Below, piece after piece: positions 1 to 64,000 of a stretch of DNA of 64,000 bases. The notes beneath the pieces were generated by a model. That model saw nothing but the letters and a program-made list of their open reading frames with translations, did not search any database and had not been told where the DNA came from. The position numbers were made by a program, and so were the translations under genes. The stretch spans positions 17,479 to 81,478 of the forward strand of contig JBOGJG010000300.1 in the NCBI GenBank assembly GCA_050747825.1, in the 5' to 3' direction. The DNA comes from Acidobacteriota bacterium. GTDB lineage: Bacteria; Acidobacteriota; UBA6911; RPQK01; JBOGJG01. Within the stretch, counting starts at the first letter, position 1. Every line of letters starts with the position of its first letter.

Positions 1-396
1 TGCGCAAAGCGACCGTAGGCAACCCGCTGGTGGCCAGGTCGGGCACAGCCGGCTGCTTGGGCAGGACCAGCGTGAACGGCCCCGGCCAAAAGGCTTGGGC
101 CAGACCCTCGGCTCTTTGCCGGGCCGCACCGGAGAGCTGGTCTAAATCAATTAGTCCCATGCCTGCGAGTCTCTCCAGATTCGAAATTGGGACATGAATA
201 ATCAGTGGGTCGAAGCTGGGCCGCTCTTTAACCTCAAATATTTTGATCAGAGCACTCTTGTTGAAGGCGGCGCCGGCCAGGCCATAGACCGTCTCAGTTG
301 GGATGGCCACGACCTGCCCACGGCGGATTTCTTCAGCAGCCAGCGCGATGTTCGGAACTGACGGCGGCAGAATGCGTGCAGTCACTGGATTATCTT
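1..396 (-). CDS. tsaC: L-threonylcarbamoyladenylate synthase (Sua5/YciO/YrdC family). The N-terminal part lies in the window and the gene runs off the 5' edge.
   Basis: The reverse-complement translation reads ...VPNIALAAEEIRRGQVVAIPTETVYGLAGAAFNKSALIKIFEVKERPSFDPLIIHVPISNLERL...GPFTLVLPK. This matches the YrdC/Sua5 signature TE(T)VYGL. A GTG start is likely near 396. Confidence 0.6.
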
Positions 397-454
397 AGCA
401 TCGGCTCAGAAGTGGCCCCAATTTCTGATAGAAATAGAAGTAAAGGAGACAACC

Positions 455-742
455 ATGCTTTCAGTTGCGATTACTCGAAATAATTCCATTGAAAGAGCCA
501 TCAAGGAGGCTCTCGGTTACCTTAAACTGGAAGACCTGATTAAGGGCAAAGTTGTGGCCATCAAACCCAACGACACCTGGGCCTCCAAAGAGGACACCAG
601 CGCGCTGACGCAGCCCGACACGCTGCGCGCTACCATCCGCTACCTGAACCAATTCAGTCCGCGGGAGCTCATTGTCACCGGGGGAGCTGGGGCCGCCGAA
701 ACCGACGATGTGTTTCGCATTTCCGGGATAGAACCTGTATGA
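455..742 (+). pseudogene. DUF362-domain protein, N-terminal fragment only (95 aa; full-length proteins are about 350-400 aa)
   Basis: KVVAIKPN...IVTGGAGAAE resembles the DUF362 N-terminus. The ORF stops immediately before a 270-bp nested-hairpin repeat element, and no downstream continuation is seen. Confidence 0.4.
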
Positions 743-764
743 ACATTGACTTTCTACGCCGGAA

Positions 765-1036
765 GACCCAGGGACGTTCTCTCGTTTACCGGTTTTCTAG
801 AAACCCAAAAATATGGTAAACGAGTCGTTCATGGCCCCCTTGGGGGTACCTGGAAACGATGAAAATAATGATCGGAGCAGGACCTACAACAGCGGGCCCG
901 CTTCCTCACGGTCGCGGCTCGGTCGAGTGGCATCTGTGATCATATCCGAGCCGCGGCCGTGCACCCCAAGGGTACCAGGCGGGCCCTGATCAACGCCGCT
1001 CCGATTTATTTTCGAGAGAGTAGAGCGTCCCTGGAT
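765..1036. repeat. Nested palindromic (MITE/REP-like) element, family A
   Basis: Outer inverted repeat cccagggacgttctctcg / cgagagagtagagcgtccctgg. Middle IR ggcccccttgggggtacctgg / ccccaagggtaccaggcgggcc. Inner core ctcacggtcgcggctcgg...ccgagccgcggccgtg, which recurs at 8537, 10381, 43061, 50858 and 54632. Confidence 0.55.
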
Positions 1037-1150
1037 TTTGTATAATGCTTGCTAGTGGCAGCCAGCAAATTCCTCGTGAGATTTATGCTTTTCGCTGCGC
1101 CGGTTCTGCTGTCGAGTCAGCCGGTTCTGGCTAAGTCTACTTCATAACAA

Positions 1151-2147
1151 TTGGAATTTTTTGAAAAGAAAGTCAGGCCGGTGCTGGCGACGCATTGCTA
1201 CGAGTGTCACAGCGCGGAAGCGCCGGCTCCGATGGGAGGCCTGCTCGTGGATACGCGGGAAGGCCTTCTAAAAGGAGGCAGCAGAGGTCCGGCTGTCGTT
1301 CCCGGAGATCCCCAAAGCAGCCGGCTGATTCAGGCTCTCTCCTATACTGGCCTTGACTTGAGGATGCCTCCAAGCGGCAAGCTGGAAGGGAGACAAATCG
1401 AGGACCTGGTGACCTGGATCAGGATGGGCGCCCCCGCTCGGGCCGCTTGCAGTTGGCCGACTGGGTGGCCGGCCCGCAAAATCCTTTGACCGCTCGCGTC
1501 ATGGCCAATCGGATCTGGAAGCACCATTTCGCTGCAGGAATCGTCCGATCCGAGGATAACTTCGGCCAGACCGGTGAACGCCCCACCCATCCTGAGTTGC
1601 TCGACTTTCTGGCGCAGCAATTCTGGCTGTCGCGGGGACACTCAACCGGAAACCTTTCGGTCCTTCGGTGCCCCCGCATATCAGCCCATATCAGGATGGC
1701 CGAGGCAAACCTGTGTCCGGGCCGCTGGATGGCAACGGCCGCCGAAGCATTTACATTCAAGTCCGGCGAAACTTCCTGACGCCGATGTTTCTGGCCTTTG
1801 ATTATCCTCTTCCCATCTCAACCATCGGAGCGCGGAGCGTCTCCACGGTTCCGTCACAGCCACTGATGATGATGAACAATGAGTTCATCGCCGGTCAGGC
1901 CAGAGAATGGGCAGGGCGATTGATCCAGTCCGAAGAGGACATCCCTCGCCGCATTCACAGGCTCTATCAGCGGGCTTTCGGACGCCCCGCGGAGGATCGC
2001 GAGGTAATTGAAATCAGGGATTTCCTGGAAGGGCAGAAGGCGCGTTATCAGGCTCTCTTGAAACCGCAGCCTGAACTCGAGCACCAGGTCTGGGCCGACC
2101 TGCGCCACGTGCTGATCAATTCCGCAGAGTTTATTTATATCCGCTAA
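1151..2147 (+). pseudogene. Decayed PSCyt1 (CxxCH) / PSD1 (DUF1553) family gene, split over three reading frames and missing the central DUF1549 region
   Basis: Frame 1 gives ...VLATHCYECHS..., a Planctomycete-cytochrome-C PSCyt1-like motif. Frame 2 gives ...[46 protein letters not shown], a PSD1-like motif. Frame 3 gives the C-terminal ...[23 protein letters not shown].... The total is about 330 codons versus about 800-1100 for intact members. Confidence 0.55.
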
Positions 2148-2150
2148 AGG

Positions 2151-2739
2151 ATGAGCAAAAGCATGAAACATCGGATGAGTTTTTCAGAGCCGGGGATGAG
2201 CCGAAGAAAGATGCTCTGCAAGTGCGCCAACGGTTTTGGTGGACTGGCGCTGGCTTGCCTGATAGCTGAAAAGCAGGCGGCGCTTTCCTCGAACGCCACA
2301 AATCCGCTGGCGGCGCGTCCCCCGCATTATGAGCCCAGGGCGAAATCGGTCATTTTTCTATTCATGGACGGCGGGCCCTCTCAGATCGACACTTTTGACC
2401 CCAAGCCTCGGCTCGACACTAGTCACCAAAACACCTCCGACGGTCGCCCTTTTTCTCCAGGTTCTCCGGGAACTCGTGCCTTCGGCGCCGACCATAGAAG
2501 TCGTTGATCCGGAGCTGTTTGACCCTTCGGTCCTGAGCGCCTCCGAAAAGGCGGTATACCAATCGATACGGCCCTACTTGAACTACCTGAACAGGGATCT
2601 CAGATTCGACGCCCGAAATACGGAGCACGCTCTGGCCCGGTTGGGATTGACCTTTCCAAAAACCGGCGAAGATTTTCTACGCACGATTTGCCGACGTCGC
2701 CTGGACAGCCTGGCGGTGACACGCTTTGTACATTTGTGA
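2151..2739 (+). pseudogene. DUF1501-family (sulfatase-like) protein, Tat-signal N-terminus only, truncated or frameshifted
   Basis: MSRRKMLCKCANGFGGLALA is a twin-arginine signal peptide. ...VIFLFMDGGPSQIDTFDPKP is the typical DUF1501 N-terminus and the usual partner of PSD1 genes. The frame ends after 118 aa and a second frame continues to 2739. Confidence 0.5.
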
Positions 2740-3340
2740 GCGGTGACGACCGGTTCAGTGGGCGGGCAACGGCTCCCAACGGGTCAGCGTATAGGAACAG
2801 GGGACAGGAGATTAATTCGGCCTGAATTGGCTTGCCCATGATCGCGGCGCCTCTCTATACTTGCGTCACAGAGTCATGCGCATCACGACCCTCCTCTTTT
2901 CAATGCAACTGGAGGACGACTGCATCGTCGTCACGCGCAGTTCGGTTTTTAAGCTTCTGAATGTAAATCAGGAAAACTGTTGAGACTTAACCTTGCCGGA
3001 AACAGCACGGTTCAAAACCTCCCCTCTCGATACAGGGATGATACTCGGATATTTGTCTGCTCTTGTCCAGCGATTTCTAGGCGATCAGTGAGACAAGAAG
3101 AGACAACACATTCGACAGGTCTGAGCTGCTGCAGCCGTTGACGTTTGAAAGAATCGAGCATTCCGAGTCAGACTCCGACAATCGTTTTGATTCCGGAGAA
3201 GAATCGCGCAGGTTGAAGGAGGTCAGGCTAAGCTCTCCGAGGGCAGGGCCGTGAAGCCTTCCCTCTCGGCGGCTTCAACCACGGCACGCTTGTCGCGAAC
3301 AAATTGCCAACCCAATCAGTTTGCTTGACGATCATCCTGT

Positions 3341-3388
3341 TGATTCATAAAATGATTCATAGTGAATCGATTCGTGAATCATTCAATT
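3341..3388. promoter_or_regulatory. Direct and inverted repeats (tgattcat / tgaatca) immediately upstream of vapB; likely a TA autoregulatory operator or promoter
   Basis: The sequence is ttgattcataaaatgattcatagtgaatcgattcgtgaatcattcaa, with ttgacg about 20 bp upstream. It sits 20 bp before the vapB start. Confidence 0.35.
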
Positions 3389-3408
3389 CTTGTTAATAAG
3401 GTAGGCGG

Positions 3409-3672
3409 TTGATGAATCAACTTTCGCTGCGCGGCTTCGATGACGAGTTACGGAAAAAGATACGGGAACTGGCAAAGAGCCGGGGGATTTCGTTGAACAA
3501 GGCGACGCTGATCCTGCTTCGCAAGGCGGCAGGACTCCCGGAGCCCGGCGAAGGATCGGGAGGCGTCGGATCTTCTTTAGACCACCTTATCGGGGCATGG
3601 TCGAAAAAGGAAGAGAAGGAGTTTCTGCAATCAATCGAGGTCTTTGAAAAGGTTGACGAGGCGCTCAGTTGA
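3409..3672 (+). CDS. vapB: Type II antitoxin, VapB-like
   Basis: An 87-aa ORF that overlaps the downstream PIN toxin by 4 bp (ATGA). Small, charged N-terminal DNA-binding-like region. Confidence 0.6.
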   Translation: MMNQLSLRGFDDELRKKIRELAKSRGISLNKATLILLRKAAGLPEPGEGSGGVGSSLDHLIGAWSKKEEKEFLQSIEVFEKVDEALS

Positions 3673-4061
3673 TAAAGATTCTTCTGGATACGAACGCATA
3701 CGCAGCCCTGATGCGAGGACATTCTGAGACCGCCCGGCTGGTTCGGTCAGCCGAACGACTGTTCCTTTCGCCGATCGTGGCCGGAGAATTGATGTTCGGC
3801 TTTCGAAATGGCGCTCGCTATGAGCAGAATCTGAAGGAATTCGAGGAGTTCAGCCGGAACCCGTTTGTCGAGTTCATCCCGGTGACGCTCACGACGGCGG
3901 ATCGCTTCAGCCGTATCGCGCTGGCACTCAAGCGCAAAGGGTCTCCCATTCCCAGCAACGACATCTGGATAGCAGCTCAAGCCATGGAGACGGGTGCGGA
4001 TCTTCTTTCCTTCGATCGACACTTTGATTCTATTGACGGGCTGGTTTGGATTTCCCCTTAA
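3669..4061 (+). CDS. vapC: PIN-domain ribonuclease toxin VapC
   Basis: MIKILLDTNAY...D...NDIWIAAQA. Conserved PIN acidic residues are present, the protein is 130 aa and it is translationally coupled to the antitoxin. Confidence 0.8.
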   Translation: MIKILLDTNAYAALMRGHSETARLVRSAERLFLSPIVAGELMFGFRNGARYEQNLKEFEEFSRNPFVEFIPVTLTTADRFSRIALALKRKGSPIPSNDIWIAAQAMETGADLLSFDRHFDSIDGLVWISP

Positions 4062-4168
4062 CTTCGGCCCAACTGAGCGCTCTGTGCGCCCCTAACTACC
4101 ACTTCAGCGGCCGCGATATGCGACTGACCGACGTTCATGGAAGCGTTGTCAAGGAGATTCTAAAATAA

Positions 4169-4192
4169 ATATAGAGGGAGCGTCCCTCTATT
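4169..4192. terminator. Palindromic hairpin (atagagggagcgtccctctat) between convergent vapC and the Gfo/Idh/MocA gene
   Basis: An inverted repeat followed by a T-rich run. It shares the ccctctatttcc arm with the hairpins at 30275 and 59901. Confidence 0.4.
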
Positions 4193-4202
4193 TCCTCTAT
4201 TT

Positions 4203-5543
4203 CTACACCTTCTCAGGCACCACGTATGGCTTCCGATAGGTCCGGGCCAGGAGCTTGTCGGCCTCTGGGTCGCCGACAAAACGCTCGGCTTTCGAGTCGA
4301 ACTCTACGGAACGGCCCACGCGGTAGGAAATGTTGCCCAGGTGGCAGATCGTCGTTGACAGATGGCCTTCTTCAATTCCGGACCTGAGATCCTGCGATTT
4401 GCGCGAGCGTAGGCTGTCGATAAAGTTCTGAAAGTGCGCCTGACCGGGGTCGCTTCGTTCCTCAGCCGTAAATGTGGGACCAGGCTCACTGCGCCGGCCC
4501 AGATAAACCTGAGCTGTGCCATCGCCCAATTTCATCCAGCCTTTGGCGCCGAAGATAAACACGCCTGCGGCCTCGCCGGGACCCGAGTACCAGTTGCGCA
4601 GGTCACAATGAATCTCTGTACCGTCCGCATACTGGAAGGCGGCATACTGGGTGTTAGGAACTTCCTGATCAGACGGAGCACCGCCCTGATAGAGCCCGCC
4701 AATGCAGTAAGCCGTGCGAGGATGCTCCTGCTTGCCCAGAGCCCAACGCACCACGTCCAGTGAGTGAACGGCCGTATTGCCCAGGTCGGTCGTGCCGTAC
4801 TCCCAGAACCAGTGCCAGTGGTAGTGGAAATGATTTTCATTGAAGGAACGCGCCGGCGCCGGGCCAAGCCAGAGATCGTAATCGACGCCCTCAGGAACCG
4901 GGCTGTCGCCGCACACGCCAATCGGGTCGCGGGCGCGGTATATAGTGGTCTTTCCGGAGTAGATCTCCCCCAGTCCTCCCTCCCTCAGAAATTGAACCGC
5001 CTGGGCCAAAATGGGATTGCTACGCCTTTGAGTTCCGACTGCGACCACGCGATTGTATTTTCGAGCGGCCTCAATCATTTTGCGGCCCTCGAAGATATTG
5101 TGGCTGGCCGGCTTTTCAACGTACACGTCTTTTCCGGCCTGACAGGCCCAGATGGTCATCAGGGCATGCCAGTGATCCGGCGCTGCGATCGTGACGGCAT
5201 CGACATCCGGATTGTCCAAAACACGACGGAAGTCAGTCTCAGTCTTGGGCTCGCCTCCAAATCTTTCCTTCAGGTAGCCCAGGGAGCCCGCGAAGTGGCG
5301 TGGATCGATATCGACGACATGGGTGATGCGCACGTTGGGAATGGCTGCAAGGTGGCCATAATGTTCTTGGCCGCGTCCCCGGCCAGTCCAGGTCGGATGC
5401 CCTTTGTTGTCGCCTCGAATTCCGAGGACGGCGACGTTGATCGTGTCGTTCGGACTCATCCGGGCATAACCTTCTTTCGGCAGCGCTGCGGCAAGTCCTG
5501 CTGCGGCAGCGGCCGATCTGGAAATGAAATCACGTCGGTTCAT
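4203..5543 (-). CDS. Gfo/Idh/MocA-family oxidoreductase with Tat signal peptide
   Basis: MNRRDFISRSAAAAAGLAAA is a Tat signal. INVAVLGIRG is the Rossmann motif, and ...EKP... is the conserved Gfo/Idh/MocA Lys-Pro motif. Confidence 0.85.
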   Translation of the reverse strand: MNRRDFISRSAAAAAGLAAALPKEGYARMSPNDTINVAVLGIRGDNKGHPTWTGRGRGQEHYGHLAAIPNVRITHVVDIDPRHFAGSLGYLKERFGGEPKTETDFRRVLDNPDVDAVTIAAPDHWHALMTIWACQAGKDVYVEKPASHNIFEGRKMIEAARKYNRVVAVGTQRRSNPILAQAVQFLREGGLGEIYSGKTTIYRARDPIGVCGDSPVPEGVDYDLWLGPAPARSFNENHFHYHWHWFWEYGTTDLGNTAVHSLDVVRWALGKQEHPRTAYCIGGLYQGGAPSDQEVPNTQYAAFQYADGTEIHCDLRNWYSGPGEAAGVFIFGAKGWMKLGDGTAQVYLGRRSEPGPTFTAEERSDPGQAHFQNFIDSLRSRKSQDLRSGIEEGHLSTTICHLGNISYRVGRSVEFDSKAERFVGDPEADKLLARTYRKPYVVPEKV

Positions 5544-5558
5544 AAAATTCTCCTTTGT

Positions 5559-6329
5559 TTACCGAATCTGAGAGTAATCCGTTGGGCGCAAGAAAGAGGC
5601 ATGGATATTAGACACCGTGCCGGCCCATTCCGGCCTGTCCTTGATGCGGACCCAGTCCGGATGAGCCGAGAAAGTACTCCAGGCCTTGTCCCGCGCAGCC
5701 ATATCCTTGAAGGCGACTGAGTAAGTGAAGTGAGGTAGACGGGTTCCGAAGATGGTCTCACCGAAGAATACCGGCCCAAAGCCGGCCTTCCGAAAGATCT
5801 CAATTTCTTCCTGGTTGAACATGTCCATTTTGGCCGCCAGATCCACGTCATTTTTGGACTCGTACGTCCGCAACTCAAAAATGTGAGGGGCAGCGCTGCT
5901 GTCCGGCAACTCAATCTTAGGGTGAGCCGAAAACGCTTTCAGCAAGGATGATTCATAACGCACATAAGGCAGTTGGGAGGAGGACTCAAAGGATTTCGAG
6001 GCCTTGTTGTAATCCGCGTCTGAAGCCAATTTCCCAGCCAGGGCCTGCACTTCTCCAAGGGACTTGTATGGGACCAGCACAATTAGCGAAGGCGTATTCA
6101 AACCCGATATGGGACTAAAGCAGCCGATCGGTCCGATTCCCTGCCGCTGCATTGCCGGGATGAAGTGCTCTCGAAAAAAGCCGTTCATTCGCGCCGGCTC
6201 GATATCATTGCGCAGATCGTAGACCCGAAGTTCGTAAAAAGACCGATCTGGCTCGGCCTGCGCCTGCACTTGAGTGGCCGTTCCCGCTGCAACGGCCAAG
6301 CCTGTCTTCAAAAACTGACGACGCTTCAT
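5559..6329 (-). CDS. NIPSNAP-family protein (two NIPSNAP domains) with Tat signal
   Basis: MKRRQFLKTGLAVAAG is a Tat signal. Two repeats of the YELRVY / FELRTY stress-responsive dimeric alpha/beta-barrel motif follow. Confidence 0.55.
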   Translation of the reverse strand: MKRRQFLKTGLAVAAGTATQVQAQAEPDRSFYELRVYDLRNDIEPARMNGFFREHFIPAMQRQGIGPIGCFSPISGLNTPSLIVLVPYKSLGEVQALAGKLASDADYNKASKSFESSSQLPYVRYESSLLKAFSAHPKIELPDSSAAPHIFELRTYESKNDVDLAAKMDMFNQEEIEIFRKAGFGPVFFGETIFGTRLPHFTYSVAFKDMAARDKAWSTFSAHPDWVRIKDRPEWAGTVSNIHASFLRPTDYSQIR

Positions 6330-6407
6330 GCTGCCTCCAATTTTAAAGGCTTGAGGCCTGAGGCCCGAGGCCTATGTTACCATTTTACTAACAGTCAACT
6401 TCCCGTC

Positions 6408-7301
6408 TCAGAAGAATGGAAACAATACTTTGAACTCCTCAGGACTGGGCATAGAGCCGTATTCAGAGATCTCGAAGGCTTCCGCGTATTTGACCTGACG
6501 GCCCTTCTCCGCTCCGTACAGCTCGACTAATTTCTGGCGGTACTGATCCGCCGTGGATGCGGAGCGCGGCTTCCACATGTCCCCCAGCCAAGCGCGTCGC
6601 TTGGAAGGGTCGCTGGGCACCTGGTCCAGATAACCGGCATTATAGGGAAGCCACTCGTAAACCTGCGACTCATGGCAGTGATACATATCGATCTTCTTCT
6701 CGATGACATCATCAATCGAGACCACCCAGTCGGGCTCAAAAGGATTCGGTTGCGTAAAGCGATCGCTCATGTAAACGAAGATCGGATTTTTCATCAAATG
6801 GGGAATGGCGGCGACCACATTAGGCACCGTGACCATATAGGCGGCGTCACGCACCAGAAGTCCGGTGTTGCGATGGTCCGGATGATAGTCGTTGGGTCGA
6901 TGGGTAATGACAATGTCAGGCTTGGCCTCGCGGATGACTTGGATGATTTGCCGTCTGTTTTCCAGTGTCGGCATCAACTCTCCGTCATGGTTGTCCAGGA
7001 CGATGTACTCAGCGCCGATGGCGGCGCCGGCGCAGTACGATTCTTTTATGCGCCGCTGGGCCAGGGGACCGCCACCCATTTCCTGATGGCCGGCATCGCC
7101 GTTGGTCACGGCGACCAAGCGTACCGTATGACCCTGCTGGACATATTTTGCCGCCGTTCCGCCGGATTTTTCGGCGTCATCCGGATGAGCGCCAATGATC
7201 AGAATGCTCAACTTGTCAGCGGTGGTATTCACTTGACTGAAAATCATTAGAAAACTGAAAAGTAATACACAGGTTAATGATAAAAGCTTTATAGGTCTCA
7301 T
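6408..7301 (-). CDS. PIG-L (LmbE-like) family N-acetylglucosaminyl deacetylase, secreted
   Basis: The AHPDDAE motif and HRPNDYHPDH are present, with a signal peptide. Confidence 0.8.
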   Translation of the reverse strand: MRPIKLLSLTCVLLFSFLMIFSQVNTTADKLSILIIGAHPDDAEKSGGTAAKYVQQGHTVRLVAVTNGDAGHQEMGGGPLAQRRIKESYCAGAAIGAEYIVLDNHDGELMPTLENRRQIIQVIREAKPDIVITHRPNDYHPDHRNTGLLVRDAAYMVTVPNVVAAIPHLMKNPIFVYMSDRFTQPNPFEPDWVVSIDDVIEKKIDMYHCHESQVYEWLPYNAGYLDQVPSDPSKRRAWLGDMWKPRSASTADQYRQKLVELYGAEKGRQVKYAEAFEISEYGSMPSPEEFKVLFPFF

Positions 7302-7353
7302 TGTGGGGAAACAATAGGAGAAATTGCGAAAAAGAGCAAGGGGTTTAAAGGCC

Positions 7354-8514
7354 TCAGGCCTCTATTAGCGCCTGTTCGAGATCCTCCATCAGGTCCTCCG
7401 TGGCTTCAAGACCGACAGACATGCGGATGAGGCCATTGGCGATGCCCAGAGCCCGCCGTTCCTCCGCCGGCATTCCCACATGAGAAGTGGTAGCGGGCAA
7501 GGTGACCAGAGTTTCGGGTCCACCCAGGCTGGGCGCATTGATGGGAATAGAAGCCCGCTCCAGGAATCTCAGGGCAGACTCCAGACCTGCTTTGAGCTCG
7601 AAGCTGAGCATCCCGCTAAACCCGTCCAGCAGACCGCGCGCCCTCTCATGCTGAGGATGACTTTCCAGGCCCGGGTAATTGACCCTGGCCACGGCCGGAT
7701 GAGCTTCCAGGAAGCGAGAAAGCTGGAGCGCACTTTCATTCTGATATCGAACCCGCAAAGCCAGTGTCTTGATCCCGCGGTGCAAGAGAAAGCAGGCATG
7801 GGGATCGAGCATGCCTCCCAGGTGATTGAGGCGCTTGCGCACTCGCTCGATCAGATCAGCCCGGCCGATTACGGCGCCCGCTGCAATATCGGAGTGCCCG
7901 TTCAAGTATTTGGTCCCGCTGTGAAGGGAAATATCGAATCCATGCTCCGCCGGACGGAAGTTGATGGGACTGGCAAACGTATTATCAATAACCGCCGTTA
8001 GTCCGTGGATCTTTGCAAACTCAACGGCCGCCTCCAGATCGGCAACTTCCATGAGTGGATTGGAGAGCGTCTCGACATAAATGACACGCGTCTTGTCCCG
8101 AAGACGGCTCTTCCAGGTATCGGGAGCGCCGGCATCGATGAAATCACAGGAAATCCCGAGCGCGGGCAAGTCGTGGGCGATCAGCATATGGGTGCCACCG
8201 TAAAGCCCCCGTTGAGCCAGCAGATGATCGCCTGAAGCCAGCAGCGTCAAGAGAGTCGTCGAAATAGCCGCCATGCCGCTGGCGGTCACCAGCGCGGCTT
8301 CAGCGTTCTCGAGCGCTGCCAATTTATTATGAAGAACGAGGTGATTCGGGGAGTTGCTCAGCCTGACATAGCGGATGTCCTCGTAGCGACGTTCGCCCCC
8401 GAACTCGTAGGTGGAACTCTGAAAGATGGGCATGGCAACTGAGCCCTCGATTCGAGGCTCCGGCTCGCCCGAGTGAATGATCTTGGTTTCAATGCGTTGC
8501 ACATGTTTAGCCAT
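7354..8514 (-). CDS. Cys/Met-metabolism PLP-dependent enzyme (cystathionine gamma-synthase / beta-lyase / methionine gamma-lyase family)
   Basis: ...FQSSTYEF... and HSGTKYLNGHSD, the PLP-lysine motif. The 386-aa length fits the family. Confidence 0.85.
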   Translation of the reverse strand: MAKHVQRIETKIIHSGEPEPRIEGSVAMPIFQSSTYEFGGERRYEDIRYVRLSNSPNHLVLHNKLAALENAEAALVTASGMAAISTTLLTLLASGDHLLAQRGLYGGTHMLIAHDLPALGISCDFIDAGAPDTWKSRLRDKTRVIYVETLSNPLMEVADLEAAVEFAKIHGLTAVIDNTFASPINFRPAEHGFDISLHSGTKYLNGHSDIAAGAVIGRADLIERVRKRLNHLGGMLDPHACFLLHRGIKTLALRVRYQNESALQLSRFLEAHPAVARVNYPGLESHPQHERARGLLDGFSGMLSFELKAGLESALRFLERASIPINAPSLGGPETLVTLPATTSHVGMPAEERRALGIANGLIRMSVGLEATEDLMEDLEQALIEA

Positions 8515-8536
8515 TGGTTTTTTACCTCAGCAGGGC

Positions 8537-8568
8537 CGCTCCCTCACAGTCGCGGCTCGATTCGGGCC
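8537..8568. repeat. Family A palindromic repeat, half copy
   Basis: gggccgctccctcacagtcgcggctcg in the 54-bp spacer between the PLP-enzyme gene and tctA. Confidence 0.5.
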
Positions 8569-10128
8569 TCAGGCCTCAGGCCTGCTCTGGCGCCGCCATA
8601 ATGAGATCAAAAGCGGTGTGAGCCACAGAAGGATACAGGTGACCCCCAGAAGACCTGCGATGGGGCGGCTAAAGAAGTCCAAAAAGGAATCCGATTTGAT
8701 CAGGCTTTGGATAAAAGTCTGCTCCAATTTGCCGCCTAGAATGATGCCCAGGACTACCGGACCCAGGGGCGTCCCATTCTCTTCCAGGATGAACCCCATC
8801 AGTCCCATAGCCAGCATAACCCATATATCGAAGTAGCTTCCGTTGATAGCGTAAGCCCCCACGATGCTGAAGAGCAAGATGGAAGGGATAAGAATTCGAC
8901 GGGGAATACGCACCAAAGAATAGCCGGCCTTGATGGCCAGAAAGCCAAGCGGCAAAAGGACGAGATTGGCCAGGATGAAGGTGATGTAGATGCCATAGAC
9001 CAGGACGGACTGAGTTTCGTCCGTAAATATTTGCGGGCCCGGTGTGATGTTCTTCATCAGCAGAACACCGATGACGATAGCTGTTATCGAGTCGCCGGGA
9101 ATTCCAAAGACCAGCGCCGGAACCCAGGCGCCGGCAAGAGCGGAATTGTTGGCGGCCGTGGAGTCTCCCATTCCCTCTGCCAGGCCTTCCTCGTATTTCT
9201 CAGACTTGCGGGAGAATCTCTTGGACACGGCAAATGAGATCCAGGCTGCAATATCGGCGCCTGCTCCCGGAAGAATACCGACGAGTGATCCGATGAGACT
9301 GGCGCCTAGCACGCTGGATTTCCGCCGCAACAGCAGGCGGACAGGCTCTATAAAAACGGATCCAAGGGGATCCAACAGAAGCCGCTTGAGCAGGCCCACT
9401 CCGGCGCGAGTTCTCCGCTGTTTGCCTTCCGTTACATCTGCCGCCATACTGCCCTGGCGCATCGAAATGACGTTTCTCAGGACTTCTGAGACGCCGAACA
9501 AACCAATCATGGCTGGAATGAAATTGATCCCGGCAATCAGGTCGTCCCTTCCAAACGTAAAGCGGGGCGTGCTGTGGATCTCGCTCAGCCCGACCGTGGA
9601 CAACAGCAATCCGATGACCAGGGACAGGGCGCCTTTCAGAAGCGAACCGCGAGACACTACGGCCGCGCAGCTCAGTCCCAGCAGCGTCAGCCAAAAATAT
9701 TCGTAGCTGGTGAATTCGAAGGCTATGCGGGCCAGCCAGGGCGCGGAAGTAATCAGAATGGCCGCCCCGATAAGTCCTCCGACAACACTGAACACCAGAG
9801 CCACGCCCAACGCCAACTCCTGACGTCCCATTCGCGTCAGGGCATAAGCATCGTCCACATAGGCCGCCGAAGAGGGCGTGCCCGGCATGCGTATCAGCGC
9901 GGTTGGAATATCGCCGGCGAAGATGGCGCACGCTTCCAGAGTGACGATGGCCGCCAGCGCAGTGATATCTGACAGGAAAAAAGTCAGCGGTATGATCAGG
10001 GCGACGGCCATCGTGGCTGTCAGACCGGGGATGGCCCCCATGAAAAGTCCGTAAGCCGCCGCAAGAACGATAGCCGCCAGAACGTGCCACTGAAAGACCT
10101 GCTCTAAGGCGGCAAGGAAAGCTTCGCT
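8569..10128 (-). CDS. tctA: Tripartite tricarboxylate transporter, large permease TctA
   Basis: Multi-TM protein with the characteristic TctA G-rich loops (GAIPGLTATMAVALIIP..., ...FGIPGDSITAIVIG...). The exact start is uncertain because the ORF overlaps the upstream gene. Confidence 0.8.
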   Translation of the reverse strand, partial: SEAFLAALEQVFQWHVLAAIVLAAAYGLFMGAIPGLTATMAVALIIPLTFFLSDITALAAIVTLEACAIFAGDIPTALIRMPGTPSSAAYVDDAYALTRMGRQELALGVALVFSVVGGLIGAAILITSAPWLARIAFEFTSYEYFWLTLLGLSCAAVVSRGSLLKGALSLVIGLLLSTVGLSEIHSTPRFTFGRDDLIAGINFIPAMIGLFGVSEVLRNVISMRQGSMAADVTEGKQRRTRAGVGLLKRLLLDPLGSVFIEPVRLLLRRKSSVLGASLIGSLVGILPGAGADIAAWISFAVSKRFSRKSEKYEEGLAEGMGDSTAANNSALAGAWVPALVFGIPGDSITAIVIGVLLMKNITPGPQIFTDETQSVLVYGIYITFILANLVLLPLGFLAIKAGYSLVRIPRRILIPSILLFSIVGAYAINGSYFDIWVMLAMGLMGFILEENGTPLGPVVLGIILGGKLEQTFIQSLIKSDSFLDFFSRPIAGLLGVTCILLWLTPLLISLWRRQSRPEA

Positions 10129-10132
10129 CAAG

Positions 10133-11512
10133 TTACCACCCCAGCAGTCCCCTGGGCAGCGGCACCTGTAAAATATTGCCAAAGAGTTGATAAACCGCGG
10201 GAACGAGCAGGACAGTCACGACTGCGCTGACCCACAGCCGGCTTCCCAGCCTCCACAGCAGCAGAAAGGCGATGGCGCTGGAGGTCAAAATGAAACCAAG
10301 GTTTTCAGCAAAGAATACGTACAGGGCGACAGCGAGGATGATGTCGAGGAAGTGCATGAGAGCGGTGAAGCGCACGCGGAGCCGCTCTCTTACAGTCGCG
10401 GCCCGGATAAACGGAGCCGCGACCGTAAGAAAGCGACCCCGCATGAGGCCCATAATTATGAGCGCCGCCAGCAATAGACTAAGAATGACAAAGAGCAGCC
10501 GGGGGAAGTCCATAGGCTGAAAGCGGCTGGAGCGAACGGTGGAAAATTCTTCGCTGGTCAGCAGAGTCCCCAGTTCCTCATCGAAGCGCTTGAGCATCTC
10601 TTGAGATTCCGCCGGCGGACGCCAGGACAGATTGAAGCCCTGGGCCGCCATAAACTGGGGAAAAGTCCTACCGTTCACCCGGCTGGATCCGCTCATGATG
10701 CGCTGCATAACCTCAACCAGCCGATTGAAAATGGTAATGGGTGTCCCCTTGGGGACGCCTAAGCCGCGCCAACCTCCCATCACCCAGTCGATTCCCTGCT
10801 CCCGGAAAGTTGGAACATCCGGAAATAAGCTCAGGCGCGTATCTGACATGACCCCCAGGGAACGGACTACTCCCCCCGAGAGCAAAGTCGTGGCCTCAGG
10901 AAGGCTGCAGGAAACCACATCGATTCCTCCACTGGCGAGTTCCTGAAGCGAGGGGCCGGCGCCGCCCATGGGAATCCAACGGATGTCGCCCGGATCCAAT
11001 CCAGCCGCTTTCAGCGATCCTGCCAGAGCCAGATGCCAGATCCCGCCGGCGGCAGTTCCGGAAGCGGTCAAGGTTCCCGGATTGGCTTGAACATCTTCCA
11101 GCAGCGAAGGGAGATCATTCCAGCGGCTGTCGTCGGACCTGACAAAGATGGCCGCCGGATCTTCGTTGAAGACCATGACCGGCCTAAAGTTCTGCCATGA
11201 GATTTCCGTCAGGTCGCGCCAGTGAAGCATATTGAGTTCCACGGTCATCGTGGTCAGCGTGTAGCCGTCGGCCCTGGCCTGCGCTCCGCGGCTGTGCCCG
11301 GTAACGCCCGCTCCGCCCGTAGCGTTGATAACATTGACGGGCACACCCAGCTCCTGCTCCAGAAAAACCGCAATTTGCCTGGATACCGTATCGGTTCCGC
11401 CGCCCACGGCCCAGGGGCAAATCAACAGAATAGGTCGGCTGGGATACTCATCGTTGGTCTGGCATGCTCCGAGCAGCAGCAAGATAGCTGCCAGTGAGAT
11501 CGATAATCGCAT
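10133..11512 (-). CDS. TctC (Bug-family periplasmic binding protein) fused to a TctB-like 4-TM small subunit
   Basis: The N-terminal 320 aa are lipoprotein-like: LLLLGACQ then PILLICPWAVGGGTDTVSRQIA, a Bug/TctC motif. The C-terminal 140 aa form four hydrophobic helices, as in TctB. The frame is continuous over 459 aa. Confidence 0.7.
   Translation of the reverse strand: MRLSISLAAILLLLGACQTNDEYPSRPILLICPWAVGGGTDTVSRQIAVFLEQELGVPVNVINATGGAGVTGHSRGAQARADGYTLTTMTVELNMLHWRDLTEISWQNFRPVMVFNEDPAAIFVRSDDSRWNDLPSLLEDVQANPGTLTASGTAAGGIWHLALAGSLKAAGLDPGDIRWIPMGGAGPSLQELASGGIDVVSCSLPEATTLLSGGVVRSLGVMSDTRLSLFPDVPTFREQGIDWVMGGWRGLGVPKGTPITIFNRLVEVMQRIMSGSSRVNGRTFPQFMAAQGFNLSWRPPAESQEMLKRFDEELGTLLTSEEFSTVRSSRFQPMDFPRLLFVILSLLLAALIIMGLMRGRFLTVAAPFIRAATVRERLRVRFTALMHFLDIILAVALYVFFAENLGFILTSSAIAFLLLWRLGSRLWVSAVVTVLLVPAVYQLFGNILQVPLPRGLLGW
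10381..10430. repeat. Family A palindromic repeat inserted in-frame in the TctB-like part of tctCB
   Basis: cttacagtcgcggcccggataaacggagccgcgaccgtaag. It encodes ...[18 protein letters not shown].... Confidence 0.55.
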
Positions 11513-11582
11513 TGAGTTTCAAGTTCCAAGTTTCAAGTTCCAAGCTCCAAGTTCCAAGTTGGAACTTGAAACTTGGAACTCG
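11512..11582. repeat. 70-bp near-perfect palindrome built from tandem 7-bp units (caagttc / caagttt)
   Basis: gagtttcaagttccaagtttcaagttccaagctccaagttccaagttggaacttgaaacttggaactc. It lies between the ferritin stop and the tctCB start. Confidence 0.7.
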
Positions 11583-11587
11583 CAAAA

Positions 11588-12085
11588 TCACTCCGCCAGC
11601 GTGCGGGCACCTAACTGATTGTCGAGGAGCAACAGAGCAGTGCCGTCCTGTTGGACGAGCTTCAGGCGTTCGACTATGTCGGTGGCGGTCTTCTCCTCTT
11701 CAACCTGCTCGCGAATGAACCACTGCAGCTCGATTTCAGTGGCGTGCTCTTTTTCCCTCAAGGCCAGTTCGTAGAGCTCATTGATCTTCTCGGTGACTTT
11801 CTGCTCGTGCCGTAGCGACTGTTCGAACATATCCAACATGGACTTGAAATCCGAAGGTGGCTTATCGATAGCGTGGAGAACCACGTGCGCTCCGCGGTTA
11901 CACATGTAATCCAGCAGCTTCAAGGCGTGTGCCAGCTCTTCCTGGCTCTGCAGGCGCATCCAGTGCGCAAATCCGCTCAGGTTCTGAGCTGCACACCAGG
12001 CTGACATGGATAGGTAAAGATAACTGGCGTAGTACTCGTCTTTAATTTGCTCGTTCAAAGCATCCTGGATTTTCTTGTCCAGCAT
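11588..12085 (-). CDS. ftn: Ferritin (non-haem, Ftn type)
   Basis: MLDKKIQDALNEQIKDEYYASYLYLSMSAW...E...H are ferroxidase-centre residues. The start is taken at the internal Met. Confidence 0.85.
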   Translation of the reverse strand: MLDKKIQDALNEQIKDEYYASYLYLSMSAWCAAQNLSGFAHWMRLQSQEELAHALKLLDYMCNRGAHVVLHAIDKPPSDFKSMLDMFEQSLRHEQKVTEKINELYELALREKEHATEIELQWFIREQVEEEKTATDIVERLKLVQQDGTALLLLDNQLGARTLAE

Positions 12086-12151
12086 TGATTGTCCTCCTGT
12101 CTTAAAGGGACCCTTCCCTCTTACGCGCGGCCACCCGCCACCCGACACCTA

Positions 12152-12979
12152 TTATCTCTTGCGCGCAGCGGCTGCAAATTCCCAGGCACGCGCGGGATCC
12201 ACCGGTTCCTCGACACGGCCGTCGTACTTGATCGCGGTTCCCACAATCACCCCCTCAGCAACCCGCCAGATTTTACCCACATTGGAAGCCGTCACGCCAC
12301 TACCTACGAAGAGGGGACGGTCGGGAACAGCTTCGCTTACAGTTTGAAGATCTTCCGCCGATGCCGCCTGTCCGGTAGCTGCTCCGGTGATGATCAGACC
12401 ATCAGCCAGGCCGCGGTAAGCGGTCTCCTGAGCTGCCTGAGCCAGGTCGAAATCGGCTGCCAGCGGAAAAGAGTGCTTTACGGCAATATCGGCCAGAAAT
12501 GCCACCTGAGGAGCGAGGGTCTGCCGCTCGCGAAGGCTTGCCGCGGCCTCTCCCGTAATCAGGCCCTGGTCAGTCAGGGCGGCGCCCGTATGAATGTTCA
12601 CCCGAACGAAGTCCAGCTCGGCTGCCGCAGCCACAGCCAGGGCGCCTCTGGCGTCATTGCGCAGAACATTCACGCCCGTGAGAAGCGGCCCTTCCGTAGA
12701 AAGTTCAGCGGCAATTCGCGCCATGCAGGTGAGCACGTAAGCAGGCGACGGACCGGACAGAAAAGGAGCGTCGCCAAAGTTTTCGATGATGTAAGCATCA
12801 AAGCCGGCTTCAGTGAGGGTCCTCACGTCGGCCCTGGCCCGGTCGATAATGGGCCCCAGCCCCTCCCCCTGATAGCGTGGACTTCCGGGAAGAGGCTGCA
12901 GATGCACTACGCCGATCAGGATTTTGCGCTCTCGGAGAACCTGAGTGAACTTGGAGGGGTCAGAGCCTGAATTTTTCAT
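12152..12979 (-). CDS. btpA: BtpA/SgcQ-family (PF03437) TIM-barrel protein
   Basis: ILIGVVHLQPLPGSPRY...GFDAYIIEN is the typical BtpA N-terminus. Confidence 0.7.
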   Translation of the reverse strand: MKNSGSDPSKFTQVLRERKILIGVVHLQPLPGSPRYQGEGLGPIIDRARADVRTLTEAGFDAYIIENFGDAPFLSGPSPAYVLTCMARIAAELSTEGPLLTGVNVLRNDARGALAVAAAAELDFVRVNIHTGAALTDQGLITGEAAASLRERQTLAPQVAFLADIAVKHSFPLAADFDLAQAAQETAYRGLADGLIITGAATGQAASAEDLQTVSEAVPDRPLFVGSGVTASNVGKIWRVAEGVIVGTAIKYDGRVEEPVDPARAWEFAAAARKR

Positions 12980-13044
12980 TTTGAGAGATGACTCAAGGGA
13001 GAAGAGTCGCAGACCAAGATTAAAAATTCAAGCTCTGAACCCGG

Positions 13045-15513
13045 TCACTTCCCCGCGCCGGCAAACGCCAGCGCCAGCAGCGTCGTCTGTTCCACAGCGT
13101 GGGCCTTGGCCGAACCGGTGGCCGGGCTGGCGCTGGCCGACCTTTTCACCGAGTGCACGCGACGTTCTCCAGCCAGCCGTTCCAATTTGGGAAACACGAA
13201 GGAAAGGGCGCCCATATTTGCCGGCTCTTCCTGTACCCAGAGCACTTCGGTGGCCTCGGCATGCCTTTGCAGCTCAGACCTGAGCTCCATCTCGGGAAAA
13301 GGATACATTTGGTCTATGAAAACAATAGCCGTGGACGTGTCCTGGCGCTGCGCCCGCTCGGCTCGCAGCTCATGTCCGATTTTGCCCGAACACACCAGCA
13401 CCCGGTTGGCATCCTTTATCTCTTCGTCCGGAATGACAGTCAGAAAGCGCTCACGCGAAAACTCCTCACGAGCGGATGTGGCTGCCGGATGCCGCAGCAT
13501 GCTCTTGGGTGTGAAGATTACCAGCGGTTTTCGCCATTTTCGCACAGCCTGCCGGCGCAACAGGTGGAAATACTGGGCGGCCGTTGATGGCTGACAAACC
13601 TGAATGTTGTCTTCAGCGGCGAGCTGAAGGAAGCGCTCGATGCGGGCGCTGGAGTGTTCCGGGCCCTGGCCCTCGTGGCCATGCGGCAAACACATCACCA
13701 CTCCGGAAAGCAGATCCCATTTGTCTTCGGCGGCGCTGATGAACTGGTCGATGATCACCTGGGCGCCGTTGGCAAAGTCTCCGAACTGGGCTTCCCAAAT
13801 GACCAGCGCATCGGGATAGTCCCGGCTGTAGCCGTATTCAAAACCGAGCACGGCGGCCTCCGAAAGCATGGAATCGTACACTTCGAAATTCGCCTGGTCT
13901 TCGTCCAGATGGCACAGAGGGATATACTCCTCCTCTGTCTCAATATCGATGAGGACCGAGTGGCGCTGGTTGAAGGTGCCGCGCCGGCTGTCCTGTCCGC
14001 TCAGGCGCACCGGCACACCCTGCAGCAAAAGCGAGCCGAAAGCCAGCGACTCTGACATTCCGAAATCGACGGGACGCTCTCCTCTGCCCATCTCCAGTCT
14101 GTGCTCCAGAAGTTTCTTGACCTTTGGATGGACGGCAAAATCCTCGGGGTAGCTGTTCAGCTTATCCGAGACCTCTTGCAGTTCCTCCTTGGAAATCCCC
14201 GTATTCACTTCATAAGAAGGATCGTAGCGACCGCCTTTAAAATCGGACCAGTAGGCCGGCAATTGGCGCAGCACCGGCATCTGATCGGTCTCTTTGGCCT
14301 TTCGTTGCCCCTCTTCGAATTCGGAGCGAATCTCTTCGAGAAGGTTCCCGGTCTGTGCGCCGATCTGTTCGGCATAGGATTCCCACAAAGCCGGCCGTTC
14401 TTTGATTTTCTGATAGAGAAGCGGCTGTGTAATGGTGGGGTCGTCTACTTCGCTGTGCCCGTGCTTACGGTATCCGATGAGATCGATGACCACATCGCTC
14501 TTAAACTCATAGCGGTACTCCAGGGCCAGGCGCCCCACGCGGACGACCGCGTCTGGCTCTTCTGCGTTGACGTGAAAAATCGGCACCGAGATCCTCTTGG
14601 CCACATCGGACGCAAAGCGCGAGGAGTGTAAATCCTGAGGTTCGGTCGTGAAACCGATCATATTGTTGACAATGACGTGGATGGCGCCGCCTACCGAATA
14701 GCCCCTCAATTCGGCAAAGTTGAGCGTTTCAGCCAGAATTCCCTGTCCGGCAAAGGCAGCATCTCCATGCAGCAGAATCGGCAAAATCTTAGCCTGACCA
14801 TCGTCGCCCAAATGCGCCTGCTTGGCGCGGACTCTGCCCAATGCCACCGGATCAACCGCCTCCAGGTGGCTGGGATTGGAGACGAGGTGTATGCGAATCT
14901 TTTGATTGTTGCGGGCGATGTAATCTCCCGTGGCGCCCAGATGGTACTTGACGTCTCCGCCACCCAGCACACTCTTAGGATTCACGTCTTCGAACCCGAC
15001 GAAGACTTCGTGCGGCCAGCGGCCCACAGTGTGAACCATCACGTTGAGCCTTCCGCGGTGGCTCATCGCCAGGACTACCTGCCGGCAGTCCCGCGTGGCC
15101 GCGCCTTCCAGCATCTCCTCCAGCAGCGGCAGGAGAGCGATGGCGCCTTCCAGCGAAAAACGCTTTGAACCGATATAGCGGGCCTGCAAAACCTGCTCGA
15201 AAAGCTCTCCCCGGATGAGGAGATCCAGGATGCGCTCGCGATCCGGCTGGCTCGGATCGCCCTCCATTTTTTCCTCAATCCAACGGCGGCGCTCGGGGCT
15301 GAGAATGTGCATGAACTCAACGCCGACTGGGCCGGAATAGAAGCGTCGGAAAGACTCAGCCACTTCGCCGCTGACGTCCAGATCCGGGTAAGACAACGGG
15401 GTCAGCCGCCCCAGAGGGTCCAGTTGGGCCTGCAGGTAACCCCACCTGCGAAAACTGTCCCGGATTTTCTCCTCTGTCCGGCTGCTAACCCTCTCGTCAG
15501 TCTCAAGCTTCAT
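13045..15513 (-). CDS. sucA: 2-oxoglutarate dehydrogenase E1 component
   Basis: ThDP-binding motifs are present (GDAAFAGQG, ...HGHSEVDDP..., ...LPHGHEGQGPEHSSAR). About 820 aa. Confidence 0.9.
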   Translation of the reverse strand: MKLETDERVSSRTEEKIRDSFRRWGYLQAQLDPLGRLTPLSYPDLDVSGEVAESFRRFYSGPVGVEFMHILSPERRRWIEEKMEGDPSQPDRERILDLLIRGELFEQVLQARYIGSKRFSLEGAIALLPLLEEMLEGAATRDCRQVVLAMSHRGRLNVMVHTVGRWPHEVFVGFEDVNPKSVLGGGDVKYHLGATGDYIARNNQKIRIHLVSNPSHLEAVDPVALGRVRAKQAHLGDDGQAKILPILLHGDAAFAGQGILAETLNFAELRGYSVGGAIHVIVNNMIGFTTEPQDLHSSRFASDVAKRISVPIFHVNAEEPDAVVRVGRLALEYRYEFKSDVVIDLIGYRKHGHSEVDDPTITQPLLYQKIKERPALWESYAEQIGAQTGNLLEEIRSEFEEGQRKAKETDQMPVLRQLPAYWSDFKGGRYDPSYEVNTGISKEELQEVSDKLNSYPEDFAVHPKVKKLLEHRLEMGRGERPVDFGMSESLAFGSLLLQGVPVRLSGQDSRRGTFNQRHSVLIDIETEEEYIPLCHLDEDQANFEVYDSMLSEAAVLGFEYGYSRDYPDALVIWEAQFGDFANGAQVIIDQFISAAEDKWDLLSGVVMCLPHGHEGQGPEHSSARIERFLQLAAEDNIQVCQPSTAAQYFHLLRRQAVRKWRKPLVIFTPKSMLRHPAATSAREEFSRERFLTVIPDEEIKDANRVLVCSGKIGHELRAERAQRQDTSTAIVFIDQMYPFPEMELRSELQRHAEATEVLWVQEEPANMGALSFVFPKLERLAGERRVHSVKRSASASPATGSAKAHAVEQTTLLALAFAGAGK

Positions 15514-15666
15514 CGTGTCCAAGTATACCGTGGAAGCCCTGTCTGTGCGCGGGTCAAAGAGGGTATCGCAACGGGCGCTCCCTACACATATTGACATTCA
15601 CAAGAGTTGCGCGATTATCTATAGAATAACCAAAGAATAACAAAGGAACAAAAGAACCAAGGAACT

Positions 15667-16764
15667 ATGAGAAAACTTTACATTACCTCGCTTCTCGTCC
15701 TGTTTCTCCTCGTCTTGACCGGTGTTGGGGAAACGGAAAAACGTCTACTTTACGTGGCTACGCCCGGAATTCGCAATTATCTGGAGTATGGGGGGCACGG
15801 CCTTTTGGTCTACGACATCGATCAGGGACATCAACTCCTGCGGCGGATCCCGATGGGTGGGCTGGATGAGAATGGGCGTCCCATGAATGTCAAAGGCATT
15901 TGCGCCAGCGCCAAGACGGGCCGCCTCTACGTGAGCACCATCAGGACGCTGATGTGCTTTGACCTGACCACCGACACAATGTTGTGGGAAAAAGAATATG
16001 AGGGAGGATGCGACCGGATGTCCATTTCTCCCGACGGAACGATCATTTATGTCCCTTCCTTTGAAAAGGACCATTGGAACGTGGTGGACGCGATTTCGGG
16101 GGATGTGATCGCGAAAGTGGTTCCGAAATCGCGCGCGCACAACACCATTTACGGTCCCGACGCCAGTGAAGTTTATATGGCGGGTCTGGGATCGCCGCTG
16201 CTCTCGGTGGCGGATACCGGCACTCACACCATCAAAAAACAGGTGGGACCCTTCAGCGCCAGCATCCGGCCGTTTACCATTAACGGAAGTCAAACTCTGT
16301 GCTTCGTCAACGTCAATGAGTTGCTAGGATTTGAGATAGGCGACTTGAAAACGGGCCAGAAGCTGCACCGGGTCGAAGTGCAGGGATACGAACAGGGTCC
16401 TGTCAAGCGGCATGGCTGCCCCAGCCACGGGATCGCGCTGACGCCCGGCGAGGAGGAAATTTGGCTCACTGACGCCGCCAACACCCGGCTCCACATTTTC
16501 GATGCCACCGTGATGCCTCCCCGGCAGATCACCTCCATCGAGGTTCGCGACCAGCCGGGATGGGTGACCTTCAGCATCGACGGAACCCTGGCCTACCCTT
16601 CAACAGGTGACGTAATCGACACCAAAACCCGAATAGTGGTCGCCACTCTGCAGGATGAAGACGGTCACGACGTGCAAAGCGAAAAGCTGCTCGAAGTCGA
16701 CTTCTCCGGCCCAAGGCCCATCCGCAGCGGCGACCAATTCGGCATCGGCGCAGGAGGAAATTGA
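15667..16764 (+). CDS. Secreted beta-propeller protein (YncE / YVTN-repeat-like)
   Basis: Signal peptide, then repeated ...LYV.. / ..DG..IYV beta-propeller blades. Confidence 0.45.
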   Translation: MRKLYITSLLVLFLLVLTGVGETEKRLLYVATPGIRNYLEYGGHGLLVYDIDQGHQLLRRIPMGGLDENGRPMNVKGICASAKTGRLYVSTIRTLMCFDLTTDTMLWEKEYEGGCDRMSISPDGTIIYVPSFEKDHWNVVDAISGDVIAKVVPKSRAHNTIYGPDASEVYMAGLGSPLLSVADTGTHTIKKQVGPFSASIRPFTINGSQTLCFVNVNELLGFEIGDLKTGQKLHRVEVQGYEQGPVKRHGCPSHGIALTPGEEEIWLTDAANTRLHIFDATVMPPRQITSIEVRDQPGWVTFSIDGTLAYPSTGDVIDTKTRIVVATLQDEDGHDVQSEKLLEVDFSGPRPIRSGDQFGIGAGGN

Positions 16765-16817
16765 GAGACGGTCACTTTTTTCCGGGGACCAAAAAAGGTG
16801 ACTGTCCCTCAATTTCC
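16758..16817. terminator. 60-bp perfect palindrome; bidirectional terminator between convergent genes
   Basis: ggaaattgagagacggtcacttttttccggggaccaaaaaaggtgactgtccctcaatttcc. It overlaps both stop codons. Confidence 0.6.
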
Positions 16818-17380
16818 ACGCGGAAGCGCCAGGGGAGGCTTTTCCAGGGGTCGGGAACGTTTTTGAGGCCCATTCGGGGGCTGGTGATTACGTTTTGGCC
16901 TGGGACCAGGCCATCGGCTTCAACGAACAAGCGGGATGAGTCGGCGCAAAGGTCGTGGCCGTCGAAACGGCGGTCGATGGCGAAAGCCCGGCACAGCTTG
17001 GCCGGTCCATCAGCTAGGACACTGAGGAGGTGGCCCTGGCGCCGCGCCTGCATCCTTTCCACCCCTTCCAGCGGAATTGCCGCCCGAATCAAGACTGCCG
17101 CCCCAAAGCCTTCCGGCTCGGTGACGAAATTGAGCATCCAGTGCATCCCATAGGTGAAGTAGACGTAGGCGTGTCCGGGCGGCCCCCACATAGAAGCGTT
17201 GCGCACGGTACGCCCGGCGCGGGCGTGGCATCCGAGATCGCCGGGACCTATGTAAGCTTCCGTTTCGACGATGATCCCCGAAAGCCGTGTTCCGTCATCT
17301 TCGATTCGCACCAGCCGGCTTCCCACCAGGTCTCGAGCCACTTTGAGCGTCGTCCGGTCAAAAAATTCACGCTTGAGCAT
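16772..17380 (-). CDS. mpg: DNA-3-methyladenine glycosylase (Mpg/AAG family)
   Basis: ...GIIVETEAYIGPGD...HA..G.T.RN..M.GPPGH.YVYFTYGMH... is a conserved AAG-family block. Confidence 0.8.
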   Translation of the reverse strand: MLKREFFDRTTLKVARDLVGSRLVRIEDDGTRLSGIIVETEAYIGPGDLGCHARAGRTVRNASMWGPPGHAYVYFTYGMHWMLNFVTEPEGFGAAVLIRAAIPLEGVERMQARRQGHLLSVLADGPAKLCRAFAIDRRFDGHDLCADSSRLFVEADGLVPGQNVITSPRMGLKNVPDPWKSLPWRFRVEIEGQSPFLVPGKK

Positions 17381-17582
17381 CAGGGGGTCACAGCCTGCTC
17401 TGGTTGGCTATCGGCAAGAGACTGCCCGGATTGCATCGGAAAAAGACATAGGGCCGACGTAAATGCCCACTGGCGGAGCTTTCTAAGCCAAAGAGGCCAC
17501 GTTTTCAACATCGATGTCTCTCTCTGTCGCTAGAATCTCCACGATCAGATTCCATTGAAATAGTATTGCTGCCTCTGAAATA

Positions 17583-19001
17583 ATGGCGCTGGTCTGGACG
17601 ATGGCCAATCAAAAGTACGACCTAATTGTAATCGGATCCGGGCCTGCGGGCGAGAAGGGCGCCGCTCAAGCTGCCTATTTCGGAAAACGGGTGGCTCTAA
17701 TAGAGAAGCAGCCGGTCTTGGGGGGAGCGGCCGCCAATACCGGGACCATTCCTTCCAAGACCCTGCGAGAGACTGCTCTGTATCTGTCGGGATTTCGGCA
17801 CCGAGGTCTCTACGGCATCGACTTATCGCTGAAAAAAGAGCTCTCGGTCTCCGACCTGATGTATCGAGAGCGAATCGTCCGGGAAACTGAACGCTCCAGA
17901 ATTGCAGAGAATCTAAAAAGGCATCGGGTCGATCTTTACATCGGCACTGCGTCATTCGTTGACGGCCATACCATTTCGGTGCGCCCCGAAAATGCGCCGG
18001 AAGTGCGGATTGAAGGAGAAGTCATCCTCATCGCCACCGGCTCCTACCCTTATCGTCCTCCTCAGTTCCCTTTCCACGATCCGCGGGTTTACGATTCAGA
18101 CACTATCCTGACCCTGCGCAGCATGCCTCGCACGGTGCTCACAGCAGGAGCGGGAGTGATCGGCTCAGAATATGCCTGCATCTTTTCAGCTCTCGGGATT
18201 GACGTCACGCTGGTGGACGGCCGGCCGGAACTATTGCCCTTCCTTGACGCCCAGGTCTCCTCTTGCCTGAAGTCCAGCATGGAGGCGGCGGGAGTGTGCA
18301 CGATGATGCCCGACCAGGTTGAGACAGTGGCACCGACCCCCGAGTATGTTGAAGTTCAACTGCAGTCAGGCAGCCGTGTTCGCGTGGATGCGATCCTGGT
18401 GGCTGCCGGTCGAAATGGAAACACGCAGGCGCTGGGGCTGGACAAAATCGGTGTTGAAACCGGTAAACGGGGGCACGTCGAAGTCAATGAGCGATACCAG
18501 ACCAGTCTTCCTCACGTTTACGCCGCCGGTGACGTCATCGGCTTCCCTGCCCTGGCCTCCACTTCCATGGAGCAGGCCAGGATTGCCATGGTCCACGCCT
18601 TTGACCTGAAATACAAAACCGACCTGACCCACATACTTCCGCTGGGGATCTATACGATCCCCGAGTGCTCCGCAGCCGGGGAGACCGAACAAAGCGCAAA
18701 GGAAAAGAACATACCGTATGTAGTCGGAAAGACTTTTTATGAGACCAATGCGCGGGGGCAGATCATTGGGGAGCAGGGCGCTTTTCTTAAATTAATTTTC
18801 CAACGGGAAGATCTGAAGGTTATCGGCGTTCATGTGATTGGTGAGCAGGCCACCGATCTTGTCCATGTGGGGCTTACGGCTATGTTGATGGGTGCGGGCG
18901 CCGATGTTTTTATCAACACCTGTTATAACTTTCCTACCCTGGGTGAAATGTACAAGTATGCGACTTACGACGCCCTGGGAAAGAAGGCGCAGTCGGCCTG
19001 A
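17583..19001 (+). CDS. sthA: Soluble pyridine nucleotide transhydrogenase (Si-specific NAD(P)+ transhydrogenase)
   Basis: YDLIVIGSGPAG...GGAAANTGTIPSK is the FAD/disulfide-oxidoreductase N-terminus. Strongly SthA/UdhA-like throughout. Confidence 0.8.
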   Translation: MALVWTMANQKYDLIVIGSGPAGEKGAAQAAYFGKRVALIEKQPVLGGAAANTGTIPSKTLRETALYLSGFRHRGLYGIDLSLKKELSVSDLMYRERIVRETERSRIAENLKRHRVDLYIGTASFVDGHTISVRPENAPEVRIEGEVILIATGSYPYRPPQFPFHDPRVYDSDTILTLRSMPRTVLTAGAGVIGSEYACIFSALGIDVTLVDGRPELLPFLDAQVSSCLKSSMEAAGVCTMMPDQVETVAPTPEYVEVQLQSGSRVRVDAILVAAGRNGNTQALGLDKIGVETGKRGHVEVNERYQTSLPHVYAAGDVIGFPALASTSMEQARIAMVHAFDLKYKTDLTHILPLGIYTIPECSAAGETEQSAKEKNIPYVVGKTFYETNARGQIIGEQGAFLKLIFQREDLKVIGVHVIGEQATDLVHVGLTAMLMGAGADVFINTCYNFPTLGEMYKYATYDALGKKAQSA

Positions 19002-19004
19002 CTC

Positions 19005-19838
19005 ATGCAGAATGATTTCAAGCTTCGGCTGAAATTCTGGGGAGTTCGCGGCTCTACTCCAACTCCGCAACTGGAAAATCTAGGCTATGGAGGGAATACC
19101 TCCTGTCTGGAAGTTCGCAGCGCCGGCGGCGAGCTACTGATTTTGGACGGTGGAACCGGTATCCGCAACCTGGGGCGCTCGCTGGTAGAAGAAGCTGCCC
19201 GGTCAGATCTTTCGATCCATATGCTGCTCACGCACTTCCACTGGGATCACATTCAGGGCATTCCGTTTTTCGCCCCGCTTTATTTCCCTAGAAACAGCGT
19301 CACATTTTACGCCTTCGGGGACAGCGGCGGACCCGAAAAGATGCTGGCGGGCCAAATGCAGTCGCCGTATTTCCCGGTCGATTTGCATCGTGCACCGGCC
19401 AACAAGGAATTTGTTGTGATTGATAGAACTCCACTCAAGTTCGGAGACCTCTCGGTTTACCCCTTCCCACTCAATCACCCCCAAGGCGCTTTCGGTTACC
19501 GATTCGAATGCGAGGGGGCAAGTGCGGTTTATGCCACGGACCTGGAACATGGGCACGAAGAGCTGGACAAAGTTTTGAGAGAACACGCACAAAACGCTGA
19601 CATTCTGATCTACGATGCCCAATACACGCCCGAGGAGTACGAGTCGCACAAAGGCTGGGGACACAGCACCTGGTCAGAGGGAGCCCGCGTGGCCCGGGAG
19701 TCGAAAGTGGAGGAGCTTATCCTCTTCCACCACGACCCCGGGCATGACGATCGAATGTGCTTCGAAATCATCGAGAAGGCTCAAGGCCACTTCCCCAGAA
19801 CTCTGGCGGCGAAGGAACTCTGGACCGTACACTTATAA
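19005..19838 (+). CDS. MBL-fold metallo-hydrolase
   Basis: The HxHxDH motif (LTHFHWDHIQG) is present. 4-bp spacing from sthA. Confidence 0.75.
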   Translation: MQNDFKLRLKFWGVRGSTPTPQLENLGYGGNTSCLEVRSAGGELLILDGGTGIRNLGRSLVEEAARSDLSIHMLLTHFHWDHIQGIPFFAPLYFPRNSVTFYAFGDSGGPEKMLAGQMQSPYFPVDLHRAPANKEFVVIDRTPLKFGDLSVYPFPLNHPQGAFGYRFECEGASAVYATDLEHGHEELDKVLREHAQNADILIYDAQYTPEEYESHKGWGHSTWSEGARVARESKVEELILFHHDPGHDDRMCFEIIEKAQGHFPRTLAAKELWTVHL

Positions 19839-19897
19839 CTTAGTACTTCATTGTTTGGGATTTGATGCTTGAGATTTGGGGCTTTAACCCGGCGGGA

Positions 19898-21388
19898 TTA
19901 GCGGCTTAGGCCGAAAAAGCTTTGGACCCGCTTGAGGAAACTTTCCTCGGCATGCTGCGGGACTTGAACTGCTGCCAGCTCGGCGGATCTGGTCTCCAAC
20001 TCGCTTCTGCGCTCAGCCATCAGACTGCTGATGCGTATCACGATTTCCGGATCATCGAGGAGAACTTCGCGGAACGTTTCTTTGCGCAAGATAAAGGCTT
20101 CTACATCGTTTATAGCCTGCACAGTCGCCGAACGGTTCTCTCCGGTCAAAAGAGCCATTTCTCCGAAATATTGCCCTTCGCCTAAGATCGCCAACTGGTC
20201 AACAGCGCCGTCCATTTCCAGGATCACCCTTACCTGGCCACGACGGATAAAATACATCGAATCGCCCTTGTCTCCCTGTTGTACAATCCTCTCTCCACTG
20301 GCAAAAGTAATCGTTTCCAAACGCTGCGCGATCTGCTTGTGTATCTCTGAGTCCAGGGAGGCGAAAAGCTCCACCCTCTCCACGAAGTCCATGCGGCGAT
20401 TGAGTTCCACCTCGGACCCGGCCTTGAGTGATTCGCCATCGGAGTGCAGCCGGACGTCCCGGATTGGAAACGGAATCTTCATCCCCGCGCGCTCCAGACG
20501 GTAATAGAGCAAAGTCGTGAACTGGTCCATGACGGCCTCGCTGCGGGCAAAATCGTCGATCCAGAAGCGGCAGCGATAGTTAATCGAAAAATCGCTGTAT
20601 TCATCAAGGAGGACGTCCGGAGCAGGATCCGTCAAAATCTCCGGAATATCGGACATCGTCTGCAGGACCACCTGTTTCAGCTTATTAGGATGGATCTCAT
20701 AACCAAAGCCGATCCTCTTCTCCACTCTCATTATCCGGGAAGGATTAGTGAAGTTGACGATTGTATCCTTGGAAATGATTGTATTCGGAACGATATGGAA
20801 GTTGCCGGAACGGGTGCGAATTTTGGTGGCTCGCCAGGTAACCTCCGTGACGCGGCCTTCCAGTTGAGCGATCCTTACCCAGTCACCCACGAAGAAAGGT
20901 TTTTCGATCTGCAGCGCCAATCCGGAAAAGAGATTGCCCAGAGTATCCTGGAGGGCAAGACCAATGACCAGCGCTCCGACAGCCGAGGTGGTTAGAAACT
21001 TCTCCGGCGCCCAGTAAGCGGCGATCAGAGCAAAAGTCCCAATCACAATCGCATCCTGAACGATGGATGGATACTTCTCAGACACGGAAGCGCCTTTGAA
21101 GCGGTTGAAAACGAGCACCACAGCCGCGATGATGACTGCCAGGAGGATGATGAGCCCTTCCAGATCCTCCACCTTCTGCTGGCCGCTGCCAGGAGCCGGC
21201 TCAACGGTCGGCTGGCCGCTATAGTAATAGACCAGGCCCATCACGGCCGCTGCACAGAGAAAAAAGAGGCTGAGCCCCAGCCTCTTTTTAATCCATGGAT
21301 TGGTCGTGAGCCCTCTCAGCAGCAGAAAGATTAGACCAGCCAAAACCGGTCCCAGAATAAAGAAGAGCGCGAACGAACTGATCACCAC
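19898..21388 (-). CDS. Mechanosensitive channel (MscS family) fused to a C-terminal cyclic-nucleotide-binding domain
   Basis: N-terminal TM helices plus the MscS beta-domain (...GDWVRIAQLEGRVTEVTWRATKIRTRSGNFHIVPN...). The C-terminus has the cNMP motif FGEMALLTGENRSATVQA. Confidence 0.8.
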   Translation of the reverse strand: MVISSFALFFILGPVLAGLIFLLLRGLTTNPWIKKRLGLSLFFLCAAAVMGLVYYYSGQPTVEPAPGSGQQKVEDLEGLIILLAVIIAAVVLVFNRFKGASVSEKYPSIVQDAIVIGTFALIAAYWAPEKFLTTSAVGALVIGLALQDTLGNLFSGLALQIEKPFFVGDWVRIAQLEGRVTEVTWRATKIRTRSGNFHIVPNTIISKDTIVNFTNPSRIMRVEKRIGFGYEIHPNKLKQVVLQTMSDIPEILTDPAPDVLLDEYSDFSINYRCRFWIDDFARSEAVMDQFTTLLYYRLERAGMKIPFPIRDVRLHSDGESLKAGSEVELNRRMDFVERVELFASLDSEIHKQIAQRLETITFASGERIVQQGDKGDSMYFIRRGQVRVILEMDGAVDQLAILGEGQYFGEMALLTGENRSATVQAINDVEAFILRKETFREVLLDDPEIVIRISSLMAERRSELETRSAELAAVQVPQHAEESFLKRVQSFFGLSR

Positions 21389-21675
21389 TCAGCCAAGCCT
21401 CCCCGTTCCTTGAACTTCTTCAGCTCGTCGGGAGTAATTTCGAGGCTGACTACCTCAGGGTTCCCGGATTCCTCCATTCCGAATTCCGTTTCGACTCCTC
21501 GCGCCGCGGCTGAGCCAGTGACTTGGGCGCTTTTTTTCCCGCCTGAACTGCCTCCTGTCAATCCTGAGATCTCTGATTTCATTCTATAAAATATGACATT
21601 CCATTATAGTCCTCTTTTAGGTCCGACTTTCCCTGGCCTGGGTTGGCCTGGCCGTGATTATGGGCAGGTACCTGG

Positions 21676-23346
21676 TTATTGCTCTGGATTCCGATTGAAC
21701 TTGAAGTAAGGCAGCCGTACGCCCCGTATAAAGATCTGGTCGGCCCGGATGGACGGGGTGGCCTCAAAACCTTCGGATCCGGCTGCGGCCACCACGTCGT
21801 CCTGCTCGACCCCGTCACCGCTGATCCCCAGTCCGCCGATTAGCTCTCTGTCTCTGTAAAGCGGCGCGCTTCCCGGGAAGAATACGACGCTATTGATGTT
21901 GGCAGGATTCTGATCGTCCAACCCCTGCGAGCAGGGATTGGCAAAATCGCGCAGATAGAGGTCAAAGAACGGTCCCGGCGCTGTGCCGTCAATTCCGGGA
22001 GGATAGAAGGGCTGCGCTCCGAAGCTGATGGTGCGATTAGTTACAGCAGTGCCCGGAGGGACTTCCGGCAAATCCTGGGGGTGGAGTCTCTGGCTGCTGA
22101 AATATACGACATTACGGGACTTGGCCACGGCGACATCGATACTGAAGACAGTCGCATCTGCCATCCGGTAGAGCGCTAAAAGATTTCCCTCCAGATCGGA
22201 GACCGCGATGGCCATCCGCGCCCGGCTGCCCAGTGGAAGGCGAATGGCGGCCCGAGTTCGGTCGGCCTGCGCGATGGACTGCTCGACAATGCGCTGGACT
22301 TCTTCAGCCGACAGTTCGGGACTGCTCCCTGGATTTTCCGGACCTCCCACCAGCCAGCCGGCGGGCATCGTACTTCCCTCTCGGGGCGCAACCAGATAGC
22401 CTCCCGCAATCACTCCGGCGGAGGTCCCTGCCGGTTGAGTGGTCTGGCGAACAAAAGGAAGACGGACGCCGTCCAGAAAGACGGCTCCGGGTGGCGGGAC
22501 GCAGGGAAGCGGTCCGAATCCCGGGCCGCCCGAGAGGCTTCCTGCCAGCGCGGCATACTCGGCGTGATCCGGGGGAACTCCAAAAACCCCGATGCCCCCG
22601 ACCACCTGACAATCTTTGAAGAGCGGAATACCCCCTCCGTGGACCTGCTCCGGTTTCAGATCGAAAAGCTCCTCTTCCGGGATCTCTATGAGACGGCCAT
22701 TTTCAAGTCGGCCCGAAAATTTTCCGGTGCTGACGCCCGGCCCGCAGCCGCTCTGATCGAACGCATCACAGGGAAGTTCAGGACCCTGTGCCAGTCCCTC
22801 CTCTCTCAAAAAGGCCGCCAGCGAGCGGGCTCGAGGTACGAATTTCCCGGTGTTGAATTCTGTATTGAAGGAGCAGCCTCGATTGGTATTTTCAATACCA
22901 TAGAGAGCTCCGTTGGGCTGAAAAGGGATTCCAGGGGGAAAGTGAATCTGGCTAATAAAGCGCACGGTTCGGGAAGAGAGGGGAGCTTGATTATTGCTGA
23001 AAAAGGCGCCCGTGCGGGCCAGTGAAAGCGCCCGCTCGGCTATCTCCAGCGTCGCCTCAGGTTTTTGCCAGACCGCCAGAACGTTTCCCGCCCGATCCAC
23101 GACCACGACTGAATAGGTATTGGAATCCAGAGCGGTCACTGCAGCGCTCACCACAGCATCTACCTGCGCGCTGGTTAATGAGCCTGGATCGAAGTCGGTT
23201 GCCTGCTCCAGCGTCTGTCTTCCCGGCAGCGAAGACCGGCGTTTGAGAAACTCGTAAAGCTTTGACACCTGCAGAGTGAAATCCTGAGCCAAGGTGGGCG
23301 CAGCAACCAGAATACAGAGAGCAAGGACAAGCGAAAGACGGCTCAC
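21676..23346 (-). CDS. Secreted protein with two tandem GlcG/HbpS-like (DUF336) domains
   Basis: Signal peptide. Repeat 1 is ...AQVDAVVSAAVTALDS..YSVVVVDRAGNVLAVW. Repeat 2 is ...EEVQRIVEQSIAQADRTRAA....MAIAVSDLEGNLLALY. Confidence 0.5.
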   Translation of the reverse strand: MSRLSLVLALCILVAAPTLAQDFTLQVSKLYEFLKRRSSLPGRQTLEQATDFDPGSLTSAQVDAVVSAAVTALDSNTYSVVVVDRAGNVLAVWQKPEATLEIAERALSLARTGAFFSNNQAPLSSRTVRFISQIHFPPGIPFQPNGALYGIENTNRGCSFNTEFNTGKFVPRARSLAAFLREEGLAQGPELPCDAFDQSGCGPGVSTGKFSGRLENGRLIEIPEEELFDLKPEQVHGGGIPLFKDCQVVGGIGVFGVPPDHAEYAALAGSLSGGPGFGPLPCVPPPGAVFLDGVRLPFVRQTTQPAGTSAGVIAGGYLVAPREGSTMPAGWLVGGPENPGSSPELSAEEVQRIVEQSIAQADRTRAAIRLPLGSRARMAIAVSDLEGNLLALYRMADATVFSIDVAVAKSRNVVYFSSQRLHPQDLPEVPPGTAVTNRTISFGAQPFYPPGIDGTAPGPFFDLYLRDFANPCSQGLDDQNPANINSVVFFPGSAPLYRDRELIGGLGISGDGVEQDDVVAAAGSEGFEATPSIRADQIFIRGVRLPYFKFNRNPEQ

Positions 23347-23546
23347 AGCAGGCGAATTATCACAGAAGATGTGCTTGGCAGCAAGGTGGACTCCTGATGA
23401 AGTCGTTTATTTCCTGCGGCTGTGCTAAGTACATGGGTTCATGAATTCAGTCACGTGTTTTTAGCCAGTAGAGTAGAGGAGGGCGGGTCTGAGTAAGGCG
23501 TCGCCCGGGTTTGACCCAGGGATAGCTAATAAGGTATTAAAAAAGT

Positions 23547-23801
23547 ATGAATACGAATGTAAAGAGCAGCATTACATTGCCCGCAGACGATCTCCGCCGA
23601 GTCAAGCGCTTGAAGGAGCGCCTGCAGCTGAAGAGCAACGTGGCTGTGGTTCGTGAGGGACTCCGAGTGCTGGAGGAAAAGAGCGACCGCGAGGCTTTAG
23701 GGCAAGAATTCCGCAAGGCCTCGTTGGCGACACGGCAGGCCCTGTTTGAAGAGCTGGAAGAGCTCGATCATCTCGCCAGTGAGGGGCTGAATTCCGCGTG
23801 A
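23547..23801 (+). CDS. Type II antitoxin (MazE/RHH-like) of the MazF pair
   Basis: 84 aa, overlapping the toxin by 4 bp. Confidence 0.55.
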   Translation: MNTNVKSSITLPADDLRRVKRLKERLQLKSNVAVVREGLRVLEEKSDREALGQEFRKASLATRQALFEELEELDHLASEGLNSA

Positions 23802-24139
23802 AGATAGAACACGGGCGCCTCTACCTGGCCGATCTTAATCCGCGCTTTGGAACGGAACCGGGAAAAATGCGGCTGGTCCTCGTGATTCAATCCGATCTTC
23901 TCAATGAAACAGGTCATCCCTCGACGTGGATTGTCCCCTGCACCACATGGCTCGCCGGTGGGAACGCACTGCGTGTGGTTCTCCCCAAAGGAATTGCGGC
24001 CAATGACAAGGAATGCGAGGTGATGGTCGATCAGAGCCGTGTCATCGACAATCGCCGAATCGGCAAGCCGCTTAGCTTCCTTCCAACTCTCCTCTTGTGC
24101 GAAGTTAAAGAGAAGATGCGGCGGGCAGGCGACCTCTAA
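23798..24139 (+). CDS. mazF: MazF/PemK-family endoribonuclease toxin
   Basis: GRLYLADLNP..G.E.GK.RLVLVIQSD...STWIVPCTT.... matches the PemK/MazF fold signature. Confidence 0.75.
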   Translation: MKIEHGRLYLADLNPRFGTEPGKMRLVLVIQSDLLNETGHPSTWIVPCTTWLAGGNALRVVLPKGIAANDKECEVMVDQSRVIDNRRIGKPLSFLPTLLLCEVKEKMRRAGDL

Positions 24140-24264
24140 GGATTCGCGCACAGGCCACCTGGATGAGTTGCCCGCGCAGCGCCATGGCAAGGGCCGGCCA
24201 GAGACCGCAGCTACGTCTTGAACGAGCACGTTTGACACATTTCAGTCAAATAGATCTGCCAGGC

Positions 24265-24320
24265 TCTGTGAAATCCGTGGCCCATCTATGTTGGTGTATT
24301 TGTGAAATCGTGTGCTAAGT
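24265..24320. repeat. Family B repeat, partial copy (tgtgaaatccgtggccc) plus a degenerate direct repeat
   Basis: It matches the ccacggatttcacgg / ccgtgaaatccgtgg arms seen at 41346, 47128, 57074 and 61770. Confidence 0.4.
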
Positions 24321-26558
24321 TATTGGGCATTCATGCCAAAAGCTTTTCCTCCAGTCGGCCGAAATGCGGCTTTTCTCCTGTCCATGACCGCCTTATTGGC
24401 GCTTTTGGCCATGGATGCGCTGGGGGCGAGTTTTCAGATCCGCCGCCCTCCTCCCGCGCAGCCAGGGAATAGCGCCGAGATTCATGGGCTTGTAAGTGCC
24501 GAAGCGGGAACGCCGATTGCCGGTGCGGTCGTCACTGTAATGCATCAGGAGAGCGGAGAAAGGTCGGGAGTCGTCACCGGACCGGACGGCCTGTATTTGA
24601 TTGCAAGCCTTGCGCCGGGGATGTACGAGTTGACAGTCGAGCGTGAACCTTTCGGCTCAGCGTCACTCCCAGAGGTCGCATTGGAGGCAGGAGAGCGATT
24701 GGAGATCAATCTGCAACTAAAACCATCCGGTTCAGAGATTCTCCAGAGAAGACTGCGCCGGCCCGGTGAAGACGCTTCCCCGGCGGGAGAGCTGGAATCG
24801 GAGCTCCCGGAAGCTCCTGTCCCTTCACCGGCTATTCGCAGGCCTGGTGAACCGGCAGAGCCATCTCAAAGGCCGACCGATGCAGTCACGGCAAGACCAC
24901 CGGAATTCGAGCCGCTGGGGCATGCGGGAGCGGCCCATCAGACCTCGAATGTGCCCGCCACGGAAGATTTCATTCCCATCTCCGACCGCTGGCGAATAGG
25001 CCTGCCTCCATGGGATCGCTATGCCCCATATGGAGGAGATTATCCCTATGTCCGCGGAAGAACTCTGGATCCCTACAACCAGAACGTCCTGAAGGGCGAT
25101 TATCCGATCTTGGGCGATGACTGGTTCGTAGTATTATCTGCTACCAGCGACACCATTGCAGAATACCGGCGCGTGCCCACCGTGGGTCCTCCCAGCGCGG
25201 CCCGCCCCAACGAGCCGGCTTTCTTCAGCCGGGGCGACCAGTTTCAGTTTTTCGAAAACATCATTTTTACCGCCGAGCTGTTTCGAGGCTACACCTCCTT
25301 CAAGCCTTTTGACCTGCAGTTTCGCGTCACGCCGGCTTTTAGCGCCAATTTTCTGCAGGCCCGGGAAACGGGCCTCGTCAATATCGATGTTAGAAGAGGC
25401 ACCACGCGCTGGGATTACCACCCCGCGCTGCAGGAAGCGTTTGCAGAAATCCGGCTGGCTGAAACCAGCCCCTTCTTCGACTTCGTTTCCGTGAGGGTGG
25501 GAACCCAGTTCTTTAACAGCGATTTCCGCGGATTTATTTTCTTTGACAATCAGCCGGGGCTTCGTCTTTTCGGCAACCTCAAAGCCAACAAGCATCAGTA
25601 CAACCTTGGGTACTTCTATCTTCTCGAGAAGGACACCAACAGCCTGCTGAATAAATTCGAGGAACGGCGGCAGGAGGTTTTCGTCGCCAATTACTACATC
25701 CAGGACTTCGTAAAGCTCGGCTACACAACCGAATTCAGCGTGCATGTCAATCACGACAAGCCCGATTTTCACATGGACAACAACGGTTTCCTGGTCCGGC
25801 CGGCCCAGGTCGGAAACGTCGTCCCCAAGAGCGTGAACGCAGTTTACCTGGGGTGGAGCGGAGACGGCCACTTCCGCACCCTGAACATCAATCATGCTTT
25901 TTACCAGGTGCTCGGCCAGGAAAAGCCCAATCAAATCGCGGGCGATGTTTTCGGCCCCAGGGACACGGATATCAACGCGCACATGGTTGCCCTCGAGCTT
26001 TCCGTCGATCGGGATTGGAAGCGCTATAAGGGCTCGTTTTTTTATGCCTCGGGAGACGATAACATTTCGGATGGCCGCGCTCGCGGATTTGACACCATTG
26101 TGGACAATATGAACTTCGCGGGTGGGCCGCTGAGCCTGTGGAATCGGCAGAGCGTCCGGCTAACCGGAACCGCCGTTGGCCTGATGCCTCGATTCAGCCT
26201 TCTTCCCAGCCTGCGCAGCGCCAAAGAGGAAGGCCAGGCCAACTTTGTCAATCCGGGTTTGCTGCTCTTCAATGCGGGTATGGATGCAGAGCTGACTCCC
26301 AGGCTGAGGACCTCGATCAACGCCAATCTGATGTGGTTCTCTCACACGGAGGTGCTGGAGGCGCTGCTCTTTCAGTCCGAGATCGGGCGCTTTATAGGTA
26401 CGGACGTCAGTCTGGGAGCCAGATGGCGCCCCTTTCTAAATAACAACATTATTGTGAACCTGGGCGTGGCCGGACTGATCCCGGGAGGCGGTTTCAAGGA
26501 CGTTTATAGTTCTAAGGCGCTTTTATCGACGTTTCTGGATTTGAGATTGACGTACTGA
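24312..26558 (+). CDS. Secreted/outer-membrane protein: N-terminal carboxypeptidase-regulatory-like domain plus a large probable beta-barrel or beta-rich domain
   Basis: Signal peptide. ...GLVSAEAGTPIAGAVVTVMHQESGERSGVVTGPDGLYLIASLAPGMYELTVE is a CarboxypepD_reg-like domain. The rest has alternating amphipathic beta-strand-like segments rich in aromatics. Confidence 0.4.
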   Translation: MLSYWAFMPKAFPPVGRNAAFLLSMTALLALLAMDALGASFQIRRPPPAQPGNSAEIHGLVSAEAGTPIAGAVVTVMHQESGERSGVVTGPDGLYLIASLAPGMYELTVEREPFGSASLPEVALEAGERLEINLQLKPSGSEILQRRLRRPGEDASPAGELESELPEAPVPSPAIRRPGEPAEPSQRPTDAVTARPPEFEPLGHAGAAHQTSNVPATEDFIPISDRWRIGLPPWDRYAPYGGDYPYVRGRTLDPYNQNVLKGDYPILGDDWFVVLSATSDTIAEYRRVPTVGPPSAARPNEPAFFSRGDQFQFFENIIFTAELFRGYTSFKPFDLQFRVTPAFSANFLQARETGLVNIDVRRGTTRWDYHPALQEAFAEIRLAETSPFFDFVSVRVGTQFFNSDFRGFIFFDNQPGLRLFGNLKANKHQYNLGYFYLLEKDTNSLLNKFEERRQEVFVANYYIQDFVKLGYTTEFSVHVNHDKPDFHMDNNGFLVRPAQVGNVVPKSVNAVYLGWSGDGHFRTLNINHAFYQVLGQEKPNQIAGDVFGPRDTDINAHMVALELSVDRDWKRYKGSFFYASGDDNISDGRARGFDTIVDNMNFAGGPLSLWNRQSVRLTGTAVGLMPRFSLLPSLRSAKEEGQANFVNPGLLLFNAGMDAELTPRLRTSINANLMWFSHTEVLEALLFQSEIGRFIGTDVSLGARWRPFLNNNIIVNLGVAGLIPGGGFKDVYSSKALLSTFLDLRLTY

Positions 26559-26597
26559 GCGGTTGTTGGTTTCTTAGTTTCTTGGTTTCGGTGCCCT

Positions 26598-29500
26598 ATG
26601 AGAAAAGTAGCAGCTTTGATGATGCTGACCTCGGCGGCAGTGCTGGCAGGGTTTTACCCCAGCGCCGAGCGACTCGAGGGAGAGTCCTGGACGGAGCAGC
26701 CGTATAAAACCTGGGATGAGATTCGCCAGCCTGTCGATGTGTCAAAAACGCTGCTTTCGCAGCCGCCCGAAGAGGCGCAGCGTAAGAGCGCCGGTTGTAT
26801 CTCCGCCGGCTGCCACACCAGTGTGGAGCCCATGCATGTTTCCGAAAGTGTGCGCCTGGGCTGCACCGACTGTCACGGTGGAAATGCGGATGCGATAGAA
26901 AAGGCCAGGGCGCACGTGCTCCCCACAAATACGGAAGTCTTCGGTTCCAGCGCCAATCCGGTCCGCGCTTACACGGCCTGGCTGCGTGAGAGTCCGGAGT
27001 TCGTACGTTTCGTGAATCCGGGAGACTTGAGAGTGCTGGATCAAACCTGTGGGACGGCCGGTTGTCATCAGGACATTTCCTTTAAGGTCCGTAAGAGCAT
27101 GATGACCCATGGAGGAATGCTCTGGGGCGCAGCACTTTATAACAATGGAGCCTACCCGCTCAAAGACACTCCTTTCGGCGAGAGTTATGCCATTGACGGG
27201 ACTCCTCAGCGCATCCAGACGATTCCCCCTCCGACTCCGCAGGAAACCCACGATCAGGGGATAATTCCTTATCTGGATCCCCTGGCCCAATGGGGGATCT
27301 CCCAACCCGGAAATGTACTGCGCGTCTTCGAACGAGGGGGCAAGGAATTGATCGAGATCGGGATTCCGGATATCGAGGCGGAGGCCGGTCTTCCGGATAA
27401 GGGACTGAGCATCCGCGGGTTCGGCACTTTAAATCGCACCGATCCTGTCGTTCTCGGGCTGCAGAAGACTCGGCTCATGGATCCGCTCCTGCATATGCCT
27501 GGGACGAACGACCATCCGGGAGATTACCGGGCCAGTGGCTGCACGGCCTGTCACGTGGTCTATGCCAACGATCGGTCGCCCGCCCATTCGGGACCCTATG
27601 CCCGGTTTGGAAACGGCGGGATGTCGGTGACATCCGATCCCACAATTCCCAGGGATGAAGCCGGGCACCCCATACGCCACCGGCTCACTCGCTCCATTCC
27701 CTCCAGTCAATGCATGGTTTGCCACATGCACCCGGGTACCAACATGCTGACCACCTATTTCGGTTACACGTGGTGGGACAATGAGACTGACGGCAATCAC
27801 ATGTATCCGGTGCACGAGAGGAACCTGTCCGCTGAAGAGATCGATCGAATCGAAAGGGCGAATCCCGAGGGTTCGGCCGTCAAAGGTCTTTGGTCTGACC
27901 CGGAGTTTCTCAAGAATCTGACTGACCTGAATCCCCGCCTCAAGCACGTTCAATTTGCCGACTTCCATGGCCACGGGTGGGTGTACCGGGCCGTTTTCAA
28001 GCGGGATCGAAAAGGCAATCTCCTGGACAGTGAAGGCCGGATCGTCTCCTTTGATGATCCCGGCAAGTTCGAGAAAGCCGTGCATCTGAAGGACATCCAT
28101 CTGGAAAAAGGCATGCACTGTGTGGATTGCCATTTCGAGCAGGATGTGCACGGCAGCGGCAAGCTTTACAATGAACCCAGAGCAGCCATTGAGATCGACT
28201 GCATCGACTGCCACGGCAGCATTTACGAGCGGGCCAGTCTAAAGACCAGCAGTTTTGCCGCGCCTCCGGGAGGTCACGATCTGAGCGTTCTTCGGACCCC
28301 CTGGGGACGCAAGCGCTTCGAGGTGCAGGCCGAGAAGATAATCCAGCGGTCCATGGTGGTCGAAGATCTGGAGTGGGAGATCGACCAGGTCCTGGATACG
28401 ATCTCGCCGCAATCGCCCTCCTACAATGAAAAATCCCGCCGGGCAAAAACGCTGCAAAAGGATGGAAAAACCTGGGGCGGCGCACTGGATGAAGATACTC
28501 TGGCCCATTCTAATTCCAGCATGACCTGCTACGCCTGCCATTCTTCCTGGATGACGAGTTGCTTTGGCTGCCATCTATCGATGCAGGCAAACAAGATGAA
28601 AACGATGCTGCACAATGAGGGGACGATCACACGCAACTGGACTTCCTACAATTATCAGGTGCTGCGCAGCGATGTTTTCATGCTGGGAGTGGATGGGACA
28701 GTATCTGCCCACCGGGTCGCTCCGGTACGGTCCAGCAGCGCGGTTGTGGTGAGCTCTCAAACGGGAAACAGAGAGTGGGTTTACCAGACCCAGCAGACCG
28801 TGTCCGCCGAAGGATACAGCGGTCAGGCATTCTCGACACACGTCCCTCACACCGTCCGCAGCAGGGAAACCAAGGGCTGCACCGACTGTCATGTGTCCAC
28901 AGAGAACGACAATAACGCCATCATGGCTCAGCTTCTGCTCCTGGGGACTAACTACACCAATTTTATGGGGCGCTATGTCTACGTGGGAGAAAGAGAGAAC
29001 GGTTTCGAAGCAGTAGCTATTGCCGAGCGGGAGGAACCCCAGGCGGTCATCGGCAGCTACCTGCACCGATTAGCTTACCCGAGCAAGTATGAAAAGCACG
29101 AAGAGGCGCATCACGAGCTGAAAGAGGCTTATCATCACCACGGGAAGGATATTTTGAGCGTGCAGCTTCGGGGCGAATATCTATACACGGCCAACGGACC
29201 GGAAGGGCTGGAGATTTTCGACGTGGCCCAGATTGATCACAAAGGCTTTTCCGAGCGGATGGTCACCGCTCCAGTCTCCCCCCTGGGACAGCGCTTCTAC
29301 GTTCGAAGCAAATACGCGACGGCCGTGGCTTCGCCTTCTACTCTGGCAGTCGATCCCGCGCGCACCCAGCGGCCTGAAAACGACGAGCAGGCGATCGCTC
29401 CGATTTATGCTTATATTTTCTTCACCGATAAGTATGAAGGATTGATCCTGGTCAATGCGGCCACGCTTCTGGATGGAGATCCCACCAACAACTTTCTGGA

Positions 29501-30278
29501 GCGGGCGCTCACCTACAATCCTGATGGACTTCTGGATGGAGCCGTCAATCTGGCCATTGCCGGAAATCACGTTTATGTGACATGCGACCGCGGCCTGGTG
29601 ATTCTCAATTTCAAGGATCCACTGAAGCCGACCATTACGTCGGTCATTGGAGAGCCTTTCATCAAGAAACCCCGGTCGGTCGCGATTCAGTTCCGTTACG
29701 CCTTCCTAGCCGATTCCGAGGGCATCAAGGTCGTCGATGTGACCCTACCCGAAAAATCGCATCCAGTAGAAACAGGAAAATTCTTGCTCGAGGATGCGCG
29801 CGACATCTATATCGCCAGAACATACGCTTATATTGCAGCGGGCAAGCAGGGCCTGGTCATCCTGGACGTCGAACGTCCCGAATTTCCGCGCCACTTTCTG
29901 ACCTATAACGCTGAAGGCGAAATAAACGACGCCTGGCAGGTGAAGCTTGCCATGAGCAACGCCAGCTCGTTCGCTTATATCGCAGACGGCAAGAACGGGC
30001 TGCGCGTCCTTCAAATAACCTCACCGGAAAAAACCCCAGGGTTATTTGGCTACAGTCCGGAGCCCTCCCCGGAACTCATCGCCACCTATCACACTCATGG
30101 CCCCGCGGTGGCGGTAGCGAAGGGATTAGACCGCGATCGAGCCGTGGACGAGAGCGGAAACCAAATAGCGGTGTTTGGCCGGCGCGGCGCCCGCCCCTTC
30201 AACTTCCAGGAAATGCAGCGGCTGTATCTAAAGCAGGGCAAGGTCTACCAGGTAACAGATGAACTGCCCAGGAAATAG
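26598..30278 (+). CDS. Large multihaem c-type cytochrome (8 CxxCH plus 2 CxxxxCH motifs) fused to a C-terminal LVIVD-repeat beta-propeller
   Basis: Signal peptide. The motifs are CISAGCH, CTDCH, CGTAGCH, CTACH, CMVCH, CVDCH, CIDCH, CYACH, CFGCH and CTDCH. The C-terminal 450 aa carry repeated GL.I.DV / GLVIL.. motifs (LVIVD repeats). Confidence 0.8.
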   Translation: MRKVAALMMLTSAAVLAGFYPSAERLEGESWTEQPYKTWDEIRQPVDVSKTLLSQPPEEAQRKSAGCISAGCHTSVEPMHVSESVRLGCTDCHGGNADAIEKARAHVLPTNTEVFGSSANPVRAYTAWLRESPEFVRFVNPGDLRVLDQTCGTAGCHQDISFKVRKSMMTHGGMLWGAALYNNGAYPLKDTPFGESYAIDGTPQRIQTIPPPTPQETHDQGIIPYLDPLAQWGISQPGNVLRVFERGGKELIEIGIPDIEAEAGLPDKGLSIRGFGTLNRTDPVVLGLQKTRLMDPLLHMPGTNDHPGDYRASGCTACHVVYANDRSPAHSGPYARFGNGGMSVTSDPTIPRDEAGHPIRHRLTRSIPSSQCMVCHMHPGTNMLTTYFGYTWWDNETDGNHMYPVHERNLSAEEIDRIERANPEGSAVKGLWSDPEFLKNLTDLNPRLKHVQFADFHGHGWVYRAVFKRDRKGNLLDSEGRIVSFDDPGKFEKAVHLKDIHLEKGMHCVDCHFEQDVHGSGKLYNEPRAAIEIDCIDCHGSIYERASLKTSSFAAPPGGHDLSVLRTPWGRKRFEVQAEKIIQRSMVVEDLEWEIDQVLDTISPQSPSYNEKSRRAKTLQKDGKTWGGALDEDTLAHSNSSMTCYACHSSWMTSCFGCHLSMQANKMKTMLHNEGTITRNWTSYNYQVLRSDVFMLGVDGTVSAHRVAPVRSSSAVVVSSQTGNREWVYQTQQTVSAEGYSGQAFSTHVPHTVRSRETKGCTDCHVSTENDNNAIMAQLLLLGTNYTNFMGRYVYVGERENGFEAVAIAEREEPQAVIGSYLHRLAYPSKYEKHEEAHHELKEAYHHHGKDILSVQLRGEYLYTANGPEGLEIFDVAQIDHKGFSERMVTAPVSPLGQRFYVRSKYATAVASPSTLAVDPARTQRPENDEQAIAPIYAYIFFTDKYEGLILVNAATLLDGDPTNNFLERALTYNPDGLLDGAVNLAIAGNHVYVTCDRGLVILNFKDPLKPTITSVIGEPFIKKPRSVAIQFRYAFLADSEGIKVVDVTLPEKSHPVETGKFLLEDARDIYIARTYAYIAAGKQGLVILDVERPEFPRHFLTYNAEGEINDAWQVKLAMSNASSFAYIADGKNGLRVLQITSPEKTPGLFGYSPEPSPELIATYHTHGPAVAVAKGLDRDRAVDESGNQIAVFGRRGARPFNFQEMQRLYLKQGKVYQVTDELPRK

Positions 30279-30316
30279 AGGGACGTTCAATTTTGCAGGT
30301 GAACGTCCCTCTATTT
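30275..30316. terminator. Palindromic bidirectional terminator (atagagggacgttcaattttgcaggtgaacgtccctctattt)
   Basis: A perfect 14-bp stem between convergent cytochrome genes. Confidence 0.55.
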
Positions 30317-30321
30317 AGTCT

Positions 30322-31596
30322 CTACAAGACTTGCTGGATTTTGGCGAGTTGGGTGGCGAATTCGGAAGGGCTGTAACGTGAGGTGGATTGGAGCCACTCA
30401 TAGAGACGCGCGATTTGGGCGTCCAATAGTTCGTTTGTCTTTCCGGTGTTCTCTCTCCAGGACCTGAAAAGAGCATCCACACTCATGGTCGCCTGCTCGG
30501 CTGAGCGGATTCCTGATTGTGCGATGTTCTGGGCGTCGCCTGAAATGGCTCTCATGATCTGAAGCGCCATCGGCTCACCCAGGTTTGCGGCCTGCCATTG
30601 TGAGATCAGCGAATCCGTCAGATCGGCAAGCTGACGGGCCGTGCGGGCGATCTGGAGCCGGTTATCCGCCGGCTGCTGGAGGTGCTGTTTCAAGTTTTCC
30701 ACGAGCTGTTCCAACTGTTGTCTTTGTCCGCCCGAAATGGCGGTTACCGCATGGCGAAAGACGATATAGCGCGAAGGATTCCAGGGTGGGATTCCAGCGA
30801 TGCCCTTATACCCTCGGGCCTGCCGTTCGCTGGGAAGGACGAGGTTATGGTGGCAGGCGAAACATTCGAAATCCGCAAAATCAGGCCAACCCGCCCAGGA
30901 GGGCTGTTCCACTCGATGGGCCAACTGCTCCATGGACTCTCGCAGCGACACGGCCTGGCCGATGGCCCAGCGACGCAGGCCCTGCCAATCTCCTTCAGGC
31001 TCGTCCCAGTGACGGGGCATCAGGGCGCTAAACGTGTCCAACTCAAAGACCAGGTCGGGATGGCCTGCCGCAATCAGTTGGTGATTGACCGTTTTCTCCT
31101 GGTTTCCCAGGTGGCAGGACAGGCAGGTATCGGCGCGCACATCGAAATCTCTAGTGTCGTTCATTCCGGCACTGAGCGACTGCTGATGCGTCCAGTCGCG
31201 AGTGGTATGAGGTCCCAGCCATTGGGAGGCGGGTCCGTGACAACTTTCACAACCGACTCCGTCGGAAATCTCAAAGGTGCGCGCCTGGCGCTGCTGCGGC
31301 GCATTAGTGGTATGGCAGTCCAGGCACAGTGTTGCCGTGTGCGGCTCAGAAATTCCCAAGTTGCGAGCGATCTGCTGGGAGCGGGGCTCCAACAGCACTG
31401 CATAAGCTTTTGCATGCCCATCCTTAGTGGACCAGATTTGGTATTCGTTCTGCTTGATCCGGCCGCCGGTTCTGGGCCACACGCTTCCATGGCAATTACT
31501 GGAGGCGCAGGATCCTGCCCCGGTGAAATTCACCTGGTCCTGAGGAGATAAAAGAAGAAATCCGGCCAGCGCGATGGGAAGCAGCATTACCGCCAT
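30322..31596 (-). CDS. Multihaem c-type cytochrome (4 CxxCH plus 1 CxxxxCH)
   Basis: The motifs are CASSNCH, CLDCH, CESCH, CLSCH and CFACH, with a signal peptide. Confidence 0.8.
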   Translation of the reverse strand: MAVMLLPIALAGFLLLSPQDQVNFTGAGSCASSNCHGSVWPRTGGRIKQNEYQIWSTKDGHAKAYAVLLEPRSQQIARNLGISEPHTATLCLDCHTTNAPQQRQARTFEISDGVGCESCHGPASQWLGPHTTRDWTHQQSLSAGMNDTRDFDVRADTCLSCHLGNQEKTVNHQLIAAGHPDLVFELDTFSALMPRHWDEPEGDWQGLRRWAIGQAVSLRESMEQLAHRVEQPSWAGWPDFADFECFACHHNLVLPSERQARGYKGIAGIPPWNPSRYIVFRHAVTAISGGQRQQLEQLVENLKQHLQQPADNRLQIARTARQLADLTDSLISQWQAANLGEPMALQIMRAISGDAQNIAQSGIRSAEQATMSVDALFRSWRENTGKTNELLDAQIARLYEWLQSTSRYSPSEFATQLAKIQQVL

Positions 31597-31730
31597 GGAT
31601 CAAGGCAAAATATAACCGCCGTACAGGAGTAAGTCAAACTCCAAGATTTCACCCTTACCGGACACGAGAATTGCTATAATCCCGCCTACGAAGTAAACAC
31701 TTCGAAGTAAACACTTCGTGGCTTTTTTGC

Positions 31731-33404
31731 ATGATCATTCACGAACTACGGACGATTCAGGATCAGTTTGGCTACCTGCCGCGAGAGGAGCTAAAGAGGC
31801 TTTCTCAGAAGATCAATGTGCCGCTGTATGAGCTTCATGGAGTGGCCAGTTTCTTTCCCCACTTCCGGCTGGTGCGCCCGCCTGCAGTGGACATCGGCGT
31901 CTGCATGGATATGCCCTGCCATCTCCATGGCTGCGCTGGTCTGAAGAAGCAGATCGATCAAGCGGCGCAGGAAAGCAAACTTGACGTGGAGGTGCGGCCG
32001 GTCTCCTGTCTGGGACAGTGCGACCGGGCACCGGCCGTAGCTGTAAACGATCATATTTTTGCGCATCAATCCCCTCGGGAGACGCTGGCGGTTGTGACCG
32101 CTGCTTTGAAGGGCGCCAAGCTGGAGCATCAATCCTTTGGGGGGGGCGCCAGGCGCCATGCAGCCGATCCATACGACGGCGAGGGCGCGTACGGAGTAGT
32201 CAAAGATCTTCTCCAGTCGCAGGATTTCGAAGGCGTGCTGGAAAAGCTGAAATCGGCCAATCTAAGAGGGATGGGCGGAGCGGGCTTCCCTACCGGAGTG
32301 AAATGGGAGCTGGTTCGGAAGGCTGAGGGCGATGAGAAATATGTGGTCTGTAATGCCGACGAGAGTGAAGTTGGGACCATCAAAGATCGCGAGATCATGA
32401 AGGATCTTCCCCACCTTCTGGTCGAAGGGATGATCATCGCTGGACTGGTCACGGGCGCTCGCAAGGGCATCATCTATATCCGTCACGAATATCATGAGCA
32501 GGAAGAAGTACTGCGGGAGGAAATCATTCGAGCCAGGCACGCCCGTCTCGTGGGAGATGGACTCCTGGGCTCGAACCACACCTTCCATCTGGAAATTTTC
32601 GTCAGTCCGGGTGGCTACATCTGCGGCGAGGAAAGCGCTCTCTTGGAAGCCCTTGAGGGAAAGCGGGCCCAGCCGCGCAATAAGCCTCCTTTTCCGGTCA
32701 CTCAGGGCCTTTGGAACAAGCCCACTGTCATTAATAACGTTGAGACGTTCATTTATGTGCCACTGATCCTGAAAAGAGGCCCGGAATGGTTCCAATCCAG
32801 AGGGCGGAACGGGATTCCCGGGCTCAAGTTTGTGGGCGTCAGCGGCCACGTGAACAATCCGGGCGTCTTCGAGGTTGCGATGGGGACGCCTATTTCTGAA
32901 GTGATTTACGACCATGCCGGAGGAATCAGCCAGGGGAGGCGGATGAAAGCCTTTGCCCCTTCCGGGGCTTCCTCGGGTTTTCTCCCCGCCTCCATGGCGG
33001 ATGTCCCCATGGATTTCCAGAGCCTGGCTAAAGCCGGTTCAATGATGGGTTCGGGGGCGATAGTAGTGGCTGCTGAAGGGACCTGCCTTCTGGATCTGGC
33101 GCTAAATGCCGTCCGCTTCTTTCGCAACGAATCATGCGGAAAGTGTGTTCCCTGCCGGGTGGGCTCGCAAAAGCTGGTTGACATTCTCTTCCGGATCTCT
33201 CAGGAAGGCGGCACAAGAGAAGACCTTGAGGTGATTGAGCGTATGGCCGATACCCTGATGATGACTTCGATTTGTGGTCTGGGTCAGGTGGTCCCCAAGC
33301 CGATTACTTCCGTTATCCAGCATTTCCCCGGGGAAATCGAAGATCACATTGTAAATCAGACGTGCCCTTCGGGAGTGTGTTTTAGCGAGAGGAAAACAGG
33401 GTGA
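31731..33404 (+). CDS. NAD(H)-binding flavoprotein: fused NuoE-like [2Fe-2S] thioredoxin-like domain plus NuoF/HoxF-like FMN and [4Fe-4S] subunit
   Basis: The N-terminus has a C...C....C...C 2Fe-2S pattern (CMDMPC...CLGQC). GMGGAGFPTGVKW is the NADH-binding loop. ...ESCGKCVPCRVG is the N3 cluster. Confidence 0.85.
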   Translation: MIIHELRTIQDQFGYLPREELKRLSQKINVPLYELHGVASFFPHFRLVRPPAVDIGVCMDMPCHLHGCAGLKKQIDQAAQESKLDVEVRPVSCLGQCDRAPAVAVNDHIFAHQSPRETLAVVTAALKGAKLEHQSFGGGARRHAADPYDGEGAYGVVKDLLQSQDFEGVLEKLKSANLRGMGGAGFPTGVKWELVRKAEGDEKYVVCNADESEVGTIKDREIMKDLPHLLVEGMIIAGLVTGARKGIIYIRHEYHEQEEVLREEIIRARHARLVGDGLLGSNHTFHLEIFVSPGGYICGEESALLEALEGKRAQPRNKPPFPVTQGLWNKPTVINNVETFIYVPLILKRGPEWFQSRGRNGIPGLKFVGVSGHVNNPGVFEVAMGTPISEVIYDHAGGISQGRRMKAFAPSGASSGFLPASMADVPMDFQSLAKAGSMMGSGAIVVAAEGTCLLDLALNAVRFFRNESCGKCVPCRVGSQKLVDILFRISQEGGTREDLEVIERMADTLMMTSICGLGQVVPKPITSVIQHFPGEIEDHIVNQTCPSGVCFSERKTG

Positions 33405-35575
33405 GCGACGCAGGGAAGATCAATCTGACCATCGACGGAGTGCAGGTCAGCGCCAGCCCCGGCGCCACGATTTGGGAAGCCGCTCGCTCTGCCGGAATCG
33501 AAATCCCTGTTCTTTGCCACCAGTCCAATCTCGATCCCGTGGGTGTTTGCCGGGTGTGCGCGGTCGAAGTCCAGGGAGCCCGGGTTTATGCAGCCGCCTG
33601 CGTGCGCGCTGTCGAAAACGGGATGGTCGTCTCTACCGGTAATGCGCGATTGGAACAGTCCAGAAAAACGCTGATCGAGCTGCTGCTGTCAGACCATCCG
33701 GCTCCCTGTGCCCGCCACCAGAAATTCGGCGATTGCGAGTTGGAAGTCCTGGCCGAAAAGACTGGGGTCACTCAGCCCGCTTTTAACTCGCGGACGGCAT
33801 CCAAAGGGGCTGACGTTTCCAACCTCAGTATCTCCGTTGACCACAGCGCCTGCATCGTTTGCGATCGCTGTGTGCGGGCTTGCACGGACCTTAAGCACAA
33901 CAATGTAATCGGCCGTATGGGCAAGGGATATCTCACCAGCATTTCCTTTGATGATGACCGGCCTATGGGGGAGTCGAGCTGCGTCAATTGTGGAGAATGC
34001 ATGGTTTCCTGTCCCACCGGAGCGCTGACGTCCGGTGAAATGGTGGGGACCAGAATGGATTCCGGCGATGTGCTCAGTCCCGAAGATCTCTTGCGCTATC
34101 CCATCTTTGCGGGTATCTCCAGCGCATTTCTGGCACGAAATACCGGAGGCATAGTCAGGCGCCATTATCGAAAAGGCGAAATCATCTGCCGCGAAGGAGA
34201 ATACGGGTCCACGGCGTTTTATATCCTGCAGGGCCAGGTGGATGTTTTTCTGGGCACCAGTGTCGCCCACGTCGCCAAGCGAAGAGATTCCGGCATGGGT
34301 TGGTTCAAGAAGATGACCAGCGTACTGGTGTCCCGTACGGAAGATCCGCGGAGCGGCGAAAAGAGACAGAGCTATATTCCTATTGACGCTCCGGTTGATC
34401 TTTCCTACGATCGGCCGGTCGCGCAACTGGGCGAGGGCGACCTGTTCGGGGAGATGACCTGTCTGAACTTCTATCCCCGATCGGCGACGGTGCGCGCTGC
34501 TGAAGACTGCATCGTCCTCGAGATGCTGCGCAACGTCCTTCAGATCCTCCAGAAAAACCGCGATTTCCAGGCCCATATGGAAGAGGTCTACAGGAAGCGC
34601 GCCCTGGATAATCACCTGCGCAGCGTTCCCATCTTTCAAAACCTCCCGTCGGATTTTCTGGAATATCTAAGAGATCGCGTACAACTGAAGCGGTTTGAGG
34701 CAGGAGAGGTCATCTGCCGGCAGGGAGAGCCGGCGGATGCCTTCTATCTGGTGCGGATTGGGCACGTGAAGGTTTCTCAAGCTCGCCCTGGAGGTGAAAT
34801 GGTCCTGGCTTACCTGGCTAAGGGCCTGTACTTTGGCGAGATTGGTCTTCTGGCGAGAGGCGAGAGGACGGCCACCTGCACGGCGCTCGATCACGTGGAG
34901 GTTGTAAAAATCTCGCAGCGGGAATTCGACCAGATGCTGTCGCAATTTCCGGATATTCAGACCGAGCTCCAAAGAGTGGCCGGCCAGCGCCTGGAGTCCA
35001 ATGAAAAGCAGAGCGAAATGCTGAAGACGGTACCGCTGGATGATTTCCTGTCCCAGGGTTTGATGCAAGCTCAGAATCTCCTTGTTCTGGACCTGGAGAG
35101 TTGCGTGCGCTGTGATGATTGCGTGCGCGCCTGTGGCGCCGCTCACGACGGGTTTACCCGCCTGGTTCGCGAGGGCCTTCGCTTCGATAAATACCTGGTG
35201 GCTACATCCTGCCGGCAATGTAGAGATCCGCTCTGCATGGTCGGTTGTCCGGTGGGAAGCATACGGCGCCAGGATTCTCTGGAAATCATCATCGAGGATT
35301 GGTGTATCGGATGCGGCTTGTGCGCGCAGCAATGCCCTTACGGGAATATCAACCTGCATGAGTTTCCGGTCCGCGAGAGGAACCCGGAAACGGGAGCGTT
35401 CGAAACCGTTCTTAAGAAGAAGGCCACAGTCTGTGACCTTTGCACCGATCACAAGGAGCCAAGCTGCGTCTACGCCTGCCCGCACAATGCGGCTCATCGT
35501 GTAGACCCCCGGACATTCTTCGATCTGCAGCTCCAGCCGACCGGCTTGGCTTCTAAGGAGCCGAGCTCATCGTGA
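33401..35575 (+). CDS. HoxU/NuoG-N-terminal-like Fe-S protein with two inserted cNMP-binding domains and a C-terminal 2x[4Fe-4S] ferredoxin module
   Basis: The N-terminal 215 aa have a 2Fe-2S motif (CHQ...CRVCAVEV), then HP..C...C (His-ligated cluster), then CIVCDRCVRAC and CVNCGECMVSCP. Two cNMP domains follow: ...GEIICREGEYGSTAFYILQG...FGEM....RSATVRA and ...GEVICRQGEPADAFYLVRIG...FGEIGLL...RTATCTA. The C-terminal Cys motifs are CVRCDDCVRAC, CRQCRDPLCMVGCP, CIGCGLCAQQCP and CDLCTD....CVYACP. Confidence 0.8.
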   Translation: MSDAGKINLTIDGVQVSASPGATIWEAARSAGIEIPVLCHQSNLDPVGVCRVCAVEVQGARVYAAACVRAVENGMVVSTGNARLEQSRKTLIELLLSDHPAPCARHQKFGDCELEVLAEKTGVTQPAFNSRTASKGADVSNLSISVDHSACIVCDRCVRACTDLKHNNVIGRMGKGYLTSISFDDDRPMGESSCVNCGECMVSCPTGALTSGEMVGTRMDSGDVLSPEDLLRYPIFAGISSAFLARNTGGIVRRHYRKGEIICREGEYGSTAFYILQGQVDVFLGTSVAHVAKRRDSGMGWFKKMTSVLVSRTEDPRSGEKRQSYIPIDAPVDLSYDRPVAQLGEGDLFGEMTCLNFYPRSATVRAAEDCIVLEMLRNVLQILQKNRDFQAHMEEVYRKRALDNHLRSVPIFQNLPSDFLEYLRDRVQLKRFEAGEVICRQGEPADAFYLVRIGHVKVSQARPGGEMVLAYLAKGLYFGEIGLLARGERTATCTALDHVEVVKISQREFDQMLSQFPDIQTELQRVAGQRLESNEKQSEMLKTVPLDDFLSQGLMQAQNLLVLDLESCVRCDDCVRACGAAHDGFTRLVREGLRFDKYLVATSCRQCRDPLCMVGCPVGSIRRQDSLEIIIEDWCIGCGLCAQQCPYGNINLHEFPVRERNPETGAFETVLKKKATVCDLCTDHKEPSCVYACPHNAAHRVDPRTFFDLQLQPTGLASKEPSSS

Positions 35576-36483
35576 TTATCGATCGAAGCAATAAGCCCTG
35601 GATCGTGGCCAGCATCGTCATTTTCCTGGTTTCGGCAGTACTCTACATCCCTTACAGCATCTACGCCATCCCGGCGCCTTCGGGCGGAAGCTGGCCTGGC
35701 TTGATTTACGCCTTTCTCGGCACAGGCATGATGCTCTTTGCGCTGCTGCTGGGTTTACGGAAAAAGTACCCAACTCTGCGAGTGGGAAGGCTGCACGCCT
35801 GGATGAAAGGACATGTCTGGCTTGGACTCTTGAGCTTTCCCATTATTCTCTTTCACGCGGGATTTGCTCTGGGCGGGCCGCTCACGACGGTGTTAATGGT
35901 TTTGTTCGGTATCGTCGTTTTCAGCGGCCTCTTCGGGATCGTTCTTCAGCAGTATATTCCTGGTCTGATGACAGAGCAGATTTCGATGGAAACGATTTTC
36001 GAGCAGGTGGATGACATTCTGGCTCAGCTCCGCCAGGAAGCGGATGCATTCGTGCAGGCCGCCTTATCGCGCGAATCCGAAGAGCCTTTTGTCATGGAGG
36101 CACTGGGAGGAGGGACCGAGTCTCCACTGGCGCGCAACCGCTACTCGAGTGATCAGTCGGAACTGAGCAGAGGCCGGCGCGTCTTGGACGACTTTTATCA
36201 GCGTGAAGTCCGGCCGTTTCTTCACGATCAGGCCGGACCGGACAGCCGATTCGCCTCCGAGCAGAAGTCCAACGTTGTCTTTGAACAGATGCGAAAAGTG
36301 CTCCCCGGCTCGTTTCACGAAACACTGGCCTCTCTGGCCGATATCGTGGAAGAGAGACGGCAACTGGCGCGCCAGGTGAAGCTGCATTATCTTCTTCACG
36401 GCTGGCTCTTCATACACGTCCCCCTGTCTATGGCGCTGATGGGGCTGGCGGCAGTTCATGCGGTCATAGCACTCAGGTACTGA
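35572..36483 (+). CDS. Integral membrane protein (about 5 TM) with conserved His in TM helices; candidate b-type haem membrane anchor
   Basis: Hydrophobic helices. His residues in helices include GHVWLGLL, ILFHAGF and HYLLHGWLFIHVP. 4-bp overlaps on both sides (operon). Confidence 0.45.
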   Translation: MIIDRSNKPWIVASIVIFLVSAVLYIPYSIYAIPAPSGGSWPGLIYAFLGTGMMLFALLLGLRKKYPTLRVGRLHAWMKGHVWLGLLSFPIILFHAGFALGGPLTTVLMVLFGIVVFSGLFGIVLQQYIPGLMTEQISMETIFEQVDDILAQLRQEADAFVQAALSRESEEPFVMEALGGGTESPLARNRYSSDQSELSRGRRVLDDFYQREVRPFLHDQAGPDSRFASEQKSNVVFEQMRKVLPGSFHETLASLADIVEERRQLARQVKLHYLLHGWLFIHVPLSMALMGLAAVHAVIALRY

Positions 36484-36487
36484 GCAG

Positions 36488-37831
36488 ATGGCGCGAAAGG
36501 GAAAAACCACCAAGCAGCTTGCCAAGCGCATCGACATCAACTACTTCAAGCGGCTGCACCCGTTTCGCCGGAAAAAGCGGTATGCAAGCTATGTGGCCCT
36601 GGCACTAGCTGCGGCGTGGCTCATCGCAAGCGCTCTGGTGGGGGACGAAGGCGTTTTCAATCCCGGACCTGTCTCACGCCCCCACGCCTTTATTGAGGAA
36701 GACTGCTCCTTTTGCCATACCGGAGCCGAGGAGAACCGCTTTCTTCACCCCGTTACCGATGGGGCCTGCCAGAGCTGCCATGCCGGCCCGCTTCATCACC
36801 GCAATCAGGTCTTTGCCGGACATACGGGAAGCCAGCCCTCCTGCGGCAGTTGTCACCAGGAACATCAGGGACGCTCGGCTGACCTGGTTTTTATGCAGGA
36901 CAAGAACTGCCTGCAGTGCCACCGTTCCCTCCAGGTGGACGAGACACTCGTTGCTGCATCCAGTCCGGATTTGCCTGAATTCCTGGCGCGGCCTCCGCAA
37001 GGTTACGCCCGGGCCATCTCCAGCTTCGAGAGTGATCACCCGGAATTCCGTTTCATTCGCGACCAGATGGAAGATCCTGCGCAGATTAAGCTCAATCACC
37101 AGGTGCACCTGAGGCCGGACCTGCCCGCTCCCGAAGGTCCGGTTCAACTCGAATGCCAGTCGTGCCATAGAATCGATGCTCAGGGGGCTTATATGGAGCC
37201 GGTCAATTTCGAACGGGACTGCCAGTCCTGTCATCCCCTGGCTTTTGACGAACGGATTTTTGAAGAAGCGCCACATGAGGACCCTGAATTTGCGGAGGCT
37301 TTTGTCCGCACGGCTTTTTCCAAGTACGCCGGTGAGCATCCTGATGAATGGCGCCGGCCCTCGGACTGGCATCCGGCGCGCAATCTCTCCAGCCTCAGAA
37401 GAATGGTCGAAGAGGCTCCTCGAGATCTCCCGGACTGGCTGGAAAGAGAAGTTGGGAAGGCGCGCCAGCTCCTGTTTTCCCAAAAATGCCAGGAGTGCCA
37501 CGTCATGCAGGACCTGCAGCAGGAGGTCCCTGCAGTTGTCCAGCCTCGCATTCCAGATCGATTCCTCGGCCACAGCCGTTTTGATCACCAGGCACATCGA
37601 ATGCTCGAGTGTTCGTCCTGCCACGAACAGGCGCTTCAAAGCAGTCGAACCGAAGACATTCTCATTCCCGGCCGGGAGGACTGCCTGCACTGCCACAACA
37701 CTTCCACTGGAGCCCCGGCTGAGTGTGTAACTTGTCACGCTTATCACTCACAGACCAAAAATTACCAGCCAGGACGTCTCAGGATCAACGATATCGTCGG
37801 TGGGTCACAGCAAGGAGAATCACGTGAATGA
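36488..37831 (+). CDS. Membrane-anchored decahaem c-type cytochrome
   Basis: One N-terminal TM helix. Ten CxxCH motifs (CSFCH, CQSCH, CGSCH, CLQCH, CQSCH, CQSCH, CQECH, CSSCH, CLHCH, CVTCH). Confidence 0.8.
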   Translation: MARKGKTTKQLAKRIDINYFKRLHPFRRKKRYASYVALALAAAWLIASALVGDEGVFNPGPVSRPHAFIEEDCSFCHTGAEENRFLHPVTDGACQSCHAGPLHHRNQVFAGHTGSQPSCGSCHQEHQGRSADLVFMQDKNCLQCHRSLQVDETLVAASSPDLPEFLARPPQGYARAISSFESDHPEFRFIRDQMEDPAQIKLNHQVHLRPDLPAPEGPVQLECQSCHRIDAQGAYMEPVNFERDCQSCHPLAFDERIFEEAPHEDPEFAEAFVRTAFSKYAGEHPDEWRRPSDWHPARNLSSLRRMVEEAPRDLPDWLEREVGKARQLLFSQKCQECHVMQDLQQEVPAVVQPRIPDRFLGHSRFDHQAHRMLECSSCHEQALQSSRTEDILIPGREDCLHCHNTSTGAPAECVTCHAYHSQTKNYQPGRLRINDIVGGSQQGESRE

Positions 37832-38633
37832 AAAGCAGCCGTTGAGAGGTCAGAAGGCCCTGGTAACGGGGTCGAGTTCGGGAATAGGTAAGGCCATCGC
37901 TAAATCTCTCGCATTTGCAGGAGCTTCGGTCGTAGTAAACTCCCGCAGCCAGCCGGATAAAGGCGCGCGGCTGGCCCAAGAAATTTGCGAGGCAGGAGGA
38001 GAGGGCATTCATATCCAGGCCGACGTCGGCCGGGAGGACGAGGTCAAGACTCTCTTTCGCAAAATGCTGGATGAGTTCGGGACGATTGACATTCTCGTCA
38101 ATAACGCCGGGCTGCAACGCGACGCGAATCTGGTGGATATGACCCTGGAGCAATGGAATACCGTCCTTTCGACCAATCTCACCAGTCAGTTTCTCTGTGC
38201 TCGTGAGGCCGTCAAGGAATTCCAGCGCCGGGGTGTTGTCCCTTCGATCTCAAGAGCGGCTGGGAAAATCATCTGTATCAGTTCGGTGCACGAGATCATT
38301 CCATGGGCTGGACACAGCAACTATGCGGCTTCAAAGGGGGGTGTGATGCTCTTTATGAAGAGCATCGCCCAGGAACTGGCGCCTCACAAGATCCGCGTCA
38401 ACAGCATCGCCCCGGGCGCGATTAAGACTCCCATCAATCGGGAGGCCTGGGAGACGCCTGAGGCTGAACGGGCTCTGCTCAAGCTGGTTCCCTATCAGAG
38501 GGTTGGAGACCCGGAAGACATCGGCTCAGCGGCGGTCTGGCTGGCTTCCGACGACTCCGACTACGTTACCGGAACCAGCTTGATCGTAGACGGAGGCGCG
38601 TGTCTCTATCCCGAATTTGCTCACGGAGGCTGA
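37823..38633 (+). CDS. Short-chain dehydrogenase/reductase (glucose-1-dehydrogenase-like)
   Basis: TGSSSGIGKAIA is the Rossmann motif. NNAG and YAASK form the catalytic Tyr-x3-Lys motif. The GTG start is taken just inside the stop of the upstream cytochrome. Confidence 0.8.
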
Positions 38634-38642
38634 AGTCAAAAC

Positions 38643-41294
38643 ATGACAGCTCAAAAAATGACCGCGGAACACCGGCGCCTGCGAGAAGCCTATTCCGGAT
38701 TCGTCCAACCCTGGAAAAAATGGGGACCTTACATCAGCGAGCGCTCCTGGGCTACGGTGCGCGAAGATTATAGCCCGCAGGGTGACGCCTGGGGTTTTCT
38801 CCCCCACGACATGGCTCGGAGCAAAGCCTATCGCTGGGGCGAAGACGGGATCGGAGGAATTTGCGACCGCTATCAAATCCTGGTGTTCGCCTGGGCTTTT
38901 TGGAACGGGCGGGACCCGATCCTGAAGGAGCGACTTTTTGGAGTTACTCCGCATGAAGGGAATCGGGGAGAGGATGTGAAGGAGTATTACTTTTACCTGG
39001 ACAGCACCCCGACTCACAGCTACATGAAAATGCTGTATAAGTATCCCCAGGCTCCCTTTCCCTACCAGGAGCTGGTCGATGAAAACCGGAAGCGCGGCGG
39101 GCGCGGGTTCGAATACGAGCTGCTCGACACCGGAGTGTTCGATGAAGACAGGTACTTTGACATTTTTATCGAGTACGCCAAAGCCGGCCCCGAAGACATC
39201 GGTATCCAGCTCGAAGCTTTCAACCGGGGGCCTGAGGATTCCGAGCTGCACATCCTGCCTCACCTCTGGTTCCGCAATACGTGGTCGTGGAACGCTCATT
39301 TGAAAGCCCAGCCTGTGATCTCGCCCGGCCCGGCAGACAAGGGCTGGCTGAGCCTGGAAGCGGACGACTCCCCGGCCGAATTACCCGGCAACCTTCCTTT
39401 TGAATACCGCCTCGGTCGCCTTTACCTATACGCGCCCGCAGGCGGAGACCTCCTGTTTACCAACAACGAGACAAATTGCGAGCGGCTCTATGGCGTAGCC
39501 AGCCGGACACCTAACAACAAGGATGCCTTTCATCGGCATGTCATTTCCTATCAGGACTGCCTGCGGCCGGATCAGACCGGGACCAAGTCCTGCCTGCATT
39601 ACAAGACCACCATCGCGTCAGGATCCTCAAAAACACTGCGCTTTCGCCTTACCAGGGAGAGCCTCGGCGATCCCCTCGGTGAAGTGGAGAAGATCATTTT
39701 GGTTCGAAAGAAGGAGGCGGATGAGTTCTATGATTCCGTCCATCCACCCAGGGCAAACGCTGAAGAGCGGATGATCCAACGCCAGGCCTTGGCCGGCATG
39801 CTGTGGAGCAAACAGGCCTATATATTCGATGTCCGCCTCTGGTTCGCCGGAGATACCGAACTCGCACCTCCCCCTCAGGAGCGTCGCCAGATCCGCAATG
39901 CCCATTGGCAGCATCTGAACTCGATGCGGGTTCTCTCCATGCCGGACAAATGGGAATACCCCTGGTTCGCCGCCTGGGACCTGGCTTTTCAATGCCTGAC
40001 GCTGGCCCTGGTAGATCCCGATTTTGCCAAGGAAAACCTCTGGTTCCTCCTTTTTGAACAATTCCAACATCCAAACGGGCAAATCCCGGCTTATGAATGG
40101 GAGTTCTCGGACCTGAACCCGCCTGTGCATGCCTGGGCCTGTTGGCGCGTCTATAACATCGAGCGGGAGCGAGCCGGACGCGCCGATCGTGAATTCCTGG
40201 AAAAATGCTTTCATAAACTCCTCATCAACTTCGCCTGGTGGGTCAATAAGGTCGATAGCCAGGGCAATAATCTCTTCGAGGGAGGCTTTCTGGGCCTTGA
40301 CAATATCGCTGTAGTGGACCGCAGCGACCGCCTGCCCGGAGGGGCCGTCCTGGAGCAGTCCGATGGAACAGGGTGGATGGCTTTTTTCTGCCTTTACCTG
40401 ATGAGAATTGCCCTGGAACTTTCGAAAGAAAACAAGGTATACGAAGGTCTGGCAACCAAGTTTTTTCAACATTACGTCTATATTGCCGCCGCCATGAAGA
40501 ACATGGGCGGCCGCAACTACCAGTTGTGGGATGAGAAAGATGGCTATTTTTATGACGTCCTCAGGTACCCCAACGGTGAATTTCATCGATTCCGCGTGCG
40601 CTCGCTGGTGGGCTTGATCCCCTTGTTTGCTGTAGAAATCCTGGAGGATGAGAAGCTGCGCGGGCATGAGGAGTTCCTGGGAAACATGGACTGGTTTATC
40701 CGCAACCGTCCTGATCTGGTTGGACACGCCTGCTATTCCGATCATCGAAACGGCCAATCGCGGCACGTGCTGGCTATCGTGAACGAACATCAGCTCTCAC
40801 GTATTTTGGAACGACTCCGCGATTGCGGCGAGTTTCTCTCAGAAGCCGGCATTTGCAGCCTTTCCAAGTTTCACAAAGATCACCCCTTTGTCTGGGAAGG
40901 CAAAGAGGTTCGCTACGAACCGGCCGAAGCCGACGTTAAAATCAAGGGGGGCAACTCCAACTGGCGGGGGCCGATCTGGTTCCCGACTTCCTACCTCATC
41001 ATCGAGTCTCTGCGCAAGCTCGCCTCGGCTTTCGAGGGGTCGAATTCAGGCTCGGCGGAGCCGGCAGCATTGGCGGATGAGGTCGCTGAACGGATGATTG
41101 GCCTCTTCAGACTGAATGGCGAGGGAAAACGTCCAGTCTTTGGAGGCGCCAAAAAATTTCAAGATCCTCACTGGCGAGACTACCTGCTCTTTTACGAGTA
41201 CTTCAATGGAGATGACGGGGCCGGACTGGGCGCCAGCCACCAGACCGGCTGGACCGGTCTGGTGGCCAATCTCATAGACGAGTCCCGCCGTTAG
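38643..41294 (+). CDS. GH63-like (MGH1/YgjK-type) glycoside hydrolase
   Basis: An 883-aa (alpha/alpha)6-type hydrolase. ...[18 protein letters not shown]... is the typical N-terminus of MGH1-like glucosidases. Confidence 0.6.
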
Positions 41295-41345
41295 CCATTC
41301 AGCCTGCGAGGCTCCCACGACGACCTGCTACGGCCTGCTCTATAG

Positions 41346-41377
41346 CCACGGATTTCACCGTATGATTCGTTGGCCCA
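41346..41377. repeat. Family B repeat, partial copy
   Basis: gccacggatttcaccgtatgattcgttggccc. Confidence 0.4.
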
Positions 41378-41421
41378 AAAGCTGAATCCTTCGAAAGACC
41401 GCTTTTGATAGAATCGACTCG

Positions 41422-42834
41422 ATGTGGTTGATTCTCGTTCTCTGGCTGACTAGTCCAATGCTGGCCTTTCAAAGCTCTGAATTGCCCCAAGTTCCCGATT
41501 TGCCTGTCTTGGGAAAGCAGTTGCCCGAGGCTGTCCGCCAGGAAGTGAACGAGTTGCACGCCAGGGCCCGCAAAAATCCGCAGGACGTGGATACAATCGG
41601 GCCCCTGGCGATGCTCATGCATGCTTACGAGCAATACCAGTTTGCAGAATTCTGTTACCGCCGCGCCCAGGAGCTGCAGCCGGATTCGTTTCAGTGGAGC
41701 TACTATCTGGGTCTCGTGCAGGCGAGACAGGGCGAGCATCAAGAGGCGGCTGATTCTCTGCGCAAGGCGCTCCTGCTGGATCCCAATTACGTTCCCGCCT
41801 GGCTGAAGCTCGTGGGATCCCTTCTCCAACTCGAACAGTTTGAAGAAGCGGCAACGATTTGCCAGGCGATCCTCCGCGAATATCCGCAGGCGGCGGTGGC
41901 CCATTACGGCCTGGGGCGCGTTAAAGCCCAACAGGGGAATCTCGAAGAAGCCGTCAGTCATTATCTGAAGGCCTGCGAGCTGCACCCGGGATTTGGCGCC
42001 TCCCATTACGCCCTGGGGCTCGCCTACCGCGACTTGGGCAATAACGCCAAGGCCCGGGAACACCTCTCTTTGTACCAGCAGAACAAGCTGGGCTGGCCTT
42101 CCGCGGAAGATCCTCTTTGGACCGCAGTCCAGCAGTTGAAGAGCGGCCCACTTCACCATCTGAAGCTGGCCATTGACCTGGCCAATGAGAATCGGCTTGA
42201 GCAATCCATCCGCGAACACCAGAAGGCGCTGGAGCTGGACCCCAACCTGCTGCAGGCCCATGTCAATCTCTCAAACCTTCAGGGCCGACTCGGAAACTGG
42301 AAAGAGGCCGAAAAGCATTACCAGGCGGCGGCAGCAATTAATCCCAATCTGCCGGACCTTCACTATAACTACGGAATCATTCTAGGCGCGCGGGAACGTC
42401 ACGCCGAAGCGGCCGAGGCTTTCCAGAAAGCGCTTGAGATCAATCCGTTCTACGCGGAGGCCCACAACAATCTGGGATCCATGCTGGCCCTGCAGGGCGA
42501 TCTGCACAAGGCGGCCCGCCATTATCGTCAGGCAATCGAAAACAATCCAAATTACCGGCTGGCCCGGTTCAATCTGGGCCGCACGCTGATTGCGCTGGGA
42601 GAGCACCAGGAGGCCATCGACCAGCTCCTGAAGATCCTGACTCCCGAGGATGAGGACACTCCGCGCTTCATGTTTGTCCTGGCGGCAGCTTATGCCCGAT
42701 CCGGGAACGTGGAGAAAGCGCTTTTCTACACGAGAGAAGCCAAGGAGCGAGCGGAAGCGCTGGGGCAGATGGAGCTGGCCGCTTCGGCTGAGGAAGGCCT
42801 GAAGCAACTGGAGCAGGCACGGCGGCCGCAATGA
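41422..42834 (+). CDS. TPR-repeat protein (secreted)
   Basis: Signal peptide plus multiple 34-residue W-LG-Y / A...Y..A repeats. Confidence 0.75.
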
Positions 42835-44630
42835 GACTTCGGGTACTGCTTCTTCTCGCCGTTTTGCCGGCTGTTTTCTCGCCAACCGGCTCGGTTGCCC
42901 ATGAAGTGCCGATTTTCAGAGAGGTGGCGGCTGAGGCCGGCCTGGAGTTTCAGCATTTCAACGGATCAAGCGGTGAGTTTTTTGTGCCCGAGATTATGGG
43001 TCCCGGGGTGGCGCTGTTGGATTACGACGGGGATGGGGATCTGGATGTCTATCTGACTCAGGGCCGCTCCCTCACGGTCGCGGCTCGGATGACGGAGCAG
43101 GAGCGGAAAACGGTGCAGGATCAAAAAACGGCGCTCGAATCCGAGCCGCGACTGTCAGCGAGCGGCCATCGGCTTTTTCGCAATCTGCTGAAGGAGGAAG
43201 GCCGGCTCCGATTCACGGATGTTACCGAAAAGGCCGGCCTGGGACACCAGGGTTACGGCATGGGGGCCGCCGTGGGCGACTACGACAACGACGGCGACCC
43301 AGATTTATACGTGACTAATTTCGGCAGCAATGTCTTGTATCGCAACAACGGAGACGGCACGTTTAGCGATGTCACCCGCGAAGCCGGCGTCGATGACCCG
43401 CGCTGGAGCACCAGCGCAGCTTTTTTAGATTACGACCGCGACGGAGACCTCGACCTTTTCGTCACCAACTACATCAATTTCAGCGTGGCCGCCAATCGGA
43501 CCTGTTACGACCCGGCCGGCGCGCGGGACTACTGCAACCCGTCCGTCTACAGTCCCGTGCCGGACCGACTCTTTCGCAATGAAGGCGCGGGACAGTTCTC
43601 GGAGGCCACCGAAGCGGCCGGGATTACGCTCGCCTATGGGCCCGGCCTGGGAGTCGTCTGCGCCGACTTCAACGCAGACGGATGGACCGACATCTACGTG
43701 GCCAATGACGGCACGGCCAATCTGCTCTGGATCAACCAGGGCAACGGTACCTTCGACGAGCAGGGACTGCTCTCGGGAAGCGCCTACAATGGAAACGGCA
43801 TGGCCGAGGGCAGCATGGGAGTAAGCGCCGGCGATTTCGACAATGACGGCGACGAAGACCTTTTCATGACTCATCTCAATCAGGAGAAGAACACGCTCTA
43901 TCTCAATCGCGGCCAGGGTGTTTTTCACGATGCCAGCCGGGAGTTCGACCTGGCGGCCCCCAGCTTTGCCTACACCGGCTTTGGGACGCAATGGTTCGAT
44001 TTCGACAGCGACGGCTATCTGGATCTTTTCGTGGCCAATGGCGCCGTCACCATCTTGGAGCAGTTGCGTGCACAGCCGTTTCCCTATCATCAAAAGAATC
44101 AGCTCTTCCGAAACCTGGAGGGAAAAGGCTTTCAAGACATCACGGCCGCCGCCGGACTCGCCCTGGAGTTATCTGAAGTCAGCCGCGGCGCCGCCTTTGG
44201 CGACATCGATAATGACGGCGATATCGATATCCTGGTCACAAACAACAACGGACCCGCGCGCCTGCTGCTCAATGAGTCAGCGCAGAAGCACTGGCTGAGC
44301 GTGCGTCTGGAAGGAACCCAGGATAATCGCTTGGGCATCGGCGCTCGCGTCGGCATTCTCCGAAGGTCAGTCAGCAGTCAGCGGTCAGCGGTCAGCGGTC
44401 AGCGGCCGGTCATCTGGCGGCGCGCCCACACCGACGGAAGTTACCTCAGCGCCGGCGATATCCGAGTTCACTTCGGCCTGGGGACGGATGCCGACCTGGA
44501 GGGAGTTGTTGTTCAGTGGCCCAACGGCCAATCTGAAGTGTGGACGGATGTTCAGCCCGATTCATTCCTGACCCTGAAGCAGGGCACGGGGGAAGCTTGG
44601 CCGATGGAGCAGGAGCAGGGGCGGCCATGA
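42831..44630 (+). CDS. CRTAC1-family protein (FG-GAP/VCBS repeats plus C-terminal ASPIC/UnbV domain)
   Basis: Repeated DYDGDGDLD / [12 protein letters not shown] / [11 protein letters not shown] motifs and a C-terminal UnbV_ASPIC-like domain. 4-bp overlap with the upstream TPR gene. Confidence 0.8.
43061..43170. repeat. Family A palindromic repeat (full, about 110 bp) inserted in-frame in a CRTAC1 gene
   Basis: gggccgctccctcacggtcgcggctcggatg....atccgagccgcgactgtcagcgagcggcc. It encodes [35 protein letters not shown], which is absent from the paralog at 44627. Confidence 0.65.
44363..44408. repeat. Tandem 7-bp repeat (gcggtca x3 perfect plus 2 imperfect) inside a CDS
   Basis: gtcagtcagcagtcagcggtcagcggtcagcggtcagcggcc. 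It encodes ...[14 protein letters not shown].... Confidence 0.7.
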
Positions 44631-46300
44631 GGGTTCTTTGGTTCTTTGGTGCCTTGGTTCTTTGGTGCCTTGGCGGTTTAATTCTCACGCTTGCGGCCCA
44701 GGAAGGAGTGGGTCCGGAACTGGCTCCGATCAAGTTTGATGACGTTGCGGCCGAAGCCGGTTTGGATTTCGTTCTGGAGAATAATCCCACGCCTGAAAAG
44801 CACATTATAGAAACCATGCCGGGGGGCTTGGCTGTTTTTGATTATAACGGTGACGGTCTCCCCGACATCTTCTTCACCAATGGCGCCGCGCTGCTCTCCC
44901 TCGAGAAAAGCACCCTCAGGCACTTTAACCGCCTGTATCGGAATGAAGGCGGGATGAAGTTCACCGACCTGACTGAAGCGGCCGGAGTGGCCGGCGCCGG
45001 TTATTCCATGGGCGCCGCCGCCGCCGATTATGACAACGACGGCCACGTCGATCTTTTCGTGGCAGGCGTCTTCCGCAATCTCCTCTATCGAAACAACGGA
45101 GACGGCACATTCGAGGAGCTCAGCGAGCAAGCTGGTATCAAGAGCGATCTTTGGGGCGTTGCCGGCGGCTGGTTCGATTACGACAGGGACGGCCTTTTAG
45201 ATCTTTTTGTCGTCAATTATGCGGAATGGTCCACCAGCTACCAACGCTTTTGCGGGGATCGCGATGAAGGCGTCCGCGTCTACTGCCATCCCAAATACTA
45301 TAACCCGGTACGAAACGCCCTTTACCGCAACCGCGGTGACGGCGGCTTTGAAGACGTGACTCAGAAAGCGGGCATCGCTCCCCACAAGGGAAGAGGCATG
45401 AGCGTGGCCTTTAACGATTACGACGGCGATGGGCTGATCGATGCTTTTGTCACCAATGACAACCTGCCCAATTTCCTATTCCGTAACCAGGGGGACGGCA
45501 GCTTTGAGGAAGTCGCCCTGGTCACGGGTGTGGCCCTGCGCGAGCACGGAAAGCCCGTGGCCAGTATGGGAGTCGATTTCCGGGATTATGACAACGACGG
45601 CAAGCCGGACATCAACGTCACGGCGCTGGCCGGAGAAACCTTCCCGCTCTTCCGCAACCAGGGCGAGTCTTTCTTTCAGGATGCCACGTATTCCAGCCGC
45701 CTGGCCCGGCTCACTATGGGATTCAGCGCCTGGGGCAACGGTTTCTTCGACTTCAACAACGATGGCTGGAAAGATTTATTTACCGCCAACTCGCACGTCA
45801 ATGACTTGATCGAGCTTTTTGAGGCCACCGAGTACAAGCAGCGCAACAGCGTTTTCGCCAACCTGGGGAATGGGACCTTTGAGGACGTCTCGGCTGGGGT
45901 GAGTGAGGAGTTCCAGACGGCCAGAGCCCATCGGGGCAGCGCCTTCGCCGATTTCAACGGCGACGGCAAGATCGATATCGTGGTCACTTCCCTAAGCGAG
46001 CCCACCGAATTGTGGCAGAACATCAGCCCCGAGTCCAACAACTGGGTCATCCTGGACCTGGAAGGTTCGCGCAGCAACCGGGACGGTATCGGCGCGCGGG
46101 TGCGCATCGGCAGTCAATACAACATCATGACCACGGCCGTCGGTTATGCCTCCTCCAGCTACAGCGGCGTGCACTTCGGGCTGGGGGAGACTGCGGTTAT
46201 TGATCGGATCGCGATTCGGTGGCCCAGCGGCACGGTCCAGGTTCTGGAAAATATCGCCGCCAATCAGGTCCTCCACATTCGCGAGCCGGAAAGTCGATGA
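44627..46300 (+). CDS. CRTAC1-family protein paralog (FG-GAP plus ASPIC/UnbV)
   Basis: ATGA overlap with the upstream paralog. Signal peptide, then the same repeat architecture. Confidence 0.8.
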   Translation: MRVLWFFGALVLWCLGGLILTLAAQEGVGPELAPIKFDDVAAEAGLDFVLENNPTPEKHIIETMPGGLAVFDYNGDGLPDIFFTNGAALLSLEKSTLRHFNRLYRNEGGMKFTDLTEAAGVAGAGYSMGAAAADYDNDGHVDLFVAGVFRNLLYRNNGDGTFEELSEQAGIKSDLWGVAGGWFDYDRDGLLDLFVVNYAEWSTSYQRFCGDRDEGVRVYCHPKYYNPVRNALYRNRGDGGFEDVTQKAGIAPHKGRGMSVAFNDYDGDGLIDAFVTNDNLPNFLFRNQGDGSFEEVALVTGVALREHGKPVASMGVDFRDYDNDGKPDINVTALAGETFPLFRNQGESFFQDATYSSRLARLTMGFSAWGNGFFDFNNDGWKDLFTANSHVNDLIELFEATEYKQRNSVFANLGNGTFEDVSAGVSEEFQTARAHRGSAFADFNGDGKIDIVVTSLSEPTELWQNISPESNNWVILDLEGSRSNRDGIGARVRIGSQYNIMTTAVGYASSSYSGVHFGLGETAVIDRIAIRWPSGTVQVLENIAANQVLHIREPESR

Positions 46301-46301
46301 T

Positions 46302-46634
46302 TCAATTTTCCAAGGCGCGCTTAATCAAAAGTTCTTCCAGGTCGCGACGGCCGTCCAAAACGCCGACAATACCCACGACATCCTTATCAATCCGGAAGAG
46401 AATTCGATAGGGCGGAACAATCAGTTCTCGGTACTGTCTTACTCCGACGGCCTTAAGTTCCGGGACAATTCTACATCGCCGTGGATAATTGGCGAGCGTA
46501 TGGGTTCGTCCCAGGATGTTCGAGCAGAAACACTCTGCCGAGGAAGGATGATCATTTGAAGCAATGTATTCGAAGATCTGAATTAGATCCTCAACGGCGC
46601 TTGGAGACCATTCAATACGATAAGCGTCAGTCAC
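46302..46634 (-). CDS. parE: ParE/RelE-family type II toxin
   Basis: A 110-aa RelE/ParE fold pattern (...RIEWSPSAVEDL..I..YI.......A..F.........L...P..G......E.KAVGVRQYRELIVPPYRILFRIDKD.V.IV.VLDGRRDL). Confidence 0.7.
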   Translation of the reverse strand: MTDAYRIEWSPSAVEDLIQIFEYIASNDHPSSAECFCSNILGRTHTLANYPRRCRIVPELKAVGVRQYRELIVPPYRILFRIDKDVVGIVGVLDGRRDLEELLIKRALEN

Positions 46635-46911
46635 CTTTCAGGTTCTTCAGCTTCTGATTAAAGCGCCTGACGGCTTCTTGATGGCTGATGCCCTTGCTCT
46701 CTCGCAGCTCTTGATCACCTCTGGCCAAAAACTTGAGAAGCAGGAGCGCCTTGCGCTGCCGCTGAAAAGTGTCTACATCCTGCAATACTGCCGTAGCCTT
46801 GCCGTTCTGGGTGATAATGACAGGCTGGCCGGACTCTCTTGCCTTACGAATGAGTTCAGCACTCCTGGTCTTCAATACCGTCACGGGCTCTATCGATTTG
46901 GAATAATCCAT
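46627..46911 (-). CDS. Phd/YefM-family antitoxin
   Basis: MDYSKSIEPVTVLKTRSAELIRKARESGQPVIITQNGKATAVLQDVDTFQ, which overlaps the toxin start. Confidence 0.65.
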   Translation of the reverse strand: MDYSKSIEPVTVLKTRSAELIRKARESGQPVIITQNGKATAVLQDVDTFQRQRKALLLLKFLARGDQELRESKGISHQEAVRRFNQKLKNLKGD

Positions 46912-47046
46912 GCAAAGGTCCAAGTGCATCCTAATATAGCCCCATAATTTGGATCCAGTCAAGAGATGATTCCAGAGGTGGCTTCAAGGACAAAGGGGCA
47001 CGGACTTCGCGAGACTCCGTGCCCCTGTTGGACGAATCGGCTGCCT

Positions 47047-47120
47047 GCGCTACCAGTGCAGCTTCAGTTCGAGGCGAATGTAGCGTTCGGGCGCATTGAT
47101 GTTGGTGCTGGTGATGATTA
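47047..47120 (-). pseudogene. Relic 3' end of a third TonB-receptor-like paralog
   Basis: The reverse complement encodes ...IITSTNINAPERYIRLELKLHW*. It is about 80% identical at the nucleotide level to the last 70 bp of the genes at 47202 and 50983. Confidence 0.5.
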
Positions 47121-47127
47121 GTATTTG

Positions 47128-47190
47128 GGCCACGGATGACACGGATTTCCCTGATTTGAATCTGCGTCAATCCGTGAAATCCGTGGCTCT
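47128..47190. repeat. Family B palindromic repeat
   Basis: gggccacggatgacacggattt...caatccgtgaaatccgtggctc. Confidence 0.55.
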
Positions 47191-47201
47191 CACTTACAAG
47201 A

Positions 47202-50200
47202 TCAGAAGGTCAGCTTGAATCCGAAGCGGATGTAGCGCTCGGGCGCGTTGTTGCTGGTGCTGCTGATCACGAAGAAGTTGCTGGAAGTCACGCTGCCGTT
47301 CGGATTATTGAAGTGGGGCGTATTGGTCAGGTTAAAAAACTCCGAGCGGAATTCCAGACCGACGGCCTCGGTGATTTCGAAGTGGCGAAACACCGAAAAG
47401 TCGAGATTGACCCAGGTGGGTCCGCGCAGAATGTTGCGACCCGAATTGCCGTAACAATCCAGATGAGTGCAGTCCTCACCCGGAACCCGGTTCACGGGAG
47501 CGAAGGCCTCACGATCGTAGTAGGGATTGCCGCGACCGATACCGCCCAGAGTCTTCACCTCCGCCTTGACCTGATCGGCGGTCTGGACGTTTTCCCGCGC
47601 GTTCAGCGGACCGCCGGAGCTTACCCTGAACGGTCTGTTCTCATTGACCGAGAAGATTCCGTTGACCTGCCAGCCCCGGATCAAGTGGTGGGCAAAGGAG
47701 TCGCCGCTCCGGCCGAAAGGCAGTTCATAGACGGTCGCCAGCTGCAGCATGTGCGGAATGTTGTAGCCGGCCTGCGCACGGTTTCGATCAAGGATGGCCG
47801 GATCGTTCCAGAGCAGCCCTCCCCAGCCGTCCTCGTCAGTCATGCTGATGGCTTTCGAATAGGTGTAGGCGCCTTTGACGAAGAGACCATCGGTAAACCG
47901 CCGGTTGATCGCCACCTGAAGGGAGTGATAGTTGGCGCTCAACCAGCCGTCCCAAAAGAGGATGTCATTGGTATAGGGAAAAAGCTGGCGGCCTTGATTT
48001 CCACCCCCGGGCAGGGAATAGTTCAGATTCCGGTCAGCCAGCTGGTGAACCGTCTGTGTGCCGACGTAGCCGGCCGAAATCACGAAGTCCTGAGGCAGCT
48101 TCCGCTCGTAGACCATGTTCCAGGACTGGATGTAGCCGCGATGGATCTTGTCGGGAGGCATGGTCCTTTGCGCCGCAAAGGTGGGCAAGGGGAGTCTTGT
48201 GCCCTGGTCGGTACTCGGCCCGATGAAAATCGGGATGCCCTCTTCCAGAGTTCTGAAGGGAAGAAAACTTTTATCCCCTTCAAAGTTCGCTACGAAGGTG
48301 AGGGGATAGAAACCCCGCAGCGGGCGCGCAAACGGCAAGGGGTCGAAGGTAATGCCGTACCCGCTGCGCAGGACGTCTTTGTCGGTCAAACGATAGGCGA
48401 ATCCGACTCGAGGCGCAAAAAGATTCTTGCTGATCTCGATGTCGTTGTCCAGGATCACTTCCAGGGTATTCACATCCATGAATTCCAGAGGACGGTCATC
48501 GCGCGAGACCAGTGGATAAAGCTCATAACGCAAGCCCAGATTCAGGGTCAGTTTGGGCGTGACCTGCCAGCGATCCCGCAAATACAAGGCATGCTGCCAC
48601 TCGTTGGCGGTCATGAGCTCCCACTGCAGGTTCTTGCCCATCTCTCGAGGCAGGCCCAGCATGAAAGCAGCCCAGGCATTCTGTTCGGTGGCGGCCACGT
48701 CGTCTCCGATCAGATCCGTCATACCGCCGCTAAAACGAATTCTCCCTCGCGGTCCGTTTCCTCCGATTTCCGGCTGCCAGTGGTCGAGCATGTGCTTGAC
48801 CAGGTCATAGCCCCATCTCACTTCATGGTTATCCTTGGTCCAACTGAAGCTGTGGGTAAACGTCAGGCTGTTCTCATCGCGGAAAATGGGGGTCCATCCA
48901 TCCAACTGGCCGAAACTGTTAAAGCCGGAGACGTCGAAGCGCGGGATGCCCCCGCAGCGGTTGAAGCCTTCCACGATACAGGCCTGCTCCTGTCCCGGAG
49001 CGGCATTGGCGCCCGGGAAGCCCAACACGTCTTGAGCAAAGTTTCCAAGATCGATATCGGCGCTCAAAACTTGCTGATCCATATCGGTGAAACCGAGATT
49101 CCCGTCGATCAAAAAGGTGGGCGACAGGGTCAGGGTGTGCCCGATGCCCCAAACCCTGACATCGGTCAAGCCCACACCGTCACCGCCGCCTCCGATAGCT
49201 CCGCCGCCGCCTTGCTTCCCAAACCTGGAATTCTTGGCTACCTCTGCATCCAGCCAGCTAAACTTCCCCCAAATGCTATGCTGCTGGCTACGGTACCAGT
49301 CCATTTTGATATCGATATTGTGACGGTCCATGGCTTCCGTACCCGAAACCCCGTAGTTGTCATCGATGCCGGACAAATTGGGAAGGGGGAGAAAGCCGGC
49401 CATTTTGACGGCAGGCGGACTGAGGCGGTCCTCGGGGATGATATTGTTGGGGAAGGGCTCTCGGCCGGTCGCGTCCGGATTGCCGGTTAGCGGGTCATAA
49501 ATAATCGTCTCATCGAAGCCGTTGGGGTTGCCGGGCAGAAAGGCGCTAAAGTCGCCCCGGCGTTGATCCGCAGTCGCAACATCCAACAGGTCCGTCTTGG
49601 GCAGGCGCTGAAAAGTTCCTTCCCAGCCCCCGAAGAAGAACAGCTTGTCCTTCATAATGGGGCCGCCCACCGTGAAACCATCGATGTTGCGGTTGCCGCC
49701 TGGCTTATCCGCTTTGCCGTCGCCATCCGTATCCGCCAGATTGAAGAAATCCCGGGCGTTGAGGGCGCTGTTTTCATGATAGCCGAAGGCGGAGCCGTGA
49801 AGCTCATTCGTCCCCGACTTGGTCACGACGGTAACGGCCGCACCACCGGCGAAACCCGTTTCGGCATCAAAGTTATTGGTCGAGATGTTGACGACCTCGA
49901 TGGTCTCAGCAGGAGGCACGTAAGCCGTATGGTGAGGTAGCCAGATGTTCACGCTCTGGGCGCCGTCGATGCGCGTGTTGTTGTTGTTGCGGGCCGTCCC
50001 GTTGATGTTGTGGGTCAGCGCCCGTCCCGGCGTATCAGTGATGGCGTTCTGAAACCTTCCCGGCGTGGCGCCCGGGACCAGGTTGATCAGAGCCTGATAG
50101 TTGCGATATTGATTCAGCGGCAGGTCGCTGATCTCCTTGCTTTCCAACTGAACGTGAACGTCACTGGTTTCGGTCTGCAGGACGGTGGCCGCTCCGGAAA

Positions 50201-50570
50201 CGGTGATCACTTCCGTCAACTGGCCCACTTCAAGGACGACGTTTCTGCGCGTGATGCTTCCAACCGTGACCGCCACGTTGTCGTCCACAAACTCCTTAAA
50301 ACCGGGCAGCGTCACTTTCAGAGTATAAGTACCTTTAGGAATATTGCGGATGAGGTACACACCGGCCTCATCGGTGATGCCCGTCTGCGCGAAATTCGTG
50401 GCGGGATTGACCACGGAAACGTCGGCGCCCGGCACGGCGGCGCCGCTGGAATCGGACACATTGCCCGTCAGTGAGCCGTAGAGGACTTGAGCTTGCGCTC
50501 TGTCCTGAATCATGAAAGTGCACAGCCCGATCAGTCCGATCAGGCAACCAAGTCGCCTCAGGTTTAGCAT
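47202..50570 (-). CDS. TonB-dependent-receptor-like outer-membrane protein with N-terminal carboxypeptidase-regulatory-like domain (Acidobacteria-type, 1122 aa)
   Basis: Signal peptide then AQVLYGSLTGNVSDSSGAAVPGADVSVVNPATNFAQTGITDEAGVYLIRNIPKGTYTLKVTLPGFKEF (CarboxypepD_reg). A plug-like segment, a long beta-barrel and a C-terminal ...YIRFGFKLTF. Confidence 0.8.
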   Translation of the reverse strand: MLNLRRLGCLIGLIGLCTFMIQDRAQAQVLYGSLTGNVSDSSGAAVPGADVSVVNPATNFAQTGITDEAGVYLIRNIPKGTYTLKVTLPGFKEFVDDNVAVTVGSITRRNVVLEVGQLTEVITVSGAATVLQTETSDVHVQLESKEISDLPLNQYRNYQALINLVPGATPGRFQNAITDTPGRALTHNINGTARNNNNTRIDGAQSVNIWLPHHTAYVPPAETIEVVNISTNNFDAETGFAGGAAVTVVTKSGTNELHGSAFGYHENSALNARDFFNLADTDGDGKADKPGGNRNIDGFTVGGPIMKDKLFFFGGWEGTFQRLPKTDLLDVATADQRRGDFSAFLPGNPNGFDETIIYDPLTGNPDATGREPFPNNIIPEDRLSPPAVKMAGFLPLPNLSGIDDNYGVSGTEAMDRHNIDIKMDWYRSQQHSIWGKFSWLDAEVAKNSRFGKQGGGGAIGGGGDGVGLTDVRVWGIGHTLTLSPTFLIDGNLGFTDMDQQVLSADIDLGNFAQDVLGFPGANAAPGQEQACIVEGFNRCGGIPRFDVSGFNSFGQLDGWTPIFRDENSLTFTHSFSWTKDNHEVRWGYDLVKHMLDHWQPEIGGNGPRGRIRFSGGMTDLIGDDVAATEQNAWAAFMLGLPREMGKNLQWELMTANEWQHALYLRDRWQVTPKLTLNLGLRYELYPLVSRDDRPLEFMDVNTLEVILDNDIEISKNLFAPRVGFAYRLTDKDVLRSGYGITFDPLPFARPLRGFYPLTFVANFEGDKSFLPFRTLEEGIPIFIGPSTDQGTRLPLPTFAAQRTMPPDKIHRGYIQSWNMVYERKLPQDFVISAGYVGTQTVHQLADRNLNYSLPGGGNQGRQLFPYTNDILFWDGWLSANYHSLQVAINRRFTDGLFVKGAYTYSKAISMTDEDGWGGLLWNDPAILDRNRAQAGYNIPHMLQLATVYELPFGRSGDSFAHHLIRGWQVNGIFSVNENRPFRVSSGGPLNARENVQTADQVKAEVKTLGGIGRGNPYYDREAFAPVNRVPGEDCTHLDCYGNSGRNILRGPTWVNLDFSVFRHFEITEAVGLEFRSEFFNLTNTPHFNNPNGSVTSSNFFVISSTSNNAPERYIRFGFKLTF

Positions 50571-50857
50571 AATGTTACCTCTTCCTCATGAAAGGTGTTC
50601 CAAGCAAAAATTTAAACGATTGTAAAGCCGCTGATTTTAAGCAAAAACTGCACCTGTCGCTGGATTTGGCGAAGACTCGGAGGGCAGCCAGACGCTTAAA
50701 TTGTTCCAATTAAATGGATTAACAATCCAAAAAATATTTCACAGCTTCGAAAATAAGGAGTTGATAGTTCCCGGTATGTCCAAATAATTGGACAATTAAG
50801 GGTCTTGGTTCCAGCTTTTTGGACTTGGAGAGCATGAGAGGTGATTAGCGAGAATGG

Positions 50858-50912
50858 AGACGGCCAATCCGAGCTGCGACCGTGCACCCAAAGGGTACCT
50901 GGCGGGGCGGCC
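50858..50912. repeat. Family A repeat (inner arm plus middle arm)
   Basis: atccgagctgcgaccgtgcacccaaagggtacctggcggggcggcc, which matches 940-990. Confidence 0.5.
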
Positions 50913-50982
50913 AGACTTGATGAAAAAAGGGGCGCAGGGTTGATCCTGCGCCCCTGGGTGGGTGGACTTCTGAATTACGAGA

Positions 50983-53900
50983 TCAGAAGGTCAGTTTGAA
51001 TCCGAAGCGGATGTAGCGCTCCAGCGCGTTGTTACTGGTGCTGGTGATGTCGAAGAAGTTGTTGGAGTTTACGCTGCTGGTCGGATTGCTGAAGTGCGGC
51101 GTATTGGTCAGATTAAAGAATTCGGAGCGGAACTCCAGCCCCACATCCTCGGTGAGTTGGAAGCTGCGGAAGAGGGAGAAATCCAGGTTAACCCAAGTGG
51201 GGCCGCGCAGGATGTTGCGCCCGGCGTTTCCGAAGCAGTCCAGACCACTGCAGCTCGTACCCGGCACGCGAGTCACGGGCGCAAACGCTGTCCTGTCGTA
51301 GTACGGGTTGCCCCGGCCAACTCCGCCCAGGGTCGCCACTTCATCCTTCACCTGATCCGCAGTCTGAGTGTTGTTCCTGGAGTTATGCGGACCGCCGGAA
51401 GTCACCGTAAAAGGCTCGTTTTCGTTCACCGAGAAAATTCCGTTGACCTGCCAGCCCCGGAGTACGTGGTGGCCAATTGAGTCACCGCCGCGGCCGAAAG
51501 GCAGCTCATAAACGGTGGCCAACTGCAGCATGTGCGGCCGGTTGTAACCGGCTTGAGCGCGGTTGCGTTGAATCTGGGCAGGATCGTTCCAGCCCAGGCC
51601 GGCCCACCCGTCGTCATCGGTCATGTTGAGTGCCCTTTGATAAGTATAGGCTCCTTTCACAAAGAGACCGCCCGTAAAGCGGCGGTTGACCGCCACCTGC
51701 AGGGAGTGGTAGTTGGAGCTCAGAAAACCGTTCCAGAACAGGATGTTGTTGGTGAACGGGAAAAGCTGCCGTCCGGTGTTTCCACCACCGGCCGGCGACC
51801 AGTTCAGATTGTGGTCGGCCAACTGGTGGACGGTCTGGGTTCCGACATAACCGGCGGAGACCACAAAGTCCTGGGGAAGCTTGCGCTCATAGACGAGGTT
51901 CCAGGACTGGATGTAACCCCGGTCAATCCGGTCCGGGGGCATTGTCCTCTGCTGAACGAAGGTCGGCAGGGGGATGCGAGTCCCCGGGCTGGTGCCGGGC
52001 CCCGTGAAGATAGGAATCCCCTCTTCAAGAGACCTGAAAGGAATGGAGGAGTTGTCTGCGGAGAAGTTACCCGCGATGGTCAGCGGGTAAAAACCGCGCA
52101 AAGGCCGCGCAAACGGGAGCGGGTCGAAGGTGATTCCGTAGCCGCTGCGAAGAACGTCATCGTCAGTCAAGCGGTAAGCGAAGCCGACGCGCGGAGCGAA
52201 CAGACTCTTGCTGATCTTGATATCGTTGTCCAGCACCAGCTCCATGGTGTTCAGATCCATGAACTCCATGGGCCGATCATCCCGCGTGACCAGCGGATAA
52301 AGCTCATAACGCAGGCCCAGGTTCAGTGTCAGCTTGGGGGTCACCTGCCAGCGGTCGCGCAGATAAAAAGCGTGTTGCCACTCGTTGGCGGTCATCAGCT
52401 CCCACTGCAGGCTCTTGCCTATACTATTGGGGAGTCCGAGCATGAAGGAAGCCCAGGAATTCTGGTTCGTGGTAGCCGCTCCTCCGATCAGAGCCGTCAT
52501 ACCCCCACTAAAGCGAAACCTGCCGCGGGGGCCGTCTCCAATCTCGGGCTGCCAGTGATCGAGCATGTGCTTGACCAGATCATAACCCCATCTCACTTCG
52601 TGATTGCTCCTGGTCCAGCTAAAGCTGTGGGTGAAGGTGAGACTGTTTTCATCCCGGAATAACGGGCTCCAGCCGTCCAACTGCCCAAAAGTGGTAAAAC
52701 CGGACACATCAAAGCGGGGTACGCCGCCACAGCGGTTGATCCCGTCCACAATACAGGCCTGTTCCTGGCCTGGTCCGGCGTTGGCGCCGGGGAACCCCAG
52801 GACATCCTGGCCAAAGTTGCCCAGCTCGATGTCGGCCGTCAGCACTTCCTGGTCCATGTCAGTGAAGCCCAAGCTTCCATCCACCAGAAAGGTGGGAGAC
52901 AACGTCAACGTGTGGCCGATACCCCACACCCGGACGTCAGTCAGCCCTCGACCATCACCGCCGCCGCCGATGGCGCCGCCGCCGCCCTGCACCCCGAAAC
53001 GAGGACTTTTCGCAACCTCAGCATCCATCCAACTGAACTTGCCCCAGATGCTGTGCTGCTCATTCCGGTACCAGTCGAGCTTGGCGTCGATATTGTGGCG
53101 GTCCATGGCTTCCGTGCCCGAAACGCCATAGTTGGAAGTGACTCCGCCTAAATTGGGAAGAGGCAGAAAACCTGCCATCCTCACCGCGGCCGGACTCAGG
53201 CGATCTTGCGGGATGACATTGTTGGCGAAAGGCTCCCTGTCCGTCCCGTCGGGATTGCCGGTGGTGGGATCATAAATAATGGTCTCACGATTGCCCGCCG
53301 CATTGCCCGGCAGGAAGGCGCTGAAGTCGCCGGCCCGCTGATCGGCGCTGGCTACCGTCAAAGTATCCGTCTTGGGCAGGCGCTGGAAAGTGCCTTCCCA
53401 GCCGCCGAAGAAGAACAACTTATCCTGCCTGATCGGACCGCCGATGGTAAAGCCGTCGATGTTGCGGTTGCCGCCCGGCTTGTCGGCCTTGCCGTCCCCG
53501 TCCGTGTCGGCATGATTGAAGAAATCTCGGGCATTGAGGGCGCTGTTCTCATGGTAGCCGAAGGCCGAACCATGAAGCTCGTTGGTTCCTGACTTGGTCA
53601 CCACCGTGATCGCCGCGCCGCCTGCAAAGCCCGTCTCGGCGTCGAAGTTGTTAGTCGAAATGTTGACCACTTCGATCGTCTCCGCCGGAGGCACATAAGC
53701 CGTGTGGTGGGGCAACCAGATGTTGACGCTCTGGGCGCCGTCGATGCGCGTATTGTTGTTATTGCGAGCGGTGCCGTTGACATTAGTCGATAGTGCGCGA
53801 CCCGGCGTGTCCGTGATCGCGTTCTGGAACTCGGCAGGAGTGGCGCCCGGAACCAGGTTAAGCAGCGCTTGATAGTTTCGATACTGGTTCAAAGGCAGGT

Positions 53901-54348
53901 CGCTGATCTCCTTGCTTTCCAACTGAACGTGAACGTCACTGGTTTCGGTCTGCAGGACGGTGGCCGCTCCGGAAACGGTGATCGCCTCGGTCAACTCACC
54001 CACCTCCAGTCGAACGTCCCGGCGGGTGATGCTTCCAACCGTCACCGCCACGTTGTCGTCCACAAATTCTTTAAAACCGGGCAGCGTCACTTTCAGCGTA
54101 TAAGTACCTTTAGGAATATTGCGGATAAGGTACACACCGGTTTCATCAGTCACACCGGCCTGAGTGAAGTTAGTGGCTGGATTGACCACCGATACATCAG
54201 CGCCCGGCACTGCAGCGCCGCTGGCGTCTGCCACGTTACCTGTCAAAGACCCGTACAGGACCTGCGCCTGAGTGTCAGTGGCCGTAACGGCCACTGACAT
54301 AATCAAAGCCAGGCCAAAGATACGCCAGCTCTTGAATAAACTTGTCAT
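50983..54348 (-). CDS. TonB-dependent-receptor-like OMP paralog (CarboxypepD_reg plus barrel)
   Basis: About 85% aa identity to the upstream paralog across the full length. The start is taken at MTSLFKSWRIFGLALIMSVAVTA (signal peptide). Confidence 0.8.
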   Translation of the reverse strand: MTSLFKSWRIFGLALIMSVAVTATDTQAQVLYGSLTGNVADASGAAVPGADVSVVNPATNFTQAGVTDETGVYLIRNIPKGTYTLKVTLPGFKEFVDDNVAVTVGSITRRDVRLEVGELTEAITVSGAATVLQTETSDVHVQLESKEISDLPLNQYRNYQALLNLVPGATPAEFQNAITDTPGRALSTNVNGTARNNNNTRIDGAQSVNIWLPHHTAYVPPAETIEVVNISTNNFDAETGFAGGAAITVVTKSGTNELHGSAFGYHENSALNARDFFNHADTDGDGKADKPGGNRNIDGFTIGGPIRQDKLFFFGGWEGTFQRLPKTDTLTVASADQRAGDFSAFLPGNAAGNRETIIYDPTTGNPDGTDREPFANNVIPQDRLSPAAVRMAGFLPLPNLGGVTSNYGVSGTEAMDRHNIDAKLDWYRNEQHSIWGKFSWMDAEVAKSPRFGVQGGGGAIGGGGDGRGLTDVRVWGIGHTLTLSPTFLVDGSLGFTDMDQEVLTADIELGNFGQDVLGFPGANAGPGQEQACIVDGINRCGGVPRFDVSGFTTFGQLDGWSPLFRDENSLTFTHSFSWTRSNHEVRWGYDLVKHMLDHWQPEIGDGPRGRFRFSGGMTALIGGAATTNQNSWASFMLGLPNSIGKSLQWELMTANEWQHAFYLRDRWQVTPKLTLNLGLRYELYPLVTRDDRPMEFMDLNTMELVLDNDIKISKSLFAPRVGFAYRLTDDDVLRSGYGITFDPLPFARPLRGFYPLTIAGNFSADNSSIPFRSLEEGIPIFTGPGTSPGTRIPLPTFVQQRTMPPDRIDRGYIQSWNLVYERKLPQDFVVSAGYVGTQTVHQLADHNLNWSPAGGGNTGRQLFPFTNNILFWNGFLSSNYHSLQVAVNRRFTGGLFVKGAYTYQRALNMTDDDGWAGLGWNDPAQIQRNRAQAGYNRPHMLQLATVYELPFGRGGDSIGHHVLRGWQVNGIFSVNENEPFTVTSGGPHNSRNNTQTADQVKDEVATLGGVGRGNPYYDRTAFAPVTRVPGTSCSGLDCFGNAGRNILRGPTWVNLDFSLFRSFQLTEDVGLEFRSEFFNLTNTPHFSNPTSSVNSNNFFDITSTSNNALERYIRFGFKLTF

Positions 54349-54631
54349 AAACTCCCTCCTCGACAATTCAAGTTGTTCAAATCGAATTACAAAATAAGCC
54401 GCGGGTGGTAAGGCACCCGGAGACGATATATGCAATCTCAGTACCTATTCTTTGGAGAGCTCGCTGAGTCGCGCTGGTTTAACGGTAAAGCTCCAAGAGT
54501 GCCGCCGTTTTTCGCCTGAGTCTCCCGATGAGCCAAGGGACGTGCGCTTGTCCAAAATTCCGAACTTTGCGCTTCTGGAATACAGGTTTTTGAACTTGAA
54601 TAAGAGACTAATAGGTGAACGGCGATGACCC

Positions 54632-54685
54632 GGGGGCGCGCTCCTTTATAGTCGCGGCTCTGTTTGGATGGGGCCCATCCTCTCC
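54632..54685. repeat. Family A repeat, half copy
   Basis: gggggcgcgctcctttatagtcgcggctctgtttggatggggccc. Confidence 0.45.
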
Positions 54686-54701
54686 TGTAAAATGAGGCCG
54701 A

Positions 54702-56177
54702 ATGCTGGCAGCGATACTCATTTTTACCTGGCTAATGCCGCAGTCGGACCAACTGGCAGAGCAGTCCCGGCGCGCCCAAGAAGCCCTTGAATCGGGGGAC
54801 TTTCAGGAAGCGGTTACACTCTATCAAGAATTGGTCAAAGCGCTGCCCGGCGTGCCGGGACTCAAGATGAATCTGGGAATCTCTCTTCATATGGCGGGCG
54901 ACTTTCACAGCGCCATCCAGGAGCTCCAGGCGGCAGTCGGCGCCGATGAAAAGCTCGTCTCGGGATGGCTTTTTCTGGGCTCCAGCTACCTGCAGGCCGG
55001 TCAGCCCCGCAAGGCTATCCAACCGCTCGAGAGATACCTGAAAGAGAAGCCGGGAGAACCGCAGGTCCACAAGATTCTGGCTGAGGCCTTCCTTTCATTG
55101 GAAGATTACGAAAAGGCGATTGAGCACTTTGGCAAGCTGTCGGATCTGGACGCTTCCGATGCCGGGGCCTGGTACGGCTTGGGAAAAAGTTATGAGGCGC
55201 TGGCCGCCCGAGCCTTTGGCAGCCTTCAAGCCCAAGCGCCCGAATCGGCCTACTGGTTTGCTCTGGTGGCCGACTCGCGCGTTGCCCAGCAGCAGTACCG
55301 GAGCGCCTTTTATTTTTACAGGAAAGCGCTGGAAAACAATCCCAGCATGCGCGGCATCCATGTGGCTCTGAGCCGCATCTACCGTCAGACGGATCACCCC
55401 GAGTGGGCGGCCGAGGAGGAAAAGAAGGAACTCGAACTCGGTCTGCCTGATTGCCAGTCCGAAAAATTGGTTTGTGATTTTCTGCAGGGTCGATTACAGC
55501 AAGTGGCGGAGGCGGCCGGTCAGAGCAACTCTCCGGAGGCTTACTACTGGCAAGCCCAGGCTTACAATCAGCTCGCCATGCAATCCTTCTCCCGGCTGGC
55601 TCAGTACCCTTCCTCCTTTGAGATGCACCGGTTCAAGGCTGAGATTCACGAAAACCAGGGGGAGTACCTGGAGGCTGCCCATGAATGGAGAAAGGCTCTG
55701 GAAGCCTCTCCCCGAAACCCAATTGCCCTACAGGGCCTGGCGGTTTCGCTTTATCTTCATCGTGATTACGAGGCGGCACAGCCTCTGATTGATGAGCTGC
55801 TGAAATCAGCCCCCAACTCAGCTCAATTGAATTACCTGGCCGGAGGAATTCTGCTCAATCAGCAGAAAGCGCAGGAAGCGGTTCCCGTCCTGGAGAAGGC
55901 CTTAAAAACCAATCCCGACCTTCTGGCCGCGCATCAGGCCCTAGGCCGCGCCTATTTGAGCCTGCAAAAATCGGATGCGGCCATTCCCCATCTTGAAGCC
56001 GCTCTGAAAGGCGACAGCGACGGCAGCTTGCACTATCAACTGGCACGCGCCTACCAGAATAGCGGCCGTGCCGAGCACGCCCGCCAAATCCTGGAGAAAT
56101 ACCAGCAGATTCAGCAGAAAGCCGAGGCTGAACAGGCGCAGTTGGAAGAAGAAGCACAGATCACACCTCCTGACTAA
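54702..56177 (+). CDS. TPR-repeat protein (secreted)
   Basis: Multiple TPR units (...A...Y.LG.SY...G....A...). Confidence 0.7.
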   Translation: MLAAILIFTWLMPQSDQLAEQSRRAQEALESGDFQEAVTLYQELVKALPGVPGLKMNLGISLHMAGDFHSAIQELQAAVGADEKLVSGWLFLGSSYLQAGQPRKAIQPLERYLKEKPGEPQVHKILAEAFLSLEDYEKAIEHFGKLSDLDASDAGAWYGLGKSYEALAARAFGSLQAQAPESAYWFALVADSRVAQQQYRSAFYFYRKALENNPSMRGIHVALSRIYRQTDHPEWAAEEEKKELELGLPDCQSEKLVCDFLQGRLQQVAEAAGQSNSPEAYYWQAQAYNQLAMQSFSRLAQYPSSFEMHRFKAEIHENQGEYLEAAHEWRKALEASPRNPIALQGLAVSLYLHRDYEAAQPLIDELLKSAPNSAQLNYLAGGILLNQQKAQEAVPVLEKALKTNPDLLAAHQALGRAYLSLQKSDAAIPHLEAALKGDSDGSLHYQLARAYQNSGRAEHARQILEKYQQIQQKAEAEQAQLEEEAQITPPD

Positions 56178-56222
56178 GATGTCGGGTGGGATTTTTTCCC
56201 GGCGTTTCCACTAAGCTGAGCC

Positions 56223-56250
56223 CCGGATTACACGGATTACGCGGATTTAA
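56223..56250. repeat. Family B repeat, partial
   Basis: ccggattacacggattacgcggattt. Confidence 0.4.
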
Positions 56251-56298
56251 AGACATCGGCACGACTCTTGCATCCACATTAAGGACTAAAGGAGGTCT

Positions 56299-57039
56299 AT
56301 GATGAGGTCTATGATTATGAATGACGCGAAACTGATTTTAACCGCGTGTTTACTTATCTTTTCCGTTGCTCTTGTAACCGCAGCCGAGTTGAATCAGAAG
56401 ACGGAACTGACGGTACGTGAGCCGATCCAGATTCCGGGAATGACGTTGCAGCCAGGTGAATACGTTTTCAAGCTGGCTGATTCCCAGCAGAATCGGCATA
56501 TCGTACAGGTGTTCCGCGCCGGCGAAGAGGGCAATGAGGAAGAGATTCTCGCGACTATCCTTGCCATTGCAAGTGAGCGCCAATTGGGCGACGGCGAGTT
56601 GGAACTTACCTTTTATGAGACTCCGGCCGGAGTACCCGATGCTCTGAGAGCCTGGTATTGGACTGGAAATGCTACCGGCCATGAGTTCATCTACGATGAG
56701 GATGAGGCTTTCCAGATTGCTGAGGCCAGCGGACAAGAAGTCCCCATACGTGGAGAGGATGACGTAGCCACAGAGAGAGCCAGACCCGGCCAGCGAACCG
56801 AATTTGAAACCCAAGCTGAGGACGAAGATCGCGACGCGCAGTTCGAGCAGGAGCAGACCGTGGCGCAGGCTCAGCCCCGTCAAGAACAGCAGTTCGAAAC
56901 GCAGCAGCAGTTCGAAGAAGAGGAAGAAGAGCAGGACTTTGGAGCCCTGCCGGGCACAGCCAGCCCTCTGGCGCTGATGGCGCTGATCGGCTTGCTTTCC
57001 CTTGGAGGAGCAGCAGCCGTGAGAGCGCTAAGACGGTAG
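56299..57039 (+). CDS. Secreted acidic E/Q-rich protein with a C-terminal PEP-CTERM-like sorting tail
   Basis: Signal peptide. Low-complexity region ...FETQAEDEDRDAQFEQEQTVAQAQPRQEQQFETQQQFEEEEEEQDF. It ends ALPGTASPLALMALIGLLSLGGAAAVRALRR (motif, TM helix, Arg cluster). Confidence 0.45.
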   Translation: MMRSMIMNDAKLILTACLLIFSVALVTAAELNQKTELTVREPIQIPGMTLQPGEYVFKLADSQQNRHIVQVFRAGEEGNEEEILATILAIASERQLGDGELELTFYETPAGVPDALRAWYWTGNATGHEFIYDEDEAFQIAEASGQEVPIRGEDDVATERARPGQRTEFETQAEDEDRDAQFEQEQTVAQAQPRQEQQFETQQQFEEEEEEQDFGALPGTASPLALMALIGLLSLGGAAAVRALRR

Positions 57040-57050
57040 ACTTACACGAT

Positions 57051-58043
57051 TTGACAATACACCGACGTATATTGAGCCACGGATTTCACGGATTGATGCT
57101 GCTTATTCTATGTCATCCGTGTAATCCGTGGCCCACTCAGGTCTCAGGTCAGCCCTCACAACAGCCATTTCCCATTTCGGTGGACGTTGATCTGACGCTC
57201 CTCTATGTCTCCGTAGAGGATGACGAGGGCGATTTCGTAGGCGGCTTGTCCCGCCAGGACTTCCAGGTTTTTGAAGATGGCCGGTCTTGCGAGATCAAGA
57301 TTTTTAGAGAAGGAGACGTTCCCCTTACCTGGGGTCTGGTGGTGGATAAAAGCGCCAGCATGATGAATAAGTACCAGGAAGTTTTTGGCGCCTCACTCCA
57401 GTTCGCTCAAACTCGCAAGCCAGAAGACCAGTTTTTTGTCGTGAGTTTCAATGACCGTGTTTACATGAGTCTCTCGGAGCAGGATCCCTTCTTGAGGAAT
57501 ATGGTGGACCTGAGACGGGCTCTTATTGAAGTCTCAATGACAGGACAAACGGCTCTTTATGACGCGCTGGTTACGGCTCTCGAGCAGCTTGAACGGGGCA
57601 AACACCTCAAGAAAGCTCTGATTGCCATCAGCGACGGCGGTGATAATGCCAGCCGCCACAGCTTCGATCAGGTGCTGGAGATGGCCCGAGCCTCCGAAGC
57701 GATCATCTACACGGTGGGAATTTACAATTCGGCTAACCGGGACCGCAACCCGGATATTTTGAAGCAGTTGGCCGGCGAGACCGGAGGATTTGCCGCCTTT
57801 CCAGGCCGCACAAGCCGCCTGGAAGAAGTGGCCCAGGAAATTGCCCAGAACCTGCGCAGACAGTACGTGATCGGCTATGTCCCGCTGCCGGCCCCCGACC
57901 AGATGAAATACCGGAAGGTCAGAGTAGAAGTCGAGGATGAGGGTCTTACCGTGAGAACGCGCAGCGGCTACTACTTGGCCACGGATTACACGGTTGACAC
58001 GGAACTACCAGCCTGTGGTAAAAGTCCTGAGGGGTCGTGTTAG
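57051..58043 (+). CDS. VWA-domain protein (Acidobacteria VWA family usually paired with GWxTD proteins)
   Basis: ...FPISVDVDLTLLYVSVEDDEGDFVGGLSRQDFQVFEDG..C.I..F.... LVVDKSASM is the MIDAS DxSxS motif. The first 28 codons are encoded by a family B repeat. Confidence 0.7.
   Translation: MTIHRRILSHGFHGLMLLILCHPCNPWPTQVSGQPSQQPFPISVDVDLTLLYVSVEDDEGDFVGGLSRQDFQVFEDGRSCEIKIFREGDVPLTWGLVVDKSASMMNKYQEVFGASLQFAQTRKPEDQFFVVSFNDRVYMSLSEQDPFLRNMVDLRRALIEVSMTGQTALYDALVTALEQLERGKHLKKALIAISDGGDNASRHSFDQVLEMARASEAIIYTVGIYNSANRDRNPDILKQLAGETGGFAAFPGRTSRLEEVAQEIAQNLRRQYVIGYVPLPAPDQMKYRKVRVEVEDEGLTVRTRSGYYLATDYTVDTELPACGKSPEGSC
57074..57133. repeat. Family B palindromic repeat overlapping the 5' end of the VWA gene
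   Basis: gagccacggatttcacggattgatgctgcttattctatgtcatccgtgtaatccgtggccc. Confidence 0.55.
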
Positions 58044-58095
58044 ACGACTCCACTTCCCTGGCGCACGGCCCCTCAGGACTTTTACCACAGGCTGC
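58007..58095. terminator. 28-bp-arm perfect palindrome between the convergent VWA and GWxTD genes
   Basis: cctgtggtaaaagtcctgaggggtcgtg ... cacggcccctcaggacttttaccacagg. The left arm encodes the VWA C-terminus ...PACGKSPEGSC. Confidence 0.55.
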
Positions 58096-58102
58096 TAAAG
58101 AA

Positions 58103-59737
58103 CTAATTCCCGAGCGCGAGCTTCTGCTCATCTACGATCGTGAACTGTTGGGCTGCCGTTACGGTCTGGCTCGTCAATTGGTCCGTCACCTCGAGCACGA
58201 TTTCGTAGGTCCCCGGCTCCAATCCTTCCAGGCTGAGCTTTTTCAAAAGGACTACTCTTCTGCCCGAGAAGAACTGAGTGGATTCGCCGTTGCTGTCGGC
58301 TGCTTCCCGCAACAAATCGCCATTTTTTAAGAGTTTGTAGTTCACTTTCAGAGCAGGGTTGAGGGTGCTCTGGTCGAGCGCAGCGTTATACACCTGAAAG
58401 TAGACTCCCAACGGCATACGCTGGCTGAAAACGTTGTCCATATTGGGCCGAATCTTCACGTCACCCAGGACGAACATCTCATCCTGGTCAGGAATCCTCT
58501 CCAGGGGTTCGATGAAATCCGAGATGACCAGAGAGCTGCCGCTGAGGTCTTCTTCGGAATAGGGGGGAGGAATGATGCCCTTTTGGGTCACGCCGACATG
58601 CCCGCTGTTGAGATCCTTGACAACCAGGTCCAGCCGGTAACGCATGTTTCGGGCCAGGGGGACTACCTTTTGATAAATCGACGACTTCTGAAGGCCGACT
58701 TCCATGCTGTTCTGGCGAAAGGAAGTGACCACATCATCGTCAAACTCCATCACGATGCGATTGGTCATGCTGGTGATGATCCCGTAAATGGCCAGCCTCG
58801 CCACCTGCATTTCACCTTCCGGCTTGAAGGTCAGGAATTTATTTCGCAGTCTCAGCGTAATCGGGACCAGCACCTTCTCATCATTCAGTTTGAAGTAGTT
58901 GGCATGATACTCGAAGGGCAGATTGGTGTACTCGATGTTCACTTCCACCAGTTCCTTCAAGTCCGGGTACTTCAGAGGCGTGGGCGCCTGAATCTTGGCG
59001 ACCTGCTCGTAGCGCGCAAAAGGCATATCGCGCAGGCGGGCATACATCATGTTGGGATTGAAGCCATGGCCTCCCGCGGCCGGCATGAAGGCGGGACGGT
59101 CGGCGCGCTCGGCCAGTCCGGTCTGCTCGGCCAGCGTCCTTCCGGCGCCCGGAAAGTGCATCAAAGCGTCTTTTTCCCAGTCATAGACCGCCAACTGGTA
59201 CTTGCCGGTAAAGGTGGAATCCACGAATTCCAAAATGATGTCTTCGCCCATCCCTTCGATGTATCGGTAGCGCCACGTTTCAAAAGGATAAACGGACGTG
59301 GTGCCGCCTCCCTCGCTCATTTGGCGCTGGTAAAAACCGCCGGTTGGCCGGCTTTCGATGTTATCGGGAGGACCGTGGATGATGTAGATGATGCCCCGAT
59401 CCGTCACCCATCCCGGGTCGCCGCTGGCGAAATGCTCGTTGGCGTAAGCGATGCGGCGGTAATGTTCTTCCTTAAATTCATTGACCGACGTCCGCGGATC
59501 GGGATCGCGCCGGAACCACAACTGCTCGATAAACTGTTCCCTCTCCTCGTCAGTCGTGAGCTTGCCGAAAACCGCTTTCTCCTCATCGCTGATGATGTAG
59601 ACCACATCCTCAGCGAGCCACTTTTGGTAGTAATCCTGTTTCTCTTCTTCACGGATCTCACCAATGTTTTCCTGCTGAAAAGCGAAAGCCGGGGCGAAGA
59701 AGAGCACCCAAATCAAAGAAAAGGGCAAACGACTCAT
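58103..59737 (-). CDS. GWxTD-domain protein (secreted)
   Basis: Signal peptide. ...FWFRRDPDP... and DPGWVTDRG are the GWxTD motif. Confidence 0.8.
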   Translation of the reverse strand: MSRLPFSLIWVLFFAPAFAFQQENIGEIREEEKQDYYQKWLAEDVVYIISDEEKAVFGKLTTDEEREQFIEQLWFRRDPDPRTSVNEFKEEHYRRIAYANEHFASGDPGWVTDRGIIYIIHGPPDNIESRPTGGFYQRQMSEGGGTTSVYPFETWRYRYIEGMGEDIILEFVDSTFTGKYQLAVYDWEKDALMHFPGAGRTLAEQTGLAERADRPAFMPAAGGHGFNPNMMYARLRDMPFARYEQVAKIQAPTPLKYPDLKELVEVNIEYTNLPFEYHANYFKLNDEKVLVPITLRLRNKFLTFKPEGEMQVARLAIYGIITSMTNRIVMEFDDDVVTSFRQNSMEVGLQKSSIYQKVVPLARNMRYRLDLVVKDLNSGHVGVTQKGIIPPPYSEEDLSGSSLVISDFIEPLERIPDQDEMFVLGDVKIRPNMDNVFSQRMPLGVYFQVYNAALDQSTLNPALKVNYKLLKNGDLLREAADSNGESTQFFSGRRVVLLKKLSLEGLEPGTYEIVLEVTDQLTSQTVTAAQQFTIVDEQKLALGN

Positions 59738-59900
59738 AGGCGCGATTATACACCATCGCCGTCAGCCTCACTGGTGTAAAATCGCTGGCATTCCATGAAA
59801 AGAAGGTCGAGCAGCTCGGCGGAAGCATTTACGTCGCCAGCCCGATCGCGGGCGGCCGAGGCACGCGGTTCGACGTGAGGGTTCCGGATGCACACACGGG

Positions 59901-59958
59901 GAAATAGGGGGGCGGTCACTTTTCGCGACGCGAAACAAGGTGACCGTCCCCCTATTTC
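59901..59958. terminator. 58-bp perfect palindrome terminator
   Basis: ggaaataggggggcggtcacttttcgcgacgcgaaacaaggtgaccgtccccctatttcc. Its arms are related to those at 16758 (cggtcactttt / aaggtgaccg, ggaaat / atttcc). Confidence 0.55.
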
Positions 59959-61749
59959 CTAGCGCGCCACCGGGAGACTCGAAGACTGGACCCCGTTGTG
60001 GGTACGAATCAGCGTCACGGCAATATCACCACTGGCGCTAATGAAGAGAGTGGCGTCCAGATCGTCCGGCAAATCGCCGATCTCTTCAACAAAGATGGCA
60101 GTTTGTTCTCCAGGGTCCAAGGTGATCTCGCTCTGCGCGATGATCTGGCCATCGGCCCGGACGGTGAAGTTGACCACGACAGCATCCGACTGCGACGGAT
60201 TCACCAGGGCCAGGGCGGTGTCGAGGCCCAGCGCAGAACGGCGCTGAATATGCGTGGTGAACTCCCTTGCGAGTTCTGACGCGGCGATGCCGGCTTCGGC
60301 AAGCGGCTCGCCTGAAGGGCCAGCTAACGTGTAGATGACCGCGCCGGCGATCCGGGCATCGGCCTTGATTTCAGCCCACCCAACCGCCAGCGGCGAGGAA
60401 GTGCCGCTGGTGGTGAACGCCCGCGAAGATCTGGGTTCCAACTGAAAGGCGAAGCTGCTATCCGTTTCACCGTCGATAGTCAGAACCTGAGGGTCTCCAG
60501 CCTGCGAAAACAGCCTGAGCTCAGCGCTGACCAGCTCTTCCTGGTTGTTGCTGACCACAACCGTGGACCGAAGCCGATCGTCTACCGCCATTCCATCCGC
60601 CACATGCGCGAAAAGCTCGCGCCAGCCGAACTGAAGCTGCAAGACTTCTCCGCCGTGATCCACCAGGTACAAATTGCCGGCCTCATCCTCACCAAATGAA
60701 CTGATGTGGCGGGACGTAGCGAGCAGCTCGGTCCTCTCCCAATCACCGGGGCCGGTCTCCCGAAGGGACCAGACGCTGCCGGAGATGAAATCGCCGAAAA
60801 TGTAGACACCTTGCAGTCCCGTCGATTCAGGCCCGCGATATACGTAGCCGCCGGTGATCGAGCCGCCCTGCGAACGGCCATAGCTGGTGATGGGGAGGAT
60901 CAGGCCTTCCTCGCAGGGAGGTGAATCGGCGAAGCATTCGGGACCTTCCATTCTGTTCCAGCCGTAATTGCCGCCCTTGAGGATGATGTCCACTTCCTCC
61001 CAGGCACTCTGGCCGACGTCGCCCGCGAACAGCCGTCCGCCGGCCCGGTCGAAGGAGAAGCGCCATGGGTTGCGCAGACCGTAGGCCCAAATTTCGCCTC
61101 TGGATGCAGGATCGTCCATAAAGGGATTATCGGGAGGAATGGCGTAAGGCGAACCTGCTTCAGGCAGGCCCCTGTCCACATCAATTCTCAGTATCTTCCC
61201 CAGTAGATTGCTTCGGTTCTGAGCGTTTCCCTGGGGATCGCCGCCCGAGCCTCCGTCACCCGTGCCGATGTACAGGTAGCCGTCGGGACCGAAGGCCAGC
61301 ATCCCGCCGTTGTGATTCGTGAACGGCTGGCTGAACTCCAGCAGAATGGTCTCTTGGCGGGAAGCCATGTCAGGGTTTTCAGCGGAGACCTGGTACTCGG
61401 CGACGACCGTCGTCAGTCCGTCATTCTGGCGCGTATAATTCACGAAAAAGCGCCCGTTCTCTTCATAATCAGGATGGAAGGCCAATCCCAGCAGTCCCCG
61501 TTCGCCGCCGGAAATGACGCGGTCGTTAATATCCAGGAACGGAGTCGCCAGCAGCGTCCCGTCCTGGAAAATCAAGATTCTTCCCGCCTGCTCCACGATA
61601 AACAGACGCTCCGATCCGTCGCCGGCGTGAGTGACGTAAAGGGGCGAGCTCAATCCCGAGACGAGGGGAACGAGCTGAATCGTGGACTCCGCAAGAGCAT
61701 TACTCGACAGATACAGAGAAAGGCAGATAAGATGCGAAAATTTCAACAA
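59959..61749 (-). CDS. PQQ-dependent sugar dehydrogenase (soluble GDH / sorbosone-DH-like beta-propeller) with a C-terminal extension of about 220 aa
   Basis: ...PLYVTHAGDGSERLFIVEQAGRI.... GLLGLAFHPDY is the conserved HP motif. ...FGPDGYLYIGTGDGG... and ...IWAYGLRNPWRFSFD follow. Confidence 0.75.
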   Translation of the reverse strand: MLKFSHLICLSLYLSSNALAESTIQLVPLVSGLSSPLYVTHAGDGSERLFIVEQAGRILIFQDGTLLATPFLDINDRVISGGERGLLGLAFHPDYEENGRFFVNYTRQNDGLTTVVAEYQVSAENPDMASRQETILLEFSQPFTNHNGGMLAFGPDGYLYIGTGDGGSGGDPQGNAQNRSNLLGKILRIDVDRGLPEAGSPYAIPPDNPFMDDPASRGEIWAYGLRNPWRFSFDRAGGRLFAGDVGQSAWEEVDIILKGGNYGWNRMEGPECFADSPPCEEGLILPITSYGRSQGGSITGGYVYRGPESTGLQGVYIFGDFISGSVWSLRETGPGDWERTELLATSRHISSFGEDEAGNLYLVDHGGEVLQLQFGWRELFAHVADGMAVDDRLRSTVVVSNNQEELVSAELRLFSQAGDPQVLTIDGETDSSFAFQLEPRSSRAFTTSGTSSPLAVGWAEIKADARIAGAVIYTLAGPSGEPLAEAGIAASELAREFTTHIQRRSALGLDTALALVNPSQSDAVVVNFTVRADGQIIAQSEITLDPGEQTAIFVEEIGDLPDDLDATLFISASGDIAVTLIRTHNGVQSSSLPVAR

Positions 61750-61769
61750 TTCTCATTCTAAATGGCATC

Positions 61770-61830
61770 AGCCACGGATTCCACGGATTGGCACAGATTC
61801 AATCAGAGAAATCCGCGCAATCCGTGGCTG
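61770..61830. repeat. Family B palindromic repeat
   Basis: cagccacggattccacggattggcacagattcaatcagagaaatccgcgcaatccgtggctg. Confidence 0.55.
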
Positions 61831-61927
61831 ATCTGGATTTGCGGGAGTTCATGGAGTAAACTGGGTACCCGCGGCTTTTTGGGCAAAAAGGCGAAGGTTT
61901 GTCGTCAAAATATAAGGAGTTCCATCT

Positions 61928-63244
61928 ATGAGAGGTGTCTTTGTCGGCTGTTTATCTGTTTTTCTTTTTACCTTAACGTTTGCCGCTCCACAGGAGCGCT
62001 TTGTGGATGTGGTTGTCTCTTTGAATCCTGATCTGGCCCCGGGCTACCATCTGGGGAACCAGCAGGCGGCTGCCGGTATCGCGCATAGTCTGGGCATTTC
62101 GCCGCGTCACGTGTATGGGACCGCGCTTTACGGTTTTGCCGCCCGTGTGTCCGAAGGACGACTGGAAGGACTTCGCCGCTCGCCTCTGATCGACTCTGTA
62201 AGCATCGACGGCAAAGTCTCCGTCCCTCCACGCGCGGCTGCTCCACCCTGGTGTCGTGACAATCCCGACCATCCCGCCTGCTCAGACGATGGCGGCGGAG
62301 ATACAACAGGCCAGACTATTCCCTGGGGAGTCGCCAGGATCGGGGCCGATCTCAACGCCAATGAAGGAGCAGGCATTCACGTCTATGTCATTGACACTGG
62401 AGTCGATTCCGATCATCGCGACCTGCAGGCTAATCTGGGAAACGGCGCCGCCGTCCAGACCTGCAAAGGCAAAGGCTGCAATCAATCCTGGGACGATGAT
62501 AACGGACACGGCACTCACGTGGCTGGAACCATTGGGGCTATCGACAATGACGTTGATGTCCTGGGCGTCGCCTCACAGGTCACGCTGCATGCCGTCAAGG
62601 TTTTATCCAAGAGCGGATCGGGCAGCTTTTCGGGTGTGATTGCGGGAGTCGATTGGGTGGCCAATGAAACGGCCAACCGGGGGCAACCTTCAGTAGCCAA
62701 TATGAGCCTGGGTGGCGGAGGGTCGAAAAGCGGCACCTGCACATCCAGCGGTTTCACCGGAGATGATAACCTGCATAAGGCTCTCTGCAATGCCAAGAAC
62801 AAAGGTGTGGTTTTCGTGGTGGCCGCTGGGAACAACGGGACCGACGCGGCCAGCAGTGTCCCGGCCGCCTACGACGATGCCGTGATCACGGTCAGCGCTA
62901 CTAATCAGGGCGATGACTGGCCGAGTTGGTCTAACTGGGGAGATGGCGTCGCCTTCTGGACCTCAAACGTTTCAGCTCCGGTCGCCATTGCAGCTCCAGG
63001 CGTAGACATCCTTTCCACCTGGAATGACGGAAAAACCAATACCACCAGCGGCACGTCAATGGCGACACCTCATGTGGCTGGGACGGCGGCGCTTTACCTG
63101 GCCGGCAACTCGCAGGCCGCGGACGGAAACGCCTTTTCAAACACTCGTTCCGCTCTTTTGACAACGGCCGAAAGTAGTGACTCTTTCAGCAACAGCAGCG
63201 GCAATCCTCATGCCGAAGATTTTGCCGACGCTACCAGTCAGTAA
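61928..63244 (+). CDS. Subtilisin-like S8 serine peptidase with N-terminal I9 propeptide
   Basis: Catalytic D (VYVIDTGVD), H (HGTHVAGTIGA) and S (GTSMATPHVAG) are present, with a signal peptide. Confidence 0.85.
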   Translation: MRGVFVGCLSVFLFTLTFAAPQERFVDVVVSLNPDLAPGYHLGNQQAAAGIAHSLGISPRHVYGTALYGFAARVSEGRLEGLRRSPLIDSVSIDGKVSVPPRAAAPPWCRDNPDHPACSDDGGGDTTGQTIPWGVARIGADLNANEGAGIHVYVIDTGVDSDHRDLQANLGNGAAVQTCKGKGCNQSWDDDNGHGTHVAGTIGAIDNDVDVLGVASQVTLHAVKVLSKSGSGSFSGVIAGVDWVANETANRGQPSVANMSLGGGGSKSGTCTSSGFTGDDNLHKALCNAKNKGVVFVVAAGNNGTDAASSVPAAYDDAVITVSATNQGDDWPSWSNWGDGVAFWTSNVSAPVAIAAPGVDILSTWNDGKTNTTSGTSMATPHVAGTAALYLAGNSQAADGNAFSNTRSALLTTAESSDSFSNSSGNPHAEDFADATSQ

Positions 63245-64000
63245 TTTAGGGTAGCGGCAACCGGCTGGTGGTCTGAGGCATTTGTCTCGTGCAGCACCCG
63301 GGCTGATCTTACCGAAGGCGCCAGGTCAGATGAGACGAAGATGTAATCGATTCTGGCGCCTTTTTCTGTGCCCAGATTGATCGTATGCCCCTCCGATTCG
63401 CCCGTAATTTTCCAGGTGTCCTTTGCAAGAGAATCAGAGGCGCCGGCCAGCAGGGTGTATTCATCCGAATCGGGTTTGAAATTAAAGTCGCCCAACAAGA
63501 CCCACGAGTCCGCCATATCGACGCCAACGTAAGGCGAACCGGTCAACTGGGCCCGCTCCAGGATCTCCCTGATTCGCTGGACCTGCAGGAGCCGCTCCGC
63601 CATTGAGGCATGGCTGAGATGGGTGACATAGACTCTCAGAAGACGGGCCGCTGCCCGGGTACCCTTTGCCTGGTCGCGGCTCAGACCAAACTCTGGAATA
63701 ACAACCTGGCACTCCAGCAGCCCGCGCTGTTCCGGATTCTGGCCGCCTGCTCCAAGCTTGGGCAGCGGGTAGCTGCGACTGAACTGGATCGGATAACGAC
63801 TCAGCAGTGCCACCCCATACTGGCGACGGGAGTTTTTAATGCGGCCCTCTTCGGATGTGGATCCATCCAGGTCCAGGTTGGGCGCGAAGACATAGTAGCG
63901 GTTCAGCTTGCCGGCCAGCCACTCGGCCTGATCGACCAAATTGCTTCGCTCCGACCAGTGCCGATCGACTTCCTGGAGAGCTACAATATCCGCACTCTCG
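63238..64000 (-). CDS. Endonuclease/exonuclease/phosphatase (EEP) family protein; the N-terminus lies beyond the window edge
   Basis: The reading frame continues to the window end (...ADIVALQEVDRHWSERSNLVDQAEW...). ...LLGDFN... and ...SDHQPV are EEP motifs. Confidence 0.7.
   Translation of the reverse strand, partial: ESADIVALQEVDRHWSERSNLVDQAEWLAGKLNRYYVFAPNLDLDGSTSEEGRIKNSRRQYGVALLSRYPIQFSRSYPLPKLGAGGQNPEQRGLLECQVVIPEFGLSRDQAKGTRAAARLLRVYVTHLSHASMAERLLQVQRIREILERAQLTGSPYVGVDMADSWVLLGDFNFKPDSDEYTLLAGASDSLAKDTWKITGESEGHTINLGTEKGARIDYIFVSSDLAPSVRSARVLHETNASDHQPVAATLNY

Follow-up and report, generated by a model that had tools for sequence, protein, structure and literature searches.

Interspersed 25-nt hairpin repeats in an Acidobacteriota genome correspond to the REP units associated with class 3 TnpA_Y1 transposases

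The canonical REP/RAYT systems of E. coli and Pseudomonas (class 2) consist of short hairpins with an unpaired 5' tetranucleotide, dispersed in hundreds of copies as singlets and inverted doublets, and of a single-copy Y1 HUH gene that is flanked by such repeats. In IS200/IS605 elements such as IS608 and ISDra2, a Y1 HUH transposase with a Y....Q-type tyrosine motif acts on imperfect subterminal hairpins with a guide tetranucleotide, and no target duplication is produced. The repeat family described here and its transposase share these properties with both groups. Nicking and joining of hairpins is established biochemically for TnpA_REP of E. coli and TnpA of IS608 (Quentin et al. 2018, BMC Genomics 19:475, PMC6006769). 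The same paper describes 'atypical REP' structures that flank class 3 TnpA_Y1 genes, a group for which it gives 24 sequences and, as hosts, Acidobacteria, Planctomycetes and Legionella/Proteobacteria; S. usitatus is stated to have about 600 copies. In its Table S1 the unit of L. pneumophila is CCGAGCCGCGACCGTAAGGGAGCGGA and that of S. usitatus CAGAGCCGCGACCGTTAGGGAGCG..., with the drawn structure .....((((..((....))..)))). (Quentin et al. 2018). Class 3 TnpA_Y1 is an HUH single-tyrosine family between IS200/IS605 TnpA and the RAYTs. Palindromes that reside within genes are known as well, namely the RPEs of Rickettsia and the GTAG/CGTC REPs of Opitutus terrae and R. conorii, of which doublets lie in frame in coding genes, so that the protein gains 20-30 residues and is not destroyed (Di Nocera et al. 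2013, PMC3733652).

The DNA analyzed here is a stretch of 64 kb (the window) from a metagenome-assembled genome (MAG). It has a G+C content of 57%, and its genes are in keeping with the Acidobacteriota label that it carries, with carboxypeptidase-regulatory-domain TonB receptors, CRTAC1/ASPIC-UnbV proteins, PSCyt1 and a fused TctC-TctB. The stretch is also present in MAG GCA_975374895.1 (CDIKIH010000012.1) and in the Logan assembly of SRR27067772. The original prediction, made from the letters of the window, was that a family of palindromes recurs at six places or more, both between and within genes, and that it is REP-like with a cognate tyrosine transposase, or MITE-like. The recurrence was confirmed and the REP-like reading with a tyrosine transposase supported, but not a MITE in its classical DDE sense. 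The 18-nt core CTCACGGTCGCGGCTCGG, with three mismatches or fewer, is present at all six places and matches 8 times in the 64-kb window against 0.12 expected in shuffles, and none of 100 shuffled windows had 8 or more matches. A profile made from the arms gave 9 units, all at the six places, and a covariance model (CM) run over every position and both strands of the window detected 7 canonical units (E 2e-8 to 3e-5) and 2 further half-matching variants, with no additional units. The density is thus 9 units per 64 kb, or about one per 7 kb. The definition of the repeat had to be changed: the unit is only 25 nt long, has sharp borders and is itself a hairpin. Since single units fold weakly (-3 to -7 kcal/mol, no better than shuffles) and inverted doublets strongly (z between -5 and -6), the earlier 'palindromes' are pairs of inverted units.

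The unit with the exact core match (CCGAGCCGCGACCGTGAGGAAGCGG, 898-922, minus strand; CM match at 893-926, 41.4 bits, E 1.5e-7) is the centre of a large palindrome and can be folded into a foot followed by 4 bp, a GA.AG mismatch, 2 bp and a GTGA loop. With the variant unit at 944-983 (plus strand, CM E 0.27), in which the foot CCGA and GCCGCGGCCGTG are followed by GCACCCCAAGGGTACCAGGCGGG, it forms an inverted doublet. A single unit at 8536-8560 (minus strand, 36.3 bits, E 2e-6) occupies the 54-nt intergenic spacer from the stop codon of TctA (8569) to the start of a Cys/Met-metabolism PLP enzyme (8514), both genes being on the minus strand. The other variant, at 50867-50906 (plus strand, CM E 3.8), is a REP 5' half continued by GCACCCAAAGGGTACCTGGCGGG and lies between two tandem genes for TonB-dependent outer-membrane proteins. 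A single decayed unit at 54638-54662 (CAGAGCCGCGACTATAAAGGAGCGC, minus strand, 34.7 bits, E 5e-6) is located in the spacer between two divergent genes, one for an outer-membrane protein and the other for a TPR protein. The tandem TonB-dependent receptor paralogues of this region (47205-50585 and 50986-54444) are about 80% identical at the DNA level. The remaining units, found by profile and CM, are two doublets inside genes: 10382-10406 (minus) with 10412-10436 (plus), and 43064-43088 (minus) with 43141-43165 (plus). The two variants are 90% identical to each other over 40 nt; both have the REP 5' half only, followed by a common unrelated 24 nt, and among all genome loci fetched the 40-nt variant was not found outside this organism. 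The units in the window deviate from the consensus CCGAGCCGCGACCGTNAGGGAGCGG at 0-6 of 25 positions, which fits a decaying population and makes it plausible that the family is old here. The copies may be immobile too.

This consensus comes from an alignment of 174 copies from other genomes, which shows 25 conserved bases with sharp edges and flanks that are random except for A/T at -1 and -2; the degree of conservation in this set is overstated because it was partly selected through an exact 19-mer. Read on its own (foot) strand, the unit is CnGA-GCCGC-GA-CC-GTNA-GG-GA-GCGG, i.e. an unpaired 5' foot CnGA, a stem GCCGC/GCGGC, a tandem G.A/A.G mismatch that separates it from the inner stem CC/GG, and a loop GTNA. 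In the canonical window units the foot is CCGA, CGGA or CAGA in 5 of 7 cases and mutated in the others (TCGA at 8560, CCGG at 10406); in the partly 19-mer-selected set from other genomes, 172 of 174 units have a C..GA foot. Pairing was examined in a less biased collection of 107 distinct units, taken from the window and from loci found by a protein motif instead of a DNA motif. Here 93% of the pair cells are paired, and double compensatory changes were counted in 22 cells versus 2.3 in shuffles, a number reached in none of 500 shuffles; when the partner columns were slid, pairing dropped to 34-47%. The tandem G.A mismatches are near-invariant (109 and 105 of 116 units). Of 219 units in other genomes 112, or about half, are single, and the doublets comprise 30 with the feet outward, 7 with the feet inward and 21 in tandem. 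The feet-outward type, which is thus the commonest, has the same geometry as the flanks of the transposase gene discussed below, whereas both intragenic doublets of the window are of the rarer feet-inward type. Some loci (L042, L050, L052, L047 and others) contain arrays, with a repeat distance of about 66-87 nt, in which the canonical unit takes turns with a sister unit, CCGAGCCGCGCGCGTNAGCAAGCGG; the latter has the canonical foot and outer stem, but in its inner stem C-G is exchanged for G-C. In the gammaproteobacterial MAG SMAG_U13833 (L009, L034, L045, L069) the REP unit lies within a larger conserved element with about 40 nt of common upstream sequence (...TGTTATACACCATCTTTTATCAGATTCATGTGACG...), which suggests a lineage-specific composite repeat.

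Judged by its sequence, the window unit is the published class 3 TnpA_Y1-associated REP. It has the hairpin published for that class (4-5 bp, a 2-nt internal mismatch, 2 bp and a 4-nt loop), and in what Quentin et al. (2018) give on class 3 the 25-nt sequence, the CnGA foot and the host phyla are the same, a high copy number is probably shared as well, and nothing essential is different. The exact 19-mer CCTCACGGTCGCGGCTCGG is present in more than 120 stretches of a collection of species-representative genomes. The 80 matches listed include 42 from Acidobacteriota (mostly Bryobacterales/Solibacter), 24 from Planctomycetota and 6 from Legionellales or other Gammaproteobacteria, among them the isolate Legionella shakespearei; a few of the listed MAGs are labelled Chloroflexota, Armatimonadota, Bacteroidota or Sumerlaeota. 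This range agrees with the class 3 hosts named by Quentin et al. (2018). A BLAST search of the unit against plasmids gave one match, on a replicon of Legionella adelaidensis with no transposase nearby, and no transposase was present at the Legionella loci L013 and L024. Clustering of the ORFs at the genome loci showed that the repeats have unrelated housekeeping genes next to them, with only large superfamilies recurring. A full-text literature search with the DNA core itself returned no match. Since the family is already in the literature, its novelty is low, and the repeats of the window are an ordinary instance of a known, little-studied REP family with partly decayed copies.

Neither the 64-kb window nor the 120 repeat-bearing genome loci contained a RAYT/TnpA gene that could be found with a motif regular expression or with phmmer using E. 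coli RayT. Therefore, JGI metagenomes were scanned with the back-translated class 3 protein motifs NHVH...YV[VI]xEQ. This yielded 103 loci. In 76 of them the gap is exactly 171 nt long, and their products belong to a single conserved family with a length of about 164 aa, LLAAHVR[ST]NHVH...RKRWARHGSTRWLW...YV[VI]xEQGEPMA. The REP unit proved to be physically linked to the ends of this tnpA. In the 75 loci that could be oriented, 87 of 108 REP matches are within about 100 nt of the gene ends; just upstream of tnpA, 38 of 46 matches are on the gene strand, and just downstream 34 of 41 are on the opposite strand. An upstream unit was seen in 30 of the 46 loci with full flanks, a downstream unit in 24 and both in 19, and further loci of this group have more diverged copies that are visible by eye. 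A clean example is L228, on a 216-kb contig of GCA_025352795.1, where the upstream unit comes to within 3 nt of the start codon and the inverted unit follows the stop at a distance of 10 nt. The published flanking of class 3 genes is thereby reproduced.

On the basis of motif, profile and predicted fold, the class 3 protein is a Y1 HUH transposase. It passes the Pfam Y1_Tnp model with 29-34 bits (cut-off 23) and fails both the RAYT equivalog model NF047646 (25-38 bits, cut-off 80) and the IS200 model NF033573 (27-31 bits, cut-off 55). A sequence profile search against the PDB gave no hits. In a fold search with the predicted model (pLDDT 79) the best 29 matches were all Y1 HUH transposases, at the top 4ER8 (the E. 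coli RAYT bound to REP), IS200, IS608 and ISDra2 TnpA, 4ER8 being the best. Class 3 transposases form 2,634 clusters at 90% identity (E <= 1e-10), and are thus common in environmental DNA; the class 3 motif gave no hits in viral contigs. Most clusters are represented on contigs of 0.6-2.5 kb, as would be expected if flanking repeats break metagenome assemblies. These proteins carry the JGI label 'REP element-mobilizing transposase RayT' but do not reach the RAYT cut-off.

Several properties separate the class 3 system from its better-known relatives. Its foot is CnGA instead of the GT[AG]G of canonical REPs, no GTAG or GTGG adjoins the stem in the present units, and the conserved tandem G.A mismatch of the stem is unlike canonical REPs, as are the low scores of the transposase on the RAYT model. 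The end hairpins of IS200/IS605 elements are on the same strand, whereas the hairpins flanking class 3 genes are inverted to each other; moreover, no tnpB was present in the examples examined, and the hairpins are amplified far beyond the copy number of the gene. With the elements of Di Nocera et al. (2013) the window shares in-frame intragenic doublets, of which it has two cases, but its repeats belong to an unrelated sequence family and have a foot other than GTAG or CGTC.

We consider it very likely that the repeats are REP-like hairpins of a class 3 TnpA_Y1 system and that the dispersed units are non-autonomous derivatives moved in trans. The autonomous form would be unit(+)-tnpA-unit(-), with a length of about 565 bp, and the dispersed singles and inverted doublets would most likely derive from it. 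The transposase could bind the single-stranded hairpin, with the tetranucleotide of the foot setting the position of cleavage, and units or doublets could be nicked and rejoined in trans as single-stranded hairpins, so that they are moved or copied. Such a single-strand mechanism would leave no target duplication, and copies would persist where they are harmless, either between genes or, with the reading frame kept open, in protein loops that tolerate changes of length. That the transposase moves the units is suggested by analogy with the related systems and by the association with tnpA, since the only second assembly of the organism (L002) has copies identical to those of the window and shows neither presence/absence polymorphism nor an empty site. 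Points that count against this reading are the absence of a class 3 tnpA from the window and the 120 loci, the weak folding of single units and the feet-inward arrangement of the window doublets.

A classical MITE, i.e. a deletion derivative of a cut-and-paste DDE insertion sequence that moves in double-stranded form by means of its terminal inverted repeats, could account for the inverted doublets with short spacers at 10382-10436 and 43064-43165, for the 30 outward-facing doublets of other genomes and for the resemblance of the nested palindrome to long inverted repeats. It is very improbable, though, in view of the 112 of 219 units that are single, of a unit that is a 25-nt hairpin instead of a pair of terminal inverted repeats, and of flanks in which matches of 2-5 nt, examined at nine offsets, occur at the permutation level, so that no target-site duplication was detected. 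In addition, the sole gene that is consistently flanked encodes a Y1 HUH transposase, and no DDE transposase recurs beside the repeats. A motif that is selected by the host for a structural or regulatory role (a terminator, an mRNA stabilizer or a site for a nucleoid or replication protein) and that is not, or no longer, mobile also deserves attention, as the units are intergenic at four of the six places, at two of these (8536 and 50867) just past a stop codon, the near-invariant tandem G.A mismatch would suit a protein-recognition site, and E. coli REPs are reported to have such secondary roles (Quentin et al. 2018). We regard it as improbable as the main explanation. The whole window gave no hits to Rfam structured RNA families at the gathering score, a promoter and terminator scan of positions 700-1200 gave nothing, and there is no terminator-like T-tract at the element. 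Units occur on either strand relative to the neighbouring genes, in a divergent promoter spacer and in coding sequence, and the 25-mer is found in several phyla beside unrelated genes. A host motif alone would also leave the tight link to the ends of tnpA unexplained, whereas a secondary use of units by the host is compatible with hairpins of a class 3 transposase.

The G+C content of the window and its origin from a MAG might raise the suspicion of a chance G+C-rich word or an assembly artefact. Such an origin is hardly conceivable, given the enrichment over shuffled windows, the same copies in L002, and the occurrence of the unit in cultured Legionella genomes and in published complete genomes (Quentin et al. 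2018). It is equally hard to believe that the repeats encode a conserved peptide motif shared by proteins (LTVAAR or SEPRxSxSG), even though there is in-frame translation at two places and such peptides occur in database ORFs extended upstream of tnpA: most copies are intergenic, copies are present on both strands, the translated copies read as different peptides in TctB and CRTAC1, and in homologues of both host proteins the peptides are missing and the position is taken by a loop of variable length.

In both genes that carry a doublet the reading frame is open across it. The doublet at 10382-10436 (dG -24.3, z -5.9) is inside the fused TctC-TctB gene (10133-11512, minus strand) and encodes RFLTVAAP and RAATVRER as part of 24 residues in the loop between TM1 and TM2, the length of which varies widely among 50 homologues. 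The doublet at 43064-43165 (dG -36, z -5.2), with a 52-nt spacer, is inside a CRTAC1/ASPIC-UnbV gene (42831-44627, plus strand) and encodes RSLTVAAR... and SEPRLSASG; it maps to a variable loop, which exceeds that of 60 homologues by 11 aa and differs from theirs in sequence. The nearest homologues of the two host genes are 63-65% identical. The CRTAC1/ASPIC-UnbV gene has a tandem paralogue at 44537-46297, and only one of the two has a REP doublet; it also includes a translated short tandem repeat of GTCAGCG units at 44360-44404. The translated insertions in TctB and CRTAC1 are a warning for annotators, and the family explains odd peptides, e.g. SEPRxSxSG, in predicted proteins of Acidobacteria and Planctomycetes.

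A larger structure is the nested palindrome at 768-1035, built round the doublet 898-922/944-983. As DNA this 268-bp palindrome has a dG of -74.3 kcal/mol (z -8.1). A nested hairpin had been predicted at 765-1036 with three concentric arm pairs; the hairpin is real and the arm pairs are four (768-780/1022-1035, 861-878/998-1013, 894-901/979-986 and 907-922/946-961). The view that it is a 270-bp copy of the family did not survive, because in a blastn search with the 270-bp element only the 26-nt core at 898-923 recurs elsewhere. No further copies of the outer arms were found outside this organism in all loci fetched, and these arms are local sequence that is not part of the family. The palindrome is located between a fragment of a DUF362 gene and one of PSCyt1. 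The DUF362 frame extends to profile position 61 of 200 and ends at 742, about 25 nt before the palindrome, and the remainder of the gene is absent downstream; any role of the repeat element in this truncation would be conjectural. The remnants at 362-742 and 1148-2736 are N-terminal fragments of DUF362 (61 of 200 profile positions) and PSCyt1 (113 aa) and, in the latter interval, fragments of PSD1 (144 aa) and DUF1501 (114 aa), of which the normal proteins would be several times longer; since all four are fragments, this is a decayed region.

The two halves of the unit behave differently. At the genome loci the 5' half alone (foot and left stem) is present in about 42 copies versus 1 in a reversed-sequence control, whereas the 3' half alone, with 16 copies versus 29 in the control, is at chance level. 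One to four tandem 5' half-units, with a period of 13-20 nt, directly precede a full unit at a minimum of 11 loci in three phyla (L004, L006, L010, L014, L030, L033, L042, L053, L062, L090 and L092), and at L153 an array of 5' half-units is situated upstream of tnpA. This asymmetry hints at the footprint of a break-and-join point at the tip of the hairpin. Processing at the tip is proposed because of the half-unit arrays and the two window variants, which have the 5' half only. REPIN-RAYT pairs are vertically inherited and species-specific, and Quentin et al. (2018) describe canonical REPs as species-specific, whereas the class 3 hairpin is near-invariant across phyla, which would imply either that it has spread horizontally more than once or that the code by which protein and DNA recognize each other is unusually rigid. 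It can be envisaged that class 3 maintains its REP population in a third manner, distinct from the others, with a hairpin that hardly changes between phyla and DNA that is broken and joined at the hairpin tip; we find this rather doubtful, and offer it only tentatively.

The apparent mystery repeat is thus ordinary genome furniture. To our knowledge, the class 3 system has so far been described in one paragraph and one supplementary table. It is a convenient case for learning how HUH transposases read a hairpin and a guide sequence. In-frame intragenic copies, the 40-nt variant and the 268-bp palindrome round a doublet are points that we did not find in the class 3 description of Quentin et al. 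(2018), nor did we find there the tandem 5' half-unit arrays or the matches in MAGs that are assigned to four other phyla; the transposase clusters number about 2,600 as compared to its 24 sequences. These observations are incremental, and those on in-frame copies, half-unit arrays, phylum breadth and transposase abundance will mainly be of use to HUH transposase specialists.

The window also has a second, unrelated interspersed repeat with the core GCCACGGATTNCACGGATT, for which 12 matches (three mismatches or fewer) were found against 0.07 expected, at 24263, 41345, 47129-47187, 56220-56247, 57076-57132, 57978-57996 and 61771-61828. Its copies are often inverted pairs in intergenic spacers, and it is probably another REP-like family. 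Next to one of the copies, at 58006-58097, there is a 34-nt inverted repeat that is 94% complementary and has a 24-nt loop. Just upstream of the tctC-tctB start, at 11515-11585, three tandem 14-nt units (AGTTTCAAGTTCCA) are followed by an inverted copy.

Follow-up and report, generated by a model that had tools for sequence, protein, structure and literature searches.

The window analysed is a stretch of 64,000 nucleotides from a metagenome-assembled genome (MAG) of an Acidobacteriota bacterium (contig JBOGJG010000300.1), and the module described here occupies its range 21.7-38 kb. An earlier note on this DNA had described a set of redox genes at 24312-38633, and the coordinates, Pfam domains and haem motifs agree with that content. 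The features are the following:

21676..23346, minus strand: g0, secreted protein of 556 aa with two HbpS-like (PF03928/DUF336) domains (Pfam)
24312..26558 (probable start 24384), plus strand: g1, outer-membrane protein (signal peptide, PF13620, AF2 model)
26598..30278, plus strand: g2, exported cytochrome c with LVIVD repeats, 1226 aa (haem motifs, PF08309)
30277..30312, no strand assigned: hairpin with a 13-bp stem between the convergent g2 and g3 (read from the sequence)
30322..31596, minus strand: g3, exported pentahaem cytochrome (4 CXXCH and 1 CX4CH)
31672..31718, plus strand: putative control region of the g4 operon (sequence inspection)
31731..33404, plus strand: g4, cytoplasmic NuoE-NuoF fusion flavoprotein (PF01257, PF01512, PF10531, PF10589)
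33401..35575, plus strand: g5, cytoplasmic Fe-S 'wire' protein, 724 aa (Pfam, PDB matches, invariant Cys)
35572..36483, plus strand: g6, inner-membrane protein, 303 aa (5 TM helices, His-rich)
36488..37831, plus strand: g7, decahaem cytochrome c anchored in the inner membrane (10 CXXCH, N-terminal TM)
37824..38633, plus strand: g8, SDR, glucose 1-dehydrogenase-like (adh_short_C2, E 9e-65)
38643..41294, plus strand: g9, cytoplasmic GH63/MGH1-like glycoside hydrolase (PF22422, E 7e-24)

A 5-TM protein of the g6 type is encoded at 478 loci or more of a one-genome-per-species collection, and the best 80 of these were used for all counts of gene order and neighbours. The domains 2Fe-2S_thioredx, Complex1_51K, SLBB and NADH_4Fe-4S of g4 all score above the Pfam cutoffs. 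Its translation displays the motifs C58-x4-C63...C93-x3-C97, GGAGFPTG, ADESEVGT and CGKCVPC and, judged from these domains and motifs, it has sites for a [2Fe-2S] cluster, for FMN and NADH, and for the N3 [4Fe-4S] cluster. The NAD(H) input that had been proposed for the locus is present in 73 of the 80 loci and missing from the others. Upstream of the g4 ATG (31731), the putative control region contains an extended -10-like element, TGCTATAAT, then CGAAGTAAACACTT twice in tandem and finally a T-run. Each copy of the repeat forms with the following CG the palindrome CGAAGT-N4-ACTTCG, and the repeated 14-mer has no other occurrence within the window.

The protein g5 (76/80 loci) contains the Pfam domains Fer2_4, NADH-G_4Fe-4S_3, Fer4, cNMP_binding (E 2e-39) and a C-terminal Fer4. 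These are organised in a HoxU/HydA-N-like module (residues 1-215), two cyclic-nucleotide-binding (CNB) domains (about 235-525), the first of which is split by an insert, and a HycB/HydN/DmsB-type module with four [4Fe-4S] clusters (about 560-700). The second CNB domain and the four-cluster module go beyond what the earlier note had listed. From the alignment of 120 homologues, we observe that the cysteines 39/50/53/67, 151/154/157/161 and 194/197/200/204 are invariant; 16 further invariant cysteines between 568 and 693 point to the four-cluster ferredoxin module. At the site of the His-ligated [4Fe-4S] cluster, H99, C103 and C112 are kept, whereas position 106 is Q, E or H. The fourth cysteine of this site is thus absent across the family, unlike in HoxU and NuoG, which indicates that this stretch of the chain differs from theirs. 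Both phosphate-binding cassettes of the CNB pair are intact (FGEM..RSA and FGEI..RTA), and the pair is located on the same polypeptide as the input and the output Fe-S modules, between the two. With cAMP or cGMP as the signal, the CNB domains most likely switch or tune electron flow.

The protein g6 has five hydrophobic helices and, on the cytoplasmic side, about 130 aa that form a helical domain; it matches no Pfam or NCBIfam family. Four histidines are invariant; they form two pairs on two parallel TM helices, 14 residues apart in each and, according to the positive-inside topology, one pair lies close to each face of the membrane. The only weak Pfam matches that recur are to three families of di-haem b proteins. 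On these features, g6 is predicted to be a di-haem b cytochrome of a family outside Pfam and NCBIfam. This pattern fits a transmembrane conduit, since such a conduit needs a carrier of this kind, and the part given to the His-rich protein in the earlier note is supported by it.

The decahaem cytochrome g7 has a basic N-terminus and a single TM helix at 33-51, and its haem domain is predicted to sit in the periplasm. It is recognised by the Pfam families Cytochrome_C7 (E 3e-12), Cytochrom_c3_2 and Paired_CXXCH_1, and 68 of 71 homologues also contain 10 CXXCH. The stored public gene calls miss g7 and call an antisense ORF in its place. The divergent pentahaem cytochrome g3 is composed of a c554-like N-terminal part (Cytochrome_C554, PF13435, E 3e-13) and a helical C-terminal part of about 170 aa; its motif count is identical in 52/52 homologues. 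It is found in 54 of the 80 loci and is oriented divergently to g4 in the window, with a sigma-70-like promoter upstream (31637-31609, 10/12 positions matching). In g2, 8 CXXCH and 2 CX4CH give 10 haem motifs, fused to C-terminal LVIVD repeats (PF08309, E 1.2e-18, 66.6 bits against a cutoff of 20.2). Ten motifs are found in 29 of the 32 near-full-length homologues, 27 with 9 CXXCH and 1 CX4CH and two with the 8+2 arrangement. No PDB sequence match was obtained for g2. Haem counts are therefore conserved across homologues of the cluster cytochromes, and both the haem motifs and the export signals hold on re-analysis. The hairpin between g2 and g3, AGAGGGACGTTCA-N10-TGAACGTCCCTCT, is likely a bidirectional terminator.

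Whenever g2 is present (40/80 loci), it adjoins g1. The latter is composed of a signal peptide, a CarboxypepD_reg beta-sandwich (PF13620, E 9e-17), a disordered linker of about 120 aa and a beta-barrel, modelled by AF2 as an all-beta barrel of 18 strands. This barrel is AlgE/OprD-like rather than an MtrB-like sheath and, by analogy, would be too narrow to sheath a cytochrome. No lipobox was found in g2. Of the conduit proposed earlier, the part from NADH across the membrane to the periplasm remains the preferred reading, while delivery to the cell surface is unsupported on account of these two features of g1 and g2. The protein g0 begins with the signal-like sequence VSRLSLVLALCILVAAPTLA|QD and matches the HbpS-like family in two stretches (Pfam E 1.6e-26). 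Homologues with about 50% identity occur in 34 of the 80 loci, from Acidobacteriota, Rokubacteria and Limnocylindrales; g0 is a conserved accessory of the cluster, located just outside 24312-38633 and absent from the earlier list. HbpS, the founding member of this family, is part of a redox-sensing system of Streptomyces.

Downstream, g8 matches the NCBIfam glucose 1-dehydrogenase model (NF005559, 248 bits against a cutoff of 215). Its start is most likely the GTG at 37824, six nt after AAGGAG, giving an 8-nt overlap with g7, and it is probably co-transcribed with g4-g7 in the window. No g8 homologue was found in any of the 80 related loci; the SDR, previously counted as a member, is outside the conserved module. 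The hydrolase g9 is a recurrent companion in Acidobacteriota (30/62 loci), placed after g3 (25 loci), after g2 (2 loci) or, in the window, after g7-g8.

The genes g4 and g5, then g5 and g6, overlap by 4 bp (GTGA) and a gap of 4 nt separates g6 from g7, so that two 4-bp overlaps are present and not three as first described. In related loci the gaps between g4 and g7 are mostly small (median about 5-10 nt). The link between diaphorase genes, membrane protein and decahaem cytochrome is confirmed by colinearity: g4 precedes g5 in 72, g5 precedes g6 in 78 and g6 precedes g7 in 77 of the 80 loci. This order is found in Acidobacteriota, Methylomirabilota/Rokubacteria, Binatia, Chloroflexota, Verrucomicrobiia and Planctomycetota. 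Such an arrangement goes far beyond what chance would produce, since corresponding genes recur in the same order in several phyla, and the NuoEF, Fe-S/CNB, 5-TM, decahaem and further cytochrome genes constitute a conserved, unnamed cluster of hundreds of soil-bacterial species. Among the 49 loci with full flanks, 40 contain g0, g1 or g2 and 41 contain g3. Some genomes lack the NuoEF input and others the decahaem cytochrome. In five loci g4 is absent and g5 lacks its HoxU part, on one MAG contig g6 directly follows g4, and the Planctomycetota loci contain g4-g5-g6 with no cytochrome genes nearby; the modules are therefore separable. In keeping with the proposed regulation, a CHASE2 class III nucleotide cyclase adjoins the cluster in 16 loci; nucleotide cyclases and cNMP-binding channels are among the nearby genes. 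On the supply side, genes for an SthA-like transhydrogenase, G6PD or transketolase are repeatedly found next to the module in different phyla. Most hosts belong to heterotrophic soil lineages.

Taken together, we consider the odds somewhat in favour of a modular redox chain that would carry electrons from cytoplasmic NADH to c-type cytochromes outside the cytoplasmic membrane and bypass the quinone pool. NADH would reduce the FMN of g4, and the electrons would pass through the Fe-S clusters of g4 and then along g5, first through its HoxU-like N-terminal module and next through the four [4Fe-4S] clusters of its HycB/DmsB-like C-terminal module, docked on the cytoplasmic face of g6. Two stacked b haems of g6, with the putative ligands H81/H282 near the cytoplasm and H95/H296 near the periplasm, would provide the membrane crossing, and the ten haems of g7 would receive the electrons. 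In most genomes these may continue to g3 and to g2, paired with the barrel g1 and with g0; the final acceptor could be a soluble oxidant entering through the barrel, or a surface substrate. The CNB domains of g5 would regulate the flow between its input and output modules. We infer an outward direction because the transfer from NADH (-320 mV) to the haems is downhill and helped by the membrane potential, so that energy would be dissipated and not conserved. The most likely function is thus to export electrons from NADH to periplasmic cytochromes under cyclic-nucleotide control and without conserving energy, and the module would act as a regulated overflow valve or a reductase feed line. The altered His-cluster site of g5, the separable modules and the narrow barrel g1 count against this reading.

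Alternatively, g4-g5-g6 could represent a non-pumping NADH:quinone oxidoreductase in which a di-haem b subunit anchors a four-cluster protein, as it does in Fdn or Nar, and g7 a separate quinol-oxidising cytochrome, electrons passing from haem b to the quinone pool and then to haem c. Four-cluster proteins on di-haem b subunits normally serve quinone/quinol sites, FdnH and NarH match the g5 C-terminus, FdnI matches the g6 model, and the Planctomycetota loci suggest that g6 is workable without a neighbouring g7. However, no quinone-site motif was identified, although g6 may still contain such a site, and g6 falls outside the NarI and FdnI families by Pfam. NapC/NirT (Cytochrom_NNT) is not among the Pfam families matched by g7, and the NrfH score of 25 bits is far below the cutoff of 134. 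The adjacency of g6 and g7, with gaps mostly of 0-25 nt, suggests one complex, and we regard the quinone-coupled layout as unlikely.

It is also rather improbable that the outer module g0-g1-g2, to which g3 may or may not belong, works independently of g4-g7 and is merely often co-located with it. In that case the outer module would be a multihaem enzyme of the periplasm or the outer membrane that has a substrate channel of its own. The side and orientation of g1-g2 relative to g4-g7 vary, g0, g1 and g2 are all absent from 9 of the 49 loci with full flanks, and g1 resembles substrate channels and polymer exporters more than MtrB. Yet the linkage survives rearrangement across Acidobacteriota, Rokubacteria and Limnocylindrales, and a protein with 10 haems must receive electrons from a partner or pass them on to one, for which g7 and g3 are the obvious choices.

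The earlier note allowed flow in either direction. Inward flow, from a periplasmic or extracellular donor through the cytochromes and g6, g5 and g4 to NAD+ (lithotrophic electron uptake), is very unlikely, even though NuoF/HoxFU modules can run in both directions in hydrogenases and formate dehydrogenases that reduce NAD+. It would run against the membrane potential and, on bioenergetic grounds, for most donors also against the NAD+/NADH potential. In addition, g4 stops right after the N3 cluster, unlike HydB, and bifurcation-type extra domains are absent; heterotrophic hosts and neighbours encoding NAD(P)H-producing sugar enzymes also argue against uptake. A signalling role, where the Fe-S/CNB protein and the cytochromes would sense the redox state of the envelope or of NADH with no bulk flux, could draw on the CNB domains (classic signalling modules), on the nearby cyclases and channels and on the HbpS precedent. 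We give it very little weight: no DNA-binding, kinase or GGDEF output domain was detected in any component (Pfam/NCBIfam), and a sensor would hardly need about 35 redox cofactors with a complete NADH-oxidising flavoprotein among them. Finally, a degenerate NAD-linked hydrogenase or formate dehydrogenase operon, the truncated remnant that the earlier note had named as a refutation of its reading, is effectively refuted, although the top PDB matches of g4 and of the N-terminal part of g5 come from such enzymes, by an architecture without catalytic subunit kept at 55-65% identity in at least 70 loci of several phyla, by g5 cofactor ligands that are all invariant but one, and by the finding of no hydrogenase, formate dehydrogenase or molybdopterin subunit among the recurrent neighbours of related loci or in the window flanks.

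The observation in the earlier note is thus confirmed, and the main points of its interpretation, here judged from sequence comparisons, survive testing and are supported. It had recognised no described system, and we found no account of a route from NADH through Fe-S clusters and b-type haems to multihaem cytochromes in full-text literature searches. Its components do display similarities with known systems. The flavoprotein g4 matches, in the PDB, the NiFe-hydrogenase subunit HydB (E 2.5e-117), NuoF/Nqo1 (E 1e-101) and, over its full length, the beta subunit of a tungsten-FDH (7e5z_B). Residues 7-212 of g5 match the N-terminal modules of HydA, FDH-alpha and NuoG (E down to 4e-43), and its C-terminal 174 aa match HycB4/HycB3 of HDCR, HycB of FHL, ArrB and NrfC in addition to FdnH and NarH. 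Among the cytochromes, g3 has a weak PDB match to cytochrome c554 of N. europaea (E 7e-5) and g2 a weak, sub-cutoff likeness to Geobacter ExtM (84 bits against a cutoff of 800). The protein g6 is a remote relative of DUF4405, ferric reductase and cyt b561, and its model resembles CybB, cyt b561 and the NOX5 TM domain as well as FdnI. Proteins of the DUF4405 class have been shown to bind haem b, and transmembrane electron transfer has been proposed for them (PMC11334425).

The gene content that the earlier note had read from the sequence, an NAD(H) flavoprotein and an Fe-S protein beside multihaem cytochromes, was borne out by the listing of open reading frames, their translation, the motif counts and the Pfam and NCBIfam scans. 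The features of the cluster are:

21676-23346, minus strand: g0, secreted protein of 556 aa with two HbpS-like (PF03928/DUF336) domains, divergent from g1
24312 or 24384-26558, plus strand: g1, outer-membrane barrel protein with a signal peptide and a CarboxypepD_reg domain
26598-30278, plus strand: g2, cytochrome with eight CXXCH and two CX4CH motifs and C-terminal LVIVD repeats
30277-30312: hairpin with a 13-bp stem, between g2 and the convergent g3
30322-31596, minus strand: g3, c554-like cytochrome with four CXXCH and one CX4CH motifs
31731-33404, plus strand: g4, NuoE-NuoF fusion flavoprotein, divergent from g3
33401-35575, plus strand: g5, Fe-S protein of 724 aa
35572-36483, plus strand: g6, membrane protein with five transmembrane (TM) helices, without family assignment
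36488-37831, plus strand: g7, cytochrome with ten CXXCH motifs after one N-terminal TM helix

GTGA overlaps are present at g4/g5 and g5/g6, g6 and g7 are separated by 4 nt, and a start of the short-chain dehydrogenase gene (SDR, g8) at GTG 37824, 3' of AAGGAG, would give an 8-nt overlap with g7. There are therefore two 4-bp overlaps and not three, as had been claimed. The GC content is even (54-60%) across the window, where the tRNA scan detected no gene, and the Rfam scan of the region 21-42 kb gave 0 matches. The promoter and terminator scan of the region 23-42 kb gave counts that did not exceed those of shuffled sequence, and was informative only for g3, which has a good promoter. On the plus strand 5' of g4 (31672-31718), we observe an extended -10-like sequence TGCTATAAT followed by two exact tandem copies of the 14-mer CGAAGTAAACACTT, which has no other occurrence in the window. 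Each copy forms with the next CG the palindrome CGAAGT-N4-ACTTCG; then comes a T-run, 13 nt 5' of the ATG of g4. These tandem palindromes may act as an operator or fold into a leader hairpin.

The PDB sequence search with g4 recovered NuoF, HydB and HoxF with E-values of 1e-101 to 1e-117, and the full-length match was the NuoE-NuoF-like beta subunit of a tungsten formate dehydrogenase (FDH). The NuoE-type [2Fe-2S] domain PF01257 scores 83.9 bits (cutoff 24.8), with C58-x4-C63 and C93-x3-C97 in the translation, and the domains PF01512 (145.5 bits) and PF10589 (95 bits), which carry the FMN/NADH site and the N3 [4Fe-4S] cluster, each score above their cutoff. The FMN motif GGAGFPTG, the motif ADESEVGT and the N3 cysteines are all retained; the presence of both glutamates of ADESE is the pattern of the NADH-preferring complex I enzymes. 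With TIGR01959 (nuoF_fam) the score of 463 bits is below the equivalog cutoff of 558.65, and g4 is therefore a member of the NuoF family but not an orthologue of the complex I NuoF.

The Fe-S protein g5 is composed of two Fe-S modules on either side of two cyclic nucleotide-binding (CNB) domains. For residues 1-215, the matches are the Fe-S modules at the N-termini of HydA, FDH-alpha, NuoG and HoxU (PDB E-values down to 4e-43). In the alignment of 120 homologues, the [2Fe-2S] cysteines C39/50/53/67 and the ferredoxin-type [4Fe-4S] sites C151/154/157/161 and C194/197/200/204 are invariant. HoxU, NuoG (N5) and HydA typically also have a His-ligated [4Fe-4S] site. The full motif H-x3-C-x2-C-x5-C of this site is not found among the 120 homologues of g5: H99, C103 and C112 (residues 99-112, 33695-33736) are conserved in 120/120, but position 106, where the second Cys would be expected, has Q in 77% and otherwise E or H. 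PF10588 scores 27.7 bits, for a cutoff of 27, and this site may have an unusual cluster ligand or be an altered site. The C-terminal 140 residues contain 16 conserved cysteines, of which 15 are invariant in the same alignment (C681 is Cys in 115 sequences and Ser in five). Their four groups (C568/571/574/578, 604/607/612/616, 635/638/641/645 and 678/681/689/693) correspond to four predicted [4Fe-4S] sites in the ferredoxin pattern of HycB, HydN and DmsB. This module matches HycB3/4 of the hydrogen-dependent CO2 reductase, HycB of formate hydrogenlyase, ArrB, NrfC, FdnH and NarH, with PDB E-values of 8e-15 to 3e-13 for HycB4, HycB3 and HycB. The "wire" subunits of the HycB/NrfC/FdnH/NarH type usually dock on membrane anchors. 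The two CNB domains (PF00027, 133.7 bits) have intact phosphate-binding cassettes of the type FGE...R[ST]A (FGEMTCLNFYPRSA and FGEIGLLARGERTA) and match the PKA regulatory subunit 5j3u at E 2e-22. This complete architecture recurs in a very large number of homologues (6,106 at E <= 1e-30); the first 120 display 61-70% identity over 96-100% of the length, and their sole annotation is "cyclic nucleotide-binding domain-containing protein".

The membrane protein g6 of the window gave 0 matches in Pfam and NCBIfam; the curated libraries contain neither a model for g6 nor a specific name for g5 or g1. Among 24 homologues (45-59% identity), H81 and H95 in TM3 and H282 and H296 in TM5 are invariant, the residues of each pair being 14 positions apart. 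In the AF2 model (pLDDT 75.9), the N-terminal part consists of four TM helices; a helical domain in the cytoplasm comes next, and then a long fifth TM helix. The basic residues are localized at the N-terminus and in the loop 64-71; TM3 and TM5 would therefore both run from the cytoplasm to the periplasm, which places H81 and H282 near the inner face and H95 and H296 near the outer face. This bis-His geometry is that of cytochrome b, of the ferric-reductase domains and of their relatives. When each of the 24 family members was scanned against Pfam with a lax threshold, the recurrent families were DUF4405 (6/24), Ferric_reduct (5/24) and Ni_hydr_CYTB (4/24), all of them di-haem b families and all below threshold (best E 3e-4). 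For DUF4405 proteins, haem b binding has been demonstrated and a role as transmembrane electron carrier proposed (PMC11334425). We conclude that g6 probably represents a separate, remote branch of the di-haem b superfamily, and we infer that it binds haem. In the database of clusters at 90% identity, 873 proteins of this family were recovered among the candidates that were scored; the full profile search recovered 4,084 clusters at 50% identity (E <= 1e-3), of which 716 at E <= 1e-30. Many relatives have 450-880 aa, with a cytoplasmic loop that carries 200-550 residues of low-complexity repeats rich in Ala, Pro and Lys (units such as SPLEQMKAK or SAADKIAMMRAAK, in the relatives P0390 and P0407). 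Pfam detected no domain in ten long relatives with such inserted loops.

The three cytochromes have a stable number of haem motifs. Ten motifs are present in 68/71 homologues of g7, 4+1 motifs in 52/52 homologues of g3 and ten motifs in 29/32 homologues of g2 (27 as 9+1 and two as 8+2). The gene calls of both public copies of the contig (CDIKIH010000012.1 in the Acidobacteriota metagenome-assembled genome NCBI GCA_975374895.1, and Logan SRR27067772) omit g7 and contain in its place an antisense open reading frame of 307 aa (36674-37747, minus strand). The ten CXXCH motifs of g7, its matches to Pfam cytochrome families and its conservation in 76/80 related loci indicate that this annotation is probably wrong, and surveys built on public gene calls would miss this decahaem cytochrome. 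The assignment of g7 to the quinol dehydrogenases of the NapC/NirT/NrfH/CymA type found no support: g7 does have an N-terminal TM helix, but gave no Cytochrom_NNT match, and the score with the NrfH model TIGR03153 is 25.5 bits for a cutoff of 134. The cytochrome g2 has no match in the PDB sequence search and displays a weak ExtM-like segment; its LVIVD region is presumably a beta-propeller, as described in the literature on this repeat. It has a Sec signal peptide without the Cys of a lipobox, so that a periplasmic or a surface location are both possible.

The AF2 model of g1 (54-sequence alignment, pLDDT 75.5) begins with a beta-sandwich, which a disordered linker of ~120 residues connects to a barrel, and g1 is therefore in all probability a genuine outer-membrane protein, with at least 3,568 homologues. 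In this model, g1 looks like a substrate channel with a tethered domain, which might hold a cytochrome, and not like the sheath of a haem wire. A porin-cytochrome of the MtrCAB type was also considered and is not supported. The modelled barrel is AlgE/OprD-like with 18 strands and not a large porin (20-26 strands) able to sheath a cytochrome, and no member of the MtrA/DmsE family was found (TIGR03508: 19 bits for g3, cutoff 192; no match for g7). Two further large outer-membrane proteins of 1122 and 1150 aa (47202-50570 and 50983-54435, both on the minus strand) contain CarboxypepD_reg and OMP_b-brl_4, the latter at E about 1e-202 in both. They are typical of the TonB-dependent-receptor-like proteins of Acidobacteriota and have only the N-terminal domain type in common with g1. 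After clustering of the remaining open reading frames of the 80 related loci, the most frequent extra family was g0, found in 34/80 loci of Acidobacteriota, Rokubacteria and Limnocylindrales with ~50% identity and usually beside g1. Among the 49 loci whose 10-kb flanks are complete, 40 have at least one of g0, g1 and g2. Haem handling, redox sensing and protection are possibilities for its role.

Conservation was evaluated by tblastn of the window proteins against the 80 best of the at least 478 loci with g6 in a collection of one genome per species. These 80 loci all come from metagenome-assembled genomes (MAGs), with no cultured carrier among them. Acidobacteriota are represented by 62 loci and Methylomirabilota/Rokubacteria by 11; the other loci belong to Binatia (2), Tepidisphaerales (2), Limnocylindrales (1), Verrucomicrobiia (1) and a genome labelled Actinobacteria (1). 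Homologues of g5 and g7 are found in 76/80 loci each, of g4 in 73/80, of g3 in 54/80, of g1 in 47/80, of g2 in 40/80 and of the GH63/MGH1-like hydrolase g9 in 30/80. The genes are colinear neighbours (g4 to g5 in 72 loci, g5 to g6 in 78 and g6 to g7 in 77), with gaps mostly of a few to ~50 nt. The last claimed member of the operon, the SDR g8, is found in 0/80 loci and was rejected as a part of the module.

Three types of variants were detected. In five loci (L003, L018, L053, L083 and L084), the HoxU-like part of g5 is missing, which leaves a CNB-CNB-four-cluster protein of 510 aa that begins with the first CNB domain; g4 is absent, and g0 to g3, g6 and g7 are still present. These loci include the closest relatives of g1, g2, g3 and g7 of the window. 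Examples of the short g5 are:

L003, 7508-9040: short g5
L018, 8469-10004: short g5
L083, 8471-10004: short g5

In locus L044 (2962-5644), on the contig of the MAG labelled Actinobacteria, g4 is directly followed by g6 and g7 without g5, an arrangement seen on a single contig and to be taken with caution. In the Planctomycetota loci L004, L050 and L085, g4-g5-g6 or a part of it is captured on the contig with transketolase in the flanks and no cytochrome nearby. The near-constant elements are therefore g6 and the g5-type Fe-S/CNB protein (76/80); the NADH input and the decahaem output belong to the usual form, yet either can be replaced or lost.

In different phyla, enzymes for the production or interconversion of NAD(P)H are repeatedly found as neighbours of the module. 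Glucose-6-phosphate dehydrogenase is found in 14-15 loci, and an SthA-like transhydrogenase with the CxxxxT motif in 12 loci and in the window. Such neighbours include:

window, 17583-19001, plus strand: SthA-like transhydrogenase
L075, 18435-19970: NAD(P)H enzyme
L081, 2929-4335: NAD(P)H enzyme
L085, 2608-4515 and 9989-11391: NAD(P)H enzymes

The cytoplasmic hydrolase g9 (38643-41294, plus strand, in the window) is located 3' of g7-g8 in the window, 3' of g3 in 25 loci and 3' of g2 in two (other examples are L028 1907-4585 and L033 12416-15100). This linkage in three gene orders suggests a functional link and not a chance synteny. Taken as a hypothesis, the recurrent glucose-6-phosphate dehydrogenase, transketolase, SthA-like enzyme and hydrolase, together with the glucose-1-dehydrogenase-like SDR of the window, point to reducing power derived from sugars. 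A class III adenylate/guanylate cyclase with a CHASE2 sensor adjoins the cluster in 16 loci (e.g. L025 12226-14592 and L062 19410-20912, both on the minus strand), often directly 3' of g7. This cyclase is sometimes accompanied by a FecR-domain protein. The window has no CHASE2 cyclase; an MscS-like channel with a cNMP-binding domain (19898-21388, minus strand) lies ~300 bp from g0.

In the best-supported reading of these sequences, NADH would reduce the FMN of g4, and the electrons would move along the Fe-S clusters, first those of g4 and then those of both modules of g5. They would cross the membrane by the two b haems of g6 into the decahaem cytochrome g7, and from there reach g3, g2 and a final acceptor. 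As electron export from the cytoplasm dissipates the membrane potential, and as a proton from the oxidation of NADH stays inside, the module could not conserve energy in the manner of complex I. Without regulation, such a valve would drain both NADH and the proton-motive force, which gives a rationale for the CNB domains between the modules of g5 and for the cyclases nearby (16 loci). We tentatively propose a cyclic-nucleotide-gated electron valve, the bacterial multi-subunit counterpart of an NADPH oxidase or ferric reductase, where cAMP or cGMP on the CNB domains would connect or disconnect the NADH module and the g6 family. By this valve, soil phyla that are abundant and for the most part aerobic (Acidobacteriota, Rokubacteria, Binatia and some Planctomycetota) might discharge NAD(P)H from sugar oxidation across the membrane whenever needed, and the electrons might reduce iron, humics or O2 in the envelope (giving Fe(II) or superoxide), bypassing the respiratory chain.

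The Planctomycetota loci without cytochrome favour a quinone-coupled version of the module, but the tight g6-g7 linkage and the absence of a NapC/NirT signature in g7 count against it, and we regard this version as doubtful. A functional separation of the inner module from the outer one is conceivable, though on balance we do not expect it. Uptake of electrons inwards is improbable, as by bioenergetic reasoning the reverse flow would work against both potential differences, and a purely signalling role seems very improbable. The origin of the cluster as a degenerate hydrogenase or FDH operon is scarcely credible: the search for a catalytic subunit, set beforehand as a test in the earlier note, gave no [NiFe] or [FeFe] hydrogenase, no molybdopterin FDH and no Q or P module of complex I by Pfam in the window flanks or in the 20 recurrent neighbour families of the 80 loci, which also include a TrkA-type K+ channel, the GH63-like hydrolase and lineage-specific genes without link to hydrogen or formate.

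The cluster is widespread and coherent, but as a system it rests entirely on what can be deduced from sequence. That the gene combination may not have been described before agrees with a full-text literature search, whose coverage stops short of most subscription journals. Within this coverage, we found no description of a HoxU-like/NADH-flavoprotein input combined with a four-cluster module, a new di-haem b family and a decahaem cytochrome, and no account of CNB domains embedded in an Fe-S subunit or of the wide spread of the cluster in soil phyla. The publications found deal with complex I in its canonical form, LVIVD adhesins, CymA/CbcL/ImcH and cytochromes associated with flavinylation (PMC9386147, 10.1101/2022.05.06.490989, PMC6295460, 10.1101/197269, PMC6085454, PMC9012536, PMC11334425). 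If the electron path is as proposed, several soil phyla that rank among the most abundant and the least understood would possess a direct, quinone-independent line from cytoplasmic NADH to periplasmic, and possibly outer-envelope, cytochromes. Electron transfer in the periplasm or outside the cell would thus gain a new point of entry, beside CymA, ImcH, CbcL and the flavin-based system of Gram-positive bacteria, and could bear on the reduction of iron, manganese and humics and on the production of reactive oxygen in soils and peat. The same path would establish a new di-haem b membrane family of ~4,000 clusters at 50% identity, all annotated as hypothetical, and the first case, as far as we found, of CNB domains built into an Fe-S electron-transfer subunit, which suggests allosteric gating of an electron wire. 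Because the core consists of only four genes with clear cofactor predictions, the hypothesis is directly testable.

None of the building blocks of the cluster is of a new kind, and the principle itself is already realized in Hmc, Tmc and Dsr; NOX, FRE and MsrQ are conceptually similar. The flavoprotein g4, with NuoE and NuoF domains, FMN/NADH site, [2Fe-2S] and N3, is alike to the input of NuoEFG, HoxEFU, HydBC/HydA-N and FdsBG/FDH beta-gamma, and residues 1-215 of g5 correspond to the [2Fe-2S] + 2x[4Fe-4S] module of HoxU, HydA and NuoG. Contrary to these systems, the cluster lacks a partner such as a hydrogenase, an FDH or the Q-module of complex I; the HoxU-like part of g5 has one Cys less at the His-ligated site and is fused to a pair of CNB domains and to a ferredoxin with four clusters. 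The 16-Cys four-cluster module of g5 is shared with FdnGHI, NarGHI, HybA, HycB and HydN, and a docking on the cytoplasmic side of the b-type subunit, like that of NarH on NarI, would be expected. Compared with FdnGHI and NarGHI, there is no molybdopterin subunit, the b-type subunit is of another family and the proposed partner is haem c and not quinol.

In comparison with NOX/FRE/STEAP, MsrQ/YedZ, PepSY-like proteins, DUF4405 and CybB/cytochrome b561, g6 has five TM helices and a cytoplasmic helical insert of ~130 aa (up to ~550 aa in its relatives), and remains below the threshold of every curated di-haem b family. Its donor would be a multi-cluster Fe-S protein and not the fused FAD domain of NOX/FRE, and its acceptor a decahaem cytochrome. 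With MtrCAB, PioAB/MtoAB and Pcc/Ext of Geobacter, the cluster shares a barrel gene paired with a multihaem gene, beside periplasmic multihaem cytochromes. In Rnf with MmcA of Methanosarcina acetivorans and in Nqr/Rnf-like systems, a cytoplasmic low-potential donor feeds a membrane complex and then an external multihaem cytochrome. The coupling idea is the same, whereas the families are entirely different, and Rnf/Nqr subunits, flavinylation and ion-pumping subunits are absent from the cluster.

The complexes Hmc, Tmc, Nhc/Ohc and DsrMKJOP of sulfate reducers combine cytoplasmic Fe-S proteins, a cytochrome b and a periplasmic multihaem cytochrome for a transmembrane flow of electrons that does not necessarily use quinone. 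The cluster follows the same logic, and the C-terminus of g7 is a weak match to TmcA/c3/c7. It differs from Hmc, Tmc and Dsr by its cytoplasmic partner, which is an NADH flavoprotein with a HycB-like wire and not a CCG/HdrD-like protein, by the presence of CNB domains, by g6, which is not NarI/HdrE-like by Pfam, and by its hosts, which are soil Acidobacteriota, Rokubacteria and related lineages.

Follow-up and report, generated by a model that had tools for sequence, protein, structure and literature searches.

A gene pair for a decahaem cytochrome-propeller fusion and a predicted outer-membrane barrel in Acidobacteriota, tentatively placed at the end of an electron-export chain

The window, by which we mean the whole 64,000-nucleotide stretch of Acidobacteriota DNA that was analysed, contains on its forward strand an ATG-initiated open reading frame for a 1226-aa protein, present at 26598-30278 as given in the original prediction. 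The features of this protein and of the neighbouring genes are as follows.

17583..19001, + strand: SthA, soluble NAD(P)+ transhydrogenase (NCBIfam PRK05249, 553 bits against a cut-off of 465)
21676..23346, - strand: exported double HbpS-like (DUF336) protein of a haem-binding/degrading family (Pfam E 2e-26, 2 stretches; signal peptide)
24333..26558, + strand: predicted outer-membrane partner protein of the decahaem-propeller cytochrome (Pfam, AF2, Foldseek, synteny)
26598..30278, + strand: decahaem c-type cytochrome fused to an LVIVD beta-propeller (ATG start, 1226 aa)
26775..28907, + strand: haem domain of this protein, residues ~60-770, with ten haem-binding motifs
26796-26816 (CX4CH), 26862-26876, 27048-27068 (CX4CH), 27540-27554, 27711-27725, + strand: haem motifs 1-5
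28119-28133, 28200-28214, 28527-28541, 28560-28574, 28878-28892, + strand: haem motifs 6-10
28968..30125, + strand: predicted LVIVD beta-propeller of about 7 blades, residues ~791-1176 (Pfam, AF2, Foldseek)
30126..30275, + strand: C-terminal tail, residues ~1177-1226 (highly conserved, invariant alignment columns)
30322..31596, - strand: exported pentahaem cytochrome, Cytochrome_C554-like (Pfam E 3e-13; signal peptide)
31731..33404, + strand: NuoE-NuoF fusion-like cytoplasmic flavoprotein (Pfam; NCBIfam nuoF_fam E 5e-139)
33401..35575, + strand: cytoplasmic FeS protein with cyclic-nucleotide-binding (cNMP) domains (Pfam)
35572..36483, + strand: five-helix membrane protein, putative ferric-reductase-type dihaem cytochrome b (His pattern)
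36488..37831, + strand: membrane-anchored decahaem cytochrome (N-terminal TM helix, 10 CxxCH)

The N-terminus of the 1226-aa protein is a Sec-type signal peptide, and a lipobox is absent. A motif scan recovered all ten haem-binding motifs that had been attributed to it, eight CxxCH (residues 89, 315, 372, 508, 535, 644, 655 and 761) and two CX4CH (CISAGCH at residue 67 and CGTAGCH at residue 151). All ten had been placed in the N-terminal 750 aa; this is correct for the first nine, but the last lies at residues 761-765. The motifs account for 20 of the 21 Cys of the protein, and 20000 shuffles of its sequence produced a mean of 0.027 haem motifs and a maximum of 2. The alignment indicates genuine haem sites maintained by selection, with all ten retained in 50 homologues (61-74% identity). 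The CGTxGCH site is CX4CH across the whole family, the first site is CX2CH or CX4CH depending on the clade, and the haem region holds 12 more invariant His besides those of the motifs. Haem-attachment motifs in an exported protein are features of multihaem c-type cytochromes, and we infer that the sites are occupied. The haem density, about 71 residues per haem, is closer to that of multihaem enzymes than to that of wires. AF2 gave no usable model of the haem domain (pLDDT below 50), a sequence search of the PDB found no relative of it, and the MtrA/DmsE and MtrC families of Pfam and NCBIfam did not match the protein. ExtM (NCBIfam NF040943) was the sole named family with significant similarity to the haem domain (E 6e-24). 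Assignment of the protein to ExtM was rejected, as its 84 bits fall short of the family cut-off of 800, indicating distant homology only.

The C-terminal part had been described as a propeller of seven or more LVIVD-like repeats. Pfam LVIVD (PF08309) matched the whole protein with E 1.2e-18 and its C-terminal 432 aa with E 4e-20 in 5 repeat stretches; the family scored 66.6 bits against a gathering cut-off of 20.2, with tandem repeats present. The six LVIVD-like strings listed earlier were located at residues 870, 948, 999, 1042, 1085 and 1134. In the AF2 model residues ~791-1176 are all-beta (pLDDT about 90) and form six four-stranded LVIVD blades and one probable closing blade, about 7 in total when counted from the secondary-structure string rather than from coordinates. 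Foldseek matched the model to AztD, YWTD and WD40 propellers, with E down to 6e-9. The repeats are thus confidently modelled as a closed propeller, as had been anticipated. A His-rich helix (residues 821-848) with invariant H834 and H847 lies ahead of the propeller, and in the alignment numerous Arg, Asp and Glu of the propeller and the C-terminal tail are invariant without belonging to the repeat motif. The tail (LDRDRAVDESGNQ...FGRRGARPF) is a candidate interaction segment; AF2 pLDDT falls below 50 there (model residues 1152-1200).

The upstream protein, read as 24312-26558 in the original prediction and proposed there as an outer-membrane partner, could start at GTG 24312, ATG 24333 or ATG 24384; the true start is probably one of the two ATG codons and not the GTG. 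It comprises a signal peptide, a CarboxypepD_reg beta-sandwich (Pfam E 9e-17), a disordered Pro-rich linker and an 18-strand AlgE-like barrel, contains no Cys and ends in ...LRLTY. The C-terminal residue is aromatic in 75 of 75 homologues, as in the outer-membrane beta-signal. The AF2 model (pLDDT 77) has 18 long strands; its top Foldseek match is AlgE (E 5e-13, target TM 0.64), the folds that match it best are those of AlgE, OccD and general porins, and MtrB is absent from the top 50. Pfam Alginate_exp (PF13372) was matched by 11 of 51 family members (best E 3e-5) and not by the protein of the window. The family shares 11 invariant Arg, and the model has a long conserved loop of 70 residues, predicted to be extracellular, between strands 13 and 14. 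These findings predict an 18-strand outer-membrane barrel of the AlgE (alginate exporter) type. A TonB-dependent receptor (22 strands plus plug) was also considered and rejected, as neither OMP_b-brl_4 nor TonB_dep_Rec matched; two genuine TonB-dependent receptors elsewhere in the window (E 1e-202) differ from this protein.

In every one of 71 loci the decahaem-propeller gene has the barrel gene directly upstream and co-stranded. The two genes also adjoin in L087, where the homologue has about 40% identity, and in L001 the coding regions abut, the end of one meeting the start of the other at position 10001. In 7 loci of Blastocatellia type the N-terminal domain of the barrel protein is swapped for a tetrahaem class III cytochrome (c3) domain (Pfam E 5e-8 to 4e-10, above cut-off). 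This is a natural cytochrome-porin fusion, and it ties the barrel physically to electron transfer. A separate pentahaem gene was detected in none of these 7 loci; related loci of Blastocatellia type encode separate cytochromes of ~300 aa with 8-9 haems. Clustering at 90% identity divides the decahaem-propeller family into more than 8000 clusters, and at least 576 species genomes carry it, mainly those of Acidobacteriota and Methylomirabilota; those members that carry a name are all 'hypothetical'. The barrel and decahaem-propeller genes form one two-gene unit that is very widespread in soil Acidobacteriota. The analogy to a porin-cytochrome conduit drawn in the original prediction is supported in part. 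Neither of the two outcomes named there as refuting was seen, since the upstream protein is modelled as an outer-membrane barrel and the C-terminal repeats as a propeller, and the link to a barrel gene proves strong. The hallmarks of Mtr/Pcc systems do not fit: the barrel is not MtrB-like, the 1226-aa cytochrome is not compact, and no cytochrome lipoprotein is encoded.

The neighbouring genes include several that may supply electrons. The pentahaem cytochrome has four CxxCH and a first motif CASSNCH, a CX4CH kept in 30/30 homologues, and its gene lies within 10 kb of the cytochrome gene in 27/49 loci. The NuoEF-like flavoprotein has 2Fe-2S, FMN/NADH-binding and 4Fe-4S modules. The FeS protein combines a NuoG/HydA-type N-terminal cluster module, three cNMP domains and C-terminal 4Fe-4S diclusters, with PDB matches covering its N-terminal 210 aa only. 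L051 has the cNMP+Fer4 part joined to the membrane domain in a single 802-aa ORF, which supports the two parts acting together. The membrane protein of the window has no match in Pfam or the PDB. It has two His pairs with a spacing of 14 residues, H81/H95 and H282/H296, which are kept in 36/36 homologues and invariant in the alignment; the pattern agrees with that of ferric-reductase-domain dihaem b proteins, two pairs on two TM helices at a spacing of 13-14 residues. A distant homologue in L086 falls just short of Pfam Ferric_reduct (PF01794; E 3e-6, 27.6 bits, cut-off 28). The anchored decahaem cytochrome keeps its 10 motifs in 31/35 homologues; its TM-then-haem layout is that of NapC/NrfH quinol dehydrogenases, with a weak NrfH match. 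The HbpS-like gene ranks third in conservation among the neighbours, lying within 10 kb in 43/49 loci, and the SthA gene lies as close in 23/49.

At least one electron-input gene was found within 10 kb of the cytochrome gene in 37/49 loci, and none in the other 12. Input genes are co-stranded with the cytochrome gene in L086, L051, L083 and L034. The NAD(P)H-oxidising module differs by lineage (NuoEF-like here, Pyr_redox in L087 and L051), while the core of FeS, membrane and cytochrome components is retained. All cytochromes of the window lack a lipobox Cys. Among the conserved neighbours there were no oxidase, cupredoxin or bc1 genes, and no Fur box or iron-transport genes. A catalase gene adjoins the module in L003.

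We propose, tentatively and with somewhat less than even confidence, that the barrel and the decahaem-propeller protein form a complex serving as the distal module of a possibly quinone-independent chain that exports electrons from NAD(P)H to the cell surface. The NuoEF-like flavoprotein would oxidise cytoplasmic NAD(P)H, with SthA balancing NADH against NADPH, and electrons would pass through the FeS protein, where the cyclic-nucleotide-binding domains may act as a gate. They would cross the inner membrane via the two b-haems of the ferric-reductase-type protein and the periplasm via the anchored decahaem and pentahaem cytochromes, and would then travel along the ten haems of the 1226-aa protein to the barrel. 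The complex would sit at the inner face of the outer membrane as the final station, its propeller and conserved tail offering a docking or substrate-binding surface. The AlgE-like barrel would make contact with an acceptor that stays outside the cell or enters only by the barrel pore; Fe(III) or Mn chelates, humic quinones and oxyanions are candidates. Outward flow is favoured by the four invariant His and the near-threshold Ferric_reduct match, since ferric-reductase-domain proteins move electrons outward.

Several findings argue against an export chain. A barrel of the AlgE type, with 18 strands and a long conserved loop, offers little room for a cytochrome, and none of the encoded cytochromes is a lipoprotein or clearly exposed at the surface. 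The haem density is enzyme-like, and 12/49 loci lack an input gene within 10 kb. Furthermore, many host lineages are aerobes, for which electron export is not obviously called for. Quinol could also provide the input, because the anchored decahaem cytochrome resembles the NapC/NrfH layout. We regard it as doubtful, although a serious prospect, that a complete cyclic-nucleotide-gated and quinone-independent export pathway runs from the NAD(P)H flavoprotein to the outer-membrane complex and is widespread in Acidobacteriota and Methylomirabilota. If it does, reducing power would be dumped on external acceptors such as Fe(III) and humic matter, bypassing the quinone pool, in much of the dominant soil phylum, the Acidobacteriota, and in Methylomirabilota.

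Some of the same features would suit a role that we consider unlikely, in which the 1226-aa protein works in the periplasm as a multihaem enzyme served by a substrate channel of its own. Either the propeller or a five-coordinate haem would be catalytic, and the substrate would be small and soluble, for example an N-, S-, Se- or Te-oxyanion. The AlgE-like barrel would then be an anion-selective import or export pore, and no electrons would cross the outer membrane. A barrel like AlgE, OccD and specific porins rather than MtrB is consistent with such a pore, as are its invariant Arg and a conserved extracellular loop that resembles a constriction loop. The haem density and the invariant Arg, Asp and Glu of the propeller and tail also fit an enzyme, and the haem domain is distant kin of ExtM, from a Geobacter selenite/tellurite cluster with a dedicated porin, ExtI (PMC5877670). 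Enzymes combining haem c with a propeller exist, for example cd1 nitrite reductase (here a generic Foldseek match at rank 35). The tetrahaem tether on the barrel in 7 loci is however hard to square with a mere solute pore, searches of Pfam, NCBIfam and the PDB revealed no known catalytic signature, and the top structural matches of the propeller (AztD, YWTD, WD40) are non-catalytic.

It is improbable that electrons flow inward, from a donor that stays outside the cell or can pass the pore, such as Fe(II), Mn(II) or reduced humics, and that is oxidised in the manner of Cyc2 or MtoAB; they would then enter the respiratory chain or be driven uphill to NAD(P)+. In favour of inward flow, the loci include cytochrome-barrel fusions, and a fused cytochrome-porin is the hallmark of Fe(II) oxidisers of the Cyc2 type; many of the lineages that carry the genes are soil aerobes, and NuoEF-type modules are reversible in principle. 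Inward flow through the dihaem b protein would nevertheless oppose the membrane potential, the conserved neighbours lack oxidase, cupredoxin and bc1 genes, and SthA together with varied NAD(P)H-flavoprotein inputs suits NAD(P)H oxidation better. Least probable is an assimilatory or protective reductase that reduces Fe(III) chelates for uptake or detoxifies periplasmic oxidants, with the HbpS-like protein handling haem or iron: the ferric-reductase-like membrane protein, the exported HbpS-like protein in 43/49 loci, the catalase gene of L003 and an NAD(P)H path that would conserve no energy all accord with it, but about 35 haems in four cytochromes would be a heavy outlay for assimilation, iron uptake here normally proceeds via TonB-dependent receptors (the two typical ones in the window are unlike the barrel), and a Fur box and iron-transport genes are missing among the conserved neighbours.

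The proposed export chain can be compared with known systems. It resembles MtrCAB and Geobacter Pcc in that a barrel gene lies beside a co-oriented decahaem cytochrome gene (71/71 loci), more periplasmic multihaem cytochromes are encoded nearby and the path would lead outward. MtrB has 26 strands and Geobacter porins are predicted to have about 20, such a large barrel sheathing the cytochrome, whereas the barrel here is 18-stranded, AlgE-like and without a match to MtrB. Periplasmic cytochromes of the MtrA/DmsE/OmaB type are compact, with about 30-35 residues per haem; the cytochrome here has 1226 aa, about 71 residues per haem and, in the model, a folded propeller. Furthermore, no extracellular lipoprotein cytochrome (MtrC/OmcB type) is found among the cytochromes of the window, and the input would be the flavo-FeS protein and the putative dihaem b protein in place of CymA, ImcH or CbcL. 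The fusion in 7 related loci recalls Cyc2, with a c-type cytochrome domain and an outer-membrane barrel in one polypeptide. Cyc2, with a single haem and a smaller barrel, oxidises Fe(II) on its own, whereas this fusion carries a tetrahaem c3 domain on a long linker and always accompanies a decahaem-propeller gene; the barrel of the window itself is haem-free (0 Cys).

EET1 of Acidobacteriota is a porin-NHL-cytochrome cluster described in silico and with metatranscriptomes (Fiorito et al., bioRxiv 10.64898/2026.05.27.727921). It shares with our locus the phylum and the conserved synteny of a barrel gene, a propeller 'scaffold' and a multihaem cytochrome, with extracellular electron transfer proposed. 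EET1 has a separate 6-bladed NHL/DUF5128 propeller, an MtrB-like porin and a 13-haem OmcE-like cytochrome, whereas here an LVIVD propeller is fused to a decahaem domain without a sequence relative in the PDB and the barrel is 18-stranded and AlgE-like; LVIVD, NADH and cyclic nucleotides are unmentioned in that preprint. Exported propellers of unassigned role are also encoded beside multihaem cytochrome genes in Desulfovibrio ferrophilus IS5 (DFE_0451/0452/0463; PMC8322314), as is an NHL-type propeller in the uet cluster of Tenderiales (bioRxiv 10.1101/2022.05.06.490989). These clusters resemble ours in having 6-7-bladed exported propellers and a link to extracellular electron transfer; their propellers are separate from the cytochrome, and the phyla and partner barrels differ. 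ExtM of Geobacter sulfurreducens (GSU2935, 12 haems) is encoded in the extHIJKLMNOPQS cluster with the porin-like ExtI (PMC5877670); it has no propeller, and its cluster uses a Rieske protein and cytochrome b. Finally, the membrane protein of the window lacks a Pfam or PDB match but resembles NOX, FRE and MsrQ in its two His pairs on two helices, 14 residues apart, and in a cytoplasmic pyridine-nucleotide-linked donor. The donor would be an FeS protein with cNMP domains instead of a fused FAD/NADPH domain, and the acceptor would be a multihaem cytochrome.

The open reading frame at 26598-30278 (+) proved real and correctly placed, and it encodes a 1226-aa protein in which all ten of the originally predicted haem-binding motifs were recovered: eight CxxCH motifs (residues 89, 315, 372, 508, 535, 644, 655 and 761) and two CX4CH motifs (CISAGCH at 67 and CGTAGCH at 151). 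These motifs hold 20 of the 21 Cys residues of the protein, and its shuffled versions carried a mean of 0.027 haem motifs with a maximum of 2 (n=20000 shuffles). The N-terminus, MRKVAALMMLTSAAVLAGFYPSA, resembles a Sec signal peptide and has no lipobox. All ten haem sites were retained in an alignment of 50 family members. The third site was CX4CH in 50 of 50, while the first was CX4CH only in the near clade of the window's protein and CX2CH in the other members; the haem loop therefore tolerates a two-residue insertion. The same alignment revealed 12 additional invariant His residues in the haem region, together with invariant H834 and H847 in a His-rich helix that leads into the propeller, a number that suffices for bis-His ligation of all ten haems, of which one may be five-coordinate. 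This helix (YLHRLAYPSKYEKHEEAHHELKEAYHHHG, residues 821-848, window 29058-29141) lies at the junction of haem domain and propeller and could be a source of distal haem ligands, or a metal site. Haem density in the haem region is ~71 residues per haem, nearer to that of multihaem enzymes than to that of wire proteins like MtrA.

Among named families, ExtM of Geobacter alone showed significant similarity to the protein (E 6e-24); the score of 84 bits against a cut-off of 800 denotes distant homology, and membership was rejected. Sequence and profile searches of the PDB returned at best a generic NrfB haem pair at E 0.03. AF2 was run with no haems and with a shallow alignment of 50 sequences (61-74% identity); pLDDT for the haem domain was mostly <50 and no haem geometry could be read from the model.

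The C-terminal repeats were well supported as an LVIVD propeller. Pfam detected LVIVD repeats in the whole protein (E 1e-18) and in five stretches of the C-terminal fragment, the six LVIVD-like strings of the original prediction were located at residues 870-1134, and the AF2 model folded residues ~791-1176 as beta structure with a pLDDT of about 90. The strand pattern of the model corresponds to six four-stranded LVIVD blades plus one probable closing blade. Foldseek matched this region to generic propellers (the zinc chaperone AztD, YWTD and WD40 domains), with cd1 nitrite reductase at rank 35, which confirms the fold and provides no functional label. The last ~50 residues of the protein are highly conserved and fall outside the confident part of the model.

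Relatives of this protein are abundant. In a saturated search of 5.8 billion proteins, 7994 of the 8000 candidate clusters scored were full-length relatives, so that the family comprises at least 7994 clusters, and at least 576 species had a relative when a single genome was scanned for each. The best 120 relatives were 60-74% identical to the 1226-aa protein. Throughout the family, the names supplied by sources were 'hypothetical' or a spurious label in every case, with no functional annotation. Clustering at 50% identity gave about fifteen full-length clusters with a lowest identity of 42%, so the family is abundant and tight. The best 80 genome matches were MAGs without exception, with no cultured carrier among them, and came mainly from Acidobacteriota (Terriglobia, Bryobacterales, Acidoferrales, Blastocatellia, Pyrinomonadaceae and Vicinamibacterales) and Rokubacteria/Methylomirabilia. 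Full-text searches of the literature (LVIVD/multihaem, Acidobacteria propeller, Rokubacteria porin) returned no description of the family.

The upstream gene (24312-26558, +) had been proposed to encode an outer-membrane partner, and its product was indeed modelled as an outer-membrane barrel of 18 long strands (AF2 pLDDT 77). Besides the barrel it contains a signal peptide, a sandwich domain of the CarboxypepD_reg type and a Pro-rich, disordered linker. It lacks Cys, and its last residue is aromatic, as is the C-terminal residue in 75 of 75 homologues. A 70-residue loop between strands 13 and 14 of the model is highly conserved among the homologues. The top Foldseek match was AlgE, an alginate exporter (E 5e-13, target TM 0.64); OccD/OprD channels and general porins came next, and neither MtrB nor a TonB-dependent receptor was among the matches listed. 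Eleven of 51 family members gave a weak Pfam Alginate_exp match. The barrel family has >3500 clusters, many of which share contigs with the cytochrome family. Identity as a TonB-dependent receptor was rejected because the protein has no OMP_b-brl_4 match, while the genuine receptors of the window match at E 1e-202. Those two receptors, of a type typical of Acidobacteriota, provide an internal contrast to the 18-strand barrel:

47202-50585 (-): TonB-type receptor with CarboxypepD_reg and OMP_b-brl_4, ~1130 aa
50983-54444 (-): second, tandem receptor of the same architecture, ~1130 aa

As a comparison set for the window's proteins we used 83 independent related loci, designated here by handles such as L001. 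In all 71 of the 71 loci with enough upstream sequence, the barrel gene was the immediate upstream neighbour of the cytochrome gene, in the same orientation, and it also adjoins the cytochrome gene in L087, whose homologue is about 40% identical; in L086 the upstream gene encodes a PKD-domain protein and is interrupted by the contig end. The two genes are an obligate pair, conserved across classes at an identity of about 60%. The module is real, very widespread and uncharacterised. The barrel was constant across loci and its N-terminal domain variable: CarboxypepD_reg in 42 of 76, a tetrahaem domain in 7 and none detected by BLAST in 27. In the seven loci with tetrahaem-barrel fusions (L034, L037, L051, L072, L074, L082 and L083) the signal peptide leads into a tetrahaem cytochrome c domain of class III (Pfam Cytochrom_CIII, above cut-off at E 5e-8 to 4e-10), and the linker and barrel come after it. 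CarboxypepD_reg is absent, and the fused barrels are 43-47% identical to that of the window. This natural fusion of cytochrome and porin is an argument for the barrel being a physical component of an electron-transfer assembly. No separate pentahaem gene was detected in these seven loci. In L051, L083 and L034 the decahaem-propeller gene is directly followed by genes for one small cytochrome of 4-5 haems and for one or two compact ~300-aa cytochromes of 8-9 haems (e.g. L083:11971-14443). These proteins of Blastocatellia-type loci have an MtrA-like density of about 33 residues per haem, and their genes are absent from the window's locus.

Downstream of the cytochrome gene, the window encodes a set of proteins that could supply it with electrons (the input set):

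30322-31596 (-): exported pentahaem cytochrome, first motif CX4CH, kept in 30 of 30 homologues
31731-33404 (+): flavoprotein resembling a NuoE-NuoF fusion
33401-35575 (+): FeS protein with a NuoG/HydA-type cluster module, three cyclic-nucleotide-binding (cNMP) domains and further 4Fe-4S clusters
35572-36483 (+): five-helix membrane protein, 303 aa
36488-37831 (+): decahaem cytochrome with an N-terminal membrane anchor

In 37 of the 49 loci whose flanks were complete, one or more input-set genes lay no further than 10 kb from the cytochrome gene; this figure is a lower bound, as several matches sit at the flank limit. In L086, L051, L083 and L034 input genes come after the cytochrome gene in the same orientation. 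Clustering of flanking open reading frames from all loci yielded no further conserved large neighbour beyond the HbpS-like, SthA, barrel and input-set genes; short conserved clusters were taken to be antisense frames inside conserved genes. The decahaem-propeller and pentahaem proteins both have CX4CH as first haem motif. Homology between their N-termini was unsupported (BLASTP E 0.002 over 35 residues only).

The 303-aa membrane protein had no PDB relative by sequence or profile and no Pfam match, and its family comprises 873 clusters, all hypothetical. All of 36 homologues keep His81/His95 and His282/His296. Within each pair the two residues are 14 positions apart on one helix, the arrangement that at the level of sequence marks transmembrane dihaem b proteins. 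H272 and H276 are invariant too, and a ~140-residue cytoplasmic insert separates helices 4 and 5. The L086 homologue scored 27.6 bits with Pfam Ferric_reduct against a cut-off of 28. We consider this family a probable, hitherto undescribed branch of the ferric-reductase-type dihaem b proteins. In some lineages the FeS protein is fused to the dihaem-b-like membrane domain, as in the single 802-aa open reading frame of L051 that joins the cNMP-FeS and membrane parts. This fusion and the tetrahaem-barrel fusion suggest which proteins act together, and such natural fusions offer a guide to partners for complex modelling and pull-downs. The predicted NAD(P)H-oxidising part of the set is replaceable between loci: in L087 and L051 the NuoEF-like protein gives way to a Pyr_redox flavoprotein that carries FHA, multihaem and Fer4 domains in the same fusion. 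Pfam found FHA domain(s), a multihaem c segment, a 4Fe-4S dicluster and Pyr_redox in L087:4278-8168 and L051:18793-21939, and the proteins at L083:17331-20498 and L034:18957-21860 resemble these in size, with an FHA-like N-terminus and 8 CxxCH. Large FHA-type proteins beside distant cytochrome relatives span ~970-1300 aa; they combine cytoplasmic with periplasmic modules, which implies that they span a membrane.

The module is best seen as an outer-membrane cytochrome-barrel electron-transfer system with an unusual input side. We put forward a general outward scheme tentatively, being slightly more doubtful than confident of it. NAD(P)H would be oxidised in the cytoplasm; FeS clusters controlled by cyclic nucleotides would take up the electrons, and two b-haems would conduct them across the inner membrane. 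The anchored decahaem and pentahaem cytochromes, or the barrel-tethered tetrahaem domain, would then carry them to the ten haems of the 1226-aa protein, which would be held at the barrel by its propeller and conserved tail. Outward flow is favoured because ferric-reductase-type proteins are known to work outward, because the membrane potential assists outward electron movement and because the inputs are NAD(P)H-linked. For the last step, the size of the barrel, its AlgE-like fold and its conserved loop lend some support to entry of a small acceptor through the pore. The cytochrome-barrel fusion lends some support to direct participation, with a haem reaching into the pore as in Cyc2.

The original prediction had likened the gene pair to a porin-cytochrome conduit. 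That analogy stands in so far as the system works like a porin-cytochrome system; three of the four defining features of Mtr/Pcc did not hold. The barrel differs from that of Mtr/Pcc in size and type, and the present system has neither a compact cytochrome like MtrA nor a lipoprotein cytochrome; it should not be filed under that type. Beta-propeller proteins are encoded beside multihaem cytochromes in Desulfovibrio ferrophilus (PMC8322314) and in Tenderiales (bioRxiv 10.1101/2022.05.06.490989); there they are separate proteins, whereas here the propeller is fused to the cytochrome. The EET1 cluster of peat Acidobacteriota, the subject of a 2026 preprint, consists of an MtrB-like porin, a separate NHL/DUF5128 propeller and a 13-haem OmcE-like cytochrome, and the preprint text makes no mention of LVIVD, NADH or cyclic nucleotides (bioRxiv 10.64898/2026.05.27.727921). 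Identity with EET1 was rejected on porin, propeller and cytochrome alike.

If the gene pair encodes an outer-membrane electron-transfer complex fed directly from NAD(P)H, it would be a concrete candidate for Fe(III)/humic reduction by soil Acidobacteriota. These bacteria are dominant in soils and peat, and to our knowledge little is known of their electron handling under oxygen limitation. The scheme, if true, would contribute three additional parts to those known for extracellular electron transfer: a barrel partner of the AlgE type, the fusion of a cytochrome to a propeller and a cyclic-nucleotide-gated inner-membrane step of the ferric-reductase type.

Cyclic-nucleotide gating is unusual for an electron-transfer protein. 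Two or three cNMP domains lie between the cluster modules of the FeS protein in the window (33401-35575, +), L051:16274-18679 and L086:7928-9448. An MBL-fold protein with similarity to cyclic-nucleotide phosphodiesterases is encoded at 19005-19838 (+) in the window (weak NCBIfam match, E 1.5e-13) and has a counterpart at L051:21962-22729 (Pfam PDEase_II, E 6e-13), so that two distant loci have such a gene beside the system. The MBL-fold gene and the MscS channel gene listed below together give the window a cyclic-nucleotide theme. Conservation of the channel gene in related loci was rejected, as the matches were cross-matches of its cNMP domain to the FeS protein gene.

19898-21388 (-): MscS channel with cNMP domain
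21676-23346 (-): HbpS-like (DUF336) double-domain exported protein, 556 aa, 7 Cys, near in 43 of 49 loci
23547-23801 (+): RHH-like antitoxin frame, weak Pfam match, overlapping the toxin
23798-24139 (+): PemK/MazF toxin, Pfam E 2e-18

The HbpS-like gene is oriented divergently from the barrel-cytochrome operon, and a gene for the soluble transhydrogenase SthA (553 bits, cut-off 465) lay near the cytochrome gene in 23 of 49 loci. The type II toxin-antitoxin pair lies in the ~1-kb gap between the HbpS-like and barrel genes. In the close relative L001 this gap is only ~185 bp, and the pair thus looks like a local insertion. Further along the window, the plus strand at 41422-46300 encodes a TPR protein and, after it, a paralogous pair of proteins with FG-GAP/ASPIC-UnbV repeats (42831-44630; 44540-46300); they seem unrelated to the cytochrome system.
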